From: Candidatus Micrarchaeota archaeon
GTDB lineage: Archaea; Micrarchaeota; Micrarchaeia; Anstonellales; Bilamarchaeaceae
DNA length: 64,000 nucleotides
Assembly (NCBI GenBank): GCA_038046805.1
Contig: JBBSVO010000003.1
Location: forward strand, 51,120-115,119
Reading direction: 5' to 3'
Shown: piece by piece, positions 1-64,000 of the stretch
How positions within the stretch are numbered: position 1 is the stretch's first letter
Layout of the letters: the number at the start of each line of letters is the position of its first letter
Translations under genes and position numbers: made by a program
Notes under the pieces: model-generated
Told to the model about the DNA's origin: nothing
What the model saw: only the letters and a program-made list of their open reading frames with translations
Databases searched by the model: none

Positions 1-1568
1 GCAAAGCGTGGAAAAGCGCTTGTAAGATTCTGCTCGGAGATGAAATAGGGGAACTTGAACAGTTTGAAGATTACCTTTACCAGTATATCGGGCATATTGA
101 TGAAAAAAATTCGGCTATATCCGGCAAACCGGTGGCAGTATCCGGTTCTGATATCTGCAGCAATGGGAGAATAATAGGAAATGAAGAGATTGGAGAGTAC
201 GAACAAATACTTAAGAGCGTCAAACTGGACATAGATTCTATAAAAGACATTGAGTCTATTCTTGAAGCAGTTGGAGAAAAACTTTATTATTCCGGGGGAA
301 TAACCCTGGGAAATTCAAAATATGTTCAAGAAACAAACAGATGCGTAGATTCTTCATTCGTATACAGGTCAATGGACGTATACGAAGGATGCAAATATGT
401 AGCGCTTTCAGACCAGGTGCGCAAATGCGAATATGTATTTGGAGTAGGATTAACCGGTGAAAGCAGCTTCATTATACGTGGGCATGAAGTCTGGAGAGAC
501 GCCCGCTGCTTTGAGGGATTCAGGACATATAACTCATCCGACTGTTATTACGTTGCAAACCTTGAAGGATGCAATAACTGCATGTTTTCCTTCAACCAGA
601 GAAACAAAAGCAATTTGATCGGGAATTTACAGTTTTCAAAAGATGAGTATACGGGGATAAAGGAAAAACTTTTGGAGGATATACGAACAATTCTCAGAGA
701 AAGAAAAACGATACCTGGAATAGTTGATATTGTTGCCAAGACGGATGCTAAACAGGAAAAAAGCACCGAAGCTTGTATCGTAAAAACAAGGGCAACTTTC
801 GCACCAAAAGATGTTGAAACTGCATTTCAAGAAGTGAGCCGCATTGTGCTTGGCAAGAGACTGACCAAACTTATTGATTATGAAAACTGGCTTACAAAAC
901 ATTCTGGAAAGGTAATTGGAGTTAAATCACAAATCAGTGATGGAGTAGTTTATGTGCCACCACTGGAAGCCTTTGTAGAAATAAGGAATAGTGCAATTAA
1001 AGAGGATGAAGCTCTGGAATACGGAAAAAATACAGTTGGGATTAGAGAGCTGAATGGATTAACCCCATTAAACGCAAGAGAGCGATTGGCATGTATCAAA
1101 CTTACAACCCCGGAGATAACTTTTGGGGAGAACATAGATATAACCGAATGCTCCGGGTATGGAGTAAATACTGCGCACGCATTCCGCGGGTCGTTTATCT
1201 ATGCAGACAAATGCGTTGCGTATTCCTATTTCATAAGAAATTCCGAATACATTTTCGGCTCTTCCCTGATTTTCCTGAGCAAATACTGCATAAATTGCTA
1301 TCATTCCCAGAACCTTACCCGTTGCTTTGAAGTGAGCGACTCAACAAACTGCAGTGACTGCTATTTTTGCCATAATTGCGAGAGCTTGTCAAACTGTATG
1401 TTTTGTTTTAATACGAAATCCAAGCGCTATGCAATAGCAAATGTTGAAATTGGACCAGAAGCATTTGGCAGAATAAAAAAGCTTGTCCTGGATGACCTGA
1501 CAAAGAGGATAGAGGCGAACAAAGGATTAGATATTGACATTTACAATATCGGATGCCAAAAGAAATAG
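1..1568 (+). CDS. Cys-rich repeat protein (CPR/DPANN-type), fused form, 5'-truncated by window edge
   Basis: Frame open from nt 3 (KAWKSACKILLGDEIGEL...). Motifs CxNCMFSFN and LTRCFEVSDSTNCSDCYFCHNC. Paralogous to 7489-9140 and 17687-19288. Confidence 0.85.
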   Translation, partial: KAWKSACKILLGDEIGELEQFEDYLYQYIGHIDEKNSAISGKPVAVSGSDICSNGRIIGNEEIGEYEQILKSVKLDIDSIKDIESILEAVGEKLYYSGGITLGNSKYVQETNRCVDSSFVYRSMDVYEGCKYVALSDQVRKCEYVFGVGLTGESSFIIRGHEVWRDARCFEGFRTYNSSDCYYVANLEGCNNCMFSFNQRNKSNLIGNLQFSKDEYTGIKEKLLEDIRTILRERKTIPGIVDIVAKTDAKQEKSTEACIVKTRATFAPKDVETAFQEVSRIVLGKRLTKLIDYENWLTKHSGKVIGVKSQISDGVVYVPPLEAFVEIRNSAIKEDEALEYGKNTVGIRELNGLTPLNARERLACIKLTTPEITFGENIDITECSGYGVNTAHAFRGSFIYADKCVAYSYFIRNSEYIFGSSLIFLSKYCINCYHSQNLTRCFEVSDSTNCSDCYFCHNCESLSNCMFCFNTKSKRYAIANVEIGPEAFGRIKKLVLDDLTKRIEANKGLDIDIYNIGCQKK

Positions 1569-1586
1569 AAACTGGAAGGTAAACCG

Positions 1587-2626
1587 ATGAATAACATACT
1601 TGCAAAGAACAACCGAAGAAACCCTAGAATAAAACTGTTTCTTACAGCCGCATTACTCGTAGCCGCACCGCTTTTTACGTCTTGCTCGAGTACAAAATAT
1701 GAAAGTGACGCACGCTCGCAAAAACCCAGAATCTCGCTTAATGCACCTGAGACAAGACAAGACAAAACGAAGAATATACAGAAAAAGAAGCTGAATTGCT
1801 TGCAAAATTACCTTACCTGAAAGAAATGACAGATGTCGAACGATACAGACTATTTGAAGAACTGAAAGAAGTTGGTGGGGAAAAAACAATCGTTGCACTC
1901 ACTCCACTTTTGGATGTAATTTGGACGCATGATCCTAATGTTTCCGATGCAGTAAGAACATTACAGGTGCTTGGAAAGCGAAATCCGCAATTAATTCTGG
2001 ACATCGTATACCAAGGAACAGACGACCAAGGTAGCAATGCAGTAAAAGTTTTGAGAGATATGGGCATTGATGAATTTGAAAGGATACGAATGCTGATTGG
2101 GCTTTATGTTGAAGGTAAAAAAAGAGGAGGAGTTCTCATAGATGCGGAGTACGCGGTAAAAGATTTGATAAAAGGCAGGGAAAATGACCCGCGCATTATG
2201 GCTTTAATCAAAGAAACCTATGAAAAAGCCGATTCTTATGGCAAATATTGTCTTCTGGGTTTTCTTGAGCTGATACCAGGTATTGATGCCGAACAGTTAT
2301 TGGCAAGAGAACTGAGCAACGATGATAGAAATATTAGGCAAAGAGCAGCACGTTGGTTACAATTTCGAAGAATAGAAGACCTTGCAACAAAAGAGGCGCT
2401 CTGGAAAATGGCTGAAACAGAAATTGACCAAGATGTGGTGGCACAGCTACTTGGAACCATGCTAGAACAGGGTTTAATTTCGCGGAAGGATTGTAGTTAT
2501 GAAGGCAGAAAAAGCACAACTAATGATGGACGCGGAGAAAAAAGAAAGATAAGACTATTTAGATCAGAAGAGTTGGGCTGTACTTTATCCAGAGGATCGC
2601 CAGTTGGAAAGGAACAACGCAATTAA
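1587..2626 (+). pseudogene. Lipoprotein with HEAT-like repeats, frameshifted at (AGACA)3 repeat 1750-1764
   Basis: ORF 1587-1820 has a lipoprotein-like signal (LLVAAPLFTSC) and ORF 1796-2626 has HEAT-like motifs (DRNIRQRAA). Removing one 5-bp unit joins them in frame. Confidence 0.65.
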
Positions 2627-2688
2627 TAGGGAAAACCCTAAACCAACCAAACTTATAGATTTTTATAATTTTCGTTAATTGAACAAAT

Positions 2689-3264
2689 ATGACATCTAAT
2701 TTTTCATGGCAATCCTTCAAAGCCCAAAAGATTGCAGAACTCAGCGAGCATATTGAAGCAAAACGTGCGGATCCGCTTTGCCTGCCAGTCATAGACGCAA
2801 TAAACAAAAACCCCTCTCTTGTTACAACCTCGTCCTGCTCAGGCAGATTCGTTCTTCTTGAATTTAACATTGAAACCAGCAAAAAAGAGGCGAAATTTTA
2901 CAAAAGATGGCACAGGACCGTAACCGCTGAGGAAGTCGAACTCGCGCTCAGCGAATATCCCGAAACCAAAAACTTACCGCTCTGGTTCAAGGTTGAACCA
3001 TTTATTTTTCATGTTGCCGCAAAGGACCTGAACACGGCAAAAAAATTCCTTGAAACCGTGCGAAAAATAGGAATTAAACGGGGCGGGATACAAACCGTGT
3101 CTGCAAATAAAATAATGATAGAAATTCAAGGAACGGGTTACATGGCAATTCCAACCTGGGCAATCAATGGCGAATGGACTAAGGTAATAGATATTGGAAA
3201 CGAAATACTGGAGAGAAATTTCAAAATGCTTAAAAAGATGGAGAAAGTATTCGAGAGTTGGTGA
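2689..3264 (+). CDS. taw3: tRNA(Phe) wybutosine methyltransferase TYW3/Taw3
   Basis: D..I...IN, TTSSCSGR, KRWH and EPFIFHV motifs. Confidence 0.92.
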   Translation: MTSNFSWQSFKAQKIAELSEHIEAKRADPLCLPVIDAINKNPSLVTTSSCSGRFVLLEFNIETSKKEAKFYKRWHRTVTAEEVELALSEYPETKNLPLWFKVEPFIFHVAAKDLNTAKKFLETVRKIGIKRGGIQTVSANKIMIEIQGTGYMAIPTWAINGEWTKVIDIGNEILERNFKMLKKMEKVFESW

Positions 3265-3269
3265 TAACT

Positions 3270-3419
3270 ATGCCGAATTGCGCAAAATGTGGAAATGACA
3301 GGGCAGACAAATTCATGCAATGCAATAATTGCAAGGCAGTGCTATGTGATAGATGTGGTTTTGAAGGGAACAACTGCCCTATGTGTCCTTACGGAAAATT
3401 AGCAGGGTATAACCGATAG
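3270..3419 (+). CDS. 49-aa Zn-finger protein (4 CxxC), not in ORF track
   Basis: MPNCAKCGNDRADKFMQCNNCKAVLCDRCGFEGNNCPMCPYGKLAGYNR, with GGTGA SD at 3260. Confidence 0.8.
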   Translation: MPNCAKCGNDRADKFMQCNNCKAVLCDRCGFEGNNCPMCPYGKLAGYNR

Positions 3420-3433
3420 ATACAGGTGAGAAA

Positions 3434-3601
3434 ATGAATCTACGATGCACTAAATGCAGTTATGAAAGAAGCAGCGATTCCGAGACATTCTACAGATGTG
3501 ACTACAACCGATGCGGCGCCATGATATGCAGGGGCTGCGGCATGTCTGACGGCAATAGATGTCCATTGTGCAACACCGGAAGCGTGCGCGAAATACGGTA
3601 G
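3434..3601 (+). CDS. 55-aa Zn-finger protein, paralog of upstream ORF, not in ORF track
   Basis: MNLRCTKCSYERSSDSETFYRCDYNRCGAMICRGCGMSDGNRCPLCNTGSVREIR, with AGGTGA SD. Confidence 0.8.
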   Translation: MNLRCTKCSYERSSDSETFYRCDYNRCGAMICRGCGMSDGNRCPLCNTGSVREIR

Positions 3602-3730
3602 AATAGTTCCTGAAAACCAGTGTCTACCCATACCCATGCTTTTTTTAGTGTATAAATACATAAACCACCATCTTTAAAAACAGTTTTGTACTATATATTA
3701 TTGGACGAGCAGTGGAAAGAAGGCTATAGT

Positions 3731-4468
3731 ATGATAGACGAACAACAGTTCCGAAACGCGCTTAATGCGCTTGCTGAAGGCGGCATGACTAGCATACTTG
3801 CAGACGCATTCATCAAAGCCGAAGACGATGGAGATAAGGCAATTATAGAAACGTATCTGATAAAAGGCATAAAAACTTGTGAAAAGGCAAGGTTCCGTTT
3901 GGATATTACGAGTTTACTTAACAGAGAAGGACTAAGCAATGAGATACTTATAGAAACCTTACGGGCCTGTGGAAATATTGGAGAGATTAAGGCTATTGCT
4001 GAATTCAATGAAAAAGGAGAAGAATTAAGTTATCCTGTAAGACAACAAATAGAAGAATCTTTTAAAACTGCCTTGCGGGTTTGCGAGCAGAGGATTTTGG
4101 GCGGAGCGATTGCGGATATTATTAATGCGAGGGAACTCCGGAGTAAATATAGCAAAATTTCAGACGATTTAATGACAATGGCAAGAAAAACTGTAGATAA
4201 TATCACGATAAAACTTGGAAGGCTAAATTATATTGAACTGGCGAGACATAGGGCAATAAAAGAAATGGATGCAATAGGTGCCACCGAAGCAAGGGAAATG
4301 GCCCGAACTGCAGAAAAAGCAGTTTTTGCTTACTTGGAACAAAGAACCGCAGCTCATTTGACTGGAGACGACGTTGCCCTAGATAGAGCGGGGGTAATGC
4401 GACAGAACGATTTACCTACTAGAAAAATAGGGTTGATGAGAAGGCTGGGAAGAAGGCTGTTTTGTTAA
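3731..4468 (+). CDS. Hypothetical alpha-helical protein
   Basis: Long ORF, ATG at 3731, no recognised motif. Confidence 0.7.
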   Translation: MIDEQQFRNALNALAEGGMTSILADAFIKAEDDGDKAIIETYLIKGIKTCEKARFRLDITSLLNREGLSNEILIETLRACGNIGEIKAIAEFNEKGEELSYPVRQQIEESFKTALRVCEQRILGGAIADIINARELRSKYSKISDDLMTMARKTVDNITIKLGRLNYIELARHRAIKEMDAIGATEAREMARTAEKAVFAYLEQRTAAHLTGDDVALDRAGVMRQNDLPTRKIGLMRRLGRRLFC

Positions 4469-4487
4469 GCTATCGCATAATGTCCAA

Positions 4488-4934
4488 TCAGCGCGATGCA
4501 AGTTCCATCAAAGCCTGCACATAGTTCCTCTTCTGTTTTTCCGTTGGCTTATCTGAGAGATTGGTGATCATGTCACATAGTTTAACTGGCAGAACCAGAT
4601 GATTTCTCTTTATTCTCTTGATGTAAGACAAATAATTTGCTCCTTCTTCGCGCGTAAGTAGCAAGACGAGCTTGAGCATGCGATTCCCGAAAGTTTTTGC
4701 AATCCGTTGTTTAATTTCGTTTTTATCTCCATTATAATTTTCTATTACATCATGCAAATAAGCAAGCACGATTTGCTGTTCGTTGCCGCCTGACTCTGCA
4801 ACAAGCCTGGCAACGCGTTTTGGATGAATAAAATAAGGTGTTTTTCCGTCGCGTCTGAACTGGTTGGCATGAACCTCACTGGAGAGTTTTATTGCCTTGC
4901 GAATTATAGACAAAGAACTAATGGTCATATACAT
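4488..4934 (-). CDS. HD-domain protein, Mesh1/small alarmone hydrolase-like
   Basis: H..Q.R.DG.TPYFIHP, LHDVIE and VKLCD..TNL motifs. Confidence 0.88.
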   Translation of the reverse strand: MYMTISSLSIIRKAIKLSSEVHANQFRRDGKTPYFIHPKRVARLVAESGGNEQQIVLAYLHDVIENYNGDKNEIKQRIAKTFGNRMLKLVLLLTREEGANYLSYIKRIKRNHLVLPVKLCDMITNLSDKPTEKQKRNYVQALMELASR

Positions 4935-4943
4935 CCTCAGATA

Positions 4944-6038
4944 TTATCTCGTAATCGCCGCTTCCCCAATCTGTTTCAAATACTCTTCGTGCTTTGCAAA
5001 ATAATCCCGCGATGGCTTCAGCATGTTCACAAGCTCGCGTGCAACCGCAGCCTTAAGATCCATTGGATGAAGCTTTCCTTCCCCATATGTTTTCCGCAAT
5101 TCCGCATCATCAACGAATTCGATATCTCCACCGAACTTCGCGGGCCTTTCGACTTTTAGCGGTTTATCACGCAAAATAAGATGCTCAGCAATCTCAAAGA
5201 TCGGATTTCCCTCGCACACTTTTTCAGGGCAGAACGCCTTCTTTATCTTGTTTTGTATCTCAGCTTCGCTGTCGTGAATAAATATTGCTGAATTTGGCTT
5301 GCTTTTACTCATTTTGACTTCAACTTCTTGCTCTATTTTAACATCAGAAACATCCCCAGTCTTCATACCTTCTGGGTTCATTCTTGAACTACCGATTAAA
5401 CCTGGTAGAAGATGCGTATGTAAAGCAACGAATTTCTTTTTGAATTTTGGTGCAAGTTCTCTGGCAAGCATATGAACTTTTCTCTGATCCATTCCAGCAT
5501 GCGCAATTTGAACATCAAGCAAGAAAATATCTGCTGCCTGAAGTGCAGGATAGAGCGCAACTCCTGCAGAAACTGCATCGGTTTCTTTACGACCCATAAT
5601 GGTTATGCACCTGAGCATTCTTTTCAAGGTGGTATCGCGCATTATTTTTACTACATCTTTCCAGTAATCAGCATCATACAAATCAGTAGCAAGAGGATAT
5701 TCGACCTGATCTTCAGTTAACCCTAAAGAAATGAACGCGTGTTTGAAGTATCCGGTGGCAACTCTCCTTATTTTTTCTAAGTCACCGCCAAGCTTATCAT
5801 TAACCCATGAATGGTAATCCGCAAGCCAGATAGTAGGCTTACAACCTGCCTTGAGCAAATCCTTTATTTTCAAACCAACGCATAAACCAGAGCCAAGATG
5901 GACCATTCCCGAGATTTCAAATCCTATATAGTGCTTTGGATGGGAATATGTCTCGAATATTTCTCGCAGATCCGCTTCTGTAACTAATTCTTCTGTAGGC
6001 TTCCGCTTTACAAGTTCTATTTTGGTTTCTAGGTCCAT
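4944..6038 (-). CDS. tyrS: Tyrosyl-tRNA synthetase (archaeal)
   Basis: YIGFEISG, HLGS, YPALQAAD, GMDQRK and KMSKS motifs. Confidence 0.97.
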   Translation of the reverse strand: MDLETKIELVKRKPTEELVTEADLREIFETYSHPKHYIGFEISGMVHLGSGLCVGLKIKDLLKAGCKPTIWLADYHSWVNDKLGGDLEKIRRVATGYFKHAFISLGLTEDQVEYPLATDLYDADYWKDVVKIMRDTTLKRMLRCITIMGRKETDAVSAGVALYPALQAADIFLLDVQIAHAGMDQRKVHMLARELAPKFKKKFVALHTHLLPGLIGSSRMNPEGMKTGDVSDVKIEQEVEVKMSKSKPNSAIFIHDSEAEIQNKIKKAFCPEKVCEGNPIFEIAEHLILRDKPLKVERPAKFGGDIEFVDDAELRKTYGEGKLHPMDLKAAVARELVNMLKPSRDYFAKHEEYLKQIGEAAITR

Positions 6039-6071
6039 TTTTTCACCGAAAATGACAGACGTTCGTTTGGA

Positions 6072-6623
6072 TTATCCATCCTCAAAACTTTCAAAATATG
6101 TATCGCTAAATATATAAGCAAGCTGGTCTCCGATGAAGATATTATCCGCAGCAGAACCACTTAGCATGGAACTTCCCTTAGGCTCGATAATATAGCTTTC
6201 CTTGTTCCATTTGAATCCAACAAAAACATTCCCTTTTTTTGTTACGTAAACCTTGCAATCATCTGAGCCAAGAGACCGAAGTAACGCAGCACAGAGAATA
6301 GCCTTGTCCATTGGACCTGCAGCTTTCAGCTGATCTATTTCCTCAAAGCCCATCCAGAATGGAAGAAGAAATTCGAAATTATGGATTTCACGCAGATATC
6401 CCAGAACTGCCTGGATGGCCTGCAAAAAATGCTTTTCATATGAATAATGATTTATTCCGCCTGTAAGACGCGTTTTAAGTGCAGAAATAAAATCATTATA
6501 TGGAGAAACCCTCTGACGAATTTCCGAGATAGATTTGTTCTCCTTTTCTGAGATTAGACCCTTATATCTATTGACAATAAGCATGTATAGCCTTAGCTTT
6601 GTTTCACTGTCTGCGTCCGGCAT
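6072..6623 (-). CDS. Hypothetical protein, degenerate transglutaminase-like fold
   Basis: G.MDKAILCAALLRSLG motif without catalytic Cys, start MPDAD. Confidence 0.6.
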   Translation of the reverse strand: MPDADSETKLRLYMLIVNRYKGLISEKENKSISEIRQRVSPYNDFISALKTRLTGGINHYSYEKHFLQAIQAVLGYLREIHNFEFLLPFWMGFEEIDQLKAAGPMDKAILCAALLRSLGSDDCKVYVTKKGNVFVGFKWNKESYIIEPKGSSMLSGSAADNIFIGDQLAYIFSDTYFESFEDG

Positions 6624-6662
6624 AGAACAACACAAATATATTATATGGAAAGAGATAAAATT

Positions 6663-7400
6663 ATGACGGATGAGAATAATATCATGGTTTCGCGCGATAC
6701 GCCGCTTATAGTCGAACTCGAGCAGGTTCATGAATGCACCTCGATTGCAGTCACCGACAAAATCAAAGACGTGAAAATAAAATGGCTAGCAACTGTTGGG
6801 GAAGACGAAAAAACAATAATAAATATGTTTGAGGTGGATACTGCCCAGCTAAAGAGAATTGTTGAACTTTGGAAGAGCTTCAAAGAAGTTCCAGAAGTAA
6901 AACTCGTAATGGTCGGACCTCAGAAATCGCAGATTCTGGTTAGGCAGAACAAGAATATCGCTACTGCACCTGCATTGGCAAAGACCGGCACCATGTGGAT
7001 TGAGCCGACATGGACTGAAAGCGGAGTGGACCACGTCTCAATGCTCGCTCCGGGCTACAAGAACTTAAAGGACTTTATAAATCTGGTTAAAGACAGGGGG
7101 TATGATCTAAAAATAAAATCCAAAAGATATATCACACCAAAAGAAATGGTTTCGCTTAATGCATTCAGAACAAGCGGATTCTCAAAGCTAAAAGTTGCAA
7201 GCGAACTCCTGACTGACAAACAATTAGAGGTATTTGATCTTGCATGCAGACATGGGTATTATGAAGAGCCGAAAAAGACGAGTATTGCGGAATTAGCCCA
7301 GAAACTCGGAATAAGCGAGAGCAACTGCGCTGAGTTGCTTCGGAAAGCGGAAAGGAAACTAATGCCGATCCTAAACGAAATTTTAAGGATTATGAGATAA
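6663..7400 (+). CDS. Bat-type (HTH_10) transcriptional regulator
   Basis: C-terminal LTDKQLEVF..A...GYYEEPKK.SI.ELA.KLGIS...ELLRKAERK. Confidence 0.9.
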   Translation: MTDENNIMVSRDTPLIVELEQVHECTSIAVTDKIKDVKIKWLATVGEDEKTIINMFEVDTAQLKRIVELWKSFKEVPEVKLVMVGPQKSQILVRQNKNIATAPALAKTGTMWIEPTWTESGVDHVSMLAPGYKNLKDFINLVKDRGYDLKIKSKRYITPKEMVSLNAFRTSGFSKLKVASELLTDKQLEVFDLACRHGYYEEPKKTSIAELAQKLGISESNCAELLRKAERKLMPILNEILRIMR

Positions 7401-7436
7401 ACAGGTAGTAATATATTGATGAAAGTGCGAGTTAAA

Positions 7437-7467
7437 ACCGCTGTACAGCGGTATTAAGATTATATTA
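7437..7467 (+). promoter_or_regulatory. Perfect 16-bp palindrome ACCGCTGTACAGCGGT plus TATA-like box
   Basis: Palindrome 7437-7452 directly upstream of ATTATATTA, which lies about 25 nt before ATG 7489. Confidence 0.6.
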
Positions 7468-7488
7468 ACTAGTTGCGCAGGCAATAAC

Positions 7489-8256
7489 ATGAATCAAGAG
7501 CTAGAAAAGGCATGGAAAAACACCTGCAACGTGTTACTTGGACGCGAGGTCGGAAACTTACTCGAATTCCAGGACTACTTAAAAAGCTATACTGACCCGA
7601 TCGAGGAAAGGAAATCCGCATTGAGCGGAAACGCGGTTACACTCTCATCGAACCGCATCCCAAAAAATGCGCGGGTAATCGGACTTGAGGAAGTGCCGGC
7701 TTATCTGGACAAGACCGCGGGTATTCCACTGGACATAAACGCGATAAAGGATATTGATTCTATTCTTGAGGCAGTGCGGGAAAAAACATACTACACGGGA
7801 AATGTTGTGCTCGGAAACTCAAACAGTGCAGTAAACTGCCATAGATGCTCCAACACGAATTTTGCTCTTGAATGCCAAGATGTTTATGATGGCAAATATG
7901 TAGCATTTACTACATCAATACGCAGTCCCGAATACACATTTGGCTGCTGTTTTGGCGGTGACGTACAGTTCTGCATAAAGATACTTGATCCTTACAAAAC
8001 AACAAGATGCATGGAATTGTTCCACTGCAATGTAACAACTGACTGCTATTATTCTGCAAGCCTGGAGGATTCCAGCAACTGCATGTTTTCATTCAACCAG
8101 AAAAATAAGCATTATTTGATTGGGAATATTCCGCTTGCGCGGGACAGGTATGTTGAACTAAAGGCAAAACTCGTTGGGGAAATCGCAGACGAACTGAAAC
8201 AGAAGAAAAAGCTGCCATCAATCATAGACATTGTCACTGCCAAGGAGGGGAGCTAA
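7489..8256 (+). CDS. Cys-rich repeat protein, N-terminal-half gene
   Basis: KAWKNTC.VLLG.EVG.L, IKDIDSILEAV and NCMFSFNQ align with N-half of fused paralogs. Confidence 0.85.
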   Translation: MNQELEKAWKNTCNVLLGREVGNLLEFQDYLKSYTDPIEERKSALSGNAVTLSSNRIPKNARVIGLEEVPAYLDKTAGIPLDINAIKDIDSILEAVREKTYYTGNVVLGNSNSAVNCHRCSNTNFALECQDVYDGKYVAFTTSIRSPEYTFGCCFGGDVQFCIKILDPYKTTRCMELFHCNVTTDCYYSASLEDSSNCMFSFNQKNKHYLIGNIPLARDRYVELKAKLVGEIADELKQKKKLPSIIDIVTAKEGS

Positions 8257-9140
8257 TGGACGAATTTGAAATCCAGAGATTCCACTGGTCTGCGACCAGT
8301 GGTCACCCAAGTAATACCCATCCGGTGGAATCTCTGCCTGTCAAAAACATTCAAGCCACCGGTCTCCGACCGGTGGTTTTTGACAAAACATTTCAGATGA
8401 TGACTGCTCTTATACTTGGCAGGAAGTTAAGCGGATTTATAGATTACGAAGAATGGCTTTTGAAGCACGTTTCGGGTATGATAAAAGTAAAGTCTGTGAT
8501 AAGCGATAAAGAGGTTTACCTGCCAGAAAATGAGTTTTATAAAGAGGTTAAAGAAAGAGTTGTTACGATTGAGGAGGCATACGAAGAGCTGGGAAAAAAA
8601 CAGATTACCGAGAACGAGCTCGAGAAGCTGTCGCTTTCCAATGCCGCATCCACCCTGCGCAATATATCCGTAACTACCTCGGACACACAATACGGAACAA
8701 ACTCAAATCTAATCGAGTGCCCGATGTATTATAATTCGCATTATGGCTTCAGGGCCCCGGCATTGAACCAGTCAAAACATGTCATATACTCGTTTTGGCC
8801 AAGACAATCGGAGTATATGATCGGATGCCATTATGTATTCTCCTCAAAATTCTGCATCAAATGCTATAATTGCGAGAATATCACCCGCTGCTTTGAAGTA
8901 AGCGACTCAAACAACTGCTCAGACTGCTATTTTTGCCATAATTGCGATAATGTTTCAAATTCCATGTTCTGCTTCAATGTGAAAAGCAAAAGATATGCGA
9001 TTGCAAATGTCGAGGTGGGGCGCAAGCAGTACATGAAGATAAGGGAAATTGTGCTGAACGAGATTGTCGGCAAACTTGAAAGAGATAAAATGCTTGAAAT
9101 TGATATTTACAATCTGCAGCTGGAGCCACGGAGTAAGTGA
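8256..9140 (+). CDS. Cys-rich repeat protein, C-terminal-half gene with 38-aa in-frame insertion
   Basis: TAATG coupling, ITRCFEVSDSNNCSDCYFCHNC, aligns with C-half of fused paralogs. Confidence 0.85.
   Translation: MDEFEIQRFHWSATSGHPSNTHPVESLPVKNIQATGLRPVVFDKTFQMMTALILGRKLSGFIDYEEWLLKHVSGMIKVKSVISDKEVYLPENEFYKEVKERVVTIEEAYEELGKKQITENELEKLSLSNAASTLRNISVTTSDTQYGTNSNLIECPMYYNSHYGFRAPALNQSKHVIYSFWPRQSEYMIGCHYVFSSKFCIKCYNCENITRCFEVSDSNNCSDCYFCHNCDNVSNSMFCFNVKSKRYAIANVEVGRKQYMKIREIVLNEIVGKLERDKMLEIDIYNLQLEPRSK
8270..8384 (-). mobile_element. Non-autonomous IS200/IS605-like miniature element (PATE/MITE)
   Basis: Twin hairpins CCACTGGTC-TGC-GACCAGTGG and CCACCGGTC-TCC-GACCGGTGG, GTCAAAAAC/GTTTTTGAC inverted repeat. 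A 114-bp removal gives MDEFDKTF. Confidence 0.7.
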
Positions 9141-9142
9141 AA

Positions 9143-11002
9143 TTAGCTCGTATAATAATATTCCCCGTTTTCCTTCTGCTCAGTATCCAATGCCGATGTC
9201 GGCTTGTTGATGCGCGGCCTGTGGCTATCCTTGTCCCTGCGCATTGTTATTCCAACGCCTTTCAGAAACAGATTCATTCCTGCACGCTTGCTCTGCGGTG
9301 CGGATGCGCTTCCTTTTATTGAGCTTTCTCCCGTGAATACCATCAGGCGATTTGCGATTGAATCAATGAAAACAATATCGTGGTCAACGACAAACGCACT
9401 CTTTTCGCTTTCGCTGATTACTTTTCGCAACAACTCAGCAAATGCAAATCTTTGCTCAACATCAAGGAACGCTGATGGCTCGTCGAATAAATAAAGGTCT
9501 GTAACCCGACTTATCGCCAGGGTGAGTGCAACGCGCTGAAGTTCTCCCCCGCTTAATTCGTTGAGTTTCTTTTCTATCAAACCTGTGATTTTAAGTGCGC
9601 GTTTTGCATCCTCAAAAACAGAACCATCAAGCGTCTGGGATTCGAATACCTTGCGAACGATCGTATCATCTGCAGAAATATACTGAGGTTTATATGAAAT
9701 TGACAAACCTTCAAGACCAGTGATGCCGAATCCATCGCCCTCATCCGATTTTTCTATTCCTGCAAGCATTTTAACGAAAAGGGATTTACCAAGGGCATTT
9801 CTCCCAACCAATCCAAGGATTTCGCCCTCGCGGATTTCACCAGGTTCACTGGAAAACGAAAAACCGACTGCGCTCTGCGAACCGCCCTTTGTATCGCGCT
9901 TCACATCGCTTTTTGCTTTTGATGCTCCGGAAAACGTTTTTTGCATTTTTCCATATTTGATTTTCACTGCTGCTTTGATTTCCCCTTCGCTGTGAGATGT
10001 GAACCGCAATTCCCTTTCGCGGAATTTCACGTTTTCATCTTTTAGATATCCGGCAATATATTCGTTCAGTCCGGCACGGACGTTTTTCACTCCGGAAACC
10101 ACACCATAAACATTTTCATCCCCATAGAAAAGATACACGTAGCTGCTTACATAATCCAGAATTGTCATGTCATGTTCAGCAATGACAACCTGTCTGGATT
10201 CCGCAAGATTCTTGAGTAAAATAGCCATACGCAGACGCTCTCCGATGTCCAGATAATTTGTCGGCTCATCAAAATAATAGATGTCTGCATCTTTCAAAAA
10301 CGCGGCTGCGATTGCAACTTTTTGAAGCTCTCCCCCGGATAGTTGAGCCACTTTCCTGTCGAGTATGTTTGTTATTCCGAATTCATCTGCGATTTTTTCA
10401 ACATCAGACTTTCCGTCCTTTGATTTTCCGCCTTTTCCGGCGATATCCGATAGCAACTTTTTTGCAGTTCCTTTGAAAACGTCCCGTATTTTATCAACCT
10501 GCTGCGGCTTAACACTTGCGCGCACCCCGGATTCTGTAGATTGAAAATAGCGCCTGGTTTCAAGGGGAAGCTTTTCAAGAAGTTCTTTTTCCGCAAGCGT
10601 GCGGTCAAAAACAGAAAAATTTGGTGATAATTGGCGCGAGAGTAGCCGGATGGCAGTTGTTTTTCCGATTCCGTTCTTTCCGACAAGCGAAACTGCCCCA
10701 TTCCCCTCTTTTTGAGGAAGCGGCAAACCATAAAGACGAAACGCGTTGATTCCGTATTGGTAGATTGGTTCTCCGGATTCTCTTGCGAGATTTATTATCC
10801 ATATGCAGGACATAGGGCACTTTCTTACGCAGATGCCACAACCGATGCACAGTTGTTCGGAGATTGCCGGAAAAACAGAATCTTTTTCAGTGACTATACA
10901 TTCCTGACCCATTCTATTCACTGGGCATACCTTTTCGCATACGTACCCGCACTTGACATTCGTACACAAGTTACGGTCCAGAACCGCTATTCGCTTGGAC
11001 AT
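9143..11002 (-). CDS. rli: Ribosome recycling ATPase ABCE1/RLI
   Basis: N-terminal 2x[4Fe-4S] Cys motifs, two ABC domains with LSGGELQ. Confidence 0.97.
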   Translation of the reverse strand: MSKRIAVLDRNLCTNVKCGYVCEKVCPVNRMGQECIVTEKDSVFPAISEQLCIGCGICVRKCPMSCIWIINLARESGEPIYQYGINAFRLYGLPLPQKEGNGAVSLVGKNGIGKTTAIRLLSRQLSPNFSVFDRTLAEKELLEKLPLETRRYFQSTESGVRASVKPQQVDKIRDVFKGTAKKLLSDIAGKGGKSKDGKSDVEKIADEFGITNILDRKVAQLSGGELQKVAIAAAFLKDADIYYFDEPTNYLDIGERLRMAILLKNLAESRQVVIAEHDMTILDYVSSYVYLFYGDENVYGVVSGVKNVRAGLNEYIAGYLKDENVKFRERELRFTSHSEGEIKAAVKIKYGKMQKTFSGASKAKSDVKRDTKGGSQSAVGFSFSSEPGEIREGEILGLVGRNALGKSLFVKMLAGIEKSDEGDGFGITGLEGLSISYKPQYISADDTIVRKVFESQTLDGSVFEDAKRALKITGLIEKKLNELSGGELQRVALTLAISRVTDLYLFDEPSAFLDVEQRFAFAELLRKVISESEKSAFVVDHDIVFIDSIANRLMVFTGESSIKGSASAPQSKRAGMNLFLKGVGITMRRDKDSHRPRINKPTSALDTEQKENGEYYYTS

Positions 11003-11192
11003 ATACACAACCCACTATGTTTTTCCTAATGCAACCACCCATATACGAAGAGTGGTTGTGTATAGATTGAGCCAACTTTCTTAGTTGGCTCAGTATATTG
11101 ATATGTTTTTAAATCGCAACTTTTTATAATAGAGAATATGCGCCCGCAGAAGGGACTATGACAACATTGAAAGCAGATAAAAGGGTGAACAC

Positions 11193-11534
11193 ATGGAAGA
11201 TGAAACAAAAGCGCACATAGAAGAACCAAAGATGCAAGGTGAAGAAGCAGTTGTGAAAGAAAGAAGAAACGACGGCATAATATACGTGGGGAAAAAACCG
11301 ACTATGGGCTATGTCCTGGCAGTAATAACCCAGTTCAATAATGGAGCTCCGGAAGTGACAATAAAGGCACGCGGAAACCTAATTTCAAAATCGGTAGATG
11401 TCGCCGAGATAGTCAGGCACAGGTTTATGCCAAGCTGCCAAGTAAAAAATATTTCCATAAAAACTGAAGAACTCGCTTCAGAAGACGGCTCGATGAGCAA
11501 GGTCTCTGCAATGGAAATAATTCTGAAAAAGTGA
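11193..11534 (+). CDS. albA: DNA/RNA-binding protein Alba
   Basis: IYVGKKP.M.YVLAV, KARG..ISK.VDVAE. Confidence 0.95.
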
Positions 11535-11540
11535 TTTTGA

Positions 11541-12158
11541 GTGGCTCTGCTACTAGATAAGAACGGGATTGCACTTGCAGTTACGTTCGGAGTATTAATA
11601 TATTTCTTTGGAGGGCTTCAGTATCTCGCCCTCATGCTCTTTTTTTTCGCGATGGCGGTCATTGCTACAAAATATCAGCATTATGAAAAAAGAGATATGG
11701 GAATATATGAACATGAAAGAAGTTGGGAAAATGTTTTATCCAATGGATTGGTTCCGGCAATTCTTGCAGTTGCAAGCCCGGTTATTGGACCAATGCCATA
11801 TATTTCATCGGTTGCGGCAGTGATGGCGGATAAGTTTGCCTCGGAACTTGGTGTTCTCAGCAAAAATCCAATTTCCCTTGAGAATTTCAAACAAGTAAAA
11901 CCAGGAAAAAGCGGCGCAGTTAGCATGCTTGGTTTTTTAATGTCTTTGGCAGGTGGAACACTCATTGGTGCTGTTTCGATATGGTTATTTGGAATCAATC
12001 CAAATGCTGCCCTGTATGTAGGACTGATTGGACTTGTAGGAAGCATTGTTGATAGCATTATAGGGGTATTTGAAGAAAGAGGTATAGGAAATAAAGGAAT
12101 TACAAACATAATCTGCTCGATAGTTGGCGGATTACTTGGATATTTATATTTGAGATGA
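11541..12158 (+). CDS. DUF92/TMEM19 membrane protein
   Basis: R.WENVLSNG, ADKFASELG, PG.SGAVS..G. Confidence 0.9.
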   Translation: MALLLDKNGIALAVTFGVLIYFFGGLQYLALMLFFFAMAVIATKYQHYEKRDMGIYEHERSWENVLSNGLVPAILAVASPVIGPMPYISSVAAVMADKFASELGVLSKNPISLENFKQVKPGKSGAVSMLGFLMSLAGGTLIGAVSIWLFGINPNAALYVGLIGLVGSIVDSIIGVFEERGIGNKGITNIICSIVGGLLGYLYLR

Positions 12159-12175
12159 GCTATTTTGGTGATTAA

Positions 12176-12871
12176 ATGAAAGCATTTATCTTGTGCGGCG
12201 GGGAAGGGACTCGGTTAAGGCCATATACCTATACTACTCCAAAACCCTTGTTGCCGGTTGGAGGAAAGCCAATACTGCAACATCTTGTTGAGCATTTGAA
12301 GAAATATGAGATAAAGGAATTTGTATTAACTGTTGGATATCTAAAGGAAAAAATAATGGAATATTTCGGGGATGGAAAAAAATTCAGTCTTAAAATAGAA
12401 TATGCTACCGAAGATACACCGAAAAATACTGCTGGATCGATTCGTGATTATCACGGAAAGGTAAAGGAAACGTTCGCGGTTTTGATGGGGGACCATATAA
12501 CAGATATAAACATGGCAGATATGCTAAAATCCCATAAGAAAAGCAAGGCTATCGCAACTGTCGCACTTTTGAAAAAGGAAACAAAAATTGAATACGGAGT
12601 TGCAGAAATTGACAAAAAAACCGGAAGAATAACTGGATTTTCTGAGAAACCTGTTATAGAGCACGATATCAATACCGGAATATATCTTTTTGAGCCAGAA
12701 ATTTTTGATTTTATCGAGGACAAGGACGATTTTGCGAAACAGGTTTTTCCAAGGCTTCTGAAAGCAGGAAAGCCGATAAATGCTTATGTGGCTGAATTTG
12801 AATGGCTGGATATTGGAAGGGTAGCTGATTATGAGAGAGTAAAACAAGAATGGAAGATAGGGGACGATTAG
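12176..12871 (+). CDS. Sugar-phosphate nucleotidyltransferase
   Basis: GGEGTRLRPYT...PKPLLPV, EKP, WLDIG. Confidence 0.92.
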   Translation: MKAFILCGGEGTRLRPYTYTTPKPLLPVGGKPILQHLVEHLKKYEIKEFVLTVGYLKEKIMEYFGDGKKFSLKIEYATEDTPKNTAGSIRDYHGKVKETFAVLMGDHITDINMADMLKSHKKSKAIATVALLKKETKIEYGVAEIDKKTGRITGFSEKPVIEHDINTGIYLFEPEIFDFIEDKDDFAKQVFPRLLKAGKPINAYVAEFEWLDIGRVADYERVKQEWKIGDD

Positions 12872-12949
12872 CTTCTGGGTACTGGCTCCTAGCTAGCTTC
12901 TGACTGGTAGCTCTCCAGATTATAAAATATTCCCAACAATCATTTAATC

Positions 12950-13037
12950 CTACGATGATGACATAGGTGATCACCGAGCCTATCCCTAAGCTTCGGCCAC
13001 GGAGAACGCGATGAGGATTGACGTGCGGTCTGAGTAG
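12950..13037 (+). ncRNA. Box C/D sRNA, D guide matches 16S rRNA around C1402
   Basis: Terminal stem CTAC/GTAG, C ATGATGA 12955, D' CCGA 12974, C' ATGAGGA 13011, D CTGA 13030, TATA about 12920. Confidence 0.85.
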
Positions 13038-13050
13038 TTCTATTGTCTTA

Positions 13051-13178
13051 GGTCTAGAGTCCGATAAAAATGTCAAACATTTTTATGGACCACACAATTG
13101 TTGCTCAGAGCAACAATGTGCACATTGTCCTGCTGGACAATTGTGTTGAACGATGCGTCGTTCAATCGGTCTAGTGTC
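13051..13178. repeat. Stacked-palindrome element
   Basis: Hairpins ATAAAAATGT/ACATTTTTAT, ATTGTTGCT/AGCAACAAT, ATTGTCC/GGACAAT, TTGAACGA/TCGTTCAA, flanked by GGTCTAGWGTC direct repeats. Confidence 0.7.
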
Positions 13179-13224
13179 TCGCCTGAAAGGATATCCTCAA
13201 AAGGTTTTTCATAGAAAGATTAGT

Positions 13225-14850
13225 ATGGGCAAAACAAACCTATTTTTCGCTATTTTGATTGGAATGATATTTCTCATGAGCGGCTGTATCGGCCCTAGTG
13301 AAAACCCATTCGCGATGGAGACTGCTTTTACTAATAACGGCAGCGACAAGGATATTATACCGCTGGTTTCGTCTCCAAATGTAACGACTGTGCCGAACGC
13401 AACGGAAGTTGCCCAGTCAAACGAAATACCTGCCTTGGAGAAGGCCAGCCAGTTTGGTACCATGCTAGCATACAATATCAACGACGCTGCAATGCAAGCA
13501 AAGACAGTTAAAAATATTCAGAATGGGTGGTCAGGATTCAGAAAAGACAAGACCTCCTACCAGGCATTAAAAAACTCACTGGCAGTGGTTTCAAAGGAGC
13601 GCACAGCCATAATTAAAAAAGCGGATTTCTCTGTGAACCGGGAAGTCGCAGCTTATTTTACCTGGAACGTCATCGAACCAGAGAAAGGACAATACGACTG
13701 GGAATTAACAGATGCGATTGTCCAGGCGGCTAAAGAATCCGGGATCAAACTCACGGCAGTGGTGCAGCCGTTCGCGACTTGGGACCAAAAAAACACCTAT
13801 GCACCTCCGGAATGTAAGGCATTGGACTTTGCTTATTATGATTACAAGGCAGGTGCGCCGAACGACTGGAACGCATACGAAAACTTTTTGACCAAGCTGG
13901 CAGAGCGCTATAAGGGAACGGTAGCTTATTGGGAAATCGGAAACGAGGTAGAGGGCGGATGCGGGGGGTTCATGGATAATGCCGAAAACTACGTGAAATT
14001 ATTGAGCATTTCTTACAAGACAATCAAAAAGGCAGATCCGCAGGCAAGGGTGTTGAACGGCGGTGCGCTGGATGTCACTGGCATAAAAGAAGCAGAGAGC
14101 GTGAAAGACTTTTGGAAGGAATTCTTTGAATTAGGCGGAGGGCAATACATTGATTATTTCAATCTCCATTACAATATAGAACGGAGCGGAGCAGGTGGTG
14201 CAAATCCTGATTCAGCATCGTTTCTGGATACCCTGAATTTCTTCAATAGCCTGATGGAGAAAAACAACGGCAGAAAACCGCTTTGGATTACAGAATTTGG
14301 CACCTATTCTGGAACCCCATCCTCGCAATTCTCGTTTCAGGCTGGAGCAGGGTCGCAGCCATCCACGCAGCAACAGCCCAAACCTGACTCGCAGGGCGGA
14401 ACAACGCCCAAAAAACAAATGAGTTTCCCTACACAAAGCCAGGAATTTCAGGCCGCGTGGTATTTCAGGAACTCGATTATAGGTTTTGCAAATGGAGCAA
14501 ACCGCATCTTCATTGACCTGATTGGCAGAGACAATGATGTAATCGGCGGTTCTGCAGTATTCAATCTCGAGGGGGAGCCGCGTCTGTTCGCCACCACATT
14601 GAAAACCATCGCGATTAAAATCAGTGGTTTCTCCAAAGCAGAGAAAATCTCCGAAGGGCAATATAGATTCATGGTAAACGGCAAACTGGTCTATGTATTA
14701 TGGTCAGGAGCGCTGCCGAAAGAAATCCAGGGGAAGGCAATAGAGACCGATATGCTTGGAACTGAAGATATTGTTGAAGCCAGCGATATTAGCTTGAGGT
14801 CAGATAACCCTGTTTTTGTCGAGCTAGTTCCTGCTTCTATCCCAGGTTAG
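13225..14850 (+). CDS. Lipoprotein glycoside hydrolase (clan GH-A TIM barrel, GH5/GH39-like)
   Basis: Lipobox MSGC, W..IEPEKGQYDW, WEIGNE acid/base, LWITEFG nucleophile. Confidence 0.85.
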   Translation: MGKTNLFFAILIGMIFLMSGCIGPSENPFAMETAFTNNGSDKDIIPLVSSPNVTTVPNATEVAQSNEIPALEKASQFGTMLAYNINDAAMQAKTVKNIQNGWSGFRKDKTSYQALKNSLAVVSKERTAIIKKADFSVNREVAAYFTWNVIEPEKGQYDWELTDAIVQAAKESGIKLTAVVQPFATWDQKNTYAPPECKALDFAYYDYKAGAPNDWNAYENFLTKLAERYKGTVAYWEIGNEVEGGCGGFMDNAENYVKLLSISYKTIKKADPQARVLNGGALDVTGIKEAESVKDFWKEFFELGGGQYIDYFNLHYNIERSGAGGANPDSASFLDTLNFFNSLMEKNNGRKPLWITEFGTYSGTPSSQFSFQAGAGSQPSTQQQPKPDSQGGTTPKKQMSFPTQSQEFQAAWYFRNSIIGFANGANRIFIDLIGRDNDVIGGSAVFNLEGEPRLFATTLKTIAIKISGFSKAEKISEGQYRFMVNGKLVYVLWSGALPKEIQGKAIETDMLGTEDIVEASDISLRSDNPVFVELVPASIPG

Positions 14851-14950
14851 TTGTACGGTTTATCAACCGTATTTACTTTTTTAATTTTGGAAACCCGCAT
14901 TAATTTATATTTTCAATAACATTAAAAGAACTTCGAACACTTGCTTATTT

Positions 14951-15508
14951 ATGGAACAGGTAATCCGAAGCGCGCTCGGAAGATTTGCAAAACCCGCAGC
15001 ACCATCAAAATCAGCATTAGTTATTGTGGACATGAATAACGATCGAAAAGGCATTTTGCCAAATCGCGGTTGCCTGGAAACCGGGATCCATAGAGTGGTG
15101 GAGGTAATAAGCGCTGCAAGAAGAATGTGCATTCCTGTTTTACTCGTAACTTTGCCAGAGTATCCGTACATAATGCAGGAACTGTTGGAAGCCGCGGGCC
15201 CTAGTCCTAGAACAATGGTGAAAATCTATAGGAGCTGTTTTCTGGATCCGGAATTTGCAGAAATTATCAATCAATTTGCAATTGGCACCCTGATATTGGG
15301 GGGAACGAAGCGAAACAAATGTGTCCTGGCAACTGCAGAGCATGCGTTGCAATGCGGGTTTAAGATCATGACCTCGGATGAAATTCTTTTTCATGGCTTG
15401 GAAGATGACAGCCATACGATTGCACATGATGAACAAGGTTTTTATCAGAAAAGAACCGAATTTTATGAAACATCCAGAGAACTAATTTCAGCAATGGGAA
15501 GATTGTAA
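14951..15508 (+). CDS. Isochorismatase/cysteine hydrolase family
   Basis: ALVIVDM, K...SCF, LILGG....CV.ATA..A. Confidence 0.85.
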   Translation: MEQVIRSALGRFAKPAAPSKSALVIVDMNNDRKGILPNRGCLETGIHRVVEVISAARRMCIPVLLVTLPEYPYIMQELLEAAGPSPRTMVKIYRSCFLDPEFAEIINQFAIGTLILGGTKRNKCVLATAEHALQCGFKIMTSDEILFHGLEDDSHTIAHDEQGFYQKRTEFYETSRELISAMGRL

Positions 15509-15618
15509 TTCATCCTTCGAATTGAAGACGTCTGGTGAAAACAAAAGTTTATCTCGGAAAATAAGTTTGGAAATAAAAAACGTGCTACAAAAAAGATTGC
15601 AGCACGCAAAATATATTA

Positions 15619-15660
15619 TTATTTCTTCTTGCCTTTCTTTTTTGCTTTCTTTTTTACCAT
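15619..15660 (-). CDS. 13-aa Lys-rich micropeptide MVKKKAKKKGKKK
   Basis: GGTGA SD just before ATG, TATAAATA at about 15692-15699. Confidence 0.55.
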   Translation of the reverse strand: MVKKKAKKKGKKK

Positions 15661-15736
15661 TTTTTCACCGAATAAAAGCACACACGGAAAGTATTTATAT
15701 GCGGCAGTAAAAAAAAATAAAAAAATATTTTCAGAA

Positions 15737-16894
15737 TCAGCGTCTTCCGCCAAATCGTCCCTGCCTTTGCCTGCCACCAAACCCATGACTTACAGGTCTC
15801 GGGCCCCTTGAACCTCTTGACCCAGGATGTTGGCCCATTCTTCGGGTTCTCTGAAATGCGTCAGTTTCAATAAAAGTAGTCGCCTTTCCTTTCTTCCCCA
15901 TTCTTCCGGTTCTTCCTATTCTGTGCAAATGAGTATCGCTATCTCTGGCTTCATCATAGTTTATTACATGCGCAATATCATCCACGTGCAGTCCTCTTGA
16001 AGCCACATCAGTAGCTACGAGAACCCGGAATCTGCCTTCATGAAAATCTCTCATGAGTCTTTCTCTTTTTTGCTGACGCATTCCGCCATGGAGAAAATCT
16101 GAACTTATATTCTGATCGCGAAGCTTTCTTCCGACGTATTCTGTTGCTCCCTGAGTTGCAACAAATATAAGCACTCGGGAACTAGGCTCCTGATGAAGGA
16201 TTTCAGTTAGCTTGAAGAATTTTTCACTTCTTGGTAATTTTATCACGTCCTCAGATATATCCTCCTTTTTTCCAACTTCGCCGAGCTCTATCAAAAGCGG
16301 GGACTGAAGATATCTACGGGAAATGTCCAGTACGTTTTTATCAAGAGTTGCCGAAAAAAGCATTGTCTGCCTGGTTTCGCTCACCGCAGAAAGTATTTTG
16401 GAGATGTCTTCCCTAAATCCCATGTCCAGCATTCTGTCTGCTTCGTCAAGAACAACTATATTGAAAACAGACAAGTCCAGGGTTTTCCTTTTATAGTGAT
16501 CAATCAGTCTTCCCGGAGTTGCAACTATGATTTCAAAACCTCGCGCAATCAATGCGAGTTGACGACCGATTTCTTCTCCACCATATACTGCATATACCCT
16601 GAACTTGTGGCCTGCAGCTATGGAGCGTAATTCCTTTGTTATCTGCAATGCAAGCTCTCGGGTTGGCGCTAGCACAAGCCCTTTTTTGGCATGTTTTGAA
16701 GCCGCAATTTGCTCTACCAGCCCTATTCCAAATGCTGCGGTTTTTCCGGTTCCTGTCTGGCTTCTTACCATGACATCTTCTCCGGCCAAAATCGGGGCAA
16801 GAGATTTTTCCTGTACTTCTGTTGGTTGGACGAAATTCATTGAATCCAACGCAGAGATTGTCCTACTGTCCAAACGCATATCACTAAATTTCAT
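15737..16894 (-). CDS. DEAD-box RNA helicase
   Basis: TGTGKT, PTRELA, DEAD, SAT, HRIGRTGR, RG-rich tail. Confidence 0.97.
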   Translation of the reverse strand: MKFSDMRLDSRTISALDSMNFVQPTEVQEKSLAPILAGEDVMVRSQTGTGKTAAFGIGLVEQIAASKHAKKGLVLAPTRELALQITKELRSIAAGHKFRVYAVYGGEEIGRQLALIARGFEIIVATPGRLIDHYKRKTLDLSVFNIVVLDEADRMLDMGFREDISKILSAVSETRQTMLFSATLDKNVLDISRRYLQSPLLIELGEVGKKEDISEDVIKLPRSEKFFKLTEILHQEPSSRVLIFVATQGATEYVGRKLRDQNISSDFLHGGMRQQKRERLMRDFHEGRFRVLVATDVASRGLHVDDIAHVINYDEARDSDTHLHRIGRTGRMGKKGKATTFIETDAFQRTRRMGQHPGSRGSRGPRPVSHGFGGRQRQGRFGGRR

Positions 16895-16901
16895 ATATTT
16901 T

Positions 16902-16945
16902 CACCTTAGTTTAGATCTCAATTTCATCTATTCTAAACGAAGGTG
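16902..16945 (-). promoter_or_regulatory. 5'-UTR hairpin sequestering the helicase SD
   Basis: CACCTT-C-GTTTAGA...TCTAAAC-T-AAGGTG, 3' arm is the AAGGTGA SD. Confidence 0.55.
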
Positions 16946-17071
16946 TTCTTGGGAGGCACACTTCTAAATGAACAGAAAAAATAAGAGATTCTTATATTTT
17001 ATAAGTATATATACGTCAGATCCTGAATTTAAAGGTTCGTATTTCGCTTCGACCACACACGTGCAGCTAAA

Positions 17072-17230
17072 TTAGCCTTCTTCCTGCAGTTTCTTCTTTA
17101 ATTTGTCGAGTTCTTCGTGTAAGGCGCGATTCTTTTTTAGAGGGTCATCTCTCGCCTTTGGTTCCAGCTCTTCGATCCTTCTCTTTATGTTTTGCAATTG
17201 CCTTCCCAGGTCTTTTTTGCTCTTACCCAT
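17072..17230 (-). CDS. 52-aa basic coiled-coil protein, not in ORF track
   Basis: MGKSKKDLGRQLQNIKRRIEELEPKARDDPLKKNRALHEELDKLKKKLQEEG, TTTAAA about 25 nt upstream. Confidence 0.7.
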   Translation of the reverse strand: MGKSKKDLGRQLQNIKRRIEELEPKARDDPLKKNRALHEELDKLKKKLQEEG

Positions 17231-17255
17231 AGGTATTATTGGAACAGAAAGGCGT

Positions 17256-17654
17256 TTAAATCATAAGGGCTTGCATCGCCTTAACCGCCATAGCGTGCGG
17301 AACAAATAAATGATCGTGATAATACGCGGAGACAGCATTAACCGGAATTCCGCTTTTTGCAAGTTTGGTTGTTATTGCTGCGATGAAACCTACAGCGGAA
17401 AGATCAGAATGGACCGTGAGCGTAATCAATGCCCAGGTCTCGGAATCGGAATATTTCAAATTGTTTTTGTCCGCAATTTTCTTTTCGATGATGAGGGTAA
17501 TGCCTTCGTCTTCGCGAAAAACTAATAATGGATTTAATTCCTCGCTGTGGGCTGCGAATTGATTTGGCTGAATCGAACAGAATACAAACTCACCATTCGC
17601 TAGCTTCGGGCGCATTGATTTGAGAAGAGTAGGCACGTCTGAAATTCCAGACAT
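17256..17654 (-). CDS. ACT-domain protein (DUF2241)
   Basis: MSG..D...LL.SM.P.L, FREDEGITLI, VHSDL.AVG, SAYYHDHLFV. Confidence 0.92.
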   Translation of the reverse strand: MSGISDVPTLLKSMRPKLANGEFVFCSIQPNQFAAHSEELNPLLVFREDEGITLIIEKKIADKNNLKYSDSETWALITLTVHSDLSAVGFIAAITTKLAKSGIPVNAVSAYYHDHLFVPHAMAVKAMQALMI

Positions 17655-17686
17655 AGAATCAACCGTGAAACATTCAACTGTGGATA

Positions 17687-19288
17687 TTAGGCTGAGCCGA
17701 TATTAAATATATCGCTATCCACTGCCTTGTCCGTTTCAAATCCCTCACGCAACCAGCTTTGGAGCATTGATTTTGCGCGCTGATACTGCTCCCTGCCGAC
17801 AACCACGTTTCCAATTGCATACCTCAAGTTCTTTGAATTGAAGCAAAACATTGAATCATGCACGTTCTCGCAATTATGGCAGAAATAACTGTCAGAGCAA
17901 TTTGAACTTGAATCAACCTCAAAACAGCGGGTTAGATTAAAGGAGGAATAACAATTTACGTTGAATGAGGAATTAAACGTGAATGCGCATCCGAAAACAT
18001 GGTCTGAACCGTTCGGCCAGGTGCAAAATGCGGAATCCTTGACATTAACGCAACCGAGTATGCTATAACAATTGGCGGAGTTTATTATTATCGGGCAGTT
18101 TGTTACGTTGCTGAAAACTCCGTCATGAAACTGGGCAGAAAGAAATGCGACGCCACTGAGAAGACCTGATACATTTGAAAAATCGAGTTTTTCCGCTTCG
18201 ATTTCGCCGAGTTTCTGGATTTCGCTTAATTGACTGGCTTCGGACAGGTTCACAAAGCGATTGCGGCTCTTATCAAACGCATGATAATTCTCGTAATTCG
18301 GAACAGTTGTTTTTCCGCTTCCTAGAACACTTTCAGTTTCGGCTACATTAATTATATGTCGCTTAAGCCATTCTGAATAATCGCAAACGCTGCCTGAAAG
18401 CGGCTTTCCAAAAATAAGAGATGCAGTTTCGGAGAATGCTTTTTCTATTTCTGGATTTAATCCGCTTTGTTCGGACGGTTTTGCAAAATTCGCAAGTTGA
18501 ACCAATGTATTTTTTTCTGGAGTACCGCATTCATTTACGATATCCGCAAGCGATGGGGCACGCTTTTTCTGCTTCAGGATATCACGAATCTGCGCGAGAA
18601 GGTGGCTTTTGATAGTCAAGTATTTTTCCTTTGGCAATGCGAGGTTTCCGATAACATTTCTCTTGGAACGCAAGTTAAACGAAAAAATGCAATCATTACA
18701 CCCCATCAGATTATATGTGTAATAACACTCCGAGGACATCCATGTAAGCCAGCCCTCAAATTTTCTTCCACCCTTTCCGTGCTGGTGACAACGTATGTCA
18801 TAATTGGAAAAAGACCCTACATTACACCCAAAGATATTTTCAGAATTCTTACAGATGGTAGAGTATGCAATATTCTTTGACTCCTGGATTCTCGCAGATT
18901 CGTAAACATAATAGCTATTGCTTACGCTCGAACTTTTTTCAACGAATTGCGATGTGCCGAGGATTATGTTTCCGGAGTAATAAATCCGCTCTCGCACGGC
19001 TTCGAGAATTGAATCAATATCCTTAGTGTCGTCTATGCAAAGAGGTTCAAACTTTCTTCCGAAATCTATTTCATCAAAGCTCATGTGCTTTGCGTTCTGC
19101 ATGTAATCTGTTGAGGAGAAAACAACTTCCTTTCCGGACAGACTAGACGTCCCCCTTAGCCTTGGCTGCTTAAGCTCCAAAAGCCAGTTCTCAAATTCCT
19201 TAAGCTCCCCGACTTCTCCTCCAAGAACTACCTTGCAGGTGCGGTTCCACTCGTTGTTTAGGTGTCCATAAATCATATCTTCTGGCAT
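17687..19288 (-). CDS. Cys-rich repeat protein, fused form
   Basis: W..TCKVVLGGEVGEL, KDIDSILEAV, LTRCFEVDSSSNCSDSYFCHNC. Confidence 0.88.
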   Translation of the reverse strand: MPEDMIYGHLNNEWNRTCKVVLGGEVGELKEFENWLLELKQPRLRGTSSLSGKEVVFSSTDYMQNAKHMSFDEIDFGRKFEPLCIDDTKDIDSILEAVRERIYYSGNIILGTSQFVEKSSSVSNSYYVYESARIQESKNIAYSTICKNSENIFGCNVGSFSNYDIRCHQHGKGGRKFEGWLTWMSSECYYTYNLMGCNDCIFSFNLRSKRNVIGNLALPKEKYLTIKSHLLAQIRDILKQKKRAPSLADIVNECGTPEKNTLVQLANFAKPSEQSGLNPEIEKAFSETASLIFGKPLSGSVCDYSEWLKRHIINVAETESVLGSGKTTVPNYENYHAFDKSRNRFVNLSEASQLSEIQKLGEIEAEKLDFSNVSGLLSGVAFLSAQFHDGVFSNVTNCPIIINSANCYSILGCVNVKDSAFCTWPNGSDHVFGCAFTFNSSFNVNCYSSFNLTRCFEVDSSSNCSDSYFCHNCENVHDSMFCFNSKNLRYAIGNVVVGREQYQRAKSMLQSWLREGFETDKAVDSDIFNIGSA

Positions 19289-19310
19289 AATTCTATTGCG
19301 CCTCCGGAGT

Positions 19311-19339
19311 TATTTATATATTATCTTCCCCCTAGGGGG
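19311..19339 (-). promoter_or_regulatory. TATA box plus palindrome CCCCCTAGGGGG
   Basis: 12-bp palindrome 19328-19339 just upstream of the minus-strand TATA, in a divergent promoter. Confidence 0.5.
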
Positions 19340-19383
19340 TCGTAGTAGGAAGATTAATAAAAATTACCAGAGAATAGAAACCT

Positions 19384-20151
19384 ATGGACACGAGACTGCT
19401 TGAACAGATAGGACTTACCAAGGGGGAAAGTAGGGTTTACCTCTCGCTCCTTAAGCTTGGTAATTCTAAAACCGGGCAATTGGCATCGCTTGCGAGTGTT
19501 TCATCTTCGAAAGTTTACAAGATTCTTGACCGCCTTGAGAAAAAAGGGCTGGTTGGACACGTGATGAAAGGGAATATAAAATATTTCAGCTCCATGGAGC
19601 CGCGACGCATTTTGGATTATCTTGACGAAAAACGCTCAAAGCTTGAGCAGGACAGGGCACTTTTAGCGCAACTCGTACCTGAGCTGGAAAAACAGAAAAA
19701 AGCCGCGGGTCAAAAAACTGAGGTGACACTTTACGACGGTTACAAAGGAGTGGCAAATTTTTTCAGAAATATTGTTGATGAACTGAAGTTCGGAGACGAG
19801 TATTTCGTTATCGGAGCATATTATGGAAAGGAAGCACAGGACGAGATTACGGCCAGATGGAGGGAATTTTTCTATAAGCACCATCTGAGAAGAATTGCCA
19901 AAGGAATTAAAGTAAAGATGCTTGCAAACCACGACATCAAGGGAAAAATGGTACAGACAACACAACAAAAATCAGAGATACGCTATTTACCCCAGTACCT
20001 GATTACTAATATGGAAATCGTTTTCTATAATAACAAAGTCTTTATCGCTTTTTTTACCAGTGAACCAAAGGCATTTTTGCTGGAAAGCGAAGAGGCAGTG
20101 AAAAGCTTCAGGAAATATTTTGAGGTATTGTGGAGGATTGCAAAGCCCTGA
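19384..20151 (+). CDS. TrmB-family regulator
   Basis: GLT.GESRVYLSLL...SSKVY.IL.RL.KKGLV wHTH plus effector domain. Confidence 0.9.
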   Translation: MDTRLLEQIGLTKGESRVYLSLLKLGNSKTGQLASLASVSSSKVYKILDRLEKKGLVGHVMKGNIKYFSSMEPRRILDYLDEKRSKLEQDRALLAQLVPELEKQKKAAGQKTEVTLYDGYKGVANFFRNIVDELKFGDEYFVIGAYYGKEAQDEITARWREFFYKHHLRRIAKGIKVKMLANHDIKGKMVQTTQQKSEIRYLPQYLITNMEIVFYNNKVFIAFFTSEPKAFLLESEEAVKSFRKYFEVLWRIAKP

Positions 20152-21135
20152 TTACATTCGTTCCCTGGCCGTATTGAGCCTGGCGATATTCGCGTCTGTC
20201 AGGGGAACAAGAATAAGGTTCTCGGTTACTCCCTGCATAAGACGGGTAACTTCTTCTGCTGCTTTTCTTTGTACAGTTGCGGGTCTGCCCGGCATGTAAT
20301 AGTATTCAAGCATTTCAATCAGTATGACCACTGCTTCGGCCTTGGTAAGCGTCATTCGGCCATCAAATGCTCTAAGATACATATGCAATTTAGATGGTTC
20401 GAGCCCTCGCGCGGCAGGTTGCCTGTAATCTATTGGAGTTCCATTCAAGTCTGCAAGCACTCCGCCACCATATTGGCCGATTCTGTGCAGTTCAAGATAC
20501 TTATCTGCCCCAATCTCCAGTTCGCCAAGGGCATATTTTGGCATTATTGAGCCCCTCTTTCCAGCGAAAATTCCGCACGCCCTTGCACTGAAAAGTGTTG
20601 CCTCGGCAAGAAGCGCCAAATCCACGCCGCGTGCTCGATAGTCTTCGACAACACCGAGATAACCAATAAACATTGTTCCTGATTTTGGCAGGATTCCGCC
20701 CGTGGTTAAACCAACTGGGGTTCCATCCTTGGCCATTGCACTGCACCAGAAAGAGGCATAACCATACTGTGTAATTCTGCTCTGGACTTCGTCAAGAAGA
20801 TAATCGAGGGTTGGACCGTGGTCTTCCCAGTCCGCCTCTCTGAAAACCTTTCTATAAACCGAATAGTAAACTAATGCAAAATCCTTCAAACTCTCGTCCA
20901 TATACCTGAGATTGTTTCTGAGCTTGTCCTCTGACCAGTCATTGTTTATTGCGAGTGTCAAAAATCTCTTTGTACGGGATACCTTATGTTCATCACGGGC
21001 CGGATCAATAGAAGTGGGCTCTAAAAGGCTTACTCTGCCGTTAAAACCACGCTGTGCCGTGGCAACATAACAGACATCCACTGCTCTTGGGATAATTAAA
21101 CCTTGTTTTGGAGTTATTAATTTTGAACCAGACAT
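20152..21135 (-). CDS. Hypothetical protein with GNAT-like core
   Basis: FIGYLGVVEDYRARGV motif A. Confidence 0.65.
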   Translation of the reverse strand: MSGSKLITPKQGLIIPRAVDVCYVATAQRGFNGRVSLLEPTSIDPARDEHKVSRTKRFLTLAINNDWSEDKLRNNLRYMDESLKDFALVYYSVYRKVFREADWEDHGPTLDYLLDEVQSRITQYGYASFWCSAMAKDGTPVGLTTGGILPKSGTMFIGYLGVVEDYRARGVDLALLAEATLFSARACGIFAGKRGSIMPKYALGELEIGADKYLELHRIGQYGGGVLADLNGTPIDYRQPAARGLEPSKLHMYLRAFDGRMTLTKAEAVVILIEMLEYYYMPGRPATVQRKAAEEVTRLMQGVTENLILVPLTDANIARLNTARERM

Positions 21136-21208
21136 AGTATATTTTGTGTGCCAACGGATTTTTAAAGTGTGGTAAGATGGCAACTTTTAGGAAATAAGGC
21201 GATGCGGC

Positions 21209-22642
21209 TCAAGGCGGAGAACCACAGGTATAATCGTAATAAAATACCTTTCCGTCTTTTTCTGCCTTGAATTTTCCTGACATTGGACCCAGGTCTTTTT
21301 CGCAAACGTAATCGCATGAATAAGGCAGATTAACGCAGCCGCTTTTCAAGAACTTCGTATGTTGTTTATGAAAGCCCACACCTGCTAGAACCATCAGGCA
21401 TAACCCTGCAACAGCTACTGCCGGAACGACAAATTTACTGATGAAAAACCCCAACCACTGGGTATAAGGAACAGCATACTGACTATTAGCATCAATATCT
21501 GACTGGACAAGAACCTTGAGCACGCTCTGGGCACTGTCGGCATACATTTTTGCAGCCACAAATCCCTTTATCGCCGCATTGAGATCAAGCAGGCCAACTC
21601 TATGGGTTATCAATGACCGCAGTTCCAATTGCCTTCCAAACACCAGCTCAGATGTTTCATCGTGCAGTTCAAAGGCAGAGGAATAACTTGGCACCACTAA
21701 CCTGTTTCGGATTACAGATGGCTGCTCGGTTCTTGATAATTCGTTCCAGTGTTTTCTACCGCTTGAGTCAGAAATAAGATCGCCAAAGTATACTGCTATT
21801 CCGCCTTCTTCAATCAAATCAACCGCAGATAAAATTGCTTTTTCAGATGCACATGCTACAATAGCCTTCCTTATTCCAAATCCTTTCAAACTACGTGCTT
21901 CACCAGGTTTGAGAGCGATTGCACCAAATCCTTCGGAACGATTTCTCCGATACGCATTAGGTTCTATACTTAGTACATTTGCCCCATAAAGTCTGGTTAA
22001 GATCTGAGTAAATAACAAACCATTGGCCCCTTGACCTATAATCAAAACAGGTTCTCCCTTTTCGATAGCCTGGCCGAATTTCTTGAACATACTCGTTGCC
22101 TTTAGAACGCAATTAAGTGGCTCTACAAAGACTGCTTCCTCATATGAAATGCCGCTTGGAATCTTGATAAGACCTCGTGCTATTACCTCTTTTGGCAAAA
22201 CAATGTATTCGGCAAACCCGCCTCCGCTTGGTTTTCCATATCCAGCAGAAGTATCTACGTTTGCATATGTAGGACACTGCGAGAATCTCTTTTCATTGCA
22301 TGGTTTGCATTCTGAACCAAGACACGGAACATGATGAAAAACAGCAACCCGATCTCCAACAGACACCATCCTTACTTGTGAACCGCATTCAACAACTTCC
22401 CCTACGATTTCATGGCCAAAAACCCTGGGGTCTCTTTTGCCTAATCCAAGAAGATTAAACCAGATTTTTTTGACATCGGTGCCGCAAAGGCCAGTACAGA
22501 CGACACGCAATAATATCTGATCTGGACTAATAACCGGTTTTGGAATTCTCTCAACTTTTAATTTTCCGTTTTCATAAATAGCTGCATGCATAAAACTGCC
22601 GGATTTTTGCTGAGGATAGCCCAGGTGAATCAACTTACCCAT
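21209..22642 (-). CDS. Zn-dependent (MDR) dehydrogenase with C-terminal TM extension
   Basis: GLCGTD, GHE..G, structural Zn C..C..C.......C, G.G..G. Start uncertain (22642 or 22591). Confidence 0.88.
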   Translation of the reverse strand: MGKLIHLGYPQQKSGSFMHAAIYENGKLKVERIPKPVISPDQILLRVVCTGLCGTDVKKIWFNLLGLGKRDPRVFGHEIVGEVVECGSQVRMVSVGDRVAVFHHVPCLGSECKPCNEKRFSQCPTYANVDTSAGYGKPSGGGFAEYIVLPKEVIARGLIKIPSGISYEEAVFVEPLNCVLKATSMFKKFGQAIEKGEPVLIIGQGANGLLFTQILTRLYGANVLSIEPNAYRRNRSEGFGAIALKPGEARSLKGFGIRKAIVACASEKAILSAVDLIEEGGIAVYFGDLISDSSGRKHWNELSRTEQPSVIRNRLVVPSYSSAFELHDETSELVFGRQLELRSLITHRVGLLDLNAAIKGFVAAKMYADSAQSVLKVLVQSDIDANSQYAVPYTQWLGFFISKFVVPAVAVAGLCLMVLAGVGFHKQHTKFLKSGCVNLPYSCDYVCEKDLGPMSGKFKAEKDGKVFYYDYTCGSPP

Positions 22643-22674
22643 AGAAATATAATTTGACACAACTGATTTTTAAT

Positions 22675-23211
22675 TTAATGTTTTTTTGCTTGGTTCAGAA
22701 GAAAATCAAAGCAATCCTCTTTTGTCCCATGCCTTGAATTCCACTCTTTTACCAGTTTCTTATATGCCGCAAGCTCGCAGACATATTCAGAATTAGATGT
22801 TGCAGATCGTCCAAGACTCGAAATCCGAAACGCAAGACGCGGAACCATTGGGCATCTCGGGTGTGGAAGCATTTTACCCTCTAGATTTAAGGGATAACTT
22901 CTGCATCCTCGCGGTGCAACATCAAAAATCGTGCAGCGATTATTTTTGTCAAGGAAAATACATGGATGGGATTTGAAAGTGAGGATATACTCGTAGCGCG
23001 TCCCGTTATCTGCCCCAGTATCCGCTCTGTAGCACTCCAGCACCGTCTCGTTGTCCTGATTGAAAATACGTGCGGGTTCCAGGACTGCAAATTCTTCGGG
23101 TTTTTTATTTAGTTTTTCCGCAACGCGGAGGACGTCAAAAGAAGTAACGGTGATGAAATAGTCCTTGCAGCAAATGGCTGAGCAAAATTGGCAGGGAGAA
23201 GGAATTGCCAT
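22675..23211 (-). CDS. YkgJ/CxxCxxCC Fe-S or Zn protein
   Basis: CQFCSAICC, PCIFL....C.I...P..C..YP. Confidence 0.9.
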   Translation of the reverse strand: MAIPSPCQFCSAICCKDYFITVTSFDVLRVAEKLNKKPEEFAVLEPARIFNQDNETVLECYRADTGADNGTRYEYILTFKSHPCIFLDKNNRCTIFDVAPRGCRSYPLNLEGKMLPHPRCPMVPRLAFRISSLGRSATSNSEYVCELAAYKKLVKEWNSRHGTKEDCFDFLLNQAKKH

Positions 23212-23254
23212 ACAAATTATAACGAAAAACGGATTAATAAAACCGCTCTAGGCC

Positions 23255-23839
23255 TCAGAACCTCTTCTCAACCGCATCCCAGTCTAATGCCTTGAAAAAA
23301 GAGTTTATGTAATCCGCGCGCTTCAGACCGTAATCAAGCATGAACGCATGCTCGAATACATCCATTACAAGAAGCGGGATTGCACCGGAAAGATGGCCAG
23401 TATCATGCTCGTTTATCCAGACGTTGAACAATCGCTTTGCGAGCGGATCAAAATACAAAATAACCCACCCGATTCCGCGCATCGCACCGGTTGCCCGAAA
23501 ATCTTTTTCCCAGTTTTCATAGGAACCGAAATCAGTGGTGAATTGTTTTGATAGTTTTGAATTTGAACCGCCCGAGGGGGATTTTCCGCCCTTAACTATG
23601 TTTCCGAAATACAATTCATGCAATCGCATTCCATTGAATTCCCAGCCAAACCTTCGCTTTAATTCAGCGTATTCTGGAACCGTGGTTTTTCCTTCCTTTG
23701 CCATCGAGGAAAGCGCATCTGCCAGCTTGTTTGTGTTTGTTACGTAACCCTGGTACAGGATAAAATGGTTTTTCAGGAGCGCGTCGCTGAAACCTTCTGT
23801 TCCCAACAGCGTATCAAAATTCTTTGGTTCGTAAGTCAT
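23255..23839 (-). CDS. sod: Fe/Mn superoxide dismutase
   Basis: H..LY.GYV, LHELYF, DVFEHAF. Confidence 0.9.
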   Translation of the reverse strand: MTYEPKNFDTLLGTEGFSDALLKNHFILYQGYVTNTNKLADALSSMAKEGKTTVPEYAELKRRFGWEFNGMRLHELYFGNIVKGGKSPSGGSNSKLSKQFTTDFGSYENWEKDFRATGAMRGIGWVILYFDPLAKRLFNVWINEHDTGHLSGAIPLLVMDVFEHAFMLDYGLKRADYINSFFKALDWDAVEKRF

Positions 23840-23879
23840 AGATTCACCAGTGTATTGGCAGTTTGCATACTGCGATTCG

Positions 23880-24323
23880 TTAGTAGCTGCTGCCAGATTT
23901 CTTTAATAATAGCTCAAGCTCTGTTATGTGCTCCTGCTCTTCCATTAATATATGCCTTATCTCGTGCTCAAGTAGAAAATCATAGTATTTTGGTTTTTCC
24001 TTTGTGAGTTTTTCCATTATTTTTCTGTAAACGTCAACTGCCATTTTTTCATCTTTTAAATTCTGCTCAAGGATTTCAGTTATGGTTTTGGCTTGAGCTG
24101 TTGGGGCAACGTTCATTGATGGTACTCCGCCTAATGCGCCAATTAATGTTCGGAATTTTTCCTGATGCTTAAGCTCATCTCCTGCGATTTCCTTAAGCCT
24201 TGCAATAATCGGCTCTGCATTTTCACCTTCAACTATTTCCGCATGACTAAGGTACTGAATATGCGCAGAATGTTCCAACTCGAGTGCTTTGTTCAAAAGT
24301 CCAATAATTTCTTCTTTTCCCAT
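23880..24323 (-). CDS. Ferritin-like (bacterioferritin/rubrerythrin) protein
   Basis: E..A..QY, DELKH, E..A...Y and EEQEH diiron motifs. Confidence 0.9.
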   Translation of the reverse strand: MGKEEIIGLLNKALELEHSAHIQYLSHAEIVEGENAEPIIARLKEIAGDELKHQEKFRTLIGALGGVPSMNVAPTAQAKTITEILEQNLKDEKMAVDVYRKIMEKLTKEKPKYYDFLLEHEIRHILMEEQEHITELELLLKKSGSSY

Positions 24324-24357
24324 AATATCACCAAATGATAGAGCACCTACAAATGTT

Positions 24358-24948
24358 TTATAGCTTCCCTACAAGGTCCAGATTTGGGGAAAGTGTCTTT
24401 TTTCCAGGTTCCCAGCTTGCCGGGCAAACCTGTCCCGGATGCTCACGAACGAACTTGGCTGCTTTTAGCTTTCGCAATATTTCCTTTGCACTTCTTCCAA
24501 TGCTGTTATCGTGGATTTCCGCGCTTTTTACGACGCCGTCCGGATCAATAATGAACGTTCCGCGAAGAGAAAGGCCGACTCCCTCGATATAAGTGCCGAA
24601 TTCACGGCATAACTTTCCGGTTGGATCCGCAAGCATTGGAAATTTAATCTTTTTTATTGATGGAGAAACATCGTGCCATGCCTTGTGGACAAAAACAGTA
24701 TCTGTGCTCACACTCATTACCTCTGCGTCCTGTTTTGCGAATTCTTCGTAAAGATCTGCCAGTTCCTCCAGTTCGGTCGGACAGACGAATGTGAAATCAG
24801 CGGGATAGAATGCCAATACTAGCCACTTCCCACCTTTTGCGGAATCCGCGAAATAATCGGACAGCTTAATCTTCACGCTCTTGTTTGCGTGGAATGCCTC
24901 CAATTCCAAATCCTTTATTTCGTTTAATTTCTCCCCTACTCTTGCCAT
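24358..24948 (-). CDS. ahpC: 2-Cys peroxiredoxin AhpC
   Basis: FYPADFTFVCPTE and VCPASW. Confidence 0.96.
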   Translation of the reverse strand: MARVGEKLNEIKDLELEAFHANKSVKIKLSDYFADSAKGGKWLVLAFYPADFTFVCPTELEELADLYEEFAKQDAEVMSVSTDTVFVHKAWHDVSPSIKKIKFPMLADPTGKLCREFGTYIEGVGLSLRGTFIIDPDGVVKSAEIHDNSIGRSAKEILRKLKAAKFVREHPGQVCPASWEPGKKTLSPNLDLVGKL

Positions 24949-25107
24949 GTAAAAAACACCTCTGAAAGATATATTGATACTGAGTTAGACTAGCGGAATT
25001 ATTTATAAGCAAGGTTCGGAAACGTAACTGAACGCGGAACGCAAAACTCGAAACAGAATTATGCCTGGTTAACGTATTTATTTAAACAATGTCCGCAAAA
25101 TCCAACC

Positions 25108-26199
25108 ATGCCAGAACCATGGTTTCCCTTGCCATTAGCACTTGCCCCTCCGAGGGAAAAAACCGGAAAACTAGAACTCATCGCACCGTTGCCAACTTTT
25201 GCATTGGAATTGTTGGAAACAGACAAACTGAGGATGAAGCTTGGTCTGGACATGGCATATTCCGCCTTTGAAAACCTTCAGAACATCTATAAGGGAATGT
25301 CTGCGGGAGAAAAAAGCGGAGAGTCCGGAACACTCGGAATAAAATACGTCCTTAACAGCGGTGTTACAAAATCCCCGTCCGAGGTTTTGGCGACGGGGAA
25401 AGGAGACTGCGACGAGATAACAAGGCTGGCTTTCCTTTCTGCCTCTGGGCTTGGAGCCCAAAACGCAGTCATGGTTGAAATGACCTGGACAAATCCCAAG
25501 ACAAAACTGTTTGAGGGGCATTCCGCGCTGGTGCTGATACCTGAGAATCCGCTGGATGCCCCACTGGTTTTTGATTTCACATATCTGCATGATGGAAAGC
25601 AGCTGGAATCCGCAGACCTTGAGAAAGGGCTGAAGAAGTTCTATGCAGAAGATGCGAAGAATCCTGATTTTAAGATAGCGCAGTTTGGAACTGTTACGGA
25701 AGTGGAGGCGTCTTATTACGACAAGGTCGGCTGGCAGTATTCCACGATTGGAAATTGGGAGATGACCGCGCTGGCTTATGAAAAGGCGGTGGGCCTTGTG
25801 CCTGATGGATTTGAGTATAACCGAAATCTTGGCTTCACTTATAAAAAATTAAAGAAATATGAAAAGGCTCTGGAGTATTACAAAAAAGCGTCTGAAACAA
25901 AAGAAGGAAAAGAAGACACGGAGACTTATTCAAATATCGGAGATATCTATTTATCATTAAAAAGATACGAAGAAGCAGGGCAAACGTTAAAACTTGCATT
26001 GTCCCTAAATCCGAACAGAACGCTCTATGAAACAATAGGTCATAACCTTGCAACTGCAATGTTCAAGGAAGGAAAACGTCTTATGAATGAAAAAAAACAT
26101 GACGATGCCCTTGCTCATTTCAATGAAGCCTTGCAATATTTACCTAGCAATGAGGATATTAAACATATGATAAAACTGTTAGAAACAAAAACAAGATGA
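25108..26199 (+). CDS. Transglutaminase-like domain plus TPR repeats
   Basis: GDCDE...GHS...FDFT triad, C-terminal TPRs. Confidence 0.8.
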   Translation: MPEPWFPLPLALAPPREKTGKLELIAPLPTFALELLETDKLRMKLGLDMAYSAFENLQNIYKGMSAGEKSGESGTLGIKYVLNSGVTKSPSEVLATGKGDCDEITRLAFLSASGLGAQNAVMVEMTWTNPKTKLFEGHSALVLIPENPLDAPLVFDFTYLHDGKQLESADLEKGLKKFYAEDAKNPDFKIAQFGTVTEVEASYYDKVGWQYSTIGNWEMTALAYEKAVGLVPDGFEYNRNLGFTYKKLKKYEKALEYYKKASETKEGKEDTETYSNIGDIYLSLKRYEEAGQTLKLALSLNPNRTLYETIGHNLATAMFKEGKRLMNEKKHDDALAHFNEALQYLPSNEDIKHMIKLLETKTR

Positions 26200-26200
26200 A

Positions 26201-26572
26201 TCACCTAATATTGGGTGCAGGGATTAAATTACTGGGGGTTTCTTTTGGTTTTAATGTCATTGAACCATCCGGATCAAGTTGCATCTTCGATCCGTATTTG
26301 CTAATGAAAATAACTGTGCCATCACGTTGCGTTTCAATAATTTTACCTTCAGCAACAATATCCCCGTCTCCATCAAATATTCTAATAGTTCCATCTTTTC
26401 GCTTAAGTAATACTATTCCATTTGGATAAGTAACCTGTACTTTCCCGGGCACAGTACTTTTCGCATCTGCCATAATCCCTTCTTGCATTGAAGGTTTAAA
26501 ATCAGTTGGCTTGACCGAAGAGCATGATAGGGCGAACGCAGCGATTGAAGCACCAACAATCAATCTTCGCAT
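26201..26572 (-). CDS. Small lipoprotein with beta-hairpin repeats
   Basis: MRRLIVGASIAAFALSC, repeated (P/R)DGT motifs. Confidence 0.7.
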   Translation of the reverse strand: MRRLIVGASIAAFALSCSSVKPTDFKPSMQEGIMADAKSTVPGKVQVTYPNGIVLLKRKDGTIRIFDGDGDIVAEGKIIETQRDGTVIFISKYGSKMQLDPDGSMTLKPKETPSNLIPAPNIR

Positions 26573-26736
26573 GTTATAGATATAGTTAAAAAAGGATATA
26601 AATCCATCAGTTACAATCACCCTTCAGAAAGCGACTAAAAATAGAATAATAGACACAACCCGAAACTGGAAACAAGAAACCATAAAGCTGCTGCATCAAG
26701 CTTTTCGGCTCATTACAGAACTGAAAACCGGAGACC

Positions 26737-26968
26737 CGAAACAGTAAACAGCATGTGCCACACGTGTTCAAGAGCCCTTCAGGGGGAGCGCCCCCTAAAG
26801 TGCTTCACCCCCAGCAACCCCCCATAGCGAATAGACTTCAAGACACAAAACTCGAAACAGTAAACAGCATGTGCCGCACGTGTTCAAGAGCCTTTTTGGC
26901 TTATGGTTTCTAAGGGCAAAAACGCGTCGCGAAAAACCATGGAAAAGCATTGTGCCGCACGTGTTCAA
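26737..26968 (-). repeat. Three copies of TTGAACACGTGYGGCACA (3' end of candidate RNA) separated by structured or heptamer inserts
   Basis: Copies near 26754-26771, 26870-26887 and 26951-26968. Two copies share 40 nt of context. Spacing 116 and 81 nt. Confidence 0.85.
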
Positions 26969-27025
26969 CACACCTTCATAGTTTAAACTCAGGCGGCCAT
27001 TAGCGCACGGCACAGGATAAATAAA
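26948..27025 (-). ncRNA. Candidate archaeal box H/ACA guide RNA
   Basis: Basal stem GCCGUGCG/CGUGCGGC, internal pocket, CGCCU/AGGUG stem with K-turn (CUGA...UAUGA), 3' ACA, promoter AAAGGTATATAT about 25 nt upstream. Confidence 0.6.
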
Positions 27026-27105
27026 ACGGATGGATGATATATACCTTTGTGGTAGTTTTCCTATAATAGTATAGCTTTTAAATACGTGGATGCAAATAGA
27101 AGAAT

Positions 27106-28833
27106 ATGACGATTGCTCGAATGCAAGAAGTGGCAGATAAACCAACAATAATGCCAAGGTTATATGCCGTACCTGGGTACGAAACGATCCAAAAACTAAC
27201 GTCCCTTAACCACCTGATGAAGGAACTTGGGGAAACCAGCCTTGCCCACCTTAGACATATCACCAGGACAGGAAATGACGAATTTTATGGACATATAGGC
27301 GTCCCGACAGGTGAAAAAAGGCAGATAAAATTACAACGGGGGATCCACGGGCAATATCTTATTGATGAAACAGATGCTGATTATTTGCGGCAACAGCGAC
27401 AGCTTAGAAAATTAGGATATACTAGCTGGAGCGACACGAAAAGAGCTATTAGCGCAGCGCTTCCGGACGGGATGAAGGAACTTCCAAAAAGCATGCTTGA
27501 GGAACGGATTACATGCCAGGGAAGGGTATCGAAGTTGAACTATCCCGTATTGTCAAAAAGGGGAAAGGATACTTGCATAGTCCTGTTGAGGCTGACCAAC
27601 GAACTTTTTTTAAGAAATGAAGACGCGGAATTCATAATCAGGGAAGAGGTAAGGAGAAGAACGAAATTTGTTTCTTTTGCCGATGTTGCGAAAACGCTCA
27701 GCGTGACGCTTAGGACAATTCACAACTGGGCACATACTGGCAAAATCAGCTGGGTCAGATACGGCGAGGATATGTTTATGTGCAGGCAAGATGCAACCAG
27801 GCTGTCAGAACAGGATGCTCGGATCACGGCCGCAATGCCGCATAAACAAATGGGGGTGGCACAGGCTTTTGCAGCAGTTGGCATTACGATCAGTAGTTAT
27901 GGAAAAGATATTACAACCATTGACGGGCAACGATATTACTTATACGAACATATCAATACTGGCGGTAAAGTAGCGGTGCGCAGGATACCCTTAACCCTGG
28001 GAAGCGACCATAAATTATATATGCCAAAATCCGACGCTGATTATATCAGGGACAGGGAACGCGAGGCTTCAATGTGGTTTACATCCAAGCGTTTTTGTGA
28101 AACCCTTGGAATCTCTCCAGGGAAAGTAACCGCAAGTGCCACCCCGAAAGAAAGAAAACTACGCTTTTACGTCGGGCGTGGGATATATCTGGAACTTGAT
28201 TACGTCATACATAGAGACGGGATACTGATTAAACCAGATGATGTCTGTGCGCTTGCGCGCGTTATTAACACTCTTGGAAATGGTTGCAAAAGGTTTGAAT
28301 CAATCAGATATGCCCACGAATTGCTGGAAGAACATCTTGAAATTTTAGAACCTTCAAAAGGCATTTTGCGACTTGGTGAGCGAGTTCTCAGGTATGAATT
28401 AGGCGAGGTTTTGAAAATAGATTTTCAGAATTTCGGGGTTCCTTTTATGAAAATAAAACCTGCTGGCTCCGAACAGCCCGAAATCGTATTTGGAAGGGAA
28501 GGCGCTGAACTCGCCAGCCTTTATGTTGGCCTGATGCGCGACCATAGACTGGCTTCAGATCTGGTCATGTCGGTATTTGATGCGGTCAATGGAACGAACG
28601 GAAACGAATATGCACCAAGAAGATTAACCGATTTTCAGAAAGCAGTCGCATGGATTGCGAGATTTGCTTATATGGTCAGGAACGGTTCGAAGCACCCATG
28701 GTTCGAAGCAGTTGATAACATTGCGCATGATTCTCCTTTGCAGACAAGAATTTATGACCCAGGCGTGCCTGATAAATTTGTTTTCAAAAGATTAACCAGT
28801 GATGGGACTGCGAGAAAGGATTCCGATGGATAG
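27106..28833 (+). CDS. Hypothetical protein with tandem Xis/MerR-like HTH modules
   Basis: SFADVAKTLSVTLRTIHNWAHTGKI and recurring hxxxDAxY/F wing motif. Confidence 0.7.
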   Translation: MTIARMQEVADKPTIMPRLYAVPGYETIQKLTSLNHLMKELGETSLAHLRHITRTGNDEFYGHIGVPTGEKRQIKLQRGIHGQYLIDETDADYLRQQRQLRKLGYTSWSDTKRAISAALPDGMKELPKSMLEERITCQGRVSKLNYPVLSKRGKDTCIVLLRLTNELFLRNEDAEFIIREEVRRRTKFVSFADVAKTLSVTLRTIHNWAHTGKISWVRYGEDMFMCRQDATRLSEQDARITAAMPHKQMGVAQAFAAVGITISSYGKDITTIDGQRYYLYEHINTGGKVAVRRIPLTLGSDHKLYMPKSDADYIRDREREASMWFTSKRFCETLGISPGKVTASATPKERKLRFYVGRGIYLELDYVIHRDGILIKPDDVCALARVINTLGNGCKRFESIRYAHELLEEHLEILEPSKGILRLGERVLRYELGEVLKIDFQNFGVPFMKIKPAGSEQPEIVFGREGAELASLYVGLMRDHRLASDLVMSVFDAVNGTNGNEYAPRRLTDFQKAVAWIARFAYMVRNGSKHPWFEAVDNIAHDSPLQTRIYDPGVPDKFVFKRLTSDGTARKDSDG

Positions 28834-28841
28834 GAGTGAAC

Positions 28842-28869
28842 CTCCCACGCAGCAAGCTGCTGGGAATTC
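28842..28869. repeat. IS200/IS605-end-like palindrome remnant
   Basis: CCCA-C-GCAGC-AA-GCTGC-TGGGAATT between convergent genes. Confidence 0.45.
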
Positions 28870-28888
28870 GAGAGATTAGACACCAGGG

Positions 28889-30790
28889 TTATTTCAGCCT
28901 AACCGCTTCCAGATCAGCCAAACTTCTTCCATCTTTTCTAAGCATTGCTGCAGCTGAACGAGCAAATTCCTCGGTCTTTCCCCAATCACCATGCATTGTA
29001 TAAACATGCTCAGGAGTCGGTCGAAGATTTTTAAGATAAGCCATAAGCTGAGACCTATCTGAATGTCCTGAAAATCCTTCAACTGTTTCAACGCTCATGT
29101 TAACATTTAGGATTTTCGTCCTGCCGTCATCCCCTGCAATTGGAATTTCCTTCAGGCCTTTTTGCAGCTTTGCACCAAGCGAAAGCGCAGACTGGTAACC
29201 AACAAATACAAGGGCATTCTTTGCGTCGTCGGCAAGCAACTTTAGATATTCATACGAAGGCCCGCCGCTAAGCATACCAGATGGAGCAAGAATAATAGAC
29301 GGTTCATCACCGGTTGCGATTCCCTCCTTGTCGCTGCCTTTCGCAACTTTTATCATGGACGATTCAAACGGACTGTTGTTTGAAAGAATCCTTCGCTGCA
29401 CCTGTTCCCGCAAGTATTCGGGATAAGCAGTATGAATTGCAGATGCCTCAAGAACCATTCCATCTATGTAGACAGGAACATTGAAGTCTGGATTTCTCCT
29501 ATAATAATCTTCAAGAACAAGCATTATTTCCTGGCTTCGTCCTACTGCAAAAACAGGAATGAGAACCTTTCCGCGTTTTGCAATCGTATCCTTCATTACG
29601 TTAACCAGACGGGTTTCCATGTCAACGCGATTTGGCATAATATCTGCACGACCACCATACGTACTTTCTATAAAAACCGTTTCTACACGCGGGAAGACCG
29701 TATTCGCAGGCTCAAATAGTTTTGTGAATCCAAATTTCATGTCTCCAGTATAAACAAGATTATGCATTCCTTCTCCGATATGAAGATGAACCATGGCACT
29801 TCCAAGAATGTGACCTGCATTATAAAGAGTCATTTTTATTTCAGGAGTGATATCCACTACTTCCCCATAATCTATTGTAATAACGTGCCTCAATTCTGTT
29901 TGGATGTCCTTTTTGGAATACGGCGGCTCCATTCCAAACGTTTTTTTTGCAAGATTGATATAATCCTGCTGAAGAAGAACCATGATGTCCCGCGTAGGTG
30001 GTGTGCAATACACCGGACCATCATATCCATATTCATATAGATAAGGAACAAACCCCATGTGGTCCATGTGACCATGACTTATGACTACTGCATCAAGCTG
30101 GTCAAGCGGAAAACCAAGCATGTTAAGATATGGGTAAGCTCTTGTTGGATCGCCAGTTGCTGTATTTACACCGCAATCCAGAAGAACCTTGCTGTTTGGA
30201 GTCTGGATAAGAAAACACGAACGCCCTATTTCCTTGAAAGCACCTAGACAAAGTGCACGTAGCCAGTCGCTGGATGAAATAGGTTGGCAGATTTTTCTCC
30301 CAACATTCACCAGGAATTTCTTTCTATCAACCGCATCACCTATTATAGATTTGCGAACTCCGTCCAGGGTTGAAGATGGCATTGTCGGAGCGCGAAGGGC
30401 AACTGCTGCCCAACCGGTGCGAAGCATTATTTCTTTTAAGACAGAACCTCCCTTTCCAATTACGAGACCTGGCTTAAGGGCTTCCACGTGCATCTCGGAA
30501 AACTCTGGATTAGGCATGATATTTCTTATTCCTGCATCCGCTGGAACAAGCTCTTCTATGATTTTCTTTGCATCTTCAATTGGAAGAAGTGCAGATGCAT
30601 CAACACGTACAACAATTTTCTTTTTCAGAGAACCGGCAAGCTGCCGTATCAACTGATCATTCTGGTAAAATGCCTTAATGTTTTTTATGTAAATAGCAGT
30701 AACCAGGCCTTCTGGCTCAACCTTCGTAACCTGACATTCTTTTGGCATAAGCTCAATAACTGTTTTTTCTATATCTTTATAGTGCAACAA
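28889..30790 (-). CDS. fttA: aCPSF1/FttA beta-CASP ribonuclease, transcription termination factor
   Basis: Two KH domains (PGLVIGKGG), HGHMDH, AGHILG, FSGHSD. TTG start after GGTGA. Confidence 0.95.
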   Translation of the reverse strand: MLHYKDIEKTVIELMPKECQVTKVEPEGLVTAIYIKNIKAFYQNDQLIRQLAGSLKKKIVVRVDASALLPIEDAKKIIEELVPADAGIRNIMPNPEFSEMHVEALKPGLVIGKGGSVLKEIMLRTGWAAVALRAPTMPSSTLDGVRKSIIGDAVDRKKFLVNVGRKICQPISSSDWLRALCLGAFKEIGRSCFLIQTPNSKVLLDCGVNTATGDPTRAYPYLNMLGFPLDQLDAVVISHGHMDHMGFVPYLYEYGYDGPVYCTPPTRDIMVLLQQDYINLAKKTFGMEPPYSKKDIQTELRHVITIDYGEVVDITPEIKMTLYNAGHILGSAMVHLHIGEGMHNLVYTGDMKFGFTKLFEPANTVFPRVETVFIESTYGGRADIMPNRVDMETRLVNVMKDTIAKRGKVLIPVFAVGRSQEIMLVLEDYYRRNPDFNVPVYIDGMVLEASAIHTAYPEYLREQVQRRILSNNSPFESSMIKVAKGSDKEGIATGDEPSIILAPSGMLSGGPSYEYLKLLADDAKNALVFVGYQSALSLGAKLQKGLKEIPIAGDDGRTKILNVNMSVETVEGFSGHSDRSQLMAYLKNLRPTPEHVYTMHGDWGKTEEFARSAAAMLRKDGRSLADLEAVRLK

Positions 30791-30953
30791 AATCACCTTT
30801 CTTTGTATATTGTCTCTAATTATTTTGGAGGAACAAAACTCAAACAAATCCGAACAAACGTGCGGAAAAAATAAATAATAAAAGAAAAAGCGCAGATAAA
30901 TGCGCGCAAAAAAGAAAAACAAACGCGAAATGCGAGACCCGAAACGCAAAACT

Positions 30954-31604
30954 CTACGCTCCGAGAATGGTTTTTATCTCGTGCTTGTCATATCTCCTGA
31001 ATCCGTTTTTAGTTATCAACACCAGGTCAACGCGTTCCCCGCTTGCAGCATCACGCTTCATTGCAGCAGCAACAGATTTTGCTGCGATTCGCAAATTATC
31101 ATCGATGCTCTCGTCTTCCTTGTAAAGCTCTTCCAGAACACCATATGCGATTGGAGAACCGCTTCCGGTTGAAGTGAATTTTTCCTCTGTCACACCACCA
31201 AGCATATCAACGCTGAAAAGTCTTCCTTTTCCAGTCTCGTCAACTCCGCCGATAATCAGCTGGACAAAGAATGGATAAAACTTGTAATTTGCAAGAATAT
31301 TGGAGAGAAGTGTAGCAGCAGCTTCCACGGATGGACGCTTGTCATTTCTAAGTTTGTATAACTTGAGTTCAGAGGTCATCCAGCGTACAAGTGACTGCGC
31401 ATCCCCAACGCCACCTGCGATAGTCATGGCGATGTGATCATCAATTGCATAAATCTTATCGATATCCTTACTTGCAATCAAGTAACCCATTGTCGCCCGT
31501 CTATCCGAAGCAAGAACAATTCCGTCCTTGCACACAAGACCGACAGTCGTGGTTCCAGTTTGCACTATTTTATCCCTTTCGTCCTTACTCAAGTCTCTAT
31601 CCAT
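30954..31604 (-). CDS. psmB: Proteasome beta subunit
   Basis: Propeptide then TG/TTTVG, DRRAT, GSGS. Confidence 0.97.
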   Translation of the reverse strand: MDRDLSKDERDKIVQTGTTTVGLVCKDGIVLASDRRATMGYLIASKDIDKIYAIDDHIAMTIAGGVGDAQSLVRWMTSELKLYKLRNDKRPSVEAAATLLSNILANYKFYPFFVQLIIGGVDETGKGRLFSVDMLGGVTEEKFTSTGSGSPIAYGVLEELYKEDESIDDNLRIAAKSVAAAMKRDAASGERVDLVLITKNGFRRYDKHEIKTILGA

Positions 31605-31685
31605 CAATAATCACCTGGGAGAATAAGCTATAACCATATGTGAAGGGGAATATTTAAATATGTTGGGGGAGCTCTTCGAACTTAA

Positions 31686-32684
31686 TTAACGGCATGCGTT
31701 GGCCGAACAAAGCAAAAGTTTCGTACTTGATCTCCTTCTCTTTTCTACTGAAAAGTCCAGGCCAGTCTGTGAACTGGTGGATTCTAGGTAAACTTGGAGC
31801 ATTGTCTCGCGTACATCTGCCGAGGCGATGTGTTTTATCAGATCAAATGCGGACGTAAAAACCTCATCCACAAAACTTTCTGCCTCATGCGCATCAAAAT
31901 CACAAATCGTATGATTCTCTGCGTCAGTAAATTTGCCATCAACAAGACGATTATCGTCAATGGATCCTATGCTGACTAACCTCCTGCCTTTCCTCGCAAG
32001 CTGAACCTGTGCCCTTACTACAGTTGCATTGATTTCGGCATACACACGGGCTAGATTTACTAATGAAACTATACTCATTTCATCAAACACCTGGAAATTC
32101 CGTTCGCTCATGCGCACATTGGTATTGTATGCACGCACAAGCTGACCAAACCGAAACCTTCTTTTTGTTTCAGCATCCATGCAAACACGCAGATTAAGAG
32201 CCCCTGGGAACGGATTCACAGCAACATGCGGAATCTGCGGAATTCCAAACCATGGCAGTATCAAATCAGAAAATTCTGCACGTGCTTTCAATAATCCCAG
32301 CACGCCCCATGGCCTTCGAAATATCGGATCGCCTATATGGGTCGGTCTCCACTCTGTTATAGGGTCATACCATTTGCCAGGGCACATAAGCTGCTCGTAG
32401 TCTGCATCCGCGCCTGCGCCTTTGAAGTTGAGTATGGCATATTCTCTACCTTCGTGCTCAAATGATTCATCCAAAAGGATATCAAGACCTTTGCCCCTTC
32501 TGAACACGCGCATAAGCACGATTTCATAATCCGAAGATTTGAGATCCTGTGCATAACGTGGATGAACAAGCACGCAATCCTGAAGCTTTTCACCGCGCAC
32601 GGGAATTTTCGCAATTGGCATGAGTTTGGTTTCTATGAGTGCCGGATGCCCGAAATGTCTTGTTATGGCAGTGCCTGAGTACAT
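31686..32684 (-). CDS. Hypothetical protein, possible SelO/atypical kinase-like fold
   Basis: LNFKGAG, WG.L....AEF, VRA..TNVR and GS.DDN....FTD in SelO-like order. Confidence 0.5.
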   Translation of the reverse strand: MYSGTAITRHFGHPALIETKLMPIAKIPVRGEKLQDCVLVHPRYAQDLKSSDYEIVLMRVFRRGKGLDILLDESFEHEGREYAILNFKGAGADADYEQLMCPGKWYDPITEWRPTHIGDPIFRRPWGVLGLLKARAEFSDLILPWFGIPQIPHVAVNPFPGALNLRVCMDAETKRRFRFGQLVRAYNTNVRMSERNFQVFDEMSIVSLVNLARVYAEINATVVRAQVQLARKGRRLVSIGSIDDNRLVDGKFTDAENHTICDFDAHEAESFVDEVFTSAFDLIKHIASADVRETMLQVYLESTSSQTGLDFSVEKRRRSSTKLLLCSANACR

Positions 32685-32987
32685 ATCAAAATATCGGTAT
32701 GTTTTGAGAGGGACTATGCTGTGAACCATAAATACAAACCAGATAAATAATTAAACGAAGTAATTAAATAACCATATTTTATAACTCCATTTTAGGCTAA
32801 GATAAATGCTGGAAAAAAAGGAAGGAAGGAAAAAAACACTGGTATTTAAACCCTTTTTTACATAGTATTTTTGTTGAAAGACAGATTAGATTAAACCCAT
32901 AATTTACGACGATAAAAATTAACACTGATGAGACTTAGAAATTTACAAGGTTTAGTGTTAATATTGAACAACAAAATTGATGATAAT

Positions 32988-34904
32988 ATGGTTGATGAAC
33001 TAGACTCCTATACAGCAAAAGACATCCAGGTTCTGGAAGGATTAGAAGGGGTCAGGAAACGCCCTGCAATGTACATAGGCGACACCGGAAAACGGGGCCT
33101 CCATCACCTGGTTTATGAAATAGTGGATAATTCCATAGACGAAAGCCTTGCGGGATATTGTAAAAATATAGCGATTACGATCTATAAGGACGGCTCGGTA
33201 AGCATAAAGGACGACGGCAGGGGAATACCAACCGGAATCCACCCCCAGACTGGCAAATCAGCGCTGGAAACAATATCATTAACACTGCACGCAGGCGGAA
33301 AATTCGAAAAAAATGTTTACAAGGTAAGCGGAGGACTGCACGGAGTTGGCATGTCTGTAGTAAATGCACTTAGTGAAAGAATGGAAATTGAAGTCCACAG
33401 GGATGGAAAACAATTCAATCAAAGTTGTGCATATGGAAAGCTTGTTTCTCATGCAAAGGAAGTCGGGGCAACTACATACCGTGGAACGATAGTGCGATTC
33501 AAACCCGATGCAAAAATATTTTCAGTAACAGACTTTGATTTTGAATACTTGAAAGAAAGGTTTATGGAACTAGGATTCCTGAATCCTCAGATAACGATCG
33601 TATTTCGGGACGAAAGACCAGCACCAGAGCAGCCAGTGAGAGAAGAGATATTTCATTTCGAAGGTGGGATAAAGGCATTTGTAGAGCATCTTAACCGACT
33701 CAAGAATAAGATGCACCCTGCGATATACTCTGAAAAAAAGGCAGATGGAATTGAATGCGAATTCGCACTCCAGTATAATGATACATATACCGATAATATT
33801 TACAGTTTCGTAAATGACATAAAAACCATTGAGGGCGGAACTCATGAGATTGGATTCAGAGCCGCACTCACCCGCGCATTAAATGAATACGCCCGCAGCG
33901 GAAAAATGATAAAGGATGAAAGCAAAAGAATAACCGGCGATGATGCAATTGAAGGAATTACTGCGGTTATATCTGTTAAAATTCCTGAGCCGCAATTTGA
34001 AGGCCAGACAAAAACAAAGCTAGGGAACAGCGAGGTCAAGGGAATTGTTGACAGCATCGTATACGAATCACTTAAGACATTTTTTGATGAAAACCCCGGA
34101 CCAGCAAAAATAATACTCCACAAGGCACTTAGTTCATTAGAGGCAAGAGAAGCCGCACAAAAAGCAAAGGATTTGATACGCAGAAAAAATATATTTGAAA
34201 CTAGTATACTTCCTGGAAAGCTTGCGGACTGTGAGGAAGAGGATCCTGCAAAATCCGAATTGTTCTTGGTGGAGGGCGACTCAGCCGGAGGGTCATTAAA
34301 ATCTGCAAGAGATAGAAGAACTCAGGCCGTGCTCCCGTTACGAGGTAAAATTCTGAATGTGGAAAAGGCACCTCTTCCAAAGGTTCTAACAAGCGAGGAG
34401 ATAAAGGCGATTATACTTTCTCTCGGATGCGGATTTGGAGAAGACTTTAATATAGAAAAAATCAGATACCATAAAATTGTTATTGCAACTGATGCGGATG
34501 TTGACGGAGCTCACATCAGAACGCTTCTTCTTACGTTATTCTATAGGTATTTCAGAAAGATCGTTGAAGCAGGATATATCTACATTGCGCACCCGCCATT
34601 GTACAAGCTTTGGAAAGGAAAGGTAGTGCAATATGCGTATGGTGATGCAGAAAAGGACCGGATCGTACGGGAAATGGGCGAGAGCGGACTTAACATCCAG
34701 CGCTACAAAGGTCTTGGTGAAATGAACCCGGACCAATTATGGGATACTACGATTAATCCAGAAAACAGGATGCTGATGAAAGTAACAATTGAAGATGCGA
34801 TAAGGGCAGACGAACTATTCACAATATTAATGGGCGAGGAAGTTGAGCCAAGAAGGAAATTCATAGAGAATTATGCGAAAGAGGTGAAGAATCTTGACAT
34901 ATAA
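32988..34904 (+). CDS. gyrB: DNA gyrase subunit B
   Basis: VRKRPAMYIG, EIVDNSIDE, EGDSAGG, PLRGK, DADVDG, YKGLGEM. Confidence 0.98.
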   Translation: MVDELDSYTAKDIQVLEGLEGVRKRPAMYIGDTGKRGLHHLVYEIVDNSIDESLAGYCKNIAITIYKDGSVSIKDDGRGIPTGIHPQTGKSALETISLTLHAGGKFEKNVYKVSGGLHGVGMSVVNALSERMEIEVHRDGKQFNQSCAYGKLVSHAKEVGATTYRGTIVRFKPDAKIFSVTDFDFEYLKERFMELGFLNPQITIVFRDERPAPEQPVREEIFHFEGGIKAFVEHLNRLKNKMHPAIYSEKKADGIECEFALQYNDTYTDNIYSFVNDIKTIEGGTHEIGFRAALTRALNEYARSGKMIKDESKRITGDDAIEGITAVISVKIPEPQFEGQTKTKLGNSEVKGIVDSIVYESLKTFFDENPGPAKIILHKALSSLEAREAAQKAKDLIRRKNIFETSILPGKLADCEEEDPAKSELFLVEGDSAGGSLKSARDRRTQAVLPLRGKILNVEKAPLPKVLTSEEIKAIILSLGCGFGEDFNIEKIRYHKIVIATDADVDGAHIRTLLLTLFYRYFRKIVEAGYIYIAHPPLYKLWKGKVVQYAYGDAEKDRIVREMGESGLNIQRYKGLGEMNPDQLWDTTINPENRMLMKVTIEDAIRADELFTILMGEEVEPRRKFIENYAKEVKNLDI

Positions 34905-35247
34905 CGCAGTTTTATTTGTGCTGGGAGTTGGTGCAATAATACTATCGGCAGTAATAGCAGTATATGGTGAAATGATTTTTGGAGTTTATGAAATGATGAT
35001 AGATGCCGAGGGAGCCCCATGCGAAAAACTTCCTTCAATTAGTGACGCTGAAAAGATTATAGAAGAACATAATGAAACATTTAAAAAAATTGAAAGTCTC
35101 TCACAAAATGTTGAGATACGTACAGAACGTTGTGAAGGAAAGGCAGTAATATTTATAAATTACGGCGCAAAGGCAGAGCGAGATTCTATAAAAAATATGA
35201 TGGGGGACACGTTTTTCGGAATACCATATACGATGCATAATGTTTAG
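34894..35247 (+). CDS. Small membrane-anchored hypothetical protein
   Basis: N-terminal TM segment, fills the gyrB-gyrA gap, TTG start. Confidence 0.7.
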   Translation: MTYNAVLFVLGVGAIILSAVIAVYGEMIFGVYEMMIDAEGAPCEKLPSISDAEKIIEEHNETFKKIESLSQNVEIRTERCEGKAVIFINYGAKAERDSIKNMMGDTFFGIPYTMHNV

Positions 35248-35273
35248 ACAATAGCGATTGTTGTGTGATGTTG

Positions 35274-38200
35274 ATGGCAGAAAAAATTGAAGAACGGCCG
35301 ATTGAAAACGACATGCGCGAGTCATACATGGACTATGCAATGAGCGTTATTGTTGGCCGTGCGATTCCGGATGTGTGTGATGGACTAAAACCAGTGCACA
35401 GAAGAATTCTTTTCGGAATGTACGAATTGAGCAACACCCACGATAAGCAATACAAAAAAAGTGCCAGAATAGTCGGGGAAATTTTGGGTAAATTTCATCC
35501 ACATGGAGACGTAGCGATTTATGACACACTTGTTAGAATGGCCCAACCATTTAGCCTCAGATATCCTCTTGTTGATGGTCAAGGGAATTTTGGATGTTTC
35601 ACTAAAGATACAAAAGTCAGATTGGCGGATGGAAGAAGCTTAAGTTTTGAAGAACTAATCAAAGAAAATAACGATGGCAGAAAAAATTTTACATTTACGA
35701 TAGATGACACTGGCAACATAAAAATTGCAGAGATATTACGACCAAGATTAACCATCAAAGATGCTGAGGTAATGCAAATTGTTTTGGACAACGGAGAAGA
35801 AATCAAGTGTACTCTCAACCACAAATTTATGCTGCGTAACGGGGAATACAAGGAAGCCAAAGACCTTCGGATAGGAAACTCGCTAATGCCCTTATATACT
35901 AGATTATCTACGAAGGACGATGACCCAAATATAGCAAACTATGAAATGGTATTGCAGCCAATAAACGATAAATGGGATTACGTTCACCACATTTCAGATG
36001 CTTGGAATATTGAACATGCGATGTATGCAAAATCCGCTGGTAGGATCCGTCACCATCTTGATTTTAACAAACGGAATAATTACCCAAATAATATAAAAAG
36101 AATGAAATGGAAAGAACACTGGCAGATACATTATAGTTACGCTTCAGAAAAACACAAAAATGACGAAGATTATCGTGCAAAGTTAGCACAGGGAAGAAAG
36201 GAGTACTGGGCAAATCCAGAAAATAGAAAGAAACAGTCTGAGCGATATAGCAAGATAAACCGGGAAAGATGGCAGGTTCCAGAGTATAGGTTAAGAATGA
36301 TCAAAAATCTGAGTGAGATTAACAAAAGATATATCCAAACACATCCTGAAAAAAGAAAGGAACTTAGCGAAAGAGCTACAAAAACCCTGAAGCGACTGTG
36401 GCAAGATCCGGTTTACAGAAAATTTATTCATCAGAAAATCATTAATGGCAATAAAAATCATACTACTAACAGGACAGGGAGATTGAAATTTCTAAACATT
36501 TGTAGGCATCTCTTAAAACGCAATGAAGCTATTTGCGAGCAGAGTTATGAGAATGCACGAAAAATAGTATATCCATACGGACATGCTACTACATGGCTTA
36601 CAGGATTACTAAAGTATTTCAACAATGATCAAAACCTTGTCTTTTGTGAATTGAACAAAAATCACAAGATAGCAAAAATAGAATTTCTCGGAAAACGTGA
36701 AGACGTTTACGATTTAACAGTAGAAGGCACACACAACTTTGCTTTAGCGGCAGGAGTGTTCGTTCATAATTCAATTGATGGAGATAACGCTGCAGCTATG
36801 AGGTATACGGAGACGCGCATGAAAAAAATAGCAGAGGAAATGCTCTCCGACATTGACAAGGAAACAGTTGATTTCACCCCGAATTTTGACGGAACGCTTA
36901 AGGAGCCTATAGTACTTCCATCCCGCATTCCAAATCTTCTCATAAACGGTTCATCTGGAATTGCGGTAGGGATGGCAACGAATATTCCCCCTCACAATCT
37001 TGGGGAAATTTGCGATGCTGCTGCTGCGATAATTGATGGAGCAGACGAGGACGCGATAATTCACAGCATTACCGGACCGGATTTTCCTACAGGCGGGGTA
37101 ATTGTTGGAAAGGCCGGAATACATTCAGCATACAAAACAGGTAGAGGAATACTTCGCGTTCGCGGAAAGGCAGAGATTAAAGGGCAAAAAACAGGTGAAC
37201 CCGGGGAAACAAAATCAAAGGCTGCAAAGACCGTCATATCCATAACGGAAATTCCATATCAGGTTACAAAAACAGCGATCATTGAAAAAATAGCCGAGGC
37301 AGTGCGGGACAAAAGAATTGAAGGAATAAGCGGTGTGCACGACCGCTCGGACAAGGATGGACTAGAGGTAATCGTTGAACTTAAACGCGATGCAAATCCA
37401 GAAGTGGTGCTTAATCAGCTTTATGCACACACCCAGCTTGAAACCACATTTGGAATAATAAATCTGGTTCTTGTTGGAAAGGAACCAAAAGTTCTTGGAA
37501 TATACAAGATGCTCAAACAATTCGTTGAATTCAGAAAAGAGGTTGTAACAAAACGTTGTATATTTGAATTAAAGATCGCAGAAGAACGGGCACATATACT
37601 TGAAGGATTACGAAAGGCGCTTGAAAACATCGATGAGATAGTTCCATTCCTCAAAGGGTCCAAAGATGTCGCAGATGCACGCGCAGGACTTATGAGCAAA
37701 TATTCTCTTAGTGAAAAACAGGCAAATGCAATATTGGATATGAAACTGCAGAAACTCATATCGCTTGAACGAAAAAAGATCGATGATGAGTTTGCAGAAC
37801 TCCAGAAAACAATTTCATGGCTTAAAGACGTGCTTTCAGATGCTTTGAAAGTCCTGAAGATAATAAAGGACGAACTACTTGATATCAAACAAAAATACAA
37901 CGACAAACGAAGAACTGAGATAATCGAGGTCGAAGGTGAACGGACCACGGAAGCACTCATACCAAACGATGAAGTCGTGATAATGATAAGTAACCGAGGA
38001 TATGTGAAACGTGTGAGTCTTGACGAATACCGCTCTCAAAGAAGGGGTGGAAAAGGAGTTATCGGAGCTGAAACAAAAGAAGAGGACACAATAACAGACA
38101 TACTGGTTACGCGAAACCACAACTATCTTCTGATCTTCTCGGATAAAGGACGCGTTTACTGGATGAAAACATATGTGATTCCAGAAACTGGAAGATATTC

Positions 38201-38993
38201 CACAGGAAAACCCCTTGTAAACCTTGTTGAAATGCAAGAACAGGATGAAAAGATAACCTCCTGGATATCTGTAGATGCGTTTAGCGAAAAGGAATTCCTT
38301 TCAATGATAACCAAGAATGGAATAATCAAACGAATTTCACTGGACAATTTTTCAAGACCAAGAAAAGGTGGAATAATTGCCATAACTCTCAAAGAAGGAG
38401 ACCGACTTGTGGAAGTCGTGAAAACAGATGGAAAACAGGATCTTTTAGTTGCAACAAAGAATGGGCAGGCAATAAGATTTAACGAGCTTGATGCGCGCGA
38501 GATTGGAAGAACTGGGCAGGGCGTAATCGGAATTCGGTTCAAGGAAGGAGAAGATGAAGTAATTGGCATTACCATTTGCGATAAGCCAACAATATTGACG
38601 ATCACAGAAAACGGATACGGAAAAAGAACTCCGATTGAGGAATACCGCGCGCAGGGAAGAGGCGGAAGCGGAGTAATCAGCATAAAAACTGAAGGACGAA
38701 ACGGAACAGTGATCGGAATTAAAACCGTAAGCGATGATTACGAAGCAATAATAATAAGCTCAAAAGGCCAGACAATACGCGTGCCCATGAGCGGGATTTC
38801 GGTAATAGGAAGAAACACGCAGGGTGTGCGAATTATAAGGCTTGACGAGACTACTGGAGAAAAGGTAGCTAGTTTTGCAGTGATGAAAAGCGAGCGGGAA
38901 CTGGGTGGTACAGGAACAGAGACTAGCGCGGCACCTCAACCTCAGAAAGCGGAACCGCAACAGGACGCTGAGAGCACGCCTCAAAATCATTGA
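35274..38993 (+). CDS. gyrA: DNA gyrase subunit A (intein-containing)
   Basis: DGLKPVHRR, HPHGD, AAMRYTE, GyrA-box QRRGGKG, C-terminal pinwheel repeats. Confidence 0.98.
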   Translation: MAEKIEERPIENDMRESYMDYAMSVIVGRAIPDVCDGLKPVHRRILFGMYELSNTHDKQYKKSARIVGEILGKFHPHGDVAIYDTLVRMAQPFSLRYPLVDGQGNFGCFTKDTKVRLADGRSLSFEELIKENNDGRKNFTFTIDDTGNIKIAEILRPRLTIKDAEVMQIVLDNGEEIKCTLNHKFMLRNGEYKEAKDLRIGNSLMPLYTRLSTKDDDPNIANYEMVLQPINDKWDYVHHISDAWNIEHAMYAKSAGRIRHHLDFNKRNNYPNNIKRMKWKEHWQIHYSYASEKHKNDEDYRAKLAQGRKEYWANPENRKKQSERYSKINRERWQVPEYRLRMIKNLSEINKRYIQTHPEKRKELSERATKTLKRLWQDPVYRKFIHQKIINGNKNHTTNRTGRLKFLNICRHLLKRNEAICEQSYENARKIVYPYGHATTWLTGLLKYFNNDQNLVFCELNKNHKIAKIEFLGKREDVYDLTVEGTHNFALAAGVFVHNSIDGDNAAAMRYTETRMKKIAEEMLSDIDKETVDFTPNFDGTLKEPIVLPSRIPNLLINGSSGIAVGMATNIPPHNLGEICDAAAAIIDGADEDAIIHSITGPDFPTGGVIVGKAGIHSAYKTGRGILRVRGKAEIKGQKTGEPGETKSKAAKTVISITEIPYQVTKTAIIEKIAEAVRDKRIEGISGVHDRSDKDGLEVIVELKRDANPEVVLNQLYAHTQLETTFGIINLVLVGKEPKVLGIYKMLKQFVEFRKEVVTKRCIFELKIAEERAHILEGLRKALENIDEIVPFLKGSKDVADARAGLMSKYSLSEKQANAILDMKLQKLISLERKKIDDEFAELQKTISWLKDVLSDALKVLKIIKDELLDIKQKYNDKRRTEIIEVEGERTTEALIPNDEVVIMISNRGYVKRVSLDEYRSQRRGGKGVIGAETKEEDTITDILVTRNHNYLLIFSDKGRVYWMKTYVIPETGRYSTGKPLVNLVEMQEQDEKITSWISVDAFSEKEFLSMITKNGIIKRISLDNFSRPRKGGIIAITLKEGDRLVEVVKTDGKQDLLVATKNGQAIRFNELDAREIGRTGQGVIGIRFKEGEDEVIGITICDKPTILTITENGYGKRTPIEEYRAQGRGGSGVISIKTEGRNGTVIGIKTVSDDYEAIIISSKGQTIRVPMSGISVIGRNTQGVRIIRLDETTGEKVASFAVMKSERELGGTGTETSAAPQPQKAEPQQDAESTPQNH
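35595..36770 (+). mobile_element. Intein (392 aa) with HNH-type endonuclease
   Basis: GNFG/CFTKDT...CTLNHKF...VYDLTVEGTHNF...VHN/SIDGD, internal HH.DFNKRNN.P.N. Confidence 0.95.
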
Positions 38994-39414
38994 GCAAATA
39001 ACCAAGATACTCCCTGGAAACAGACATGAATCTTCCTGTTCTCGCCATTTCTGTTCCGAACAAAACCGCTGCCTGCATTCTAGTTAGTTCTAAATTGCCG
39101 TCACCTTCCAAAAATTCAGGAGAAACGCCCGTGGTTAGTAAACGGGTACGCGCCTCCAAATGCACGGGCGTCATTGTGCCATCGGTTTTGTGAACTTTTG
39201 AAAGCGCCAGTGTAGTTTTCAAAACATCAAGAAAAACATGTCTCAATCCCTCTTTTTGCGCCTTTTCATCTTCAGAAGTTCCCAACCCATGATATCTCTC
39301 AACGAGTTTCCATAGCGGAGTCTGTTTTTGAACCGCACGCGCTGCGGAAAGCGACCGACACGACCCATTACGCGGCTCGGATTTAGCATCAACATTACAC
39401 GGCATTACCATCAT
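38923..39414 (-). CDS. Hypothetical protein
   Basis: GGTGA SD, overlaps the gyrA 3' end. Confidence 0.6.
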   Translation of the reverse strand: MMVMPCNVDAKSEPRNGSCRSLSAARAVQKQTPLWKLVERYHGLGTSEDEKAQKEGLRHVFLDVLKTTLALSKVHKTDGTMTPVHLEARTRLLTTGVSPEFLEGDGNLELTRMQAAVLFGTEMARTGRFMSVSREYLGYLLNDFEACSQRPVAVPLSEVEVPR

Positions 39415-39440
39415 TTCACCTCAAAATATTATGGAAATTC

Positions 39441-39869
39441 TTAGTTCCCAACATCTTTATAAACTCCTTTTTTAAGGACAAAATGTTCTGCAAACAGATG
39501 TGGATTAACACCTTTTATCAGGCATATACGTCCATCTGAAAGGCAATCGGACAGAGTATCCAATGAGCCCCAGAGTTCTTCTCCGGGTTTTCTGGCGGAC
39601 TCAACAGCCTGCACGGATTCTAATCGTACCATAAGCCCAATTACCCTGGAAACCCCGTCCTCTTTGACTGACAAAACATATGCTCCATCCTCCCGCCTTT
39701 TTCCAACAAGGGTTTTCGGGTTTCTCGGATCGGTTGAAGAAATAAAAACAAAAGAAAGAGTTCCGAGCGCGATTGCTGTTTCGGATGCAGGAGTTCTTTG
39801 GCGTTTCAATCCTTCGCGCCTCTGCCCGCCGCGGCGCAAATCCTCCAAAGGCTTTAATGCTAATGCCAT
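39441..39869 (-). CDS. Hypothetical protein
   Basis: Abuts upstream ORF. Confidence 0.65.
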   Translation of the reverse strand: MALALKPLEDLRRGGQRREGLKRQRTPASETAIALGTLSFVFISSTDPRNPKTLVGKRREDGAYVLSVKEDGVSRVIGLMVRLESVQAVESARKPGEELWGSLDTLSDCLSDGRICLIKGVNPHLFAEHFVLKKGVYKDVGN

Positions 39870-40460
39870 CTAGCGGACCACCTCACCGAGCGCATGCTCC
39901 AACGCAACCCTCCACGGAGTAAACCGTTGTCCGCCATCCATGACTTCAAGATTTGTCGGAACATTTAGGTAAACTTCCACCGAATCCGGCCTTACCCCAC
40001 GTACGAATTTCCTTCCTTCTACTCCAAATGGATTCACCGTAGGTTCAGATAACGGATCAAAACCATGCGCGGGGCTTTCGCTTTGCACAGCACTTACTGC
40101 AAGTTCGGAATGATACACTCCAAGGCAACTACCTCCCGAAACAACCATCTCTTCACGTGTGCCACCTACCAAAAAGGCGGTGTATCCCACACGGGCGGTT
40201 CTTAACGCAAGCTGAACCATCTCTTTGCTTAAAGGAACCGCATGACCTTCACGCGTTACACCCATCACTTTTCTTGAGAGCCCTTCTCCGGCATCGGCTG
40301 GAACGTAATTTACGCGTTCCGCGTTCTGTGGGCTTACATCTGACCGCGGGTTTGCATAATCAAGCAATCCAACCAATCGCCCAAAGGAGACTTTCGGCTC
40401 TGCCCGTAACGTCCTAGAACATACGGCGTCAATTGTAACTGGATTTAATACTGCAACCAT
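39870..40460 (-). CDS. Hypothetical protein
   Basis: AGGTGA SD before MVAVLN. Confidence 0.65.
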   Translation of the reverse strand: MVAVLNPVTIDAVCSRTLRAEPKVSFGRLVGLLDYANPRSDVSPQNAERVNYVPADAGEGLSRKVMGVTREGHAVPLSKEMVQLALRTARVGYTAFLVGGTREEMVVSGGSCLGVYHSELAVSAVQSESPAHGFDPLSEPTVNPFGVEGRKFVRGVRPDSVEVYLNVPTNLEVMDGGQRFTPWRVALEHALGEVVR

Positions 40461-40468
40461 ATTCTCAC

Positions 40469-40807
40469 CTACAAAACAAAGTTCGGTACCTGACCAAACT
40501 CCTGCACAACGCGCCAAACAGTCATTCTGGACACTCCAAACATGACTGCAAGCTGCCTCAGAGAATACGGCCGGCTATAATACGCCTCAAGAAGCTTTTC
40601 ACGCTTCTCTACATCCATGCAATTTGGCCTTCCAACTTTACTGTCGTCTGACTTATTATTATACCTATTTTCATCTACAAAATTAGATTCTGCTTGTTTT
40701 TCGCTGGCACTACCTCTGCCAAAAACTAAACTCTCACTGGATTTCACACCACCCTTTTGATGGTACCAACCGACAACACCCTTTCGGCTTCTTTCCCATT
40801 TTTTCAC
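40469..40807 (-). CDS. Small HTH protein (resolvase/Hin-type HTH), start uncertain
   Basis: GRP....REKLL......SLRQLA..FGVSRMTVWR. Confidence 0.7.
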   Translation of the reverse strand: MKKWERSRKGVVGWYHQKGGVKSSESLVFGRGSASEKQAESNFVDENRYNNKSDDSKVGRPNCMDVEKREKLLEAYYSRPYSLRQLAVMFGVSRMTVWRVVQEFGQVPNFVL

Positions 40808-40924
40808 CCCTTTTTGTTTTTTTTTATTTTATTTATTGTTTGTTTTTTCTAGCACCCCGTCTGCGCCAACCGCATAAGAAGGCTATTAGAGATGTTTAAG
40901 TGAGGAATAAATATTTAAAGGTAT

Positions 40925-40975
40925 GTCACAAACTGCGCAGCAGTTTTGACTGAAAAGAACGAATCGTCGTTCTTT
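40925..40975. repeat. Tandem hairpins including GAACGA-ATCG-TCGTTC family motif
   Basis: GTCACAAACTGC-GCAGTTTTGAC and AAAGAACGA/TCGTTCTTT. Confidence 0.6.
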
Positions 40976-40987
40976 GTTAGTCCCAAA

Positions 40988-41827
40988 TTACGAAATTCGG
41001 AAAAAATTAAAAGTGAAAAAAGTCCCAACCTTGTCCTTTATAAAATCCAAAACTCTGGACACAAACGGAGTCTTATCCGGGTGATTCGGCGATTCGAATA
41101 GCATCAGCGTGAATGTATCGCCCGCACAATAGTGTGTTTGCGTCTTCACCAGCTTGTAAGGCGCGAACAGGTGCTCGTATTCTTCTGGAGTTCTTAAAAT
41201 TGTATATCTGGATATTGGAAAATCCGGCCCTTCATAAGTGTGTTCAGCAATGAATATTCTGTCGCTCAGATCCATCATTCTCTGGATGGTTGCTCGAAGT
41301 TCTGTCGGAGAAAGAATGTGGAGCAAAACAATAGAATCAAAAACCAAATCGAATCGTTCTCCAGTTGCAAGCGGAACTTCGGTTATTTTGCCAAGATGTA
41401 ATTGGACATTAGCACAACCTTCGAGATACCGTTTTGCCTGTTCAAGCATTAATGGTGAGATGTCGCACCCTACAACTCGCGCGGCTATATTAGCCAGCAA
41501 ACGGGTAAAACGACCTATGCCAACTCCTAATTCAAATATTGTTCTTTCCCCAATGTAATCACGCAGGAAATCAATTACGGCGAATTCGAAATTCAATGAC
41601 GCATGATTATTCTCTTCTACAGTATGCCTGGCAGACATAACACTTTGCAAACCCGGCCTTTGTGCACGTGTATCCCAGTGTGCACGAATTTCGGATTCCG
41701 GAATTTGTTCCTTTTCTTTACGCTCGATTTGCTGGTATGTATCAAGTTCTCCTGGTGCTGTTGAAAATGCACGAACCCCCTGTTGCACGGAATTTCTGCT
41801 GGGATAGTTAAACCATTTCAATTTCAT
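40988..41827 (-). CDS. Class I SAM-dependent methyltransferase
   Basis: FELGVGIGR, GCDIS..ML, FDLVF. Confidence 0.9.
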   Translation of the reverse strand: MKLKWFNYPSRNSVQQGVRAFSTAPGELDTYQQIERKEKEQIPESEIRAHWDTRAQRPGLQSVMSARHTVEENNHASLNFEFAVIDFLRDYIGERTIFELGVGIGRFTRLLANIAARVVGCDISPLMLEQAKRYLEGCANVQLHLGKITEVPLATGERFDLVFDSIVLLHILSPTELRATIQRMMDLSDRIFIAEHTYEGPDFPISRYTILRTPEEYEHLFAPYKLVKTQTHYCAGDTFTLMLFESPNHPDKTPFVSRVLDFIKDKVGTFFTFNFFRIS

Positions 41828-41932
41828 ATGATCACCATGTTATTTGTTGTAGAAAGTTGTATTTATTTCCTTTTGATGATTTATTTATCAAAACCGTAAA
41901 ATATTAATATGTTTTTAGGTAATGATAGATAT

Positions 41933-42931
41933 ATGTCCAACTTAGATTTACCAAAAGTCGATGAAAAAGATAAAAAGATATTATTGGAATTGGAAACAAA
42001 CGCAAGGCAAAGCGCATCACAGATCGCAAAAAGGGTCGGCTTGTCAAAGGAAGTAGTAAATTACAGGATTAAACGATACCTTGCAAGTGGGATTATAACC
42101 AAATTTTTTGTGATTCCAAATTTTGACCGCTTAGGCCTGACAACCTACAGGATATATCTGCAATTCCGTGCGACCACCCAGAAAAAAGAAAGCGAAATTA
42201 TAGATTATATAAAAAACAAAATGCCATGCCAGTGGATAGGGATATGCGATGGCAGATGGGATATAATCGCACGTATATGTGCAAAGGATATTTTTGAATT
42301 CAATAGCATGATGAGTGATTTTCTTGAAGTGCATGGAGAATCCATAAGAGAAAAGACAATCGCAATACAACTTAGACATACGTGGTGGCCAAGCACATAT
42401 GGACTCACTGAAAAAACTGAAGGAAAAACCCCTAGACATTATGTCCCCACAAATGTAAAACCAATTGAATATGATGAAAAGGACCTGATTACATTAAGCG
42501 AAATGACTGAAAACGCGCGCGTTCCCACGGTTGAAATTGCAAAAAAGGCGGGTCTTTCCCCAGATGCGGTGAAGTATAGAATTAATCGTCTCACCAAAGA
42601 AGGCGTAATAACGCAGGTTAAAAGTTATTTCAACCGTCAAAAATTTGGTTACCAGCACAACCAGGTATTTGTGAGATTTTACCAGGAACCCGTTGGGATA
42701 AAAAAATTCATAGATTTTTTAAACACACTTCCAGAATGTTTTTTCATATCCTCCATGGTAGGGGCGTGGGATATGCAATTCGGAATAGATGCCAGAAATT
42801 CTATAGAGTTTCATGAGATATTCGGAAAAATAAAAGAAAAATTCCCAGAGGTAATTCGGGAATACGAAACATTGATTGTGTATGAGGAATCCTCTCCCAA
42901 CCCGTTTAGGCATTTATTGGAGCGGAAATAG
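41933..42931 (+). CDS. Tandem Lrp/AsnC regulator
   Basis: Two DEKD..IL..L..NAR HTH plus RAM units. Confidence 0.92.
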   Translation: MSNLDLPKVDEKDKKILLELETNARQSASQIAKRVGLSKEVVNYRIKRYLASGIITKFFVIPNFDRLGLTTYRIYLQFRATTQKKESEIIDYIKNKMPCQWIGICDGRWDIIARICAKDIFEFNSMMSDFLEVHGESIREKTIAIQLRHTWWPSTYGLTEKTEGKTPRHYVPTNVKPIEYDEKDLITLSEMTENARVPTVEIAKKAGLSPDAVKYRINRLTKEGVITQVKSYFNRQKFGYQHNQVFVRFYQEPVGIKKFIDFLNTLPECFFISSMVGAWDMQFGIDARNSIEFHEIFGKIKEKFPEVIREYETLIVYEESSPNPFRHLLERK

Positions 42932-43940
42932 GCGCAAGTGAATGCACGTGCTCGGAAACAGCCCTTCTGAAATCTTCTGACTTCGGCAGTTTTTTATTTG
43001 GATGAATCCTGAAATACTCATAAATGCCAATACCTACTTCATAATGCACTGATTTTATAGAACTGAAAAGTGAGGAGATTGCATCTAAAAAACCAATCAA
43101 TCGATAAAGGTCTTGAACCGCGGGAAATTGAGTTATTTGAGGTGCTTTTGCCGAGATTCCACCCTGCAAAACATATGATTCTCCTTCTACCCAGCACATA
43201 AAAAAATCCGCCAGCGGAGCAGCATAAGTAAGATATGATTTTAATGATTCTACGTCCATCCCAACCCTTTCAGCGAGCTTTAATACCTCTGGCAAAGCAA
43301 AAAAATCAAGTTCGTGGGTTCTCATACCAAACCTGATTCTCATCTCTCTTAAACGAGCATCTGCATGAATTGCATCAACAAGAGAGGCATAACCTCTCAT
43401 TCCAGTCCTTTGTCTAAATATACTAAATAGCTCTTCATGTTCTGGCTGAAGGGAATGCCGCAATTCATGCACTGCAACAATAACTGAGTAGATAGGTCTT
43501 GAAACATCAAATTCTAAAAAAAGTGAACGGACTATATCTCCCCGGGCATCCTGTGTAATGGCAATGCCACCGGTATCCGAGTCAGGATTAATTTTATCGA
43601 TCTTACCTCGCCTAAATAGTTCTGCAGTGTCACGTATACCACTGTGAACGCACACTGCATCAGTTGCCAGCATAACCATCCCCAGGGGATTAACAGGCCT
43701 GACGGGATTAAAAGACTCAAGACGACACATTGTGTCTTGCAATACTTCTTTGCCCTCACGCGCAATCACACGCATGTTCCCTGCCTTAGCAATATCTTCA
43801 AGAAGCCCTCTGCAGCGTAAAAAAAGGGCAATATCTTCTCTATTGTATAGAGCGATTCCACTACGTACTCCACCAAATTTTTCAAGCGCCCTTTTTGCAA
43901 AAGAAGCATGACCAATAGATACAATTTCCCGTAGTTCCAT
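42906..43940 (-). CDS. Hypothetical zincin-like protein
   Basis: VHELRH plus downstream VEGE. Confidence 0.6.
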   Translation of the reverse strand: MELREIVSIGHASFAKRALEKFGGVRSGIALYNREDIALFLRCRGLLEDIAKAGNMRVIAREGKEVLQDTMCRLESFNPVRPVNPLGMVMLATDAVCVHSGIRDTAELFRRGKIDKINPDSDTGGIAITQDARGDIVRSLFLEFDVSRPIYSVIVAVHELRHSLQPEHEELFSIFRQRTGMRGYASLVDAIHADARLREMRIRFGMRTHELDFFALPEVLKLAERVGMDVESLKSYLTYAAPLADFFMCWVEGESYVLQGGISAKAPQITQFPAVQDLYRLIGFLDAISSLFSSIKSVHYEVGIGIYEYFRIHPNKKLPKSEDFRRAVSEHVHSLAPISAPINA

Positions 43941-44038
43941 TATATATAACGTAAACAAAAGGGTATAAAAAGAGGCAATATACGATTTAATAAAACGCTG
44001 AACCAAAAATCGAAAACACTAGACTGGAAACAAAAAAA

Positions 44039-44189
44039 TGCGACCGTCGGGATTCGAACCCGAGTCATTAGCTTGGAAGGCTAAGATCCTACCGATGTCC
44101 AAACCAAATGGCAGGTGATGCATTATGGTTTTCGAAAACCTTTTGCCATAAGGTTTCATCAGCCAAAAGGTTTGCTAGACTACGATCGC
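44039..44189 (-). tRNA. tRNA-Gly(TCC) with 80-nt intron at 15/16 (44095-44174)
   Basis: Spliced GCGATCGTAGTCTAG/CGGTAGGATCTTAGCCTTCCAAGCTAATGACTCGGGTTCGAATCCCGACGGTCGCA, BHB-like helix GTCT/GGAC. Confidence 0.93.
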
Positions 44190-44223
44190 TACCGTAAATA
44201 AAAATGCGCAGAAAGGATTAAAA

Positions 44224-44409
44224 TCAGATTCTCTGGTCCGTAGCAGCAAGTCCTGCCCCTACACCTGCGAATATGCCTCCTGCTACCATCCATGTTGCAG
44301 ACGGAATTCCCTGAATTGGATTAATCGGCATGTTGCTGAATAACCCTAGTGCAAGCATTCCACCGCCAACTGCCATCACACCAACTCCGGTAAAAGTCTG
44401 TAAACCCAT
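44224..44409 (-). CDS. Small two-TM Gly-rich membrane protein
   Basis: 61 aa, two hydrophobic segments, GGTGG SD. Confidence 0.7.
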   Translation of the reverse strand: MGLQTFTGVGVMAVGGGMLALGLFSNMPINPIQGIPSATWMVAGGIFAGVGAGLAATDQRI

Positions 44410-44424
44410 ATAGCCACCATTACG

Positions 44425-45078
44425 TTAAAACATCTCTGCAAGCCCTGCGAGGAATTTTTTCGGGTCGTCCGCATTTACGAACGCACTTGCAAGCAAAACC
44501 CCATCAACGCCAAGACCAAGCGCCTTTTTCACGTCTGCGGCATTGCTGACACCAGCACCACACAGTACTGGAATCTTATCGTTTATAGCCTTAATTTTCT
44601 TTATTGTTTCAGTTACGATTTCCGGCTTTGCATTTGAAACGCTAACTCCGCTTCCGATTAATTCGGGCGGCTCTATTGCAATATAAGTCGGATGAAACGT
44701 CGCAACCTGCTCCGCCTCTTTCGGACTTTCTGCACAAACCAGTCCTTCAAGCGCATTTTGATGAAGCCTTTCGATGGTGGCCTTTATTTTGTCATGCGGA
44801 CGAAGTTTTTTCTCTGAGTGATTAACAATAGAACCCTTGACTTTTATTTTTTTAAGAAGTTCCGCTGGAACCGAACCAGTGAATGCACCAGGACTCTCGG
44901 CATCAACGTGCTGTGCGAAAACGTCTGAGAACCTCTCTGCTGCATCCTTGAGAAATGGTGCTGGAGGACAAATAACGATTCTCACTCCGGTTTCCGCAAC
45001 TACTTCGCTGACAATGTCTGTAAAATAGAGTGCTTTTTCAAGCGTTCGGTCATATGTCTTCAGGTTAAGGACGATCAT
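44425..45078 (-). CDS. tpiA: Triosephosphate isomerase (archaeal type)
   Basis: NLKTY, NHSE, IEPPELIG, GAG, GVLLAS. Confidence 0.97.
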   Translation of the reverse strand: MIVLNLKTYDRTLEKALYFTDIVSEVVAETGVRIVICPPAPFLKDAAERFSDVFAQHVDAESPGAFTGSVPAELLKKIKVKGSIVNHSEKKLRPHDKIKATIERLHQNALEGLVCAESPKEAEQVATFHPTYIAIEPPELIGSGVSVSNAKPEIVTETIKKIKAINDKIPVLCGAGVSNAADVKKALGLGVDGVLLASAFVNADDPKKFLAGLAEMF

Positions 45079-45136
45079 AATTGAATATTAGAAGGTAAAG
45101 AAATAAAAGAGGATTGCAACCCTAACTTATATATTC

Positions 45137-45342
45137 GCTGGAGTCGCATAACCTGGTAGTGCGTCGGTCTCGAACCGATTTTCGAGCAAACCGATCCCTT
45201 TGGGATTGTAGGTTCAAACACAAGCCTTTTGGATTCCAAAAGCATTAGGACAAAAGGCTGGTGCTTATCCAAAATCAAGGAGAAGCAAACGGAACCGTTA
45301 CGCGAAACGGAAAACCAAAAACTGAAAATCCTACCTCCAGCG
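45137..45342 (+). tRNA. tRNA-Ser(CGA) with introns at 37/38 (45175-45188) and 59/60 (45219-45328)
   Basis: Acceptor GCTGGAG/CTCCAGC, long variable arm, helices CTCG/CGAG and TTCA/TGAA with 3-nt bulges. Confidence 0.92.
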
Positions 45343-45455
45343 TTTTGTTTTACAAAACGCGGTAGCCTGGCAGCAGCCAAGTCTGCCGGCGTTTTATTTT
45401 CTATTTCTCAGCCAAACCACTACCTTTATAAATAACAAACGACAAATATACATAT

Positions 45456-46703
45456 ATGACAACTCATAGGCAATTGTCACTTCCTGGTCTGAACGCAACC
45501 CCCGGAACACTTGCAAGAATTCACCGGATAGATAGAAGACTTACTCAAAAATGGGACGGTTTTAATGCACATATAGCACGTATTCTGGGAGAACTTGAGG
45601 ATGCAAGCTCGGCATCTCTTTACGTGGTACGCACAGAAAAACCGAACGGAACTGCAACTCCAGAAAGCGAACTGGCATTTTCATCAAAAGTAGTACGAAC
45701 CGTATTAACTGAAGAGCAGGCGAAAAGGAGAATCCCCCCATATAGGGTAGTTTCTGCAGAAGATAGTTGGGGCAGTTTAAGCGATCCTGAAAGAATTCAT
45801 CCTGCAACCACACTACGGGGAGGCATGTCGTTTATATTTAGCGATGGAAGAACAGCATCTAGTTATACTACTGATGAGGGGGATTATACTCATCGTGAAA
45901 TTGAATTAATAACACCTTCAACAACCAACCAGATACTTCTTCCATTATATACGGAAGTAGAAGGAGAAACTCCTGAAAGATTGGGGGTTCTCTCTTTTGA
46001 AGGAAAAAACCTTTTTTGGAAAGATTCGACCTGCGTAACCGAAGCAGAGAAGATGCTGGAGATTATGCTTATCATGTCCCTCCTCTCAACAGGCATATCT
46101 GCAAAACTTGAATCAGGAACAGACGCACTTACAAAACTCATGAGAAAAAAAGAGTTCAAGAGTGAACTAAGCCGAGTGCTTAGAGCAGTCAAAGAAGGAA
46201 CAATACCGGATTTTTCAATTGTGATGGCGGACATAGATTATTTCAAAAGGATAAACGACACACATGGGCACCTTGCCGGAGATGCAGTTCTTGAAATAGT
46301 CGCAGATGTTCTGATGAGCAGCGTCAGGAATGAGCAGAAAGTTGCACGAATGGAAGGAAGGAACGCCAATACCGAACATCCGATTTTTGATGTCGTTGCG
46401 AGATATGGGGGCGAGGAATTTGCCATAATCGCCATAACCGGCATAGACGGAGCGTTAAAGATGGCCGAAAGACTCAGGAAATCCGTGGAAGAAGCATGCA
46501 GAGAAATAGAAGGCAAAGTCTCGGGAGTAACCTGTAGTTTCGGAGTCGCAAGCCTTTTGCAGTGCATAAATGGCATTTCAGATATCGGAGCAGAAACAGG
46601 GCGGCTTATAATGGAAAGAGCGGACCAGATGCTTTATCAGGCAAAACGAAACGGCCGCAATAGGGTTGAACCGCAACCTGCGCCAACTGATTGGGCATTA
46701 TGA
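45456..46703 (+). CDS. GGDEF-domain diguanylate cyclase with N-terminal GAF-like region
   Basis: DALTKL, DIDYFKRINDTHGHLAGD, RYGGEEF, RADQMLYQAKRNGRN. Confidence 0.92.
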   Translation: MTTHRQLSLPGLNATPGTLARIHRIDRRLTQKWDGFNAHIARILGELEDASSASLYVVRTEKPNGTATPESELAFSSKVVRTVLTEEQAKRRIPPYRVVSAEDSWGSLSDPERIHPATTLRGGMSFIFSDGRTASSYTTDEGDYTHREIELITPSTTNQILLPLYTEVEGETPERLGVLSFEGKNLFWKDSTCVTEAEKMLEIMLIMSLLSTGISAKLESGTDALTKLMRKKEFKSELSRVLRAVKEGTIPDFSIVMADIDYFKRINDTHGHLAGDAVLEIVADVLMSSVRNEQKVARMEGRNANTEHPIFDVVARYGGEEFAIIAITGIDGALKMAERLRKSVEEACREIEGKVSGVTCSFGVASLLQCINGISDIGAETGRLIMERADQMLYQAKRNGRNRVEPQPAPTDWAL

Positions 46704-46759
46704 TGTTGTTCCGCTATCCGAAGAATTTTTAATTCCAATCCTGCAACGTTTTCTTATTA

Positions 46760-47048
46760 GCCCCAATAGCTCAGGGCCCTTTTGACTTCTGAAACCTAAA
46801 GACAAAAGCGTTACATTTGAAAAACGTTGTTTCGTTTTTCAAAATTTTGAACGATTCGTCGTTCAAATCTTCGGAAAAGTCCTTAGGCAGCATAAATCAA
46901 AAGGGACGAGTAATGGTAGAGCGCCTCTCTCGTACTTGCTGGTTCTGAGTCAAGCGTTTTGTGTCTTATTATCCAAGACACTGAACTGGAAACTCGAAAC
47001 CGGAAACAGGCAAGGAGGAGGTCGGGAGTTCAAATCTCTCTTGGGGCT
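46760..47048 (+). tRNA. tRNA-Thr(CGT) with introns at 15/16 (46775-46913) and anticodon loop (about 46935-47012)
   Basis: Acceptor GCCCCAA/TTGGGGC, D-loop helix GCTC/GAGT. Removing 139+78 nt gives a 72-nt cloverleaf. Confidence 0.9.
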
Positions 47049-47095
47049 ATTTGTATTTTATAATTATCAGTTCAAATGAATCTGGATGTGTTTAT

Positions 47096-48034
47096 ATGGA
47101 AGTTCTGGTTACTGGCGGAGCCGGTTTCATCGGCTCGAATATTGTTGAAAGATTAATTTCAGAAGGTCATTCAGTTACTGTCATAGACTGCCTTAACACG
47201 GGAAGTGAAAACAACCTCGCAGGAGTGCGGGACAAAATCAAATTCGTTCGTGGGAATTCCGGCGAGATTGAAAAACTCGTAAGTGGAAAAAAATTCGATA
47301 TCATCCTCCATCAGGGGGTTTACTCTACTTCTCCATTATATAAGGAAAACCGCTTGCTCACCGCAAAGGCTCTGGAAGAATTTATCAACATACTTGAATA
47401 CTGCACTAAGAACGGAACGCGACTGGTGTTCGCGTCGTCTTCTTCTCTTTACAATGGAGTAACTCCTCCGCACCGCGAGGATGCTCAAATCAATGTAACA
47501 GACTTTTACAGCGAAGCAAGACTGGCGATGGAAAGAGTCGCAACATTATACCATCAGCTTTATGGAACGAAAATAATTGCCCTCAGGTATTTCAGCGTTT
47601 ACGGGCCTCATGAAGAGGCAAAGGGAAAATATGCAAATCTCATAACCCAATTCTTATGGGCAATGATGAAAAACGAGGCACCCGTAGTCTATGGAGATGG
47701 TTCACAGACAAGGGATTTCGTCTTTGTCAGCGACATCGTTGAGGCAAACATGCTTGCAATGAAAAGCCCGCTTGAGTTCGGAATTTTCAATGTTGGAACC
47801 GGGCGCTCTGTTTCGATAAACGGGATGATTGAAATTTTGAACAACAAGCTCGGAACGAAACTACCAATAAAATACGTTGAAAATAAGGTGAAGAACTACG
47901 TGGCGCACACGCAGGCCGACACCTTGCTGACAAAAACAAAGCTAGGCTTTTCTGCAAAGACATCGCTTGAGGAAGGAATCGAAAAACTGATTGAATACAC
48001 CAAGTCTCGGGCGTATACTGAACCAAATAAGTAA
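47096..48034 (+). CDS. NAD-dependent epimerase/dehydratase
   Basis: TGGAGFIG, ASSSS.Y, LRYFSVYGP, GDGSQTRDF. Confidence 0.93.
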   Translation: MEVLVTGGAGFIGSNIVERLISEGHSVTVIDCLNTGSENNLAGVRDKIKFVRGNSGEIEKLVSGKKFDIILHQGVYSTSPLYKENRLLTAKALEEFINILEYCTKNGTRLVFASSSSLYNGVTPPHREDAQINVTDFYSEARLAMERVATLYHQLYGTKIIALRYFSVYGPHEEAKGKYANLITQFLWAMMKNEAPVVYGDGSQTRDFVFVSDIVEANMLAMKSPLEFGIFNVGTGRSVSINGMIEILNNKLGTKLPIKYVENKVKNYVAHTQADTLLTKTKLGFSAKTSLEEGIEKLIEYTKSRAYTEPNK

Positions 48035-48204
48035 TACCGATTCGGAATATTAGCATTTATCTCGATGGTTCAGTATCCAGTGATCTGCTGATCACTAGCT
48101 GTTCACCAATGTGGTGAACATAGATCGAGCCATCTACAACTTCGAAGAAGTTGGAGAGACAGAGAATGCAATTCTCTGGGAAAAACTTATTTGGCTCGGG
48201 CGTA
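48006..48204 (+). repeat. Stacked-palindrome insert with 10-bp direct repeat, terminal inverted repeats and BHB-like junction
   Basis: CTCGGGCGTA at 48006 and 48195, CCAAATAAGT/ACTTATTTGG, at least five internal hairpins. Confidence 0.7.
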
Positions 48205-48253
48205 AACAGGGATAAGCAAAAACCTTTTAATCTCCAACTTCTTTTATGATACT

Positions 48254-48904
48254 ATGACAGAACTTGCAAAGAAAGTCGAGGATGGAAGATTATCCTCTAT
48301 CCTGAATTCCATTCAGATAGCTCTGGACCATTACGACGATATATTCTCTGATTTTGACCCATCTCCATTTAGTCAAAGAATGCTTTCAGATGATTTTCTC
48401 AAGGAGATGCAAAAGAGATATATAGAAACTAAAAAAGGGGAGTTTGAAATACGGTTTTCACTTCCAGCTTCAATAAGAGATGTAAAAACAGAGGGCTTGG
48501 TAAAGAAACGCCTTAAAGATTATTTCCACAAGCAGATAAAGAACGTGGATGTGGAAGTTGAAAAAAGACAAAATGCGGGAATACAACGCGCAGGATTTGG
48601 ATTCGTAGTTCTTGCAATAGAGCTTCTCATGACAGTATATGGATTCACAGCATTTCCTCTTAATTTCCTGGGTGTGATATTGGTTCCGGCTGGATGGTTC
48701 GGAATGTATTCTGGATTTGAAATGTTCTTTGACCATCCGAAAAAACTCAATGAGCAGAAGAAATTCTACAAAAAATTCCACGATGCGATATATCTTTTTG
48801 TTTCGGAAGAGGAGATTCTTGAGAGCATAGAGACTACTTCAGATCAAAAACCACTGGATGTCGTGATAAAGGATATTACAGAACGTGAAAAAGGAAAACC
48901 ATGA
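48254..48904 (+). CDS. Membrane protein (2 TM)
   Basis: YDDIFSDFDPSP...R.LS.DF, two hydrophobic segments, AAACCTTTTAA promoter. Confidence 0.8.
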   Translation: MTELAKKVEDGRLSSILNSIQIALDHYDDIFSDFDPSPFSQRMLSDDFLKEMQKRYIETKKGEFEIRFSLPASIRDVKTEGLVKKRLKDYFHKQIKNVDVEVEKRQNAGIQRAGFGFVVLAIELLMTVYGFTAFPLNFLGVILVPAGWFGMYSGFEMFFDHPKKLNEQKKFYKKFHDAIYLFVSEEEILESIETTSDQKPLDVVIKDITEREKGKP

Positions 48905-48961
48905 TTCTAAACAGCACGCTTTAAATCCCCTTTGCGACGCTAATTTTAGAATAAATTAAAC

Positions 48962-49073
48962 GGGGTCATGGGCTAACCTGGTAGACTACCGGCCTTGGGC
49001 GTCGGTGATTAGAGTTCAAGAGCCAGTCTAGACGCAAAACTCAAGACTGGAAACACAAATCTCTATGACCCCA
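48962..49073 (+). tRNA. tRNA-Pro(TGG) with 39-nt T-loop intron (about 49020-49058)
   Basis: Acceptor GGGGTCA/TGACCCC, TAGAG-TTCAAAT-CTCTA restored on removal, junction ambiguous by 2 nt. Confidence 0.9.
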
Positions 49074-49122
49074 ATTTTTCTTTTTTTAATATGTGATCCG
49101 CGCTAGCGATGCGCATTCTGCG

Positions 49123-49560
49123 TTAGTTTTCCGGCATCCTTACAAGAATGAGAGACTGACCGGATTTTGAACCAGACCGTGGTTTTACTACAAAACCTTC
49201 TTTTTCATACAGCACGAGCGCACTTTCATTTTTTGGGCTGACTCTCAGGTAAACTGGTTTCCCAGACTTGAATAGAGGTTTGAGCAATGCCGAACCAACC
49301 CCCGTCGAACGAAATTCGGGAAGAACACCAAGACCCTTTACGGAAATTGAGCCGCCCGTTCCCATGCTCTCTGAAAAATTAATAAATCCTACACGTTTGC
49401 CATCAACCTCAGCAACAGTAACTTTATCGTCTTTTTTGATTATTGTTTCCGCATCGATTTCAGGGAAGATCGCATGAATTAATTTGGTTATTTCGATTAG
49501 TTCGTCTTTGCGCATTGGACGGATTTTTATTTCCTCCGACCGATGTTGTAGATGTCCCAT
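49123..49560 (-). CDS. GNAT acetyltransferase (RimI-like)
   Basis: LGVLPEFRSTGVG, N..A..LYEK.GF. Confidence 0.88.
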   Translation of the reverse strand: MGHLQHRSEEIKIRPMRKDELIEITKLIHAIFPEIDAETIIKKDDKVTVAEVDGKRVGFINFSESMGTGGSISVKGLGVLPEFRSTGVGSALLKPLFKSGKPVYLRVSPKNESALVLYEKEGFVVKPRSGSKSGQSLILVRMPEN

Positions 49561-49692
49561 TTCAAATCCCGGTTTCTCTCTAATTCATCAACTATCTGAC
49601 TCAGCAAGGAAGCTTTTATTTGTTTATACTGGTCTGGAGTAGGAAGAACATTTTAGAGCATTCTTGAAATTTGCTTTTTGTATTTCATTTTT

Positions 49693-50397
49693 CTATTTCT
49701 CGAAATGCCTTGTTGCCGAGTCAAGCATTGCTCTGAATTCTGCAAGAAGTTCATGAACAAGATTTAGTGCAATATGTTGCATCGCACTTGATTTGTTACC
49801 TGGGTACTTCCGTAGTACGTCATAAAATAGTTTGTAGTACGCAATTTCGAACTCGGTTTCAGAAACGTGAATGTCTGGAAGGTCTGTATATGTACCAATT
49901 AATAGATTGGTCTGGAACGCACCAGTTAAATTCTCGTAACATCTCGGTTCCAGCCCATTTTCTACCGATGTAAAGGACGAAACGGGTTTTAGCTTGATTA
50001 AAAGATTGCCAATAGCTCGATCCAGTCTTATCAACCCAGATATGCTCAAAAAAGAAAAACCAGTTGGAGAATTATTTTGAAAGTTATTGAAATATATTGA
50101 TGCGACTACTGTGGAAGTGTCCGTATACAAGGAGAAGCATCCGACTTCGATTCGTGCTGAACCACTTTCAATACTCACACCAGCAGTAGTTCTTTCAGTA
50201 ATTATAGCTGAGTTGACTCTGCGCAAATCTTGCATACGTCTGAATTGCTTTTCAATTTCTGGTTCTGACCTTGAGAAATATCGTTTTTCTTCAGTCTTTC
50301 CTATAACGCCATCTAATCTTTCGAACGTTTTTGTGCATATACGCTCTGTTCTTCTAAATTGTTCGCAAATTCTAGGACGATTTTGGAAGTGGTTCAT
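49693..50397 (-). CDS. Hypothetical protein
   Basis: Long ORF after beta-rich gene. Confidence 0.65.
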   Translation of the reverse strand: MNHFQNRPRICEQFRRTERICTKTFERLDGVIGKTEEKRYFSRSEPEIEKQFRRMQDLRRVNSAIITERTTAGVSIESGSARIEVGCFSLYTDTSTVVASIYFNNFQNNSPTGFSFLSISGLIRLDRAIGNLLIKLKPVSSFTSVENGLEPRCYENLTGAFQTNLLIGTYTDLPDIHVSETEFEIAYYKLFYDVLRKYPGNKSSAMQHIALNLVHELLAEFRAMLDSATRHFEK

Positions 50398-50407
50398 ATA
50401 TACCAAC

Positions 50408-51073
50408 CTATCTTATCGGAACTTCAATACCAAGCTGCGCGTTTGCCGCCAGCAGTTTTCCATCCTCTGGGTCTGACATTCCGAAAGCCCTTACAAAGAA
50501 ATTCGCGACTTTTGTTTTCAGGGTTAATTGCACTGTTCCTCCGGCATTTGGAGATTCTTTTCCCTGTACAAATGGGACAATCGCTGTTGCTGAAACAGAG
50601 ACTGGGTCAAAACCCAAATCCGCACCAGCAAAAACCGGAGTGTTTCCTGTTATATCCAGTTCTGCACCTGCGCGTAGACCCAAGGAACTTGAAGACAAGT
50701 GTGCTACTCCGCCGAAAGCCCTTTGATTTCCAAGAAACCGACTTCTTTGTGCATACGCGGTTAATCCAAACCCACCGGGGGCAGACAGAGTAAGGTTTGC
50801 CCCTGCTTTTTCAAGCGAGGTCGCTCCACTCTCTAAATCACCGGCAAATGCAGTGCCAAGCCCTAGATTAGCACATCCAAATGTAAGCGAATGCTCAATG
50901 CCCAAACCTGCTTCATGTGTCTCTCCCTTTGACGTTTGATAAAATGCCTGAGTTGATAAACGGCTCTGTAATGAATCAGCATTTGCCTTGAATGGCAAAA
51001 GCAGCGTTGCTACAGACGCCACGACAGTAATTACTTTTCCAGAGCTTCTGCTAACCGTTTGTAAACTAACCAT
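50408..51073 (-). CDS. Secreted beta-strand-rich protein (beta-barrel-like)
   Basis: Signal peptide ending KANA, alternating Gly/hydrophobic strands. Confidence 0.65.
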   Translation of the reverse strand: MVSLQTVSRSSGKVITVVASVATLLLPFKANADSLQSRLSTQAFYQTSKGETHEAGLGIEHSLTFGCANLGLGTAFAGDLESGATSLEKAGANLTLSAPGGFGLTAYAQRSRFLGNQRAFGGVAHLSSSSLGLRAGAELDITGNTPVFAGADLGFDPVSVSATAIVPFVQGKESPNAGGTVQLTLKTKVANFFVRAFGMSDPEDGKLLAANAQLGIEVPIR

Positions 51074-51179
51074 AAGCACATCACCTTTCTAATTTTTCTA
51101 CAGCAGTTTGAACTGCAGTTTATGATATTATCTACGACATACCCAATATTTAAATGCTATTGGTGGCAATTATCACCAC

Positions 51180-51929
51180 ATGTACGAGTCGACATTAGAG
51201 GAGCTAGGGCTTACCTTAAACGAATCTAAGGTTTACGAGGCGCTTTTGTCGTTAGGCAGTTCTTCTATCGAGCAAATTGCAATTAAATCCAAGGTTCACA
51301 GAAGAAATATTTACGATGTTCTTGCCAAGCTATTAGAAAAAGGGTTAATCTCCGAATCATTCGACTATAATAGAAAAGAGTACCGTGCCATTCACCCATC
51401 GCGTTTGCTGGACTTGATACAGGAAAAGGAGAATAAACTACAGATTATTCTGCCAGAATTGGAAAAACGTTTTAGTCACTACGAGGAAGAGGAAACTGCA
51501 TATATGTACAAAGGAATTAACGGTTTTAAGCAGTATCTACAAGACATCCTAGACGTAGGAGAAACAGCTTATTTTATCGGGGCAAAGGGATTTTGGCTTG
51601 ATCCAAGGCTCCAATATTTCCTGCCAAAATTCGAGATAGAACGAAAGAAACTCGGAATAAAATTCATGCACATCTTTGATTATGAGGTAAAGGAACAGAA
51701 ACCGGAGATATTGAAATTGGTTGGCCGACCATACAAATTCCTGCCGAAGGATTACTCAAGCCAGACCTCAATTGATTTCTTTGGTGACAGAATAGTTACA
51801 TTCGTTGGAGTTAAACCCGGCCAACTTGACGAGGAACCCACCCAGTTCGTAATGCGAAGCAGACGATTAGCAGACGGTTACAGAAAATTCTTCAATTTTA
51901 TGTGGGATAAACTTCCATTTGACTATTAG
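51180..51929 (+). CDS. TrmB-family regulator
   Basis: LGLT.NESKVY.ALL...RRNIYDVL..L.EKGLI. Confidence 0.9.
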   Translation: MYESTLEELGLTLNESKVYEALLSLGSSSIEQIAIKSKVHRRNIYDVLAKLLEKGLISESFDYNRKEYRAIHPSRLLDLIQEKENKLQIILPELEKRFSHYEEEETAYMYKGINGFKQYLQDILDVGETAYFIGAKGFWLDPRLQYFLPKFEIERKKLGIKFMHIFDYEVKEQKPEILKLVGRPYKFLPKDYSSQTSIDFFGDRIVTFVGVKPGQLDEEPTQFVMRSRRLADGYRKFFNFMWDKLPFDY

Positions 51930-51934
51930 TTACC

Positions 51935-52609
51935 CTACAATGAAAAGAACTCCGCACCCACGTTTCTTGTTTTCTCGTCAATCTCCGCAATACAATACCT
52001 TCCAAGCTTTGCCGCAGGAACTTTGATTATGTACGTGCTGCCAAGCATTGCCATGCCTTCAAGTTCATGAACATGCCCGCAGAACACGACGAGCGGCTTT
52101 TTTTCCTCGATGATTTTCCGCACTGACGAACTTCCAATGTGTAGATTCCCGCGCGGACTTGTAACTTCGTCAAAGAATCCGAGTGGGGGCACATGGAGAA
52201 TGAGAATTGTATTATTATCAATAGGAAGTTTTTGCATCTGTGTGTGAATCTCATCTTCGCTTAATTCACCCGGAGTTCCGAACGGAGTTGGATTTGATTT
52301 TCCGAAACCAACAACATTCAATCTATCTGCCAGCTCAACCCGCTTTCCATGCAGATAACCTTTATGAGAAGTAGATGATGAAACCCTCTTAACCGCATTT
52401 TCCGGTTCGTTATTTCCAGGGATAAAAAAACAGTTTTCAAATGACGAAACGACTTCCTCCAGAAACTTCGGGCTGTCGTTTGTAGTATCTCCTAAGATAA
52501 GGGTAAAAATGCATTTTGATTCTTCGTATTTTTTCCGCAATTCCTCAAACACGACCTCTTCGTCATGAAGGTCTGAGAATACGAAAACGTGCATGGAATG
52601 GTCAGCCAC
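51935..52609 (-). CDS. Calcineurin-like metallophosphoesterase
   Basis: SDLH, LGD, PGNNE, HVPP, CGHVHE. Confidence 0.9.
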   Translation of the reverse strand: MADHSMHVFVFSDLHDEEVVFEELRKKYEESKCIFTLILGDTTNDSPKFLEEVVSSFENCFFIPGNNEPENAVKRVSSSTSHKGYLHGKRVELADRLNVVGFGKSNPTPFGTPGELSEDEIHTQMQKLPIDNNTILILHVPPLGFFDEVTSPRGNLHIGSSSVRKIIEEKKPLVVFCGHVHELEGMAMLGSTYIIKVPAAKLGRYCIAEIDEKTRNVGAEFFSL

Positions 52610-53546
52610 CGATTTCCTTGGTCTGTGTTGGTCCTTCCTTTACCCCAACTCCCTTTTGCGCTTTCTCCTTTGCTTTTGTATACTCGTCCATTATTTGGGT
52701 ATAACGCTCATCAAAACGCTTAATCAACGAATCACCGAGTTTGTTCTTCGTGAAGTGATCCGCTTTTGCAGCCAGGGCAATAGAATTTGCAAGAGCACGG
52801 GCGATTTTTCCTCGCACAACCTTGGGTGATGCGGAAATACGAACGTGCTGGAATATGATTCCGTGCTTTGGCGGATCTATTTTTCTGTTCTTCAAATGCT
52901 TGAAAAGGGCCTTTTCAGCACCAAGAACCTGAATAGTGCTTGATGGAAGTATTGAAAGGCGGGCAAGTGAACCAACATGTGAAATAAGTTTTGCCGCGAT
53001 ATCCGAACCTGCAACTGCCGAGATATTTGGACAGACTTCATTGGTCAGTGTTTCAAGATATTTCGCATACTGATCCTTGAACTTGTATAGCATGAGAAGC
53101 TGATTTGCAAAGTGTCTGCACTGTGTAAGGTCCTCTTCTGTAAGGGGTGCGCCAATGCTTTTACCACATAAAGAGATTATTTCGTTTGATTTTCCGCTCC
53201 CGACGATTTTGGACAATTCTTTGGCATCAGGATTTGTTTTATCAAGAACCATGATAATCTCGCAGTATTTCCTGCGGTCTTCAAGCCTTAACTCCGGAAG
53301 ATAAATGCCATATAATTCTTCAAGTCTTTCCCCTAAGGCATTCGCAACTTGAACTGTCTCGTCTATTACTCTGGACACATTGGCAAGTAAAATGTCCTTT
53401 CCGCCAAGAGCCTTGGTTGTGGCTTCTGCTGCTTTCTGAAGAAACATCGAACGCTTGTTTGAAGGGCTGAAACCCTGTTTTTTGGGCTTCTGACCCGATC
53501 TGTTAGGACTACCGCCCCTGCTTCCTGTTGAATTTGGTCTAGGCAT
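52602..53546 (-). CDS. nop5: C/D sRNP protein Nop5 (Nop56/58)
   Basis: PSSTIQVLGAEKALF, PPKHGIIF, GKIARALA. Confidence 0.93.
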   Translation of the reverse strand: MPRPNSTGSRGGSPNRSGQKPKKQGFSPSNKRSMFLQKAAEATTKALGGKDILLANVSRVIDETVQVANALGERLEELYGIYLPELRLEDRRKYCEIIMVLDKTNPDAKELSKIVGSGKSNEIISLCGKSIGAPLTEEDLTQCRHFANQLLMLYKFKDQYAKYLETLTNEVCPNISAVAGSDIAAKLISHVGSLARLSILPSSTIQVLGAEKALFKHLKNRKIDPPKHGIIFQHVRISASPKVVRGKIARALANSIALAAKADHFTKNKLGDSLIKRFDERYTQIMDEYTKAKEKAQKGVGVKEGPTQTKEIGG

Positions 53547-53674
53547 AATGAGATAGTTGGCGGAATACTATTTAAAGCATATCTTATCTCAATTATAACG
53601 TGGCGGTTAGCTCCTAGCTTCTAGGTACTAGCCCCTAGCCAAGAGCCAGGAGCCATAAATAACAGGTAGAAACC

Positions 53675-54193
53675 ATGACAGATATAACCAAGCTCACAAA
53701 TGAAACCATAAACAAGGGCGGAGTGCTGGCCATATTTTATTTTGACCTCCATGCGACCTCAACGGACATGCTGCAGCAACTTGGAGCCGGATTTATACAG
53801 AAATTACTAAGCGAACCAGGAGTTGTAACTGCATTGGGGGAAATAGACGAACCAATAGAAGCAGAGGCTAAAGAAGGAATTGACAGAAAGATGCTATCCA
53901 CAGCAATCGAGGTAAAGATTCTGGTGAAATCATTTGCAGATATAGCAAGGATATGTGCTGTATATAGCCCATTCTCTATTGAAATCCTGCGACCAAGCGA
54001 AATAAAACTCCCATTGGACAAGGCACACGAACTCCTTACAAACATTTCAACCACGACGTTTGGATATAAAAAACACATCGTTGAAAGACTTTCAACAAAA
54101 GAAGAGCTGGAGAATTACAAAAAAGTAATCCAACAAAAGATGGAGTTAGGAAAGAAGTTGCTTGAAAAAAAGGATGGCGCTGATAAAAAGTAA
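53675..54193 (+). CDS. Hypothetical protein
   Basis: Y.P.SIEIL.P motif, upstream of KaiC-like ATPase. Confidence 0.75.
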   Translation: MTDITKLTNETINKGGVLAIFYFDLHATSTDMLQQLGAGFIQKLLSEPGVVTALGEIDEPIEAEAKEGIDRKMLSTAIEVKILVKSFADIARICAVYSPFSIEILRPSEIKLPLDKAHELLTNISTTTFGYKKHIVERLSTKEELENYKKVIQQKMELGKKLLEKKDGADKK

Positions 54194-54207
54194 ATTGAGG
54201 GATTTGC

Positions 54208-54906
54208 ATGCTTAAACGCGAATTTGTGAAAACCGGAATACCAGGACTGGACGAAATATGTGGTGGAGGATTTCCACGGGAATCAATCATAACTCTGAGC
54301 GGGCCTACTGGATGCGGAAAAAGCACATTTGGTATGCAATTCCTTGTAGAAGGTGCATTGAAATACAAGCAACCAGGACTTTACATTTCAATAGAACAGG
54401 ACAAACAATCAATGTTCCTGCATATGAGCGGGTACAAATGGGACCTTGAAAAACTTGAAAAAGGCAAACAACTCGTGTTTTTGGATTATCCGCTTCACGA
54501 AGTAGACCAATTCATGCAGCAAAACAGCGCAATTGCCGAGATAATCAATACAACCGGGGTTGAACGGGTTGTAATAGATTCCGTAATGCCGCTTGCGATT
54601 ATTTTTGCAAATGACGACGAACGAAAAAGGGGATTCCTCAGCCTGATAGATCATATAAGAAAATGGGGTGCGACCGTGTTGATTATTTCAGAGGATACGC
54701 CGGCGACTACCCAGGATGTGTTGCCGGATACAAGATATGGGATTGAAACGCTCAGCGACGGCTGGATGCATATATACTTTCTTTATGATAAAAGCAGGGA
54801 ACGTAAAAGAGCAGTTGAAATAATCAAAATGAAAGGTGTTGCCCATTCGAGCAAGATATACCCGCTTGAGCTTGACGATGATGGTTTTAAAGTGAATCGG
54901 GAGTAA
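54208..54906 (+). CDS. KaiC/RAD55-like RecA-superfamily ATPase
   Basis: TGIPGLD....GG.P, GPTGCGKS, VVIDS, IKMKG. Confidence 0.92.
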   Translation: MLKREFVKTGIPGLDEICGGGFPRESIITLSGPTGCGKSTFGMQFLVEGALKYKQPGLYISIEQDKQSMFLHMSGYKWDLEKLEKGKQLVFLDYPLHEVDQFMQQNSAIAEIINTTGVERVVIDSVMPLAIIFANDDERKRGFLSLIDHIRKWGATVLIISEDTPATTQDVLPDTRYGIETLSDGWMHIYFLYDKSRERKRAVEIIKMKGVAHSSKIYPLELDDDGFKVNRE

Positions 54907-55432
54907 CGATTATTCCGAAAACGGATTTTCCGATTTTGCTGCTGGCAGAGATACCGGAACTGCAATCGATAATGATTCGTTTATCGGTTTTTTTGAACCG
55001 CTCGCTGTTTGGTTTGTCTTCTGCACCAATGATTATGTCAAAAACCTCTCCGGCATCTCCCTTAAAATTTTTTCCAATCCGCCCTACGAGAAGTCTCTTT
55101 TTTTCTACAAAGCCGGATAAAACCAATTTTGAAGGAAGAGGAACAACAACGCGCGCTTTTATTTTGAGAAGCCGCTTGATTAGTTTTTCACTGCCAGTTG
55201 CTGCGGCGCCCTCAACCTGGATATTTACAACATAAGTCAGATGGTCGTATATATCGAAATTCATCTCATTTCCGTGTTCGGCATCAAGATCGACAATGTG
55301 GATAAGTTTAATCCCTTTTTTCTTCCATTCACGCGCAAGCTCTGTTGGCTTTCCAATGAGAATAAGCGAACCCTCTGCTGATTTGGAGAACGCCTGCTTA
55401 TCTTTGACATATATCAGGGGAATCTGCATCAT
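54887..55432 (-). CDS. Truncated/degenerate HisA-like protein
   Basis: IP.I......, P.ELA..W...G.KLIHIVDLDA...G..N. Confidence 0.7.
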   Translation of the reverse strand: MMQIPLIYVKDKQAFSKSAEGSLILIGKPTELAREWKKKGIKLIHIVDLDAEHGNEMNFDIYDHLTYVVNIQVEGAAATGSEKLIKRLLKIKARVVVPLPSKLVLSGFVEKKRLLVGRIGKNFKGDAGEVFDIIIGAEDKPNSERFKKTDKRIIIDCSSGISASSKIGKSVFGIIVTPDSL

Positions 55433-56775
55433 GAATTCACTTTTTCAGTTTTATTTTTTACCATATTTATCCTTGTAATTAAAGCTTGCATAATTGGAGG
55501 GGTTACGATAGTTGTAAGCAAGGCCATGGTGGCCAATATCGAATATTCTGCCGGATTCAGGATTTTCGTTGTCAAACCTATCGCAGCAACTATAAGCGCA
55601 ACCTCTCCGCGCGGTGCCATGCCAAAGCCAACTATAGCGGCTTCTAGCTTGGTTAGGCCAGAGAAGAATGCTGCGATCCCGCAGCCAATTACTTTTGTGA
55701 ATATCGCAAGAACTGAAATAATCAAAATCGGCACCAGGAAAATTTGTAGGGCATTTACATCCATCAGCATCCCGAGCGAGATAAAAAATATCGGCATGAA
55801 CAGCATCTCAAGGCCGTATGTTTTTTCTTCAATTTCCTTGTTGTGCCTGCTGCTGTTCAGGATTATTCCTGCCATGAACGCGCCAACTATAGCCGAGAGA
55901 CGTATGAATTCTGCAATATATGAATAGAATAAGACCAATGCAAGAACCATCAAAAATCGTTTTGCGTCCAGTTCCTTCTTGTCCAGGTATTTGACAAAGT
56001 AATTACCCGAGATTACGGCACCTGCAAGAAACACAATGGCTGTGATGAAGGTAGTAATCAATGAAATTGCAGTCGCATCCTGCCCTCCAACCCCGGTTAT
56101 GTTTATTACGAATGACAGAACGAGAAGTGCAAGGATATCATCAAGCACTGCTGCACCAATTATGATTTCTGCAAAATGCTCGGACATTAATTTGAATTCT
56201 TTTAGAATCGCCACCGTAACACCGACCGATGTTGCGGTTAGTGCCGCGGCGACAAACATGGAATATACAAAACTTCCTCCTGTTGAGATTGCGTAGAAGT
56301 AACCTACTACAAAAGGGATTACTACGCCAGCAGAAGCAACAAACAGGTTGTCGAATGCGAATATTTTCTCAATCTTGTTGTGCATGCCGACTTTAAACAA
56401 AAGAACGATTGCACCAAGCTGCGCAAAGACGCTGATAACACTTTCAAACCTTAGTATAATAGGTTGGTTCGCTGGAATGCTGAATGGAAGATTTAAAGTT
56501 CCAAGAAACTCCCATGATATGGATAAAAAACTAGGGCTTAATAGAACCCCCAGTACCATGAGAATCATAACCGTCGGTTGTTTGGTATATACCACCACCA
56601 ATTCCCCGACTACTGCCAGAAGAAGCAGGAAAACTATTTCGAAATAGATATGCTTTTCTTCCTCAACCTCTCCAAATACACTGGTCCTAACTATTGAAAT
56701 TACCAAAAGTAGGAATATACCCAGTACCAACAATGCGATAGTCGGTAATGCCTTTTTTATAGTTTCCTGAATCAT
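55429..56775 (-). CDS. Cation:proton antiporter (CPA2/NapA-like)
   Basis: ATSVG, AAVLDD, GAF.AG, PRGEVAL, many TM segments. Confidence 0.93.
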   Translation of the reverse strand: MIQETIKKALPTIALLVLGIFLLLVISIVRTSVFGEVEEEKHIYFEIVFLLLLAVVGELVVVYTKQPTVMILMVLGVLLSPSFLSISWEFLGTLNLPFSIPANQPIILRFESVISVFAQLGAIVLLFKVGMHNKIEKIFAFDNLFVASAGVVIPFVVGYFYAISTGGSFVYSMFVAAALTATSVGVTVAILKEFKLMSEHFAEIIIGAAVLDDILALLVLSFVINITGVGGQDATAISLITTFITAIVFLAGAVISGNYFVKYLDKKELDAKRFLMVLALVLFYSYIAEFIRLSAIVGAFMAGIILNSSRHNKEIEEKTYGLEMLFMPIFFISLGMLMDVNALQIFLVPILIISVLAIFTKVIGCGIAAFFSGLTKLEAAIVGFGMAPRGEVALIVAAIGLTTKILNPAEYSILATMALLTTIVTPPIMQALITRINMVKNKTEKVNS

Positions 56776-58115
56776 TCAAATTTCACCAATCTTTCAATCG
56801 CATCCTTCACAAAAACAAAATCCTCTTTTCCGCTTTTCATATCCTTTAGCGTGATTTTGTTTTCCTTTGCCTCGCGCTCACCAACTACCGCAAAGAATGG
56901 CATACCCAGAGAATTTGCATAATCCATCTGCTTTCTCAGGTTGCGCTCATTGAGATCAGTTTCCGTTGCGATACCAGCCGCCCTAAATTCTCCAGCTACC
57001 TTTGCCGCATAATTATAAAACTCTGGTTTTACACAACCAACAAATACCTTTGTGTAGGTTTTAGCAGTTCCGCCCGAATTGTTCTTCGCATTGCGTTCTT
57101 TGATAAGGGTTATGAGCCGCTCGATTCCGATTGAGATTCCGATTGCGCAATCGGGCTGGCCATAAAGACCTAAAAGCTTGTCATATCTTCCTCCGCCTGC
57201 GATTGTCCCGATTCCGTCAGAAAGTTTTATTTCAAATACCGGGCCTGTGTAATAGCCCAATCCACGGACCATCGCCAGATCAACCACCACTTCAAATCCA
57301 GCAGAATCGCACAATGAAACTATTTCGCGAAGCTCTGCAACACCTTCTGGACAGACATTCTCAACTGCGCGCAACTTATCCTCGTTCTCCCCGCTCATTT
57401 TCACGAGTTCAAGAACTGTTTTTGTTGCCTTTTTACCTATGATTCCTTCAAGCTCCACGCGGACTGCAGCCTCTCCGATTTTATCTGTTTTGTCAAGAAC
57501 CCGCAATATATCATTTATATTATCGCCCATGTCCAGGTCATCCACAATCGCGTCCATGATTTTGCGGTTATTTAGCAGGATTCTTGGATTTTCAAATCCA
57601 AATCCAACAAGTGATTCTCGAGCCACGGACAAAACTTCTGCCTCTGCACGCATAGACTTGCTTCCTATGACATCAATATCAGCCTGCCAGAACTCGCGGA
57701 ATCTTCCGCGTTGCGGCTCTTCTTTTCTCCATACATTGGAGATACAATATCTTTTGAATGGCTTTGGCTCTGCGGTATTTGATGCAACCCTTGCAAGCGG
57801 GACGGTAAGATCGAATCTGAGGCCGTATTCGTTCTTTCCGATTTTGTTCTCGCTGTTCTCGCCGTTTTCGCTTTTTTCCGTATTTTGTTTTTTTCCGCTT
57901 CCGCTCACGATTTCAAATATCTCGCCTTCAATGTCTTCTCCTGCCTTTGCTCTAAGAGTTTCGAGATATTCCATAGCCGGAGTTTCAAGCGGCCTGTAAC
58001 CATACTTACGGTACACGGCTTCGATCTTAGCGAAAACCTCATTGCGCAGTATCATATCCTCTGGGAGAAAATCCCGCATTCCTTTAGGGGTTGATTTTGA
58101 CGACATAGGAATCAT
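56772..58115 (-). CDS. hisS: Histidyl-tRNA synthetase
   Basis: PKGMRDFLP, LRFDLTVP, GRFREFWQ, RGLGYYTG, GGGRYD. Confidence 0.97.
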   Translation of the reverse strand: MIPMSSKSTPKGMRDFLPEDMILRNEVFAKIEAVYRKYGYRPLETPAMEYLETLRAKAGEDIEGEIFEIVSGSGKKQNTEKSENGENSENKIGKNEYGLRFDLTVPLARVASNTAEPKPFKRYCISNVWRKEEPQRGRFREFWQADIDVIGSKSMRAEAEVLSVARESLVGFGFENPRILLNNRKIMDAIVDDLDMGDNINDILRVLDKTDKIGEAAVRVELEGIIGKKATKTVLELVKMSGENEDKLRAVENVCPEGVAELREIVSLCDSAGFEVVVDLAMVRGLGYYTGPVFEIKLSDGIGTIAGGGRYDKLLGLYGQPDCAIGISIGIERLITLIKERNAKNNSGGTAKTYTKVFVGCVKPEFYNYAAKVAGEFRAAGIATETDLNERNLRKQMDYANSLGMPFFAVVGEREAKENKITLKDMKSGKEDFVFVKDAIERLVKFE

Positions 58116-58131
58116 ATTAACACCAAACCAA

Positions 58132-59193
58132 TTAATACCTGACCTTGGCGGATTTTACCGCATCTTCCAGAGCATACATAACCCGAAATGCAAGCTCCCA
58201 TAGGTCTGCGCAACCAGAAAGGTCTGGAAGCAAACCCAGGGGGGTTGGGGTTCTCAAAACTGCGTACTCGGGATATTTCCCAAGTTTTGACTTCAGTCTT
58301 AACAGATCATTAAATGCATTTATTGGAGGGAATGGCACGCAAAGCGGGCAAAAATCAGATATGGATTCAACTGCCTTAAATGCCAGCCTTGCAATCTCCG
58401 GGATTTTTCCGCTATCGAATTCAAATGGGGAAACCGCATAGGCAAGCTCCGGACATAAAATGCCAGGCAACAGAAGATAGAATTCACTGTAGTTCCATGA
58501 AGCAGATGGCCGCACTTTTCCCTCCAATGCCAATTTTTCTATATCCTCGAGCGAATACTTTCCATACTTGCCTCCGTAAAAGGTTTGCGGAATAAGAAGG
58601 CGCCCTTCTTTCACGAATAGCTGGCCTATCTTCTGCCCGCTTGACTTGAGATTCATTAGCACAATCTTTGAATAAAATGGAGACAAGTCACGGACATATG
58701 ACACTTGCGGTATCCTGCCTGCCTCCTGCCTAAATGAATCTGCCATAAGGTCTCCGCGCGCATTCCTTAATTCGTCCAGCGAGGTATAAGGTTCTGGCTT
58801 AGGGACGGTTTCGCGAAGTACAATTGCATTATCAACATCCCAAACATACTGAGATATGAAACTATCCTTGTAAGGCGCAGGCATCCAGCAATCCAAAGTA
58901 AGTTCAAGAATCCCAAAAGGAACCCCGAGTTCTCTTGCAATGGCAAAACCCATCAAAGCCTCTGCATCCAACCGTGCGAGTTGCCGTGGAAGAACAACTC
59001 CACACAGGTTTAGTTCCAGAGAATCGAAATCCACGCCCCATCTTTCCTTTAGGTATTTGCGTGCCTTTGAAGAACAATCCGAGGATGCTCGCTGTCTGGT
59101 TTCTTCCCCAAACTGCTCTTTTGAAAGAACGTATGGGAGCCTAAAGGTTTCCCTGCAGTATTTTTCAGCAATACCACGGATATCACTTCGCAT
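58132..59193 (-). CDS. Hypothetical protein downstream of radical SAM
   Basis: 353-aa ORF, no recognised motif. Confidence 0.7.
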   Translation of the reverse strand: MRSDIRGIAEKYCRETFRLPYVLSKEQFGEETRQRASSDCSSKARKYLKERWGVDFDSLELNLCGVVLPRQLARLDAEALMGFAIARELGVPFGILELTLDCWMPAPYKDSFISQYVWDVDNAIVLRETVPKPEPYTSLDELRNARGDLMADSFRQEAGRIPQVSYVRDLSPFYSKIVLMNLKSSGQKIGQLFVKEGRLLIPQTFYGGKYGKYSLEDIEKLALEGKVRPSASWNYSEFYLLLPGILCPELAYAVSPFEFDSGKIPEIARLAFKAVESISDFCPLCVPFPPINAFNDLLRLKSKLGKYPEYAVLRTPTPLGLLPDLSGCADLWELAFRVMYALEDAVKSAKVRY

Positions 59194-59297
59194 ATCCGAA
59201 ACAGTGAAGTAAATCCCTTCCCATTCTCTGTTCCCGATTCTCAGCTCCTGGTTTCAGGTTTCCCGCTCCAGGCCTCCTGTTTTCTGTTTTGTACATT

Positions 59298-60284
59298 TCA
59301 AATCCCTCCTTTTTGTTTTTCAGTTTTTTCTCTTTCTGAACGTGACAAATAGTGATACGCCGGACAATCAAGCGGATTTCCCTTTGATGAAAACTCCCTT
59401 TCTCGCACGAGTTCTCCGTCCTCATAGCGGCCTATTGCATTTTCAGGCTGTGTGAGGTAGATACATGGATAGATATTGCCGTCAACCCCGATGGTAAGGC
59501 CGCCATCCCTTGAACCTGCACCACAGCAAAATTGTTTTTTCCTGAACTGAGTGCCTAAAGAGCCTGCAGCTGAAAGATAGATAGCCGGATAGCGGATGCG
59601 TAATTCATCAAGCATCCCGAAGAAATTCCCAGTTTCCTGCTCAGTTAGCATTTGCGGACCTTTTCCATTAATCCGCAAGTATCTCAAGAACTGAACCACC
59701 TGCGCGCCCTGACAGATACACTCTTCGGCCATTTGCGGGACAAAATCCAAATTCCTCTGTGTAATAGTGATGCGCATCATCAATTCAAGTCCGCTTGCAA
59801 CCACGCGCCTCGCAGCCTCACGCACGATATCAGAGGAGGTAAGCCTCAGTCCGCTGTTTTCAAAATTCGCGGTCAGGACAACCTGCCTTATCCCAATATC
59901 CCTTATCTCTTCGCACAAATCCGATTTTTCAACAAGAACTCGGCCATTTGTAAGAACAGATGTTGAAGCAGAAGCCTTGAGGATTTCGGCCAATCTTCTG
60001 AATCGCAGAACCTCAGTTGTGCTTGCGAATACGGAAAACCCGGCTTTCCTGAACCTGAGAAGATCTACGATTATCGCCTCTTCGGTTCTCTTGATCCTCT
60101 TTTTATATGCGCCTCCGGATAGCACAAAACACCCAGTGCAGCGCGAATTGCAGGGAGGTTCTGTTTCTGGCAAAAACATATATGTAATTGTGGGGCGCCG
60201 TGCGAATTTCTTCATATATTCCGGAATTGATGCAAATTTTCGGCCGCACGCTGGCGCGCAGGTAGGATTAATCATTTTTTCCAC
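59298..60284 (-). CDS. Radical SAM protein with short SPASM/twitch-like C-terminus
   Basis: CNSRCTGC, TNG, CGAG......I..DG.IYPC......IG...CPA. Confidence 0.9.
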   Translation of the reverse strand: MEKMINPTCAPACGRKFASIPEYMKKFARRPTITYMFLPETEPPCNSRCTGCFVLSGGAYKKRIKRTEEAIIVDLLRFRKAGFSVFASTTEVLRFRRLAEILKASASTSVLTNGRVLVEKSDLCEEIRDIGIRQVVLTANFENSGLRLTSSDIVREAARRVVASGLELMMRITITQRNLDFVPQMAEECICQGAQVVQFLRYLRINGKGPQMLTEQETGNFFGMLDELRIRYPAIYLSAAGSLGTQFRKKQFCCGAGSRDGGLTIGVDGNIYPCIYLTQPENAIGRYEDGELVREREFSSKGNPLDCPAYHYLSRSEREKTEKQKGGI

Positions 60285-60555
60285 CTCGACACCTTCCGTA
60301 CCTCAAATAAGCGCAATTTCTTGAGAATTTCCGCCCGTTTGCCATATCGCTGTCGCTGGCTTTCGCTAATTCAATAATGATGCTATTGGCTCCTGGCTTC
60401 TGGCTACTAGCTACCGGCCAACTGCCACTAGCAATTCGGATAATTATTTTTCCATTCGTTTCAATTCCGAGAGCCTCGCGTATTTCCAGCGGTAAAACTA
60501 GACGCGCCTTTGAATCAAGCGCAATAACGTATTTTCGTTGCTCAATGAAGTACAT
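60268..60555 (-). CDS. AbrB/MazE/MraZ-type DNA-binding protein
   Basis: LDSKARLVLP.EIREALGI, with in-frame heptamer-derived insert. Confidence 0.85.
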   Translation of the reverse strand: MYFIEQRKYVIALDSKARLVLPLEIREALGIETNGKIIIRIASGSWPVASSQKPGANSIIIELAKASDSDMANGRKFSRNCAYLRYGRCRGGKND

Positions 60556-60663
60556 CCCTTTTTGTGAAGTACATCCCTTCCTTTGTTCACCATATCCATT
60601 ACCTGTTTCTGATTTTCTTTGCTTACAGATATTGTATCTTTCCCACTTAATATACGTTTCGGT

Positions 60664-60972
60664 TTATTGATTCAACACCAGCAAAAAGCTTGTGTCTTTA
60701 TTCGCACTTAGCGAATGCACTGCCTTTTTCTTCATGTGGATAAACGTGCCAGGAAGCATCGGGATTCCCTCTCCCTCTAGAGTGAACGTGCCGTTGCCTT
60801 CTATAACATAGACTAACCCTTCTTTGGTGGACGTATGCTCGCCAAGCTCCGTTCCCTTTGCCATGCAGAACAACGTAACATCCACTTTATCGCTTTTTGA
60901 TATTACCTTGCTCACAATGCCGCCGTTTGAATACGAAATCATTTCCTTCAGGTTTTTCCATGTTTTTGGCAT
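60664..60972 (-). CDS. Cupin domain protein
   Basis: TLF....G..L.EHTS...G...VIEG.G...HSL.A. Confidence 0.9.
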   Translation of the reverse strand: MPKTWKNLKEMISYSNGGIVSKVISKSDKVDVTLFCMAKGTELGEHTSTKEGLVYVIEGNGTFTLEGEGIPMLPGTFIHMKKKAVHSLSANKDTSFLLVLNQ

Positions 60973-61031
60973 GACGGGAATTCACGATTTACAGTTTATA
61001 TTTGTTTCCGTTCATAATTCTTAGATGTTAT

Positions 61032-61171
61032 AGCCCCGTCGTCTAGAGTCTTGTGTCCAGCGTCTAGAGTTTCAAAAATACGAGACTGACGACTCAAGAC
61101 ACGAGACGGACTTTGGTCAAGGATGACAGGCTCTGGACCTGTATACGTCGGTTCGAATCCGATCGGGGCTA
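61032..61171 (+). tRNA. tRNA-Gln(CTG) with 67-nt intron at 15/16 (61047-61113)
   Basis: Acceptor AGCCCCG/CGGGGCT, helix GTCT/GGAC with bulges AGA and TTT, 73-nt spliced product. Confidence 0.93.
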
Positions 61172-61215
61172 TTTTAATTCCATAACTTTTTAATCCAAAC
61201 CGCATAAATACCGCC

Positions 61216-61623
61216 ATGCATCCCTTAAGCGAGGAGTTCAAAAAAAGCTTTGAGAATGAAAGCTGGGACTCCATAGCGCATATGGCACTGACGTTCCAAA
61301 TCGAACTTGAAGAGGACGACAAACATCAGAAAAGGCTCAAAAAGGAATTGGGGATGCTCAAACATGTGCTTCATCATCATTTGAAAGACCAAGAAGCCGC
61401 GGCAAGAAATCTGAATATAACGTTCTTTGTCCGCCTGCACAAGACAATAACACGATTAGAAAAGGCATTTGACAGGCATGACGTAAAAAGAAGGGAATTT
61501 TTAGTATTTCTCAAGGCAATTTTGCATAAATTAAGAAACACAAAATTCAGGGTATTCAAGACATTGGAAAGAAAAAACGAATTTGGAAGAATGAAGGGAT
61601 TGATGGACAAGAAGAATGGATGA
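61216..61623 (+). CDS. Hypothetical basic helical protein
   Basis: ORF overlapping pgi start, TTTTAA promoter upstream. Confidence 0.7.
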   Translation: MHPLSEEFKKSFENESWDSIAHMALTFQIELEEDDKHQKRLKKELGMLKHVLHHHLKDQEAAARNLNITFFVRLHKTITRLEKAFDRHDVKRREFLVFLKAILHKLRNTKFRVFKTLERKNEFGRMKGLMDKKNG

Positions 61624-62374
61624 AGGATTAAGAGAGATGGGAAATAATATGGTCGAAATCTACAAAGAACCTTTGAAAATTGAACTTGACGGAACAAAAC
61701 TGCATGTAAATGGAGCGCCGCATCCAAGCAGCGTGAGAAAGCTTGGCCAGATGCAGGAAGTGCTGATGCAGCATGTTGAGCCAAAATCAGAAGAGGATTT
61801 CAATACTTACTGGATGTACCGCAAGGTATATTTCTCGAATAACATCAGATTCGACATTACCCTTCTGCCAGCGAGAATGCTTGGAGGAGAATACATGAAA
61901 ACATATGGGCATTACCACCCAAAAGCACAGGATGGAAGCAGTCTTGGATATCCTGAGATATATCAGGTGCTTAAAGGAAAAGCGATTTTTATACTTCAGG
62001 AAAAAAACAAAGATGGGAGCGTAAATGTAACCGTGCAGGATGCAAACGAAGGAGACATTGCAATAATGCCCCCAGGAAACGGACACGTTACTGTAAATAA
62101 CGGAATAGAAGACATTATACTGTCAAATCTGGTATATGATAATTTCGAATCGGAATACGAAGATTACAAAATATATAGAGGCGCGGCATTTTATGCCACC
62201 GAAGAGGGATTAAAACAGAATACGGAATATCTTGTTAAAAAATTCAGCCGTATAAAGGCAACAGAATTCATCAAAAAATATGGAATCACGGTAAGGGATT
62301 TACTTAAGGAATTCTACAGCAACCCGGAAAAATTCGCCTTCTTAGAAAAGCCCGGACTGCTCTTTGGGCGCTGA
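61616..62374 (+). CDS. pgi: Cupin-type glucose-6-phosphate isomerase
   Basis: EY.KTYGHYH, PEIYQVL.G, PPG.GHVTVN. Confidence 0.9.
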   Translation: MDEGLREMGNNMVEIYKEPLKIELDGTKLHVNGAPHPSSVRKLGQMQEVLMQHVEPKSEEDFNTYWMYRKVYFSNNIRFDITLLPARMLGGEYMKTYGHYHPKAQDGSSLGYPEIYQVLKGKAIFILQEKNKDGSVNVTVQDANEGDIAIMPPGNGHVTVNNGIEDIILSNLVYDNFESEYEDYKIYRGAAFYATEEGLKQNTEYLVKKFSRIKATEFIKKYGITVRDLLKEFYSNPEKFAFLEKPGLLFGR

Positions 62375-64000
62375 CTTCAGTCGTCCACTCGCGAGCTTTT
62401 CATTCCCGCCACCGCCTCCACCGAACTTTGAAGCCAGTTTTTGCATTAGGTCGCGGGCATTTACAGATTTGTTGCTGGAAGCGCAGACCGTATCCCCAAG
62501 ATTATTTACAAGGATAGCTGAAACACCGACACCGCCTGCTGTGAGCAGAAGATTTCCGATTTTTCTAAGGGTTTCTGCATCCGTATCAAGTATTCTTACC
62601 GCGGTTTTGCCACTTGCAATGCTTTCTTTTACTACTTCGGCAGCTTCGCTTTTTGCAAATCCTTCTGAAAGCTCCACTATCTTTTTCTTTTGCTCTTTCC
62701 ATTCATTGAAAAATCGTTCAACAGTCTTCTTCAGCTCATTGTCACTTACGCTTACAACCAACGCGGCATCGCGGAGCATTTTTTCCTTTTCCTGAACATA
62801 TGCAATTGCAACAGTTCCGCATTTGTAGGTTATTCTTTCTACACCATCCTGAATACCCTCGCGTTTCACGATTTTGAAGCATCCAATTTCGCCAGTGCTT
62901 TTTAGCATGTGATGGGTTCCGCCACACGCTTCGGTGTCGATTCCCTTGACCGAAACAATGCGAAGTTCTTTTCCCGGAACTGCACCGCCCTGATAAAGCG
63001 TGAAACCATATTTTGATTCCGCAACGTTTCGCGGCAAAACTTCAACAAGAATCGGAACGTTTCGCAAGATGTATTCATTTACCTTTAATTCGATTTTGTC
63101 CAGCTCCTCCTGCGTTGTGCGCTTGTAATGAGTGACGTCCAAATGCGCTTTTTCCGCATCCTTGTGAGAACCGCCCTGCCAGATATGGTTTCCCAGAATC
63201 TCGCGACAAGCCGCATTTAACAGGTGCGCAGCTGTGTGATGACGAGTGATTGTTTTCCTGCGTTCCAACTCAACTTCGCCTTTGATCTTTTGACCGGATT
63301 TGAACTTGGAAGCATCTGCAGAAGAAACTTCGTGAAGGATTACGCCTGCCTGTTTTTGGGTATCGGTTACAGAGATTCCATTTAATGTTCCGGTATCGCC
63401 TACCTGTCCGCCCCCTTCTGGATAAAAAGCAGATTTGTCAAGAACAACATACTTGCTGCCAATTACTCCAAGGACTTTTGCATCAAACGAACCGGACGAA
63501 CCGGACGAACCAGACCCCTTTTCCGAATAGTATAGCGGCTCTGTTTTATCGAATTTTGAAACATCTAATTTTGCTCCCTCTTCTTTCTTTGCTTCTCCTT
63601 CCTTTTCACGCACTAACCCGTAGAAGTTACCCGGAACATGAACTTTTACTCCAGACTCTTTCGCGACTTCCTCTACAAACTCTGGCGGAACACCATGACT
63701 CTTGTAAAGCGTAATAAGATCGTCAGTCTTGATTGAACTGTTTACTCCATCAGCTCCTTTGGAAAGCATAGAAACTACTTTTCCTCGCGCTTTTTGTTTT
63801 GTTGCCTCGTATTTCTTTTTTTCTTCTGTGATGACGTCCGCGGTTGATAAGACTCCGCTCTTTAGATTCGGAAACAAGTCTGTAAGATGCGCAGCATGAA
63901 GTTCGAGGATTTTCGCATAATCAAACTTGAAACCATATTCTTCTTCGAAACCAAACGCACGCCTAAGAATGAGCCGTAAATTATATCCGCCTCCGGCATT
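62342..64000 (-). CDS. alaS: Alanyl-tRNA synthetase, C-terminal part (runs off window)
   Basis: GGGYNLR..LRR, FYPEGGGQ.GD, HTAAH, EACGGTH, GGGGGG. Confidence 0.96.
   Translation of the reverse strand, partial: NAGGGYNLRLILRRAFGFEEEYGFKFDYAKILELHAAHLTDLFPNLKSGVLSTADVITEEKKKYEATKQKARGKVVSMLSKGADGVNSSIKTDDLITLYKSHGVPPEFVEEVAKESGVKVHVPGNFYGLVREKEGEAKKEEGAKLDVSKFDKTEPLYYSEKGSGSSGSSGSFDAKVLGVIGSKYVVLDKSAFYPEGGGQVGDTGTLNGISVTDTQKQAGVILHEVSSADASKFKSGQKIKGEVELERRKTITRHHTAAHLLNAACREILGNHIWQGGSHKDAEKAHLDVTHYKRTTQEELDKIELKVNEYILRNVPILVEVLPRNVAESKYGFTLYQGGAVPGKELRIVSVKGIDTEACGGTHHMLKSTGEIGCFKIVKREGIQDGVERITYKCGTVAIAYVQEKEKMLRDAALVVSVSDNELKKTVERFFNEWKEQKKKIVELSEGFAKSEAAEVVKESIASGKTAVRILDTDAETLRKIGNLLLTAGGVGVSAILVNNLGDTVCASSNKSVNARDLMQKLASKFGGGGGGNEKLASGRLKSAPKEQSGLF

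Follow-up and report, generated by a model that had tools for sequence, protein, structure and literature searches.

The window, a stretch of 64,000 nt of a Candidatus Micrarchaeota contig (assembly GCA_038046805.1, JBBSVO010000003.1, positions 51,120 to 115,119), belongs to the 1.2 Mb draft genome (G000; 86% complete) of a tiny archaeon of the symbiotic type, whose tRNA genes are very rich in introns. It contains tRNA genes interrupted by introns, and tracts of degenerate 7-nt units which lie in spacers, in tRNA introns, in a leader and in an open reading frame (ORF). These features are listed below, with the period-7 match of each tract.

12868..12915, plus strand: CTAGC/CTGGC-type heptad tract directly past a stop codon; match 0.49
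25013..25058, plus strand: GAAAC-type (NCRRRAC) array, divergent intergenic, with 4 strict units at 25027-25054; match 0.44
26651..26752, plus strand: two GAAAC-type arrays (26660-26680 and 26715-26749) in a 485-nt non-coding region; match 0.49
26838..26868, plus strand: GAAAC-type array of 4 units; match 0.67
30921..30953, plus strand: GAAAC-type array flanked by two minus-strand ORFs (TRF period 7, 4.6 copies); match 0.69
43993..44032, plus strand: weak GAAAC-type array immediately 3' of, and antisense to, tRNA-Gly, with 3 strict units at 44011-44031; match 0.48
44039-44189, minus strand: tRNA-Gly(TCC), free of heptads, its D-loop intron belonging to the CCTTTTGG family
45137-45342, plus strand: tRNA-Ser(CGA), with two introns, one of 14 nt at 37/38 (45175-45188) and one of 110 nt in the T-loop at 59/60 (45219-45328)
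46760-47048, plus strand: tRNA-Thr(CGT), with a D-loop intron of the CCCTTTTGAC family carrying hairpin inserts, and an anticodon-loop intron
48962-49073, plus strand: tRNA-Pro(TGG), with a T-loop intron containing a 4-unit RRAC array (49027-49054)
53598..53658, plus strand: CTAGC-type tract in the leader of ORF 53675-54193; match 0.74
59224..59292, minus strand: degenerate array of ~10 units, GTTYC-like on the plus strand, between two minus-strand ORFs; match 0.56
60385..60433, minus strand: CCAGC/CTAGC-type tract in frame in the AbrB/MazE-like ORF 60268-60555, encoding about ASGSWPVASSQKPGAN
61032-61171, plus strand: tRNA-Gln(CTG), with a 67-nt intron at 15/16 (61047-61113) and two array arms, GTYY at 61041-61075 and RRAC at 61083-61110

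Nearly all tRNA genes of G000 escape standard tRNA finders. Only 4 reach the Rfam cut-off, and within the window ARAGORN, whether or not run in intron mode, and Rfam, at gathering as well as E-value thresholds, returned at most 2 partial tRNAs; a 1605-nt 'intron' called by ARAGORN was false. The genes were rebuilt by hand and by script, which gave a home-made, incomplete catalogue of 33 genes. Enumeration of all splice combinations resembling a bulge-helix-bulge (BHB), with 151078 spliced products passed through ARAGORN, was found to be too permissive for automatic intron calls, and only those calls backed by comparison with relatives were retained from it.

A preliminary description of this DNA had placed GAAAC-type tracts inside the Ser, Thr and Pro introns, and arrays were indeed observed in all three. 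In tRNA-Ser(CGA) the RRAC array (45302-45322) closes the T-loop intron (...GCGAAAC GGAAAAC CAAAAAC, followed by TGAA AA|T), and the anticodon-loop intron of tRNA-Thr(CGT) is made of inverted heptad arrays (~46940-47010) which include a 5-unit RRAC array at 46973-47007. The same-genus genome G001 has unrelated sequence at this anticodon-loop site, and different introns in its tRNA-Gly(TCC) orthologue. The Gln(CTG) intron had been described as two inverted heptamer arrays with a first unit that is mostly exon, and this too was borne out: GTCTAGA comprises D-stem positions 10-13, A14, G15 and a single intron base. The D-loop left after splicing, AGTGGTCAA, matches exactly the one in G020, a genome lacking this intron, and comes close to the one in the intronless G035 (AGCGGCCAA).

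The fraction of positions with s[i]=s[i+7] is in excess in all nine spacer, leader and ORF tracts and in both Gln arms (0.44-0.74), each being in the top 0-2.5% of 20000 random windows of equal length, which confirms the tracts first listed. The lowest values belong to 25013-25058 (0.44, the same as at period 5), in a region not conserved in G001, and to 43993-44032 (0.48); the array at 59224..59292 fails the strict RRAC/GTYY rule. Across the genome, RRAC cores spaced at period 7 form 148 arrays of at least 3 units (83 on the plus and 65 on the minus strand), compared with 3-13 per strand at other periods within 4-12, and arrays of at least 4 units number 52+43 at period 7 against 0-1 at other periods. 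A motif-free scan gave 38 windows at period 7, 28 at period 14 and 11-23 at most other periods, so that period 7 stands out both with RRAC cores and without any motif.

The tracts fall into two families, N-C-R-R-R-A-C (the "GAAAC" type), which is conserved at 6 of its 7 positions, and a CTAGC/CCAGC type. The tracts had been taken as a single type shared by introns, spacers and a coding sequence; this holds in so far as the GAAAC type reaches tRNA introns, but the CTRGCTn-type tracts are a separate family of 27 arrays (20 in other non-ORF DNA, 7 in ORFs), none of which, genome-wide, has its midpoint inside a tRNA span. Using a crude ORF map, we counted 0.06 GAAAC-family arrays per kb in ORFs, 0.58 in other DNA and 4.1 in tRNA introns. 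A comparison of introns with other non-coding DNA had been set beforehand, and for this family 16 of the 83 non-ORF arrays lay within ~3.9 kb of tRNA intron, where 3.2% were expected (binomial p ~1e-8, a ~7-fold enrichment).

Based on these observations, we regard it as reasonably probable that the tracts represent two families of DNA-level degenerate heptanucleotide arrays of this Micrarchaeota lineage, which fill tRNA introns. The typical array would be a module of ~28 nt and four units. Arrays would arise, be exchanged and change length partly by 7-nt steps, and would persist where extra bases are harmless: in spacers, in frame in floppy protein loops and, above all, in tRNA introns. Since the broad-specificity endonuclease of this genome, of epsilon2 type, would read only the BHB at the exon-intron junction, the interior of an intron would be free sequence, with the arrays serving as filling. 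The inner helix of hairpin-type introns is supplied by two array arms, the final array unit of a T-loop (59/60) intron (TGAA, GGAA or TGGA) can pair with T54-A57, and in tRNA-Gln the D-stem GTCT is paired with an AGAC/GGAC core. Tolerance would then be the likely cause of the intron enrichment, and recombination among arrays may account for their mosaic make-up.

The modal RRAC array has exactly 4 units (65 of 148; ~28 nt). Neighbouring units were identical in 7 of 335 cases (2.1%), no more often than random unit pairs, and the mean Hamming distance between units is 2.4 and unchanged with lag. Units within an array are more alike than units of different arrays (none of 2000 shuffles reached the observed value), and this likeness does not decay with distance. 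As neighbouring units are so rarely identical, simple slippage cannot be the generator of the arrays. Xanthomonas and Nostoc reportedly carry G-rich heptamer repeats (PMC4692102). Among the long repeats of bacteria, heptamers form the commonest class (Mrazek 2007, cited in PMC4679880), and TAACTGA repeats occur in Beggiatoaceae and cyanobacteria (PMC4679880). The arrays of G000 resemble such bacterial simple sequence repeats, as portrayed in the relevant parts of that paper, in being short tandem runs (2-6 units of 7 nt), mostly intergenic, patchy among relatives and of no proven function; the bacterial repeats differ between strains by indels in 7-nt steps, and some of the length differences between relatives of G000 and itself are of 7 nt. 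They are likewise tandem far beyond chance, but their units are not near-identical as slippage predicts: they form a degenerate class (NCRRRAC) in which neighbours are almost never the same and the mode is 4 units. They also differ in having an archaeal host and in being densest in tRNA introns, which bacteria lack.

Outside tRNA genes, the in-frame tract at 60385..60433 stands as described, but the AbrB identity given to its ORF is weak (Pfam MazE_antitoxin/SpoVT-AbrB, E=0.0088, 16.4 bits, under the 24.7 cut-off). In all 6 tblastn alignments which span the tract (G002, G004, G005, G007, G009, G013) the relative is 10 residues shorter, a seventh (G015) stops short of it, and the query found no match in G001. 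In G001 the CTAGC tract of the 53675-54193 leader keeps its place, with ~32 nt of additional GAAAC-type units beside it.

Rickettsia palindromic elements are short repeats which are tolerated in frame in conserved genes as well as between genes, and the heptad arrays are tolerated in the same two settings. It could be argued that the arrays are what can be seen of small, mobile and partly palindromic elements of this or a MITE-like kind, inserted ready-made into spacers, introns and ORFs; if such a module carried a closing helix and came to lie beside a fitting exon tetramer, it could be spliced out and would start an intron. The mode of exactly 4 units, the heterogeneity of adjoining units, the absence of the AbrB-like block from all six spanning alignments and of the ~32-nt block from the G000 leader would all fit such elements, as would the recurrence of a 'closing helix plus 4 heptads' cassette in five different tRNAs of two species. 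However, most arrays are not palindromic and have no defined ends, terminal inverted repeats or evident target duplication (one possible GCTAA repeat only, at C4:54079), no transposase was found linked to them, and the 7-nt step changes point to length change in place. Since the cassettes differ in sequence, there is also no copy-paste signature comparable with that of a 46-nt T-loop intron family described below. We therefore consider this explanation unlikely.

Splice sites were assigned by the hBHBh' rule (a 3-4-3 BHB cut after the second bulge base), which was checked on the canonical Arg(TCG) intron. tRNA-Gln(CTG) has a strict hBHBh' motif with H GTCT/GGAC and bulges AG|A and TT|T, scoring 4 H pairs, an outer helix of 3 and an inner helix of 10 bp. 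The same three scores are 4, 3 and 2 for Gln(TTG), 4, 6 and 0 for the Ser 37/38 intron, and 4, 5 and 0 for the Ser 59/60 intron, which is a relaxed hBH with H TTCA/TGAA and the T stem as outer helix. Under the hBH model, T-loop introns showed 3-4 H pairs in 8 of 13 cases and a poor fit in 5, including Pro(TGG) (nH=1). The MFE fold of the Gln precursor consists of the inner hairpin and the mature D stem, not the BHB central helix; as the mature D stem and the BHB pairing compete in this precursor, folding does not decide between them.

The EndA of G000 is a 393-aa ORF on contig C8 (PF01974, E=3e-29), which matches the epsilon2 EndA of ARMAN-2 (4FZ2) over residues 3-393 (E=1.2e-137). The ARMAN-2 enzyme cleaves strict hBHBh' motifs and relaxed hBH motifs at 59/60 in vitro (PMC3239211). 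G000 is like ARMAN-2 (Candidatus Micrarchaeum; PMC3239211, 4FZ2) in its endonuclease type, in introns at non-canonical sites including 59/60 and in the use of both motif classes. It differs in that its tRNA genes are more disrupted, with just the 4 reaching the Rfam cut-off, and in that the sections of PMC3239211 on these introns describe their positions and the enzyme rather than heptad content. The introns of G000 are probably excised. Public data aligned to 43900-61400 (one RNA run, a metatranscriptome, and three DNA runs, all as contigs) include an RNA-library contig that spans the unspliced Gln locus; no joint was found at any tRNA intron in this interval, contigs being unable to reveal splicing. 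Contig indels there were of 1-2 nt and none of 7 nt, among the matches listed.

The preliminary description had equated the 7-nt unit with a 4-bp helix plus a 3-nt bulge, and proposed that inverted heptamer arrays make BHB motifs, or grow by splice-linked duplication, and so give birth to introns. In Gln(CTG), one unit does form the central helix and 5' bulge (GTCT+AGA), units 2-3 make up the 10-bp inner helix, and in-register pairing of the arms gives 4-bp GTCT/AGAC helices with 3x3 loops between them. This in-phase exon unit is seen only in G000 Gln(CTG), however; in its paralogue and in the orthologue from G001 the phase is shifted by 2 nt. Where T-loop introns have a 3'-terminal array, the 7 nt of H' and bulge continue its phase in 4 of 6; this agreement with the 3' splice site tells against mere filling, and passive filling does not predict that D-loop introns always start in the GTYY orientation. 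The 7-fold intron enrichment, too, is equally expected if arrays help to create introns.

Against this proposal, a unit conserved at 6 of 7 positions means that in-register inverted arrays would give a near-continuous helix rather than a helix-bulge alternation. Only 5 adjacent inverted pairs occur among the 148 arrays, and inverted arrays were rejected as the general form. The recurrent array intron is instead a short closing helix around exactly four heptads (t25 and t26 of G000; t5, t19 and t22 of G001), so that the array is an unpaired loop and not a splice motif. The same arrays lie between genes in both orientations and in frame in ORFs, and heptamer repeats are common in bacteria, which lack tRNA splicing of the BHB type. 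The equality of 7 nt with 4+3 looks coincidental and did not hold up as a mechanism; such numerology is not worth carrying forward.

Comparison with relatives bears on the same proposal. Between G000 and G001, 28 orthologous tRNA pairs differ by 20 introns, of which 5 are heptad-built and present in one congener only (t5, t19, t21 and t22 in G001; t7 in G000); together with the 73-nt, intronless Pro(TGG) orthologue of G005, these would be expected if arrays were a route to intron birth. The other 15 are not heptad-built and belong to other repeat families. The Gln 15/16 intron exists in G004, G009 and G023 with unrelated content and no heptamers, and identical sites without arrays are also known from ARMAN-2, going by the positions described in PMC3239211. 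Since the Ser(CGA) D-loop heptad intron is present in G005 as well, its absence from G000 looks like a loss. Taken together with the few intact tRNA genes of array-free relatives, these findings make creation of splice motifs by the arrays quite improbable, while the turnover of introns between relatives is plain.

Two families show near-identical introns at the same position in different tRNAs. One is the 46-nt T-loop family, which G001 has in Ser(TGA), Gly, Gln(TTG) and t17 and which the G000 orthologues lack; the other is the CCTTTTGAC family. Both clearly resemble the transposed introns of Thermoproteales, where similar introns at the same position of unrelated tRNAs imply recent spread (2010 work, as summarised in PMC4090602). 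The heptad introns of different tRNAs differ from these in that they have a building plan and a pool of units in common, their architecture alone being alike and their sequences not. Length differences of 7 nt between the congeners were found in both arms of Gln(TTG) and once in t25, and the Gln(CTG) intron measures 67 nt in G000 and 60 nt in G001; other differences are not multiples of 7 (29, 10 or ~32 nt, for example). Alignment of the Gln hairpin shows one compensatory change from C-G to T-A.

In t26 the array is as long in G001 as in G000 and keeps its GTYY pattern (GT, Y, Y, G) although 14 of 35 positions differ, as counted from the printed rows. This, together with the CTAGC tract conserved in place in the 53675 leader and the translational role proposed for Beggiatoaceae TAACTGA heptamers in the portion of PMC4679880 dealing with them, would suit binding sites for a protein or RNA reading a 7-nt register, be it in leader or UTR regulation, in chromatin or as ring-protein sites. 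We consider such a role very unlikely. Arrays take no preferred orientation towards the genes beside them (16 sense-RRAC and 15 sense-GTYY in co-directional spacers), they also lie inside ORFs and introns, and no candidate binding protein was found. Their distribution among 41 related genomes is patchy, with 0 to 214 four-unit windows and period-8 and reversed controls near 0; none occurs in the same-family genomes G018, G019, G022 and G023 or in 13 of the 16 same-order genomes outside the family.

The genomes with 0-1 arrays (G033, G028, G027, G004) have only 4-8 recognisable tRNAs, while 31 can be recognised in G003 with its 127 array windows. Array count and recognisable tRNAs correlate negatively over the 41 genomes (Spearman -0.39, nominal p 0.012, kin not being independent), another observation at odds with the filling view. 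RT-like open frames of 114-247 aa were found in 9 of the 17 relatives with at least 10 array windows and in none of the 24 with fewer. A split RT gene of G000 (C11:460-1718), whose motifs presumably resemble those of a diversity-generating-retroelement RT, was considered as the array generator; no such frame turned up in G003 or G034, both among the three genomes richest in arrays, and the idea was dropped.

While the reading of the arrays as lineage-specific families filling tRNA introns is the one we prefer, the recurrent cassette allows a further, distinctly tentative suggestion: that the ~28-nt module of four heptads with its short closing helix is a ready-made spliceable insert, and an active source of new archaeal tRNA introns. 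A cassette which lands, or is copied, beside an exon tetramer that pairs with its end would be excised by the broad-specificity epsilon2 endonuclease, with the D-loop (15/16), anticodon loop (37/38) and T-loop (59/60) as candidate landing sites. The mechanism of intron transposition in archaeal tRNAs was called unknown in the part of a 2014 review which treats it (PMC4090602), and a 2026 preprint on Asgard archaea closes its abstract with "how they arrive remains open" (10.64898/2026.10.13.758758). None of the papers listed in our literature search tied heptamer repeats to Micrarchaeota or DPANN. Because the tRNA exons of the two congeners are almost the same while 20 whole introns differ, the gain and loss of introns is accessible to study over a very short span of time, and the differing introns sort into a few recognisable repeat families, of which the heptad cassettes are one. 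If the suggestion is true, this genus, in which 28 tRNA pairs differ by 20 introns, would lend itself naturally to watching introns being born and lost.

ARAGORN and Rfam returned just one or two partial tRNA matches within the window (G000:C3:51120-115119) and four tRNA genes above cut-off in the whole of G000, the genome under study, a draft of 1.2 Mb in 16 contigs that is 86% complete and has a G+C content of about 42%. A catalogue was built using T-arm and acceptor searches that tolerate long interruptions; this home-made and incomplete list recovered 33 tRNA genes, 84-402 nt long and with few exceptions interrupted; five lie in the window.

tRNA genes of the window, from the T-arm/acceptor search
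44039-44189, minus strand, tRNA-Gly(TCC)
45137-45342, plus strand, tRNA-Ser(CGA)
46760-47048, plus strand, tRNA-Thr(CGT)
48962-49073, plus strand, tRNA-Pro(TGG)
61032-61171, plus strand, tRNA-Gln(CTG)

An ORF at 45456-46703 sits between the Ser and Thr genes, and this DNA is syntenic in G001, a genome of the same genus. In four tRNA genes of G000 (C3:5303, C6:164489, C6:32967 and C11:15158) the 5' acceptor strand plus 1-2 bases is repeated 55-90 nt upstream, possibly for leader pairing or as remnants of integration or duplication.

The preliminary description had noted dispersed tracts with a period of 7, and these proved to be real and far above chance. In its nine tracts and the two arms of the Gln intron, identity at distance 7 was 0.44-0.74 as against about 0.1-0.4 at other distances, and each ranked in the top 0-2.5% against 20000 random windows. 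Scanned without any motif, the whole genome gave 38 windows at period 7, 28 at period 14 and 11-23 at most other periods. Genome-wide, RRAC cores (the GAAAC type; GTYY on the reverse strand) spaced exactly 7 formed 83 + 65 arrays of at least three units, compared with 3-13 per strand at spacings 4-12, and 52 + 43 arrays of at least four units, compared with 0-1. A second family, YRGC (CTAGC, CTGGC or CCAGC), contributed 14 + 13 arrays.

Both families had been described as a single set. The period is indeed common to them; their distribution is not. On crude ORF and tRNA maps, the former covering 90% of G000, the density of RRAC/GTYY arrays was 0.06 per kb for ORFs and 0.58 for other DNA, and reached 4.1 for tRNA introns (~3.9 kb). 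The introns hold 16 of the 83 non-ORF arrays where 3.2% was expected (p ~1e-8), confirming the proposed enrichment over other non-coding DNA, and the arrays reported inside the Ser, Thr and Pro introns are present. At least three strict units were found in 15 of the 33 tRNA genes. In contrast, no array of the CTAGC family, counted by midpoint, fell in a tRNA span; 7 fell in ORFs and 20 in non-ORF DNA elsewhere, and two differently behaving families had therefore been merged.

Array length peaked at four units (n=65), with 53 arrays of three, 19 of five and 11 longer. Adjacent units were identical in just 2.1%, the same as random unit pairs; units were more alike within an array than between arrays, with no decay with distance. 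Between G000 and G001 we observed differences in 7-nt steps, with both arms of the Gln(TTG) hairpin showing one. One array of equal length differed at 14 of 35 positions (counted by hand) with its pattern kept, and the Gln hairpin carried one compensatory change, C-G to T-A, read from the alignment. Relative to genes, intergenic arrays lie on either strand without preference. In the AbrB/MazE-like ORF the CCAGC/CTAGC tract codes for a loop, and the relative was 10 residues shorter at the tract in all six spanning orthologue alignments, which come from other genera. The CTAGC tract in the leader of the 53675 ORF is retained in G001, where ~32 extra nt of GAAAC-type units adjoin it. The arrays are thus probably a lineage-specific DNA repeat made up of ~28-nt modules, which would be swapped among sites and would shift in length partly by whole units. 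None of the papers listed in our literature searches tied heptamer repeats to Micrarchaeota or DPANN. In bacteria, heptanucleotide repeats make up the most common class of long repeats, and polymerase slippage has been proposed for them (Mrazek 2007, as summarised in PMC4679880), a point against tying the period to the tRNA splice motif. The assembly also breaks at these repeats: the end of contig C1 (G000:C1:66577-66638) and the start of C6 (G000:C6:1-63) overlap by ~55 nt inside a GTYY array, and on this overlap the two contigs are probably adjacent.

The period had been linked to the bulge-helix-bulge (BHB) splice motif, whose geometry we checked on an intron of canonical type, that of Arg(TCG). 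Read 5' to 3', each strand consists of 4 nt of helix and then 3 nt of bulge, and the cut follows the second bulge base; the 3-4-3 hBHBh' motif as described in PMC3239211 matches this rule. The predicted Gln(CTG) intron (67 nt, at 15/16) has the strict motif, in which GTCT of the D stem (10-13) is the central helix strand H and pairs with GGAC; AG|A and TT|T form the bulges, and the outer and inner helices are of 3 and 10 bp. One heptamer (GTCT+AGA) is here exactly H plus bulge; in the other arm two RRAC cores adjoin without a spacer, turning a 3x3 loop into a bulge. The D-loop left by the predicted splicing, AGTGGTCAA, is the same as in relatives without an intron there. In the Ser T-loop, the intron predicted at 59/60 has H TTCA/TGAA, the T stem as outer helix and no inner helix; if spliced as predicted it is of the relaxed hBH form, which the ARMAN-2 enzyme cuts in vitro (PMC3239211). 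Along its full length the G000 endonuclease EndA (393 aa) matches 4FZ2, the structure of that enzyme (E=1.2e-137).

The Gln intron, in which the first unit does serve as H plus bulge, is nevertheless no general plan. Only Gln(CTG) of G000 has the exon unit in phase; a 60-nt form offset by 2 nt is common to the paralogue, Gln(TTG), and the orthologue in G001, and the 67-nt form therefore looks derived from it by one unit. The intron at 15/16 of tRNA-Gln also occurs in three other related genomes (G004, G009 and G023), where it holds unrelated sequence that is not made of heptads, and is absent from G020 and G035. Over 430 units the consensus is N-C-R-R-R-A-C, with C at position 2 in 75% of units, a base the filter does not demand. 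Since six of the seven positions are constrained, inverted arrays in register would pair almost continuously, and adjacent inverted pairs number only 5 among 148 arrays. In the commonest array intron, a closing helix of 4-6 bp encloses exactly four GTYYNNN units, so that the array lies in the loop (for example in tRNA genes t25 and t26 of G000 and t5, t19 and t22 of G001). Taken together, these observations make the BHB an unlikely cause of period 7. The spread over 41 related genomes likewise speaks against it: four-unit array windows ranged from 0 to 214 per genome, with reversed and period-8 controls mostly at 0-5 and at most 12 (G034). Genomes with 0-1 arrays (G033, G028, G027 and G004) had few recognisable tRNAs (4-8), the array-rich G003 had 31, and the correlation of array count with recognisable tRNAs was -0.39 across the 41 genomes, whose kin are not independent.

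The arrays may still be put to use at splice junctions. Six T-loop introns have an array at their end, and in four of them the last 7 nt (the second helix strand H' plus bulge) are in array register (GGAATTT, TGAAAAT, GGAATGT and TGGAATT), with chance at ~1/7 each in this post hoc count. Units starting TGAA, GGAA or TGGA are able to pair with T54-A57; D-loop introns always open in the GTYY orientation, and T-loop introns close with RRAC. This suggests that selection draws on array units wherever these suit a junction.

Several other elements were seen. A candidate C/D-box small RNA (ATGATGA ... GATGAGGA ... TCTGA) lies at ~12950-13040 on the plus strand, between a CTAGC tract and hairpin mini-elements. 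At 26750-26990 the module GCATGTGCC(A/G)CACGTGTTCAA(GAGCC) has three copies, all within one non-coding region of 485 nt; GTTCAAGAGCC is also found at the start of the Pro T-loop intron, and a 60-nt G/C-hairpin element (26766-26826) has copies in G001. A reverse transcriptase gene (G000:C11:460-1718, minus strand; motifs YVDD and GNLTSQ) is broken into overlapping ORFs of 211 and 208 aa. Of the relatives, 9 of the 17 with 10 or more array windows have RT-like open frames (114-247 aa) and 0 of the 24 below that number do; the same search did not find them in two of the three array-richest genomes.

Heptads are not the only intron content. A structured, conserved family (CCCTTTTGAC ... GGACAAAAGCG ... 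GAAAAGTCCT.AGGCA ... AGTCAAAAGGG) occurs in at least 10 of the 33 tRNA genes of G000, in the D-loop and at times in the T-loop or anticodon loop.

Copies of this family in the window
46775-46915, in tRNA-Thr
44095-44175, minus strand, in tRNA-Gly
45222-45260, in the T-loop of tRNA-Ser

Judged by sequence, one family in unrelated tRNAs is a signature of intron spread among genes. A 46-nt family (AGC.TTGAA ... TTCAAAATT ... GCAA.GC.G.CAA) sits at T-loop 59/60 in G001 Ser(TGA) (locus L098), Gly (L161), Gln(TTG) (L135) and t17 (L078) and is absent from the G000 orthologues; one G000 tRNA (G000:C3:197250-197484) also carries it and its G001 orthologue does not. Such a pattern looks like an intron that was copy-pasted, very recently, into the same position.

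Via their exon ends, 28 of the 33 tRNA genes were matched in G001 (1.18 Mb), and the exons of these pairs are almost identical. Reading the block comparison by eye, we assigned intron classes and counted 20 whole introns that only one of the two species has (the other has 0-2 nt there), 13 of them in G001 and 7 in G000.

Species-specific introns, by content
Heptad-built, 5: G001 t5 at 37/38; G001 t19, t21 and t22, D-loop; G000 t7, D-loop
46-nt family, 6: five at T-loop 59/60; a D-loop variant in t27
CCTTTTGA family, 2: t24 and t26
Other, 7: various

Polarity was mixed when outgroups were compared. Pro(TGG) lacks introns in G005, has a T-loop intron with heptads in G009 and has a D-loop intron without them in G002; the D-loop heptad intron of Ser(CGA) is shared with G005 and was therefore probably lost in G000. 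The proposed route to intron birth is partly supported, by the enrichment, the one clean Gln case and the five heptad-built species-specific introns; an origin of period 7 in the BHB is unlikely, and the other 15 species-specific introns are not built of heptads. With 20 such introns of several families, intron turnover in these tRNA genes is thus very fast and involves several repeat families, the heptads being one among them.

Follow-up and report, generated by a model that had tools for sequence, protein, structure and literature searches.

The repeat array and its small RNA gene

The window, that is, the whole stretch of 64,000 nucleotides analysed here, is part of a 1.2-Mb archaeal genome in 16 contigs. 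In this window, a 530-nt spacer (26576-27105) lies between P0002, a small lipoprotein-like gene on the - strand (26201-26575), and a gene for 575 amino acids on the + strand (27106-28833), which gave a weak HTH_17 match only and had no relative among the 40 related genomes searched. On its left, the array is bordered (26576-26716, no strand assigned) by the upstream region of P0002 and a heptamer-rich stretch; this border was recognised by its identity to the upstream regions of P0002 paralogues (65% over 144 nt to C6:146059-146193 and 88% over 32 nt to C7:114433-114464). These two paralogues, at C6:146059 and C7:114433, share a near-identical promoter region with P0002. The closest relative found, G115, carries the genes for FttA, proteasome, peroxiredoxin and ferritin in the same order as this genome, with amino-acid identities of 98%, 96%, 92% and 92%, respectively. 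As compared to G115 (locus L068), a TPR-repeat gene (25108-26199) and P0002 with about 145 nt of its upstream sequence intervene here between the peroxiredoxin gene and the small RNA gene described below, the difference spanning 25055-26716 of the window. A different gene without detectable similarity stands in G115 (L068, 1642-3069) in place of the 575-aa gene, and this position beside the FttA gene looks like a variable slot. Synteny in G001, G002, G003 and G006 breaks at the 3' end of the FttA gene, or the gene is absent, and these genomes offered no comparison.

The 18-mer TGTGCCRCACGTGTTCAA has three exact occurrences in the genome, all in this spacer (26754-26771, 26870-26887 and 26951-26968), with spacings of 116 and 81 nt, and no further match was found elsewhere in the genome with up to 2 mismatches allowed. 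The threefold repeat described in an earlier sequence-only reading of this DNA was thereby confirmed. Likeness between copies 1 and 2 extends beyond the 18 nt (34 of 35 nt, and 83% over 63 nt). The order of the array is H1-E1-H2-E2-H3, where H denotes the 18-mers and E the inserts, and all its parts are given on the + strand. Repeat search and flank alignment delimited target copy 1 (26717-26771), which comprises a heptamer leader and H1, and repeat search and alignments likewise delimited target copy 2 (26833-26887), a duplicated heptamer leader with H2. Between them lies element 1 (26772-26832), a family-1 mini-element identified from its BLAST homologues and its fold. Element 2 (26888-26950) was assigned to tRNA-intron family 2 by BLAST to tRNA introns, and is followed by a type-B hairpin small RNA (26949-27019), detected with a covariance model, whose 5' arm is H3.

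Short repeats in a metagenome-assembled genome raise the concern that the copies were made by mis-assembly. We consider this extremely improbable, because an independent 848-nt Logan contig from run X7 of another study spans 26529-27376 with 0 differences; the array is thus real DNA and no assembly artefact. Contig pieces from two further studies (X8 and X11) were concordant piecewise, and alternative joints were not seen. The sole contig from an RNA library, a metatranscriptome, is 161 nt long and lies outside the array, at 26453-26613.

Arrays of RRACNNN heptamers are found genome-wide in leaders, intron tails and spacers, e.g. at 26650-26750, 25010-25055 and 49030-49056 of the window, and an 18-mer taken from the heptamer tail had 40 genomic matches with up to 3 mismatches. 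This bears on a 27-nt stretch which had earlier been read as an insert end, 21/27 identical to the end of a tRNA-Pro intron. The number is right, but it does not rise above a heptamer-aware background: 11 genomic 27-mers, the tail and its duplicate among them, reach at least 21/27 against this tail, 3 of them with a score of 22. Moreover, the stretch is not where the insert ends; it is the heptamer leader of the target in its duplicated form. A module of 76 nt, made up of heptamers and two small hairpins and located between two tRNA genes on contig 9 (G000:C9:12561-12636), is 72% identical to 26654-26729 of the window, to the left of copy 1. Heptamers also occur in frame inside a gene of three relatives (L022, L031 and L032), which was taken by eye for glycyl-tRNA synthetase.

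The spacer contains a conserved hairpin small RNA gene of about 72 nt. The repeat 18-mer is the 5' arm of this RNA, which runs downstream to 27014, and is not the 3' end of an RNA. When the spacer was compared by BLAST with relatives, the matches began at copy 3 and extended downstream, and five homologues aligned as a hairpin. The covariance model R1, built from these five, scored 86.6 bits at 26949-27019 and gave a full-length match (about 72 nt) in 92/99 family genomes, with one or two matches each. On 31 aligned matches, 15 of the 18 pairs change on both sides, which was reached by none of 500 shuffles, and 85.6% of the alignment cells are paired as compared to at most 46% with the partners slid. 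The strand of the RNA is fixed by the many U-G pairs on the + strand. Two paralogue types were distinguished. Type A, with a conserved, irregular internal loop TGTTGACC/GGCCATCC, is nearly universal and has its copy in this genome (G000) at C6:116038-116111. Type B, with TGTTCAAC/CCATTA, was found in this genome, G115, G021, G063 and G008; here its 5' arm is the third 18-mer and the partner 3' arm, CGGCACA, ends at 27014. Apical expansions of 15-49 nt were observed in the hairpin RNA of genus g19 (loci of the set L069-L120).

Rfam gave no match for the window, the array locus or 12 homologous loci. A hidden multi-intron or split tRNA gene was rejected, as neither an RF00005 match at E<=10 nor a tRNA by ARAGORN with introns was obtained, and a T-arm-like reading of copy 3 failed for want of an acceptor partner (by eye). 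We also rejected a fragment of 5S rRNA, which GGCGGCCAT resembles; the 5S gene of the genome sits at C3:145167-145280. An antisense or guide function towards 23S rRNA was rejected because the matches of the hairpin RNA extend over only 7-12 nt (E 0.86 or worse), the best complements being 8-12 nt long at E 0.9-3.4. The 23S rRNA gene itself probably carries large insertions or introns, because its match (G000:C2:119808-124180) spans 4373 nt as compared to a model of 2987 positions.

Two inserts of tRNA-intron families

Element 1 consists of a 54-nt core, GAGCCCTTCAGGGGGAGCGCCCCCTAAAGTGCTTCACCCCCAGCAACCCCCCAT, ending at 26825, and a 7-nt tail, and folds into a 5' hairpin followed by a C-rich 3' part. 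The core is the conserved family-1 core GAGCCCTTCAGGGGG...AGCAACCCCCCAT, family-1 mini-elements being about 54-62 nt long. The ends of the element, GAGCCC... and ...CCCCCCAT, do not form inverted repeats, and the hairpin lies inside the element. Classification as a MITE was rejected, since terminal inverted repeats are absent and the duplications (18-69 nt) are not short and fixed. Homologues of element 1 were found in 8/99 family genomes, belonging to 3/23 genera, at 82-100% identity, and the match of 100% over 56 nt is to copies in another genus. G086 alone has at least 9-12 family-1 copies at 86-100% identity. This patchy distribution, together with the near-identical copies across genera, therefore argues for recent spread.

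The same family supplies introns of tRNA genes. Element 1 shares 92% identity over 61 nt with the T-loop intron of tRNA-Lys(CUU) in G001, which shows a textbook splice motif by eye (helix AAGGG/CCCTT, central helix TTCA/TGAA, bulges AAG and AAT), and 96% over 51 nt with an intron in the anticodon loop in G003. In G105, a family-1 intron is located in the anticodon loop of one tRNA gene and in the T-loop of another. In the window, the 11 nt GTTCAAGAGCC link the array to tRNA-Pro. This 11-mer occurs four times in the genome, in copies 1 and 2, at the T-loop/intron junction GTTCAA|GAGCC of tRNA-Pro(UGG) (49014-49024, + strand), which served as comparison site, and in tRNA-Pro(GGG) at C11:37367, the anticodons having been read by eye. 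It is common to the array and to tRNA-Pro because a GAGCC-headed element stands behind GTTCAA in both, and the sequence-only reading was correct in that two of the copies run into GTTCAA-GAGCC exactly as at the tRNA-Pro junction.

Outside tRNA genes, family-1 copies are flanked by direct repeats, of which the left one abuts the GAG 5' end of the element and the right one follows after a short variable tail. The target duplications around family-1 copies measure 19, 22, about 35, 49, 58 and 69 nt. For element 1 at this locus, the flanks gave a Smith-Waterman score of 38 as against a maximum of 14 in 100 shuffles. Among 11 non-tRNA family-1 copies, the flanking repeats exceeded all 100 shuffles in 6; a flanking repeat was not seen in 4 (L134, L139, L142 and L143) and was marginal in L130 (p ~0.04), and one copy, L140, was placed wrongly by the flank-scan script. 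In the grpE-dnaK spacer of G102, a marginal repeat case, a family-1 element lies between two copies of the ribosome-binding/start region of dnaK, while all 6 congeners with a match (6/6) have a single copy without the element. This element (L154, G102:C114, about 1830-1950 of the locus) is inserted five codons into dnaK; a short reading frame now begins in the left copy of the start and crosses the element, and dnaK is preserved whole by the right copy. For the G086 copies, a DNA search in 7 congeners gave no empty site, the sequences being too divergent (one 83-nt match).

GTTCAA had been suggested as the target of such elements. It does fit both sites here, but across the copies the preference is only loose and there is no strict T-loop motif. 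The insertion points read by eye end in GTTCAA (twice, here), GTTCAAC, CTCAAA (twice), ATCAAG, GTGAA, GAAAAG and CCCTC, which suggests a loose preference for ...AA(A/G/C), mostly ...CAA(A/G/C) or ...GAA, T-loops included.

Element 2 belongs to a large tRNA-intron family, CTTTT(T)G...GGGCAAAA...GAAAAnCCnTGGA, whose members in this genome interrupt D-loops, anticodon loops and a T-loop of tRNA genes. BLAST against tRNA introns gave 88% identity over 41 nt and 77% over 65 nt (E 2e-7), the matches at this E value being D-loop and anticodon-loop introns. Intron heads of the CCTTTT(T)GG type, to which the beginning of this insert had been likened, are indeed present in the tRNA genes of the window at 44170 (-), 45225 (+) and 46778 (+), and with an E value of 2e-7 the likeness goes beyond that 9-mer. 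Element 2 is most closely related to a copy at C6:218029, which lies outside tRNA genes and is flanked by a repeat of 28 nt; the flanking repeat of element 2 itself scored 20 as against a null maximum of 15. Element 2 lacks the 3' closing strand of family 2, and its last 5 nt (AGCAT) could be part of the duplicated target instead. On the same contig (G000:C6:217936-218160), two tandem family-2 elements were observed outside any tRNA, each followed by a CTCCCATGCARRGAT segment, and the second of them contains a nested double-hairpin mini-element.

Single-copy alleles and competing explanations

At the syntenic site in G115, a single 18-mer is followed directly by the rest of the hairpin, without an insert, and neither insert had a match anywhere in G115 at E<=0.01. 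An empty single-copy allele in a relative, as proposed for a check of intron mobility, was thus found. By this comparison of alleles, the triple copy is to be read as derived relative to the single-copy state; the single copy of G115 could in principle be a secondary deletion between direct repeats. At 49 of the 51 hairpin-RNA loci examined, a second copy of the own 5' arm is absent. The exception besides the present locus is G021, of another genus, where two identical copies of its own 17-mer, GCCGTGCGGTGTTCAAC, surround a 74-nt insert, which aligns to element 1 across the whole core (score 19, null maximum 14 in 500 shuffles). Both exceptions concern the type-B, GTTCAA-type paralogue (2/5 loci vs 0/46, related genomes not being independent). 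Two public collections gave 27 exact matches to TGTGCCRCACGTGTTCAA, 26 of them in unrelated organisms and one in G115 (L056). With up to 3 mismatches, the matches to TGTGCCRCACGTGTTCAA in relatives, from 6 loci, were coding or unrelated. The 18-mer as a motif conserved elsewhere was rejected, the 4 recurrent matches all being in one gene, taken by eye for glycyl-tRNA synthetase.

The claim that intron-like elements outside tRNAs duplicate their target was upheld, because the inserts are homologous to tRNA introns, G115 has a single copy, and flanking duplications occur around such elements elsewhere. For the array itself, we consider it likely from the sequence comparisons that two successive insertions of tRNA-intron-family elements took place at one point just 5' of the RNA, each duplicating the target. 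A triplication free of any mobility, in which slippage or unequal crossing-over multiplied a single ancestral unit of 18-mer and spacer in tandem, with later divergence of the spacers or their gene conversion from tRNA introns, would account for the tandem layout and for a weak alignment of the neighbouring units (65% over 156 nt), and the nearby heptamer repeats favour slippage. However, beyond the 8-nt GAGCCYTT, nothing significant is shared by elements 1 and 2 (score 6, p 0.72), whereas the 18-mers agree at 17-18/18 positions; the array is therefore not a simple tandem duplication of one unit. Neither does such duplication agree with the 56 nt that element 1 has in full identity with copies of another genus, nor with the recurrence of element and duplication at unrelated loci with verified empty sites, and we regard it as quite improbable. 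The origin that had been assigned to the repeat, as the triplicated 3' end of an H/ACA guide RNA situated upstream, could appeal to ACA triplets after the third copy (CAACACACC) and after the hairpin (CGGCACAGG). This is very improbable, since the conserved RNA begins, and does not end, at the 18-mer, and nothing in G115 corresponds to the region upstream of copy 1. Within GCACAGC, after the lower stem, the A where an ACA box would have to lie forms a base pair and is replaced by G in concert with its partner in the 31-sequence alignment (UA:18, CG:9 at columns 10/62), and the trailing sequence is not conserved; an H/ACA guide RNA was rejected on these grounds. No GA/AG kink-turn was seen by eye in the same alignment, and no Rfam H/ACA family matched even at E<=10.

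The inserts might also be working bulge-helix-bulge introns of a small RNA precursor, in which the 18-mers pair and excision of 116 or 81 nt yields one hairpin RNA. Introns of this type carry, at their borders with the exons, two 3-nt bulges around a 4-bp helix. The elements are real introns in tRNAs, and a motif can be drawn between copies 1 and 2 (GCAU GUGC CAC ACGU on both strands) that would release a 116-nt intron (26761-26876). Removal of 116 or 81 nt would restore one copy by construction. This motif, however, has two G-U pairs in its central helix and 3/4 pairs in both outer helices, and an equivalent for copies 2 and 3 was not found. The locus contains 10 such motifs as against a mean of 9.15 (range 4-18) in 20 shuffles. 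The scan recovered the D-loop intron of the G001 tRNA-Lys and missed its T-loop intron, which has a relaxed inner helix, so that a strict scan is not discriminating here. Copy 3 with the downstream arm is already a complete RNA, and the contig from the RNA library provides no RNA reads over the array. Splicing of this kind is improbable in our judgement.

Possible history of the array and routes of tRNA intron gain

Two insertions, as favoured above, would have started from an ancestral state like that of G115, with a promoter, a heptamer leader and the type-B RNA. Element 1 would have inserted after GTTCAA in the 5' arm of the RNA, duplicating about 35-58 nt upstream of the insertion point, and element 2 would then have inserted after the same GTTCAA in the right-hand copy, duplicating about 18-23 nt; each duplication would have left an intact RNA gene at the right-hand end. 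We infer that element 1 came before element 2, because H2 and H3 are identical in sequence while H1 differs at one base (A as the 7th base of H1), and the order rests on this base. Such insertions may be tolerated because a long duplication regenerates the intact start or arm of the struck gene. The elements are presumably mobilised in trans, and would persist as introns where the landing site allows a bulge-helix-bulge, e.g. in tRNA T-loops.

Junction similarities, namely GTTCAA + CC(C)TTCA on the left and AAA(C)AGCA on the right, at the truncated end of element 2, would fit a copy-in by template switching at short microhomologies, which we put forward tentatively, as somewhat less probable than not. 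Staggered nicks, as in retroposition, would likewise agree with long duplications that vary in length; such a retroposon-like route is in our view unlikely. Matches to RVT_1 were found in G000 and G001, whereas none was found in G102, G105 or G086, the last being 95% complete and having the most copies. The reverse-transcriptase-like open frames with these matches are at G000:C11:673-1092 (-), with 54.6 bits, and at G001:C24:7173-7592, with 58.6 bits.

Introners of eukaryotic algae and protists are short non-autonomous elements whose insertion with target-site duplication creates introns genome-wide; in their case the introns are spliceosomal, DNA transposons give rise to them, and the duplications are short and of fixed length. 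The elements described here resemble introners in being short and non-autonomous, in duplicating the target and in giving new introns, but differ in that splicing is by the archaeal endonuclease and ligase, the duplications are variable (18-69 nt) and no terminal inverted repeats were seen. An archaeal counterpart of introners in some members of this Micrarchaeota family, i.e. gene-less structured elements of about 60 nt which spread within and between genera with duplications of 18-69 nt and become tRNA introns where a bulge-helix-bulge folds, has in our estimate a little less than an even chance of being the right description. The accompanying notion, that insertion occurs after ...CAA(A/G)-type sites and that T-loops above all become introns, is held with the same reserve, just short of even. 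SINEs and other retroposed sequences, which move by target-primed reverse transcription, offer a second parallel, since they too are gene-less, structured, tRNA-linked short elements with long variable target duplications and a variable tail. Unlike SINEs, the elements here have a precise 5' end and a variable 3' end (on the strand shown) and lack an A-rich tail, and G086 harbours them without an RVT_1 match.

Thermoproteales have related introns that occupy different positions in tRNAs, a pattern taken since 2010 to mean transposition (Fujishima et al. 2010, Mol Biol Evol 27:2233, as cited in PMC10714607; bioRxiv 10.64898/2026.10.13.758758). The passages citing that work give no insertion footprint or mechanism for the transposed introns, whereas here copies are also found outside tRNA genes, with long target duplications and verified empty sites. 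For Caldiarchaeum, Sugahara et al. 2012 (PMC3293823) set out a model in which a mobile element integrates into a tRNA gene and part of the tRNA is duplicated, and propose this route for intron gain and for scattered tRNA fragments. Direct repeats of a segment of an RNA gene flank the inserted DNA both in that system, as described there, and in the present array; that element, however, is 1.8 kb long with a predicted recombinase, while the inserts here are about 60 nt, encode nothing and have a duplicated segment that varies from site to site. A full-text literature search, in which Fujishima et al. 2010 was represented by the papers citing it, returned no account of archaeal elements that resemble tRNA introns and duplicate their target. 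What the sequence comparison appears to add is a small RNA gene as a host that is struck twice, and a direct link from it to a genuine T-loop intron whose splice motif is canonical.

The gain and movement of protein-spliced introns in archaeal tRNA genes is an unsolved problem, and a 2026 preprint on Asgard archaea (bioRxiv 10.64898/2026.10.13.758758) still regards the route by which archaeal tRNA introns arrive as open. The locus gives this problem a concrete, testable footprint: one and the same short element serves, with a canonical splice motif, as an intron in the T-loop of a tRNA, and stands outside tRNAs as an insertion with a long target duplication and empty sites that can be verified. 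The defined junctions allow the mechanism to be inferred (template switching, staggered nicks or a retro-route), and the genomes with and without the element are a set in which the mobilising enzyme can be sought. If the elements are indeed an archaeal counterpart of introners, they would represent the long-sought route by which archaeal tRNA genes gain introns, and the non-tRNA copies would be its unselected footprints. The array described here may thus be a rare look at how such introns spread.

Follow-up and report, generated by a model that had tools for sequence, protein, structure and literature searches.

All five tRNA genes in the 64,000-nt stretch of DNA analysed here (the window) are interrupted at non-canonical positions, which raises the questions of whether they are working genes, how the inserts could be removed and where the inserts came from. 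The genome belongs to a Micrarchaeota archaeon that encodes a splicing endonuclease (EndA) of the epsilon2 type together with RtcB. The genes were found by intron-tolerant spliced alignment against the intact tRNAs of two relatives, in which the BHB motif was not used, followed by hand curation; nine loci were set by hand where automatic junction sliding had misplaced the introns, and a permuted gene was added by hand. Exactly five tRNA genes, for Gly, Ser, Thr, Pro and Gln, with seven introns altogether, lie in the window. An initial annotation had described all five as intron-bearing, and this motif-independent alignment returned the same positions and lengths for all seven introns.

The tRNA-Gly(TCC) gene (44039..44189, minus strand) has one intron of 80 nt at 15/16 (44095..44174, minus strand), which is a repeat of the family named A below (75 bits) and has a central helix of 4/4 pairs and an intron helix of 5 bp; its ortholog in the same-genus genome G001 has exons 99% identical and lacks the 15/16 intron. 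Reading this insert as a hammerhead or C/D-box RNA was rejected, the motif being lost in sister copies. The tRNA-Ser(CGA) gene (45137..45342, plus strand) has two introns, one of 14 nt at 37/38 (45175..45188, plus strand; central helix 4/4, exon helix 6 bp) and one of 110 nt at 59/60 (45219..45328, plus strand), composed of a diverged family A head and an array of 7-nt repeats (45304-45324); the latter intron is 73% identical to the 58/59 intron of Arg(TCT). Two introns are also present in tRNA-Thr(CGT) (46760..47048, plus strand): that of 139 nt at 15/16 (46775..46913, plus strand) is a family A element with a double hairpin nested at about 46816-46868, and that of 78 nt at 37/38 (46935..47012, plus strand) is a hairpin of the 7-nt array with 3/4 central pairs. 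The tRNA-Pro(TGG) gene (48962..49073, plus strand), with exons 100% identical to those of the G001 ortholog, contains a single T-loop intron of 39 nt (49020..49058, plus strand), again a 7-nt array hairpin, whose BHB is weak (2/4 central pairs at 58/59) and whose junction may lie anywhere from 57/58 to 59/60. Finally, tRNA-Gln(CTG) (61032..61171, plus strand) has one intron of 67 nt at 15/16 (61047..61113, plus strand), a 7-nt array hairpin with a strict BHB (4/4, intron helix 10 bp, exon helix 3 bp). The proposal that the 5' strand of the D-stem serves as central helix of the three 15/16 introns was borne out, with 4/4 pairs at positions 10-13 in each, and six of the seven introns have three or four central pairs, Pro being the exception. 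The description of most of the inserts as structured was borne out too: six of seven fold better than shuffled sequences (z -2.4 to -4.5), and the 14-nt intron does not (z -1.4).

The same condition prevails in the whole genome, in which 40 of the 41 tRNA genes found are interrupted by 73 introns (1.8 per gene, median 53 nt), 46 of them non-canonical. The 41 genes represent 40 distinct anticodons (CAT twice), and once the inserts are removed all of them, including the five in the window, fold into a canonical cloverleaf with the conserved bases. A low-scoring candidate on contig C9 was dropped as 16S rRNA. Genome completeness is 86%, and no gene was found genome-wide for five anticodons that should be present (Asn, His, Glu CTC, Arg CCG and Ser GGA); a search of the unmasked genome with cheaper introns, and one for permuted forms, returned for them just noise with at least five inserts each, and trans-split halves were sought solely through T-arm motifs. 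These gaps would suit the view that the interrupted copies are repeat-broken pseudogenes, never spliced, with the working copies supplied by a host or located in the 14% of the genome that is missing. So would the result that one shallow RNA run, available as contigs, contains no exon-exon joint; the contig at the Gln gene retains the intron and is possibly DNA. We regard this view as very improbable. The intact duplicates it calls for were looked for genome-wide for every interrupted tRNA and none was found, there is one gene per anticodon, and the exons are 96–100% identical to those of G001 in 16 of 18 orthologs while the introns change; the excess of BHB motifs and the intact EndA and RtcB described below also speak against it. 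The genes are not an assembly artefact: contigs from DNA runs not marked as source span the Gly gene and the greater part of the Ser gene without a differing letter (records X7-17 and X13-1). The expectation that standard tools miss these genes was confirmed: at the Rfam gathering cut-off no tRNA in the window was matched and only 4 genome-wide were above it, and ARAGORN made one partial call in the window and 14 calls genome-wide, 7 of them with the correct anticodon.

With regard to removal, a 4-bp central helix (4/4) was found in 44/73 introns, compared with 3–14/73 in 12 shuffles given equal sliding freedom, so the BHB pairing goes beyond chance and the inserts are real BHB-type introns, as first suspected. 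Only 2/4 central pairs are present in 8/73, the Pro intron of the window included. In tRNA-Val(CAC), moreover, the join predicted by the BHB yields the D-loop that is present intron-free in G001. No Rfam ribozyme core of group I or II self-splicing introns was matched in the window, and the introns of this genome are 14–205 nt long. The EndA protein has 393 amino acids, of which residues 3–393 align with the ARMAN-2 EndA 4FZ2 (E 1e-137), and other EndA types give part-length matches at E 1e-23 or weaker. It keeps the triad Y237, H252 and K283, Y161 and K162 of the ARMAN-specific loop, and R276 and W390; the key residues of epsilon2 are named in the available text of PMC12397907, and cleavage of relaxed motifs in vitro is demonstrated for the ARMAN-2 enzyme only. 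By its sequence, the enzyme is an epsilon2 EndA of the ARMAN-1/2 type and is predicted to have the broad specificity that the initial annotation had supposed. RtcB is also encoded (E 7e-166). The epsilon2 endonuclease would excise the inserts at their BHB ends and RtcB would seal the exons, and splicing of these tRNAs in vivo is very likely.

Many of the intron bodies are built from repeat families, namely an approximately 80-nt pseudoknot-type element (family A), 7-nt arrays and palindromes. Above the best shuffled score, 40/73 introns are linked to another intron; 19/73 resemble another intron at an identity of at least 70%, and 4/73 at one of at least 80% (shuffles 0). The other 33/73 have no such link, so the repeats do not explain all introns. 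The T-tract of family A begins 3–9 nt past the 5' cut in 21 introns, always in the same orientation, and at the 3' end of those introns the four bases that form the helix match the exon in which the intron resides. In family A a single pyrimidine tract is combined with two purine tracts, and among 59 parsed sequences the tract lengths covary in 55 (rho 0.99 and 0.81); the family also has a covarying pseudoknot helix, and a hairpin-plus-pseudoknot fold was adopted for it instead of a rod-like fold of 13 sequences, which was weak (91/500 shuffles). One repeat can be nested inside another, as in tRNA-Lys(CTT), where a 58-nt double hairpin lies within a 141-nt intron of which G001 has the 83-nt empty form. 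An origin of the 15/16 introns by duplication of positions 16–27 was unsupported (26/114 identical outside the helix). Traces of target-site duplication were absent at tRNA intron starts (173 vs 180 of 730), and at intron ends the count is slightly raised (222 vs 182), which A-rich bulges can explain.

Are such elements also present outside tRNA genes? Non-tRNA DNA is matched by 22/73 introns and by none in five shuffled sets, in agreement with the claim that repeat elements make up the intron bodies; 36 of the 45 matched places lie outside long ORFs, and 51/73 introns have no counterpart outside tRNA genes. Within the window, a free-standing intergenic family A copy (26888..26953, plus strand; E 1e-8, 65 bits) is flanked by exact 18-nt direct repeats (26870-26887 and 26951-26968), and a second free-standing intron-type element (26772..26852, plus strand), flanked by 35-nt direct repeats (26737-26771 and 26853-26887), shares 92% identity in its first part with the intron that G001 has at 59/60 in tRNA-Lys(CTT). 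No G001 ortholog of the region 25100-28800 was found, and one family A pattern had 0 matches in viral contigs. The free copies could be escaped introns instead of donors. It is quite likely that most long introns have these repeats as their source or filler. The repeats probably spread by inserting at splice points, at which removal by splicing would render them harmless. On the whole, we consider it probable that BHB-ended inserts are removed by EndA and RtcB and that many of them are built from small repeats, also present between genes, that came to lie at splice points.

In the comparison with relatives, the junctions of the relatives are automatic calls and in some cases a few bases off. 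Intron positions differ from those of G001 in 14 of 18 orthologous tRNA genes with near-identical exons, which supports recent turnover and shows fast intron gain and loss between two species. The suggestion of an ongoing invasion by repeats therefore holds in part: the repeat-built bodies and the recent turnover are supported, and the word 'ongoing' gains no support. The highest identity between any two introns of the genome is about 81%, and the contigs of the DNA runs examined, which drop rare variants, contained neither a strain with an empty site nor intron-skipping joints, at the introns or at the free element. In the taxonomic family, family A occurs in 41 of 73 genomes sampled, with its best match inside a parsed tRNA intron at 23 of 29 loci examined. 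The number of Rfam-visible tRNAs per genome ranges from 1 to 44 among 99 genomes, and the palindrome count falls as it rises (rho -0.48; -0.57 within one genus, n=40; -0.57 on 23 genus means). The palindrome is not required, as the intron-rich relatives G033, G090 and G004 have 0 copies.

On contig C4, outside the window, tRNA-Ala(GGC) is permuted: its 3' piece stands ahead of the 5' piece, a BHB is formed at the termini with the join at 59/60, and a 16-nt spacer and two introns are present. It is a single copy located directly after an Sm gene, no linear copy was found, G001 has the identical layout, and the pattern was matched in 2 of 176 genomes of the order. In G001 a family A element begins directly at the cut that this gene has at 59/60, in the discarded trailer.

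The least certain part is the moving step. Our favoured route, to which we give slightly less than even credence, is that an RNA was captured at an EndA cut, sealed in by RtcB and copied back into DNA. No suitable mobilising enzyme was found in the genome; the sole reverse transcriptase is DGR-like and split by a frameshift, and it was not found in G025, a genome with 15 family A matches. A weaker, still considerable candidate is insertion as DNA with subsequent selection. In a specific form of it, held with similar reserve, the repeats are non-autonomous DNA elements of the MITE/REP type that a transposase, for instance IS200 TnpA, mobilises; they would insert randomly into non-coding DNA and survive in tRNAs only where they happen to form or keep a BHB. 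The palindrome has 44 sites genome-wide (control 0), mostly intergenic, the only Y1 transposase gene found has a double hairpin and three further palindromes immediately upstream, and direct repeats accompany the free family A copies, which begin behind a TCAA-like motif. However, the Y1 enzyme scores as IS200 TnpA (103 bits, cut-off 55) and falls below the RAYT cut-off (23 bits against 80), and Y1 genes, found in only 25 of 99 genomes of the family, do not track palindrome counts (p 0.13). Direct repeats of 18–35 nt are not known to fit HUH or DDE enzymes. Within tRNAs, furthermore, the elements have a single orientation, and the copy in the permuted Ala gene of G001 sits exactly at the cut, a place in which selection would not be expected to retain it. 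Gene conversion among tRNA genes would account for family A being far more frequent in tRNA introns than outside, and for the closest pairs often sharing a position (Gly/Gly 15/16, 81%; Gln/Gln; T-loop pairs). It seems improbable both as the moving step and as the spreading route, since equally close pairs occupy different positions and differ in their 3' helix bases (Glu 15/16 and Pro 37/38, 81%; Thr 15/16 of the window and Lys 17/17a, 75%), and the palindrome and heptamer families are mostly intergenic (30/45 palindrome and 50/90 heptamer sites). Taking RNA capture one step further, family A and its sister repeats might represent very small, protein-free mobile RNAs of a new class, with a pseudoknot or triple helix, which enter pre-tRNAs through EndA cuts and RtcB and are copied to DNA, creating and refilling introns. 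We consider this rather unlikely; if true, it would provide a direct mechanism for archaeal tRNA intron gain.

REP/REPIN sequences are short intergenic palindromes paired with RAYT. Many such palindromes exist here, but a RAYT-type Y1 transposase was not found. Like REP/REPIN, the class II intrastrand triplex repeats, among them TMECO (available text of PMC4666352), share with the present repeats the short intergenic palindromes and patchy copy number, and family A shares with class II the one pyrimidine and two purine tracts of covarying length, with a predicted triplex. TMECO has a G/C-rich consensus, whereas family A has runs of T and A, about 80 nt, a pseudoknot and a main location in tRNA introns, and the available text on TMECO does not mention tRNA.

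Heavy interruption of tRNA genes is already known from ARMAN-2, Thermoproteales and Asgard archaea. In the literature searched we found no printed report of long repeat-built tRNA introns with a visible donor pool; the supplements of the Asgard preprint possibly contain intron lengths or donor tests that bear on this. The entry of intron DNA into archaeal tRNA genes is declared open in the portions available of bioRxiv 10.64898/2026.10.13.758758 and PMC4090602, and it now becomes testable through relatives of introns outside tRNA genes, empty and filled sites in close species, and a load varying within one family. The tRNA sets of such genomes are also badly under-annotated, 21 of 99 genomes of the family having 10 or fewer Rfam-visible tRNAs. 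According to the accessible parts of PMC3239211 and PMC12397907, ARMAN-2 (Ca. Micrarchaeum acidiphilum) shares with our archaeon the phylum, the enzyme type and key residues, the relaxed BHB, T-loop 59/60 introns, multiple introns and tRNA-Ile(UAU). It has 56% disrupted genes against 40/41 here, and those parts do not mention repeat-built bodies, free copies or a permuted gene, unlike here. In the Asgard preprint (bioRxiv 10.64898/2026.10.13.758758, main text), 92–97% of genes are interrupted, and D-arm introns missed by finders, repeated gains and BHB enrichment resemble the present case. The median intron there is 22–23 nt against 53 nt, with 2.2 introns per gene against 1.8, the EndA type differs from epsilon2, and cross-isotype families amount to 1.5% with no arrival route found, whereas families of this kind are frequent here and recur outside tRNA genes. 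Intron transposition in Thermoproteales (Fujishima et al. 2010, as summarised in PMC4033280, PMC4090602 and the Asgard preprint) likewise gives related introns across tRNAs and positions by a mechanism stated as unknown. At 80% identity, 28% of the introns there are in families against 4/73 here, so the copies here are more diverged, though the measure differs (19/73 at 70%); free intergenic copies and nested repeats, unmentioned in those summaries, are both present here. In Thermofilum pendens (PMC3218864, in part), tRNA-iMet and tRNA-Tyr are permuted and have in common with Ala(GGC) the leading 3' piece, the 59/60 BHB join, a short spacer, a single copy and extra introns. The present gene differs in phylum, isotype, its epsilon2 enzyme, the 16-nt spacer, the two introns and its place after an Sm gene, and permuted tRNA is now represented in a second archaeal phylum.

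Five tRNA genes with seven introns were found in the window by a purpose-written spliced aligner, which permits inserts anywhere and makes no use of BHB (bulge-helix-bulge) motifs, with intact tRNAs from two relatives as templates (30 loci each) and hand curation applied to 9 loci. They are Gly (15/16, 80 nt), Ser (37/38, 14 nt; 59/60, 110 nt), Thr (15/16, 139 nt; 37/38, 78 nt), Gln (15/16, 67 nt) and Pro (T-loop, 39 nt), and every position and length proposed in the initial annotation was thus recovered. Its expectation that standard tRNA finders may miss such genes was also borne out, as none of the window tRNAs reached the Rfam cut-off and ARAGORN called a single gene there, a partial one. 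All three 15/16 introns have a complete central helix (4 of 4), formed by D-stem positions 10-13 and four bases of the intron; the Pro intron is weak, with 2 of 4 central pairs and an uncertain junction. Six of the seven fold better than shuffles, and the Gly and Ser introns are unchanged in contigs of runs other than the marked source. Between the Ser and Thr genes lies a gene for a GGDEF-domain protein (window 45456-46703), which is unusual in archaea and is conserved in G001, a genome of the same genus. Window 32928-38993 holds the DNA gyrase B and A genes, with an intein within GyrA.

The window (contig C3, 51120-115119) is part of a 1.2-Mb genome, 86% complete, and the sequencing runs containing the region are mostly groundwater metagenomes. 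In the genome, 41 tRNA genes were identified, one for each anticodon save two CAT, and 40 of them are interrupted, the sole intact gene being Ser(GCT). One intron is present in 13 genes, two in 21 and three in six, and 36 genes have a non-canonical one. The 73 introns lie at 37/38 (27), 15/16 (19), 58/59 or 59/60 (18) and elsewhere (9), with a median length of 53 nt, at least 60 nt in 35 and a maximum of 205 nt. A search of the assembly gave no tRNA for Asn, His, Glu(CTC), Arg(CCG) or Ser(GGA), as its completeness would lead one to expect. At C7:97785-97938 and C6:32696-32910, a tRNA-Ile(TAT), in a genome where Ile(CAT) was not found, and an elongator Met were noted; the BHB-predicted D-loop of the latter is without the usual GG pair.

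With junction sliding allowed equally for real and shuffled introns, a 4-bp central helix is found in 44 of the 73 real introns versus 3-14 in 12 shuffles, and the curated junctions have four central pairs in 39 introns, three in 26 and two in eight. The tRNA splicing endonuclease (EndA) is a single gene of 393 aa. Its type, which the initial annotation had left to be determined, is ARMAN-2-like: it aligns end to end with the ARMAN-2 enzyme (PDB 4FZ2, E 1e-137), other EndA types match only partially, and its nearest named records are almost all from Micrarchaeota. It retains Y237, H252 and K283 together with Y161 and K162 of the ARMAN-specific loop, the residues named as essential in PMC12397907. 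The RtcB ligase is also encoded. By these sequence tests, the introns probably belong to the EndA-spliced BHB tRNA introns and work like them: EndA would cut both bulges, RtcB would then seal the exons, and splicing would leave the inserts nearly neutral, so that small repeats would gather in tRNA genes. The one RNA run, a shallow one, showed no spliced RNA. That the interrupted genes are pseudogenes is extremely improbable; intact duplicates, which would have spoken for this reading, were searched for in the assembly and none was found, and the predicted mature tRNAs matched a single 30-nt fragment in the rest of the genome. A 30-nt copy of the tRNA-Leu(CAG) 3' end, at a contig end (C6:279111-279140) with two more short copies nearby, may be an attachment site of an integrated element.

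Of the 73 introns, 40 have a link to another intron that scores higher than any shuffled one, and these links join different isotypes and positions; 19 introns have a partner with at least 70% identity, and four one with at least 80%. Moreover, 22 introns match non-tRNA DNA, compared with none in five shuffled sets. Three kinds of repeat are prominent: family A, 7-nt arrays and an 18-nt palindrome. Family A, a repeat of about 80 nt, is a component of three window introns (Gly, the 15/16 one of Thr and the 59/60 one of Ser), and a free copy flanked by exact 18-nt repeats is present at window 26888. In a promoter region at window 26737-26968, two tandem intron-type elements are enclosed by direct repeats, 35 and 18 nt long, and a similar free-standing element in G001 (L198) is bounded by diverged repeats. 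Among 59 distinct family A copies, covariation is seen both in the 5' hairpin and in a 4-bp helix that crosses it (0/500 shuffles); the hairpin signal is biased toward structure because the hairpin is part of the search model and the copies are related, and the crossing helix, absent from that model, is paired in 96% of cells. Length changes in the T tract of family A are matched by those in its two A tracts (rho 0.99 and 0.81), which suggests base triples. A period of 7 occurs in 14 introns and periods of 5, 6, 8, 9 and 10 in none, with 7-nt array densities per 10 kb of 25 in introns, 3.0 in intergenic DNA and 0.27 in ORFs; further intergenic tracts of period 7 at window 53581-53636 and 60378-60435 have, by eye, a different consensus. 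An 18-nt palindrome (44 sites versus 0 for the control) is frequently a double hairpin nested inside family A, as in the window Thr intron. The Lys(CTT) intron is 141 nt long here and has an empty 83-nt form in G001. At window 48006-48204, some 180 nt of intergenic DNA with a strong fold lie between 10-nt direct repeats (48006-48015 and 48195-48204); this element appears MITE-like, and parts of it recur at seven other places in this genome and, among the matches listed, at least 15 in G001.

In 21 introns, family A always has the same orientation and the T tract begins 3-9 nt past the 5' cut, and the helix bases at the 3' end of each intron agree with the host exon. In the permuted tRNA-Ala of G001, a copy begins exactly at the 59/60 cut, inside the discarded trailer. 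Because of the fixed orientation and start, the host-matched 3' bases and this trailer copy, we tentatively favour entry of family A at the EndA cut as RNA, which we hold quite possible, if short of probable. Against it, the only reverse transcriptase found is frameshifted, and it was not found in two of five genomes tested. Its gene (C11:460-2683, minus strand), presumably DGR-like judging by an AAC-rich repeat upstream, with a similar repeat in the preceding gene, is split at a G run, and the copies in G001 and in a further genome, G002, are split at a similar G-rich stretch. Arrival by a DNA route, suggested by palindromes that adjoin an IS200 TnpA gene, is conceivable but rather doubtful, since this TnpA is not a RAYT and the enzyme is patchy (25 of 99 family genomes). 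Upstream of the gene (C3:134372-135150, minus strand), which is without TnpB, lie a double hairpin and palindromes; contig C11 starts (1-55) with another copy of the gene's right end, 90 nt before tRNA-Gly(CCC).

For comparison with G001, 20 tRNAs were parsed and Phe-GAA (84%) and Ala-TGC (69%) were left out for unlike exons, leaving 18; these two G001 genes (L129 and L127) may represent misbinned contigs or transferred genes. Exons are 96-100% identical in 16 of the 18 orthologs, and intron positions differ in 14, which shows intron turnover. All five window genes are unlike their G001 counterparts in intron set or sequence, Gly(TCC) there being without the 15/16 intron, and the intron-free Val(CAC) of G001 has the join predicted by BHB for the interrupted gene. 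Spread by gene conversion among tRNA genes is unlikely; it would account for same-position intron pairs only. In a sample of 73 family genomes, 41 have matches to the family A covariance model; among 77 others, 7 have weak ones. Thirty best-hit loci were retrieved and the own-genome locus was excluded; of the remaining 29, the parser placed 23 in tRNA introns, whose positions vary, while two more resemble tRNA genes that it missed and four do not. Across 99 family genomes, the number of Rfam-visible tRNAs, a proxy for which no more than 44 candidates were scored, is between 1 and 44, and palindrome counts go up as they go down (rho -0.48, with kinship not fully corrected for), with three relatives (G033, G090 and G004) as clear exceptions.

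Furthermore, tRNA-Ala(GGC) is permuted (C4:76042-76300, minus strand), with the last 14 bases first, then a 16-nt spacer and positions 1-59 carrying two introns; its ends pair as a 4-bp helix at the 59/60 join. It directly follows an Sm gene, and the same layout follows the same gene in G001, where three family A copies are present, one at 15/16, one at 37/38 and one immediately past the 59 cut. With the pattern used, no match was found beyond these two among 176 genomes of the order. Permuted archaeal tRNAs in the literature searched are from Thermofilum pendens only (PMC3218864).

Disrupted tRNA genes amount to 56% in ARMAN-2 and up to 87% in crenarchaea (PMC3239211). For Thermoproteales, tRNA intron transposition is described with its mechanism unknown (PMC4033280, PMC4090602), and a mobile-element model was proposed for one Caldiarchaeum locus (PMC3293823). 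Neither repeat-built tRNA introns nor permuted tRNAs in Micrarchaeota appeared in the literature searched, whose coverage mostly excludes subscription journals. In Asgard families, 92-97% of tRNA genes are interrupted; in contrast to the present case, the introns are short (median 22-23 nt), cross-isotype intron families are few (1.5%) and no arrival route was found (PMC11291895; 10.64898/2026.10.13.758758). New with respect to these systems are the near-total tRNA interruption in a DPANN genome, the intron length, and intron bodies derived from repeat families that are also represented in non-tRNA DNA.
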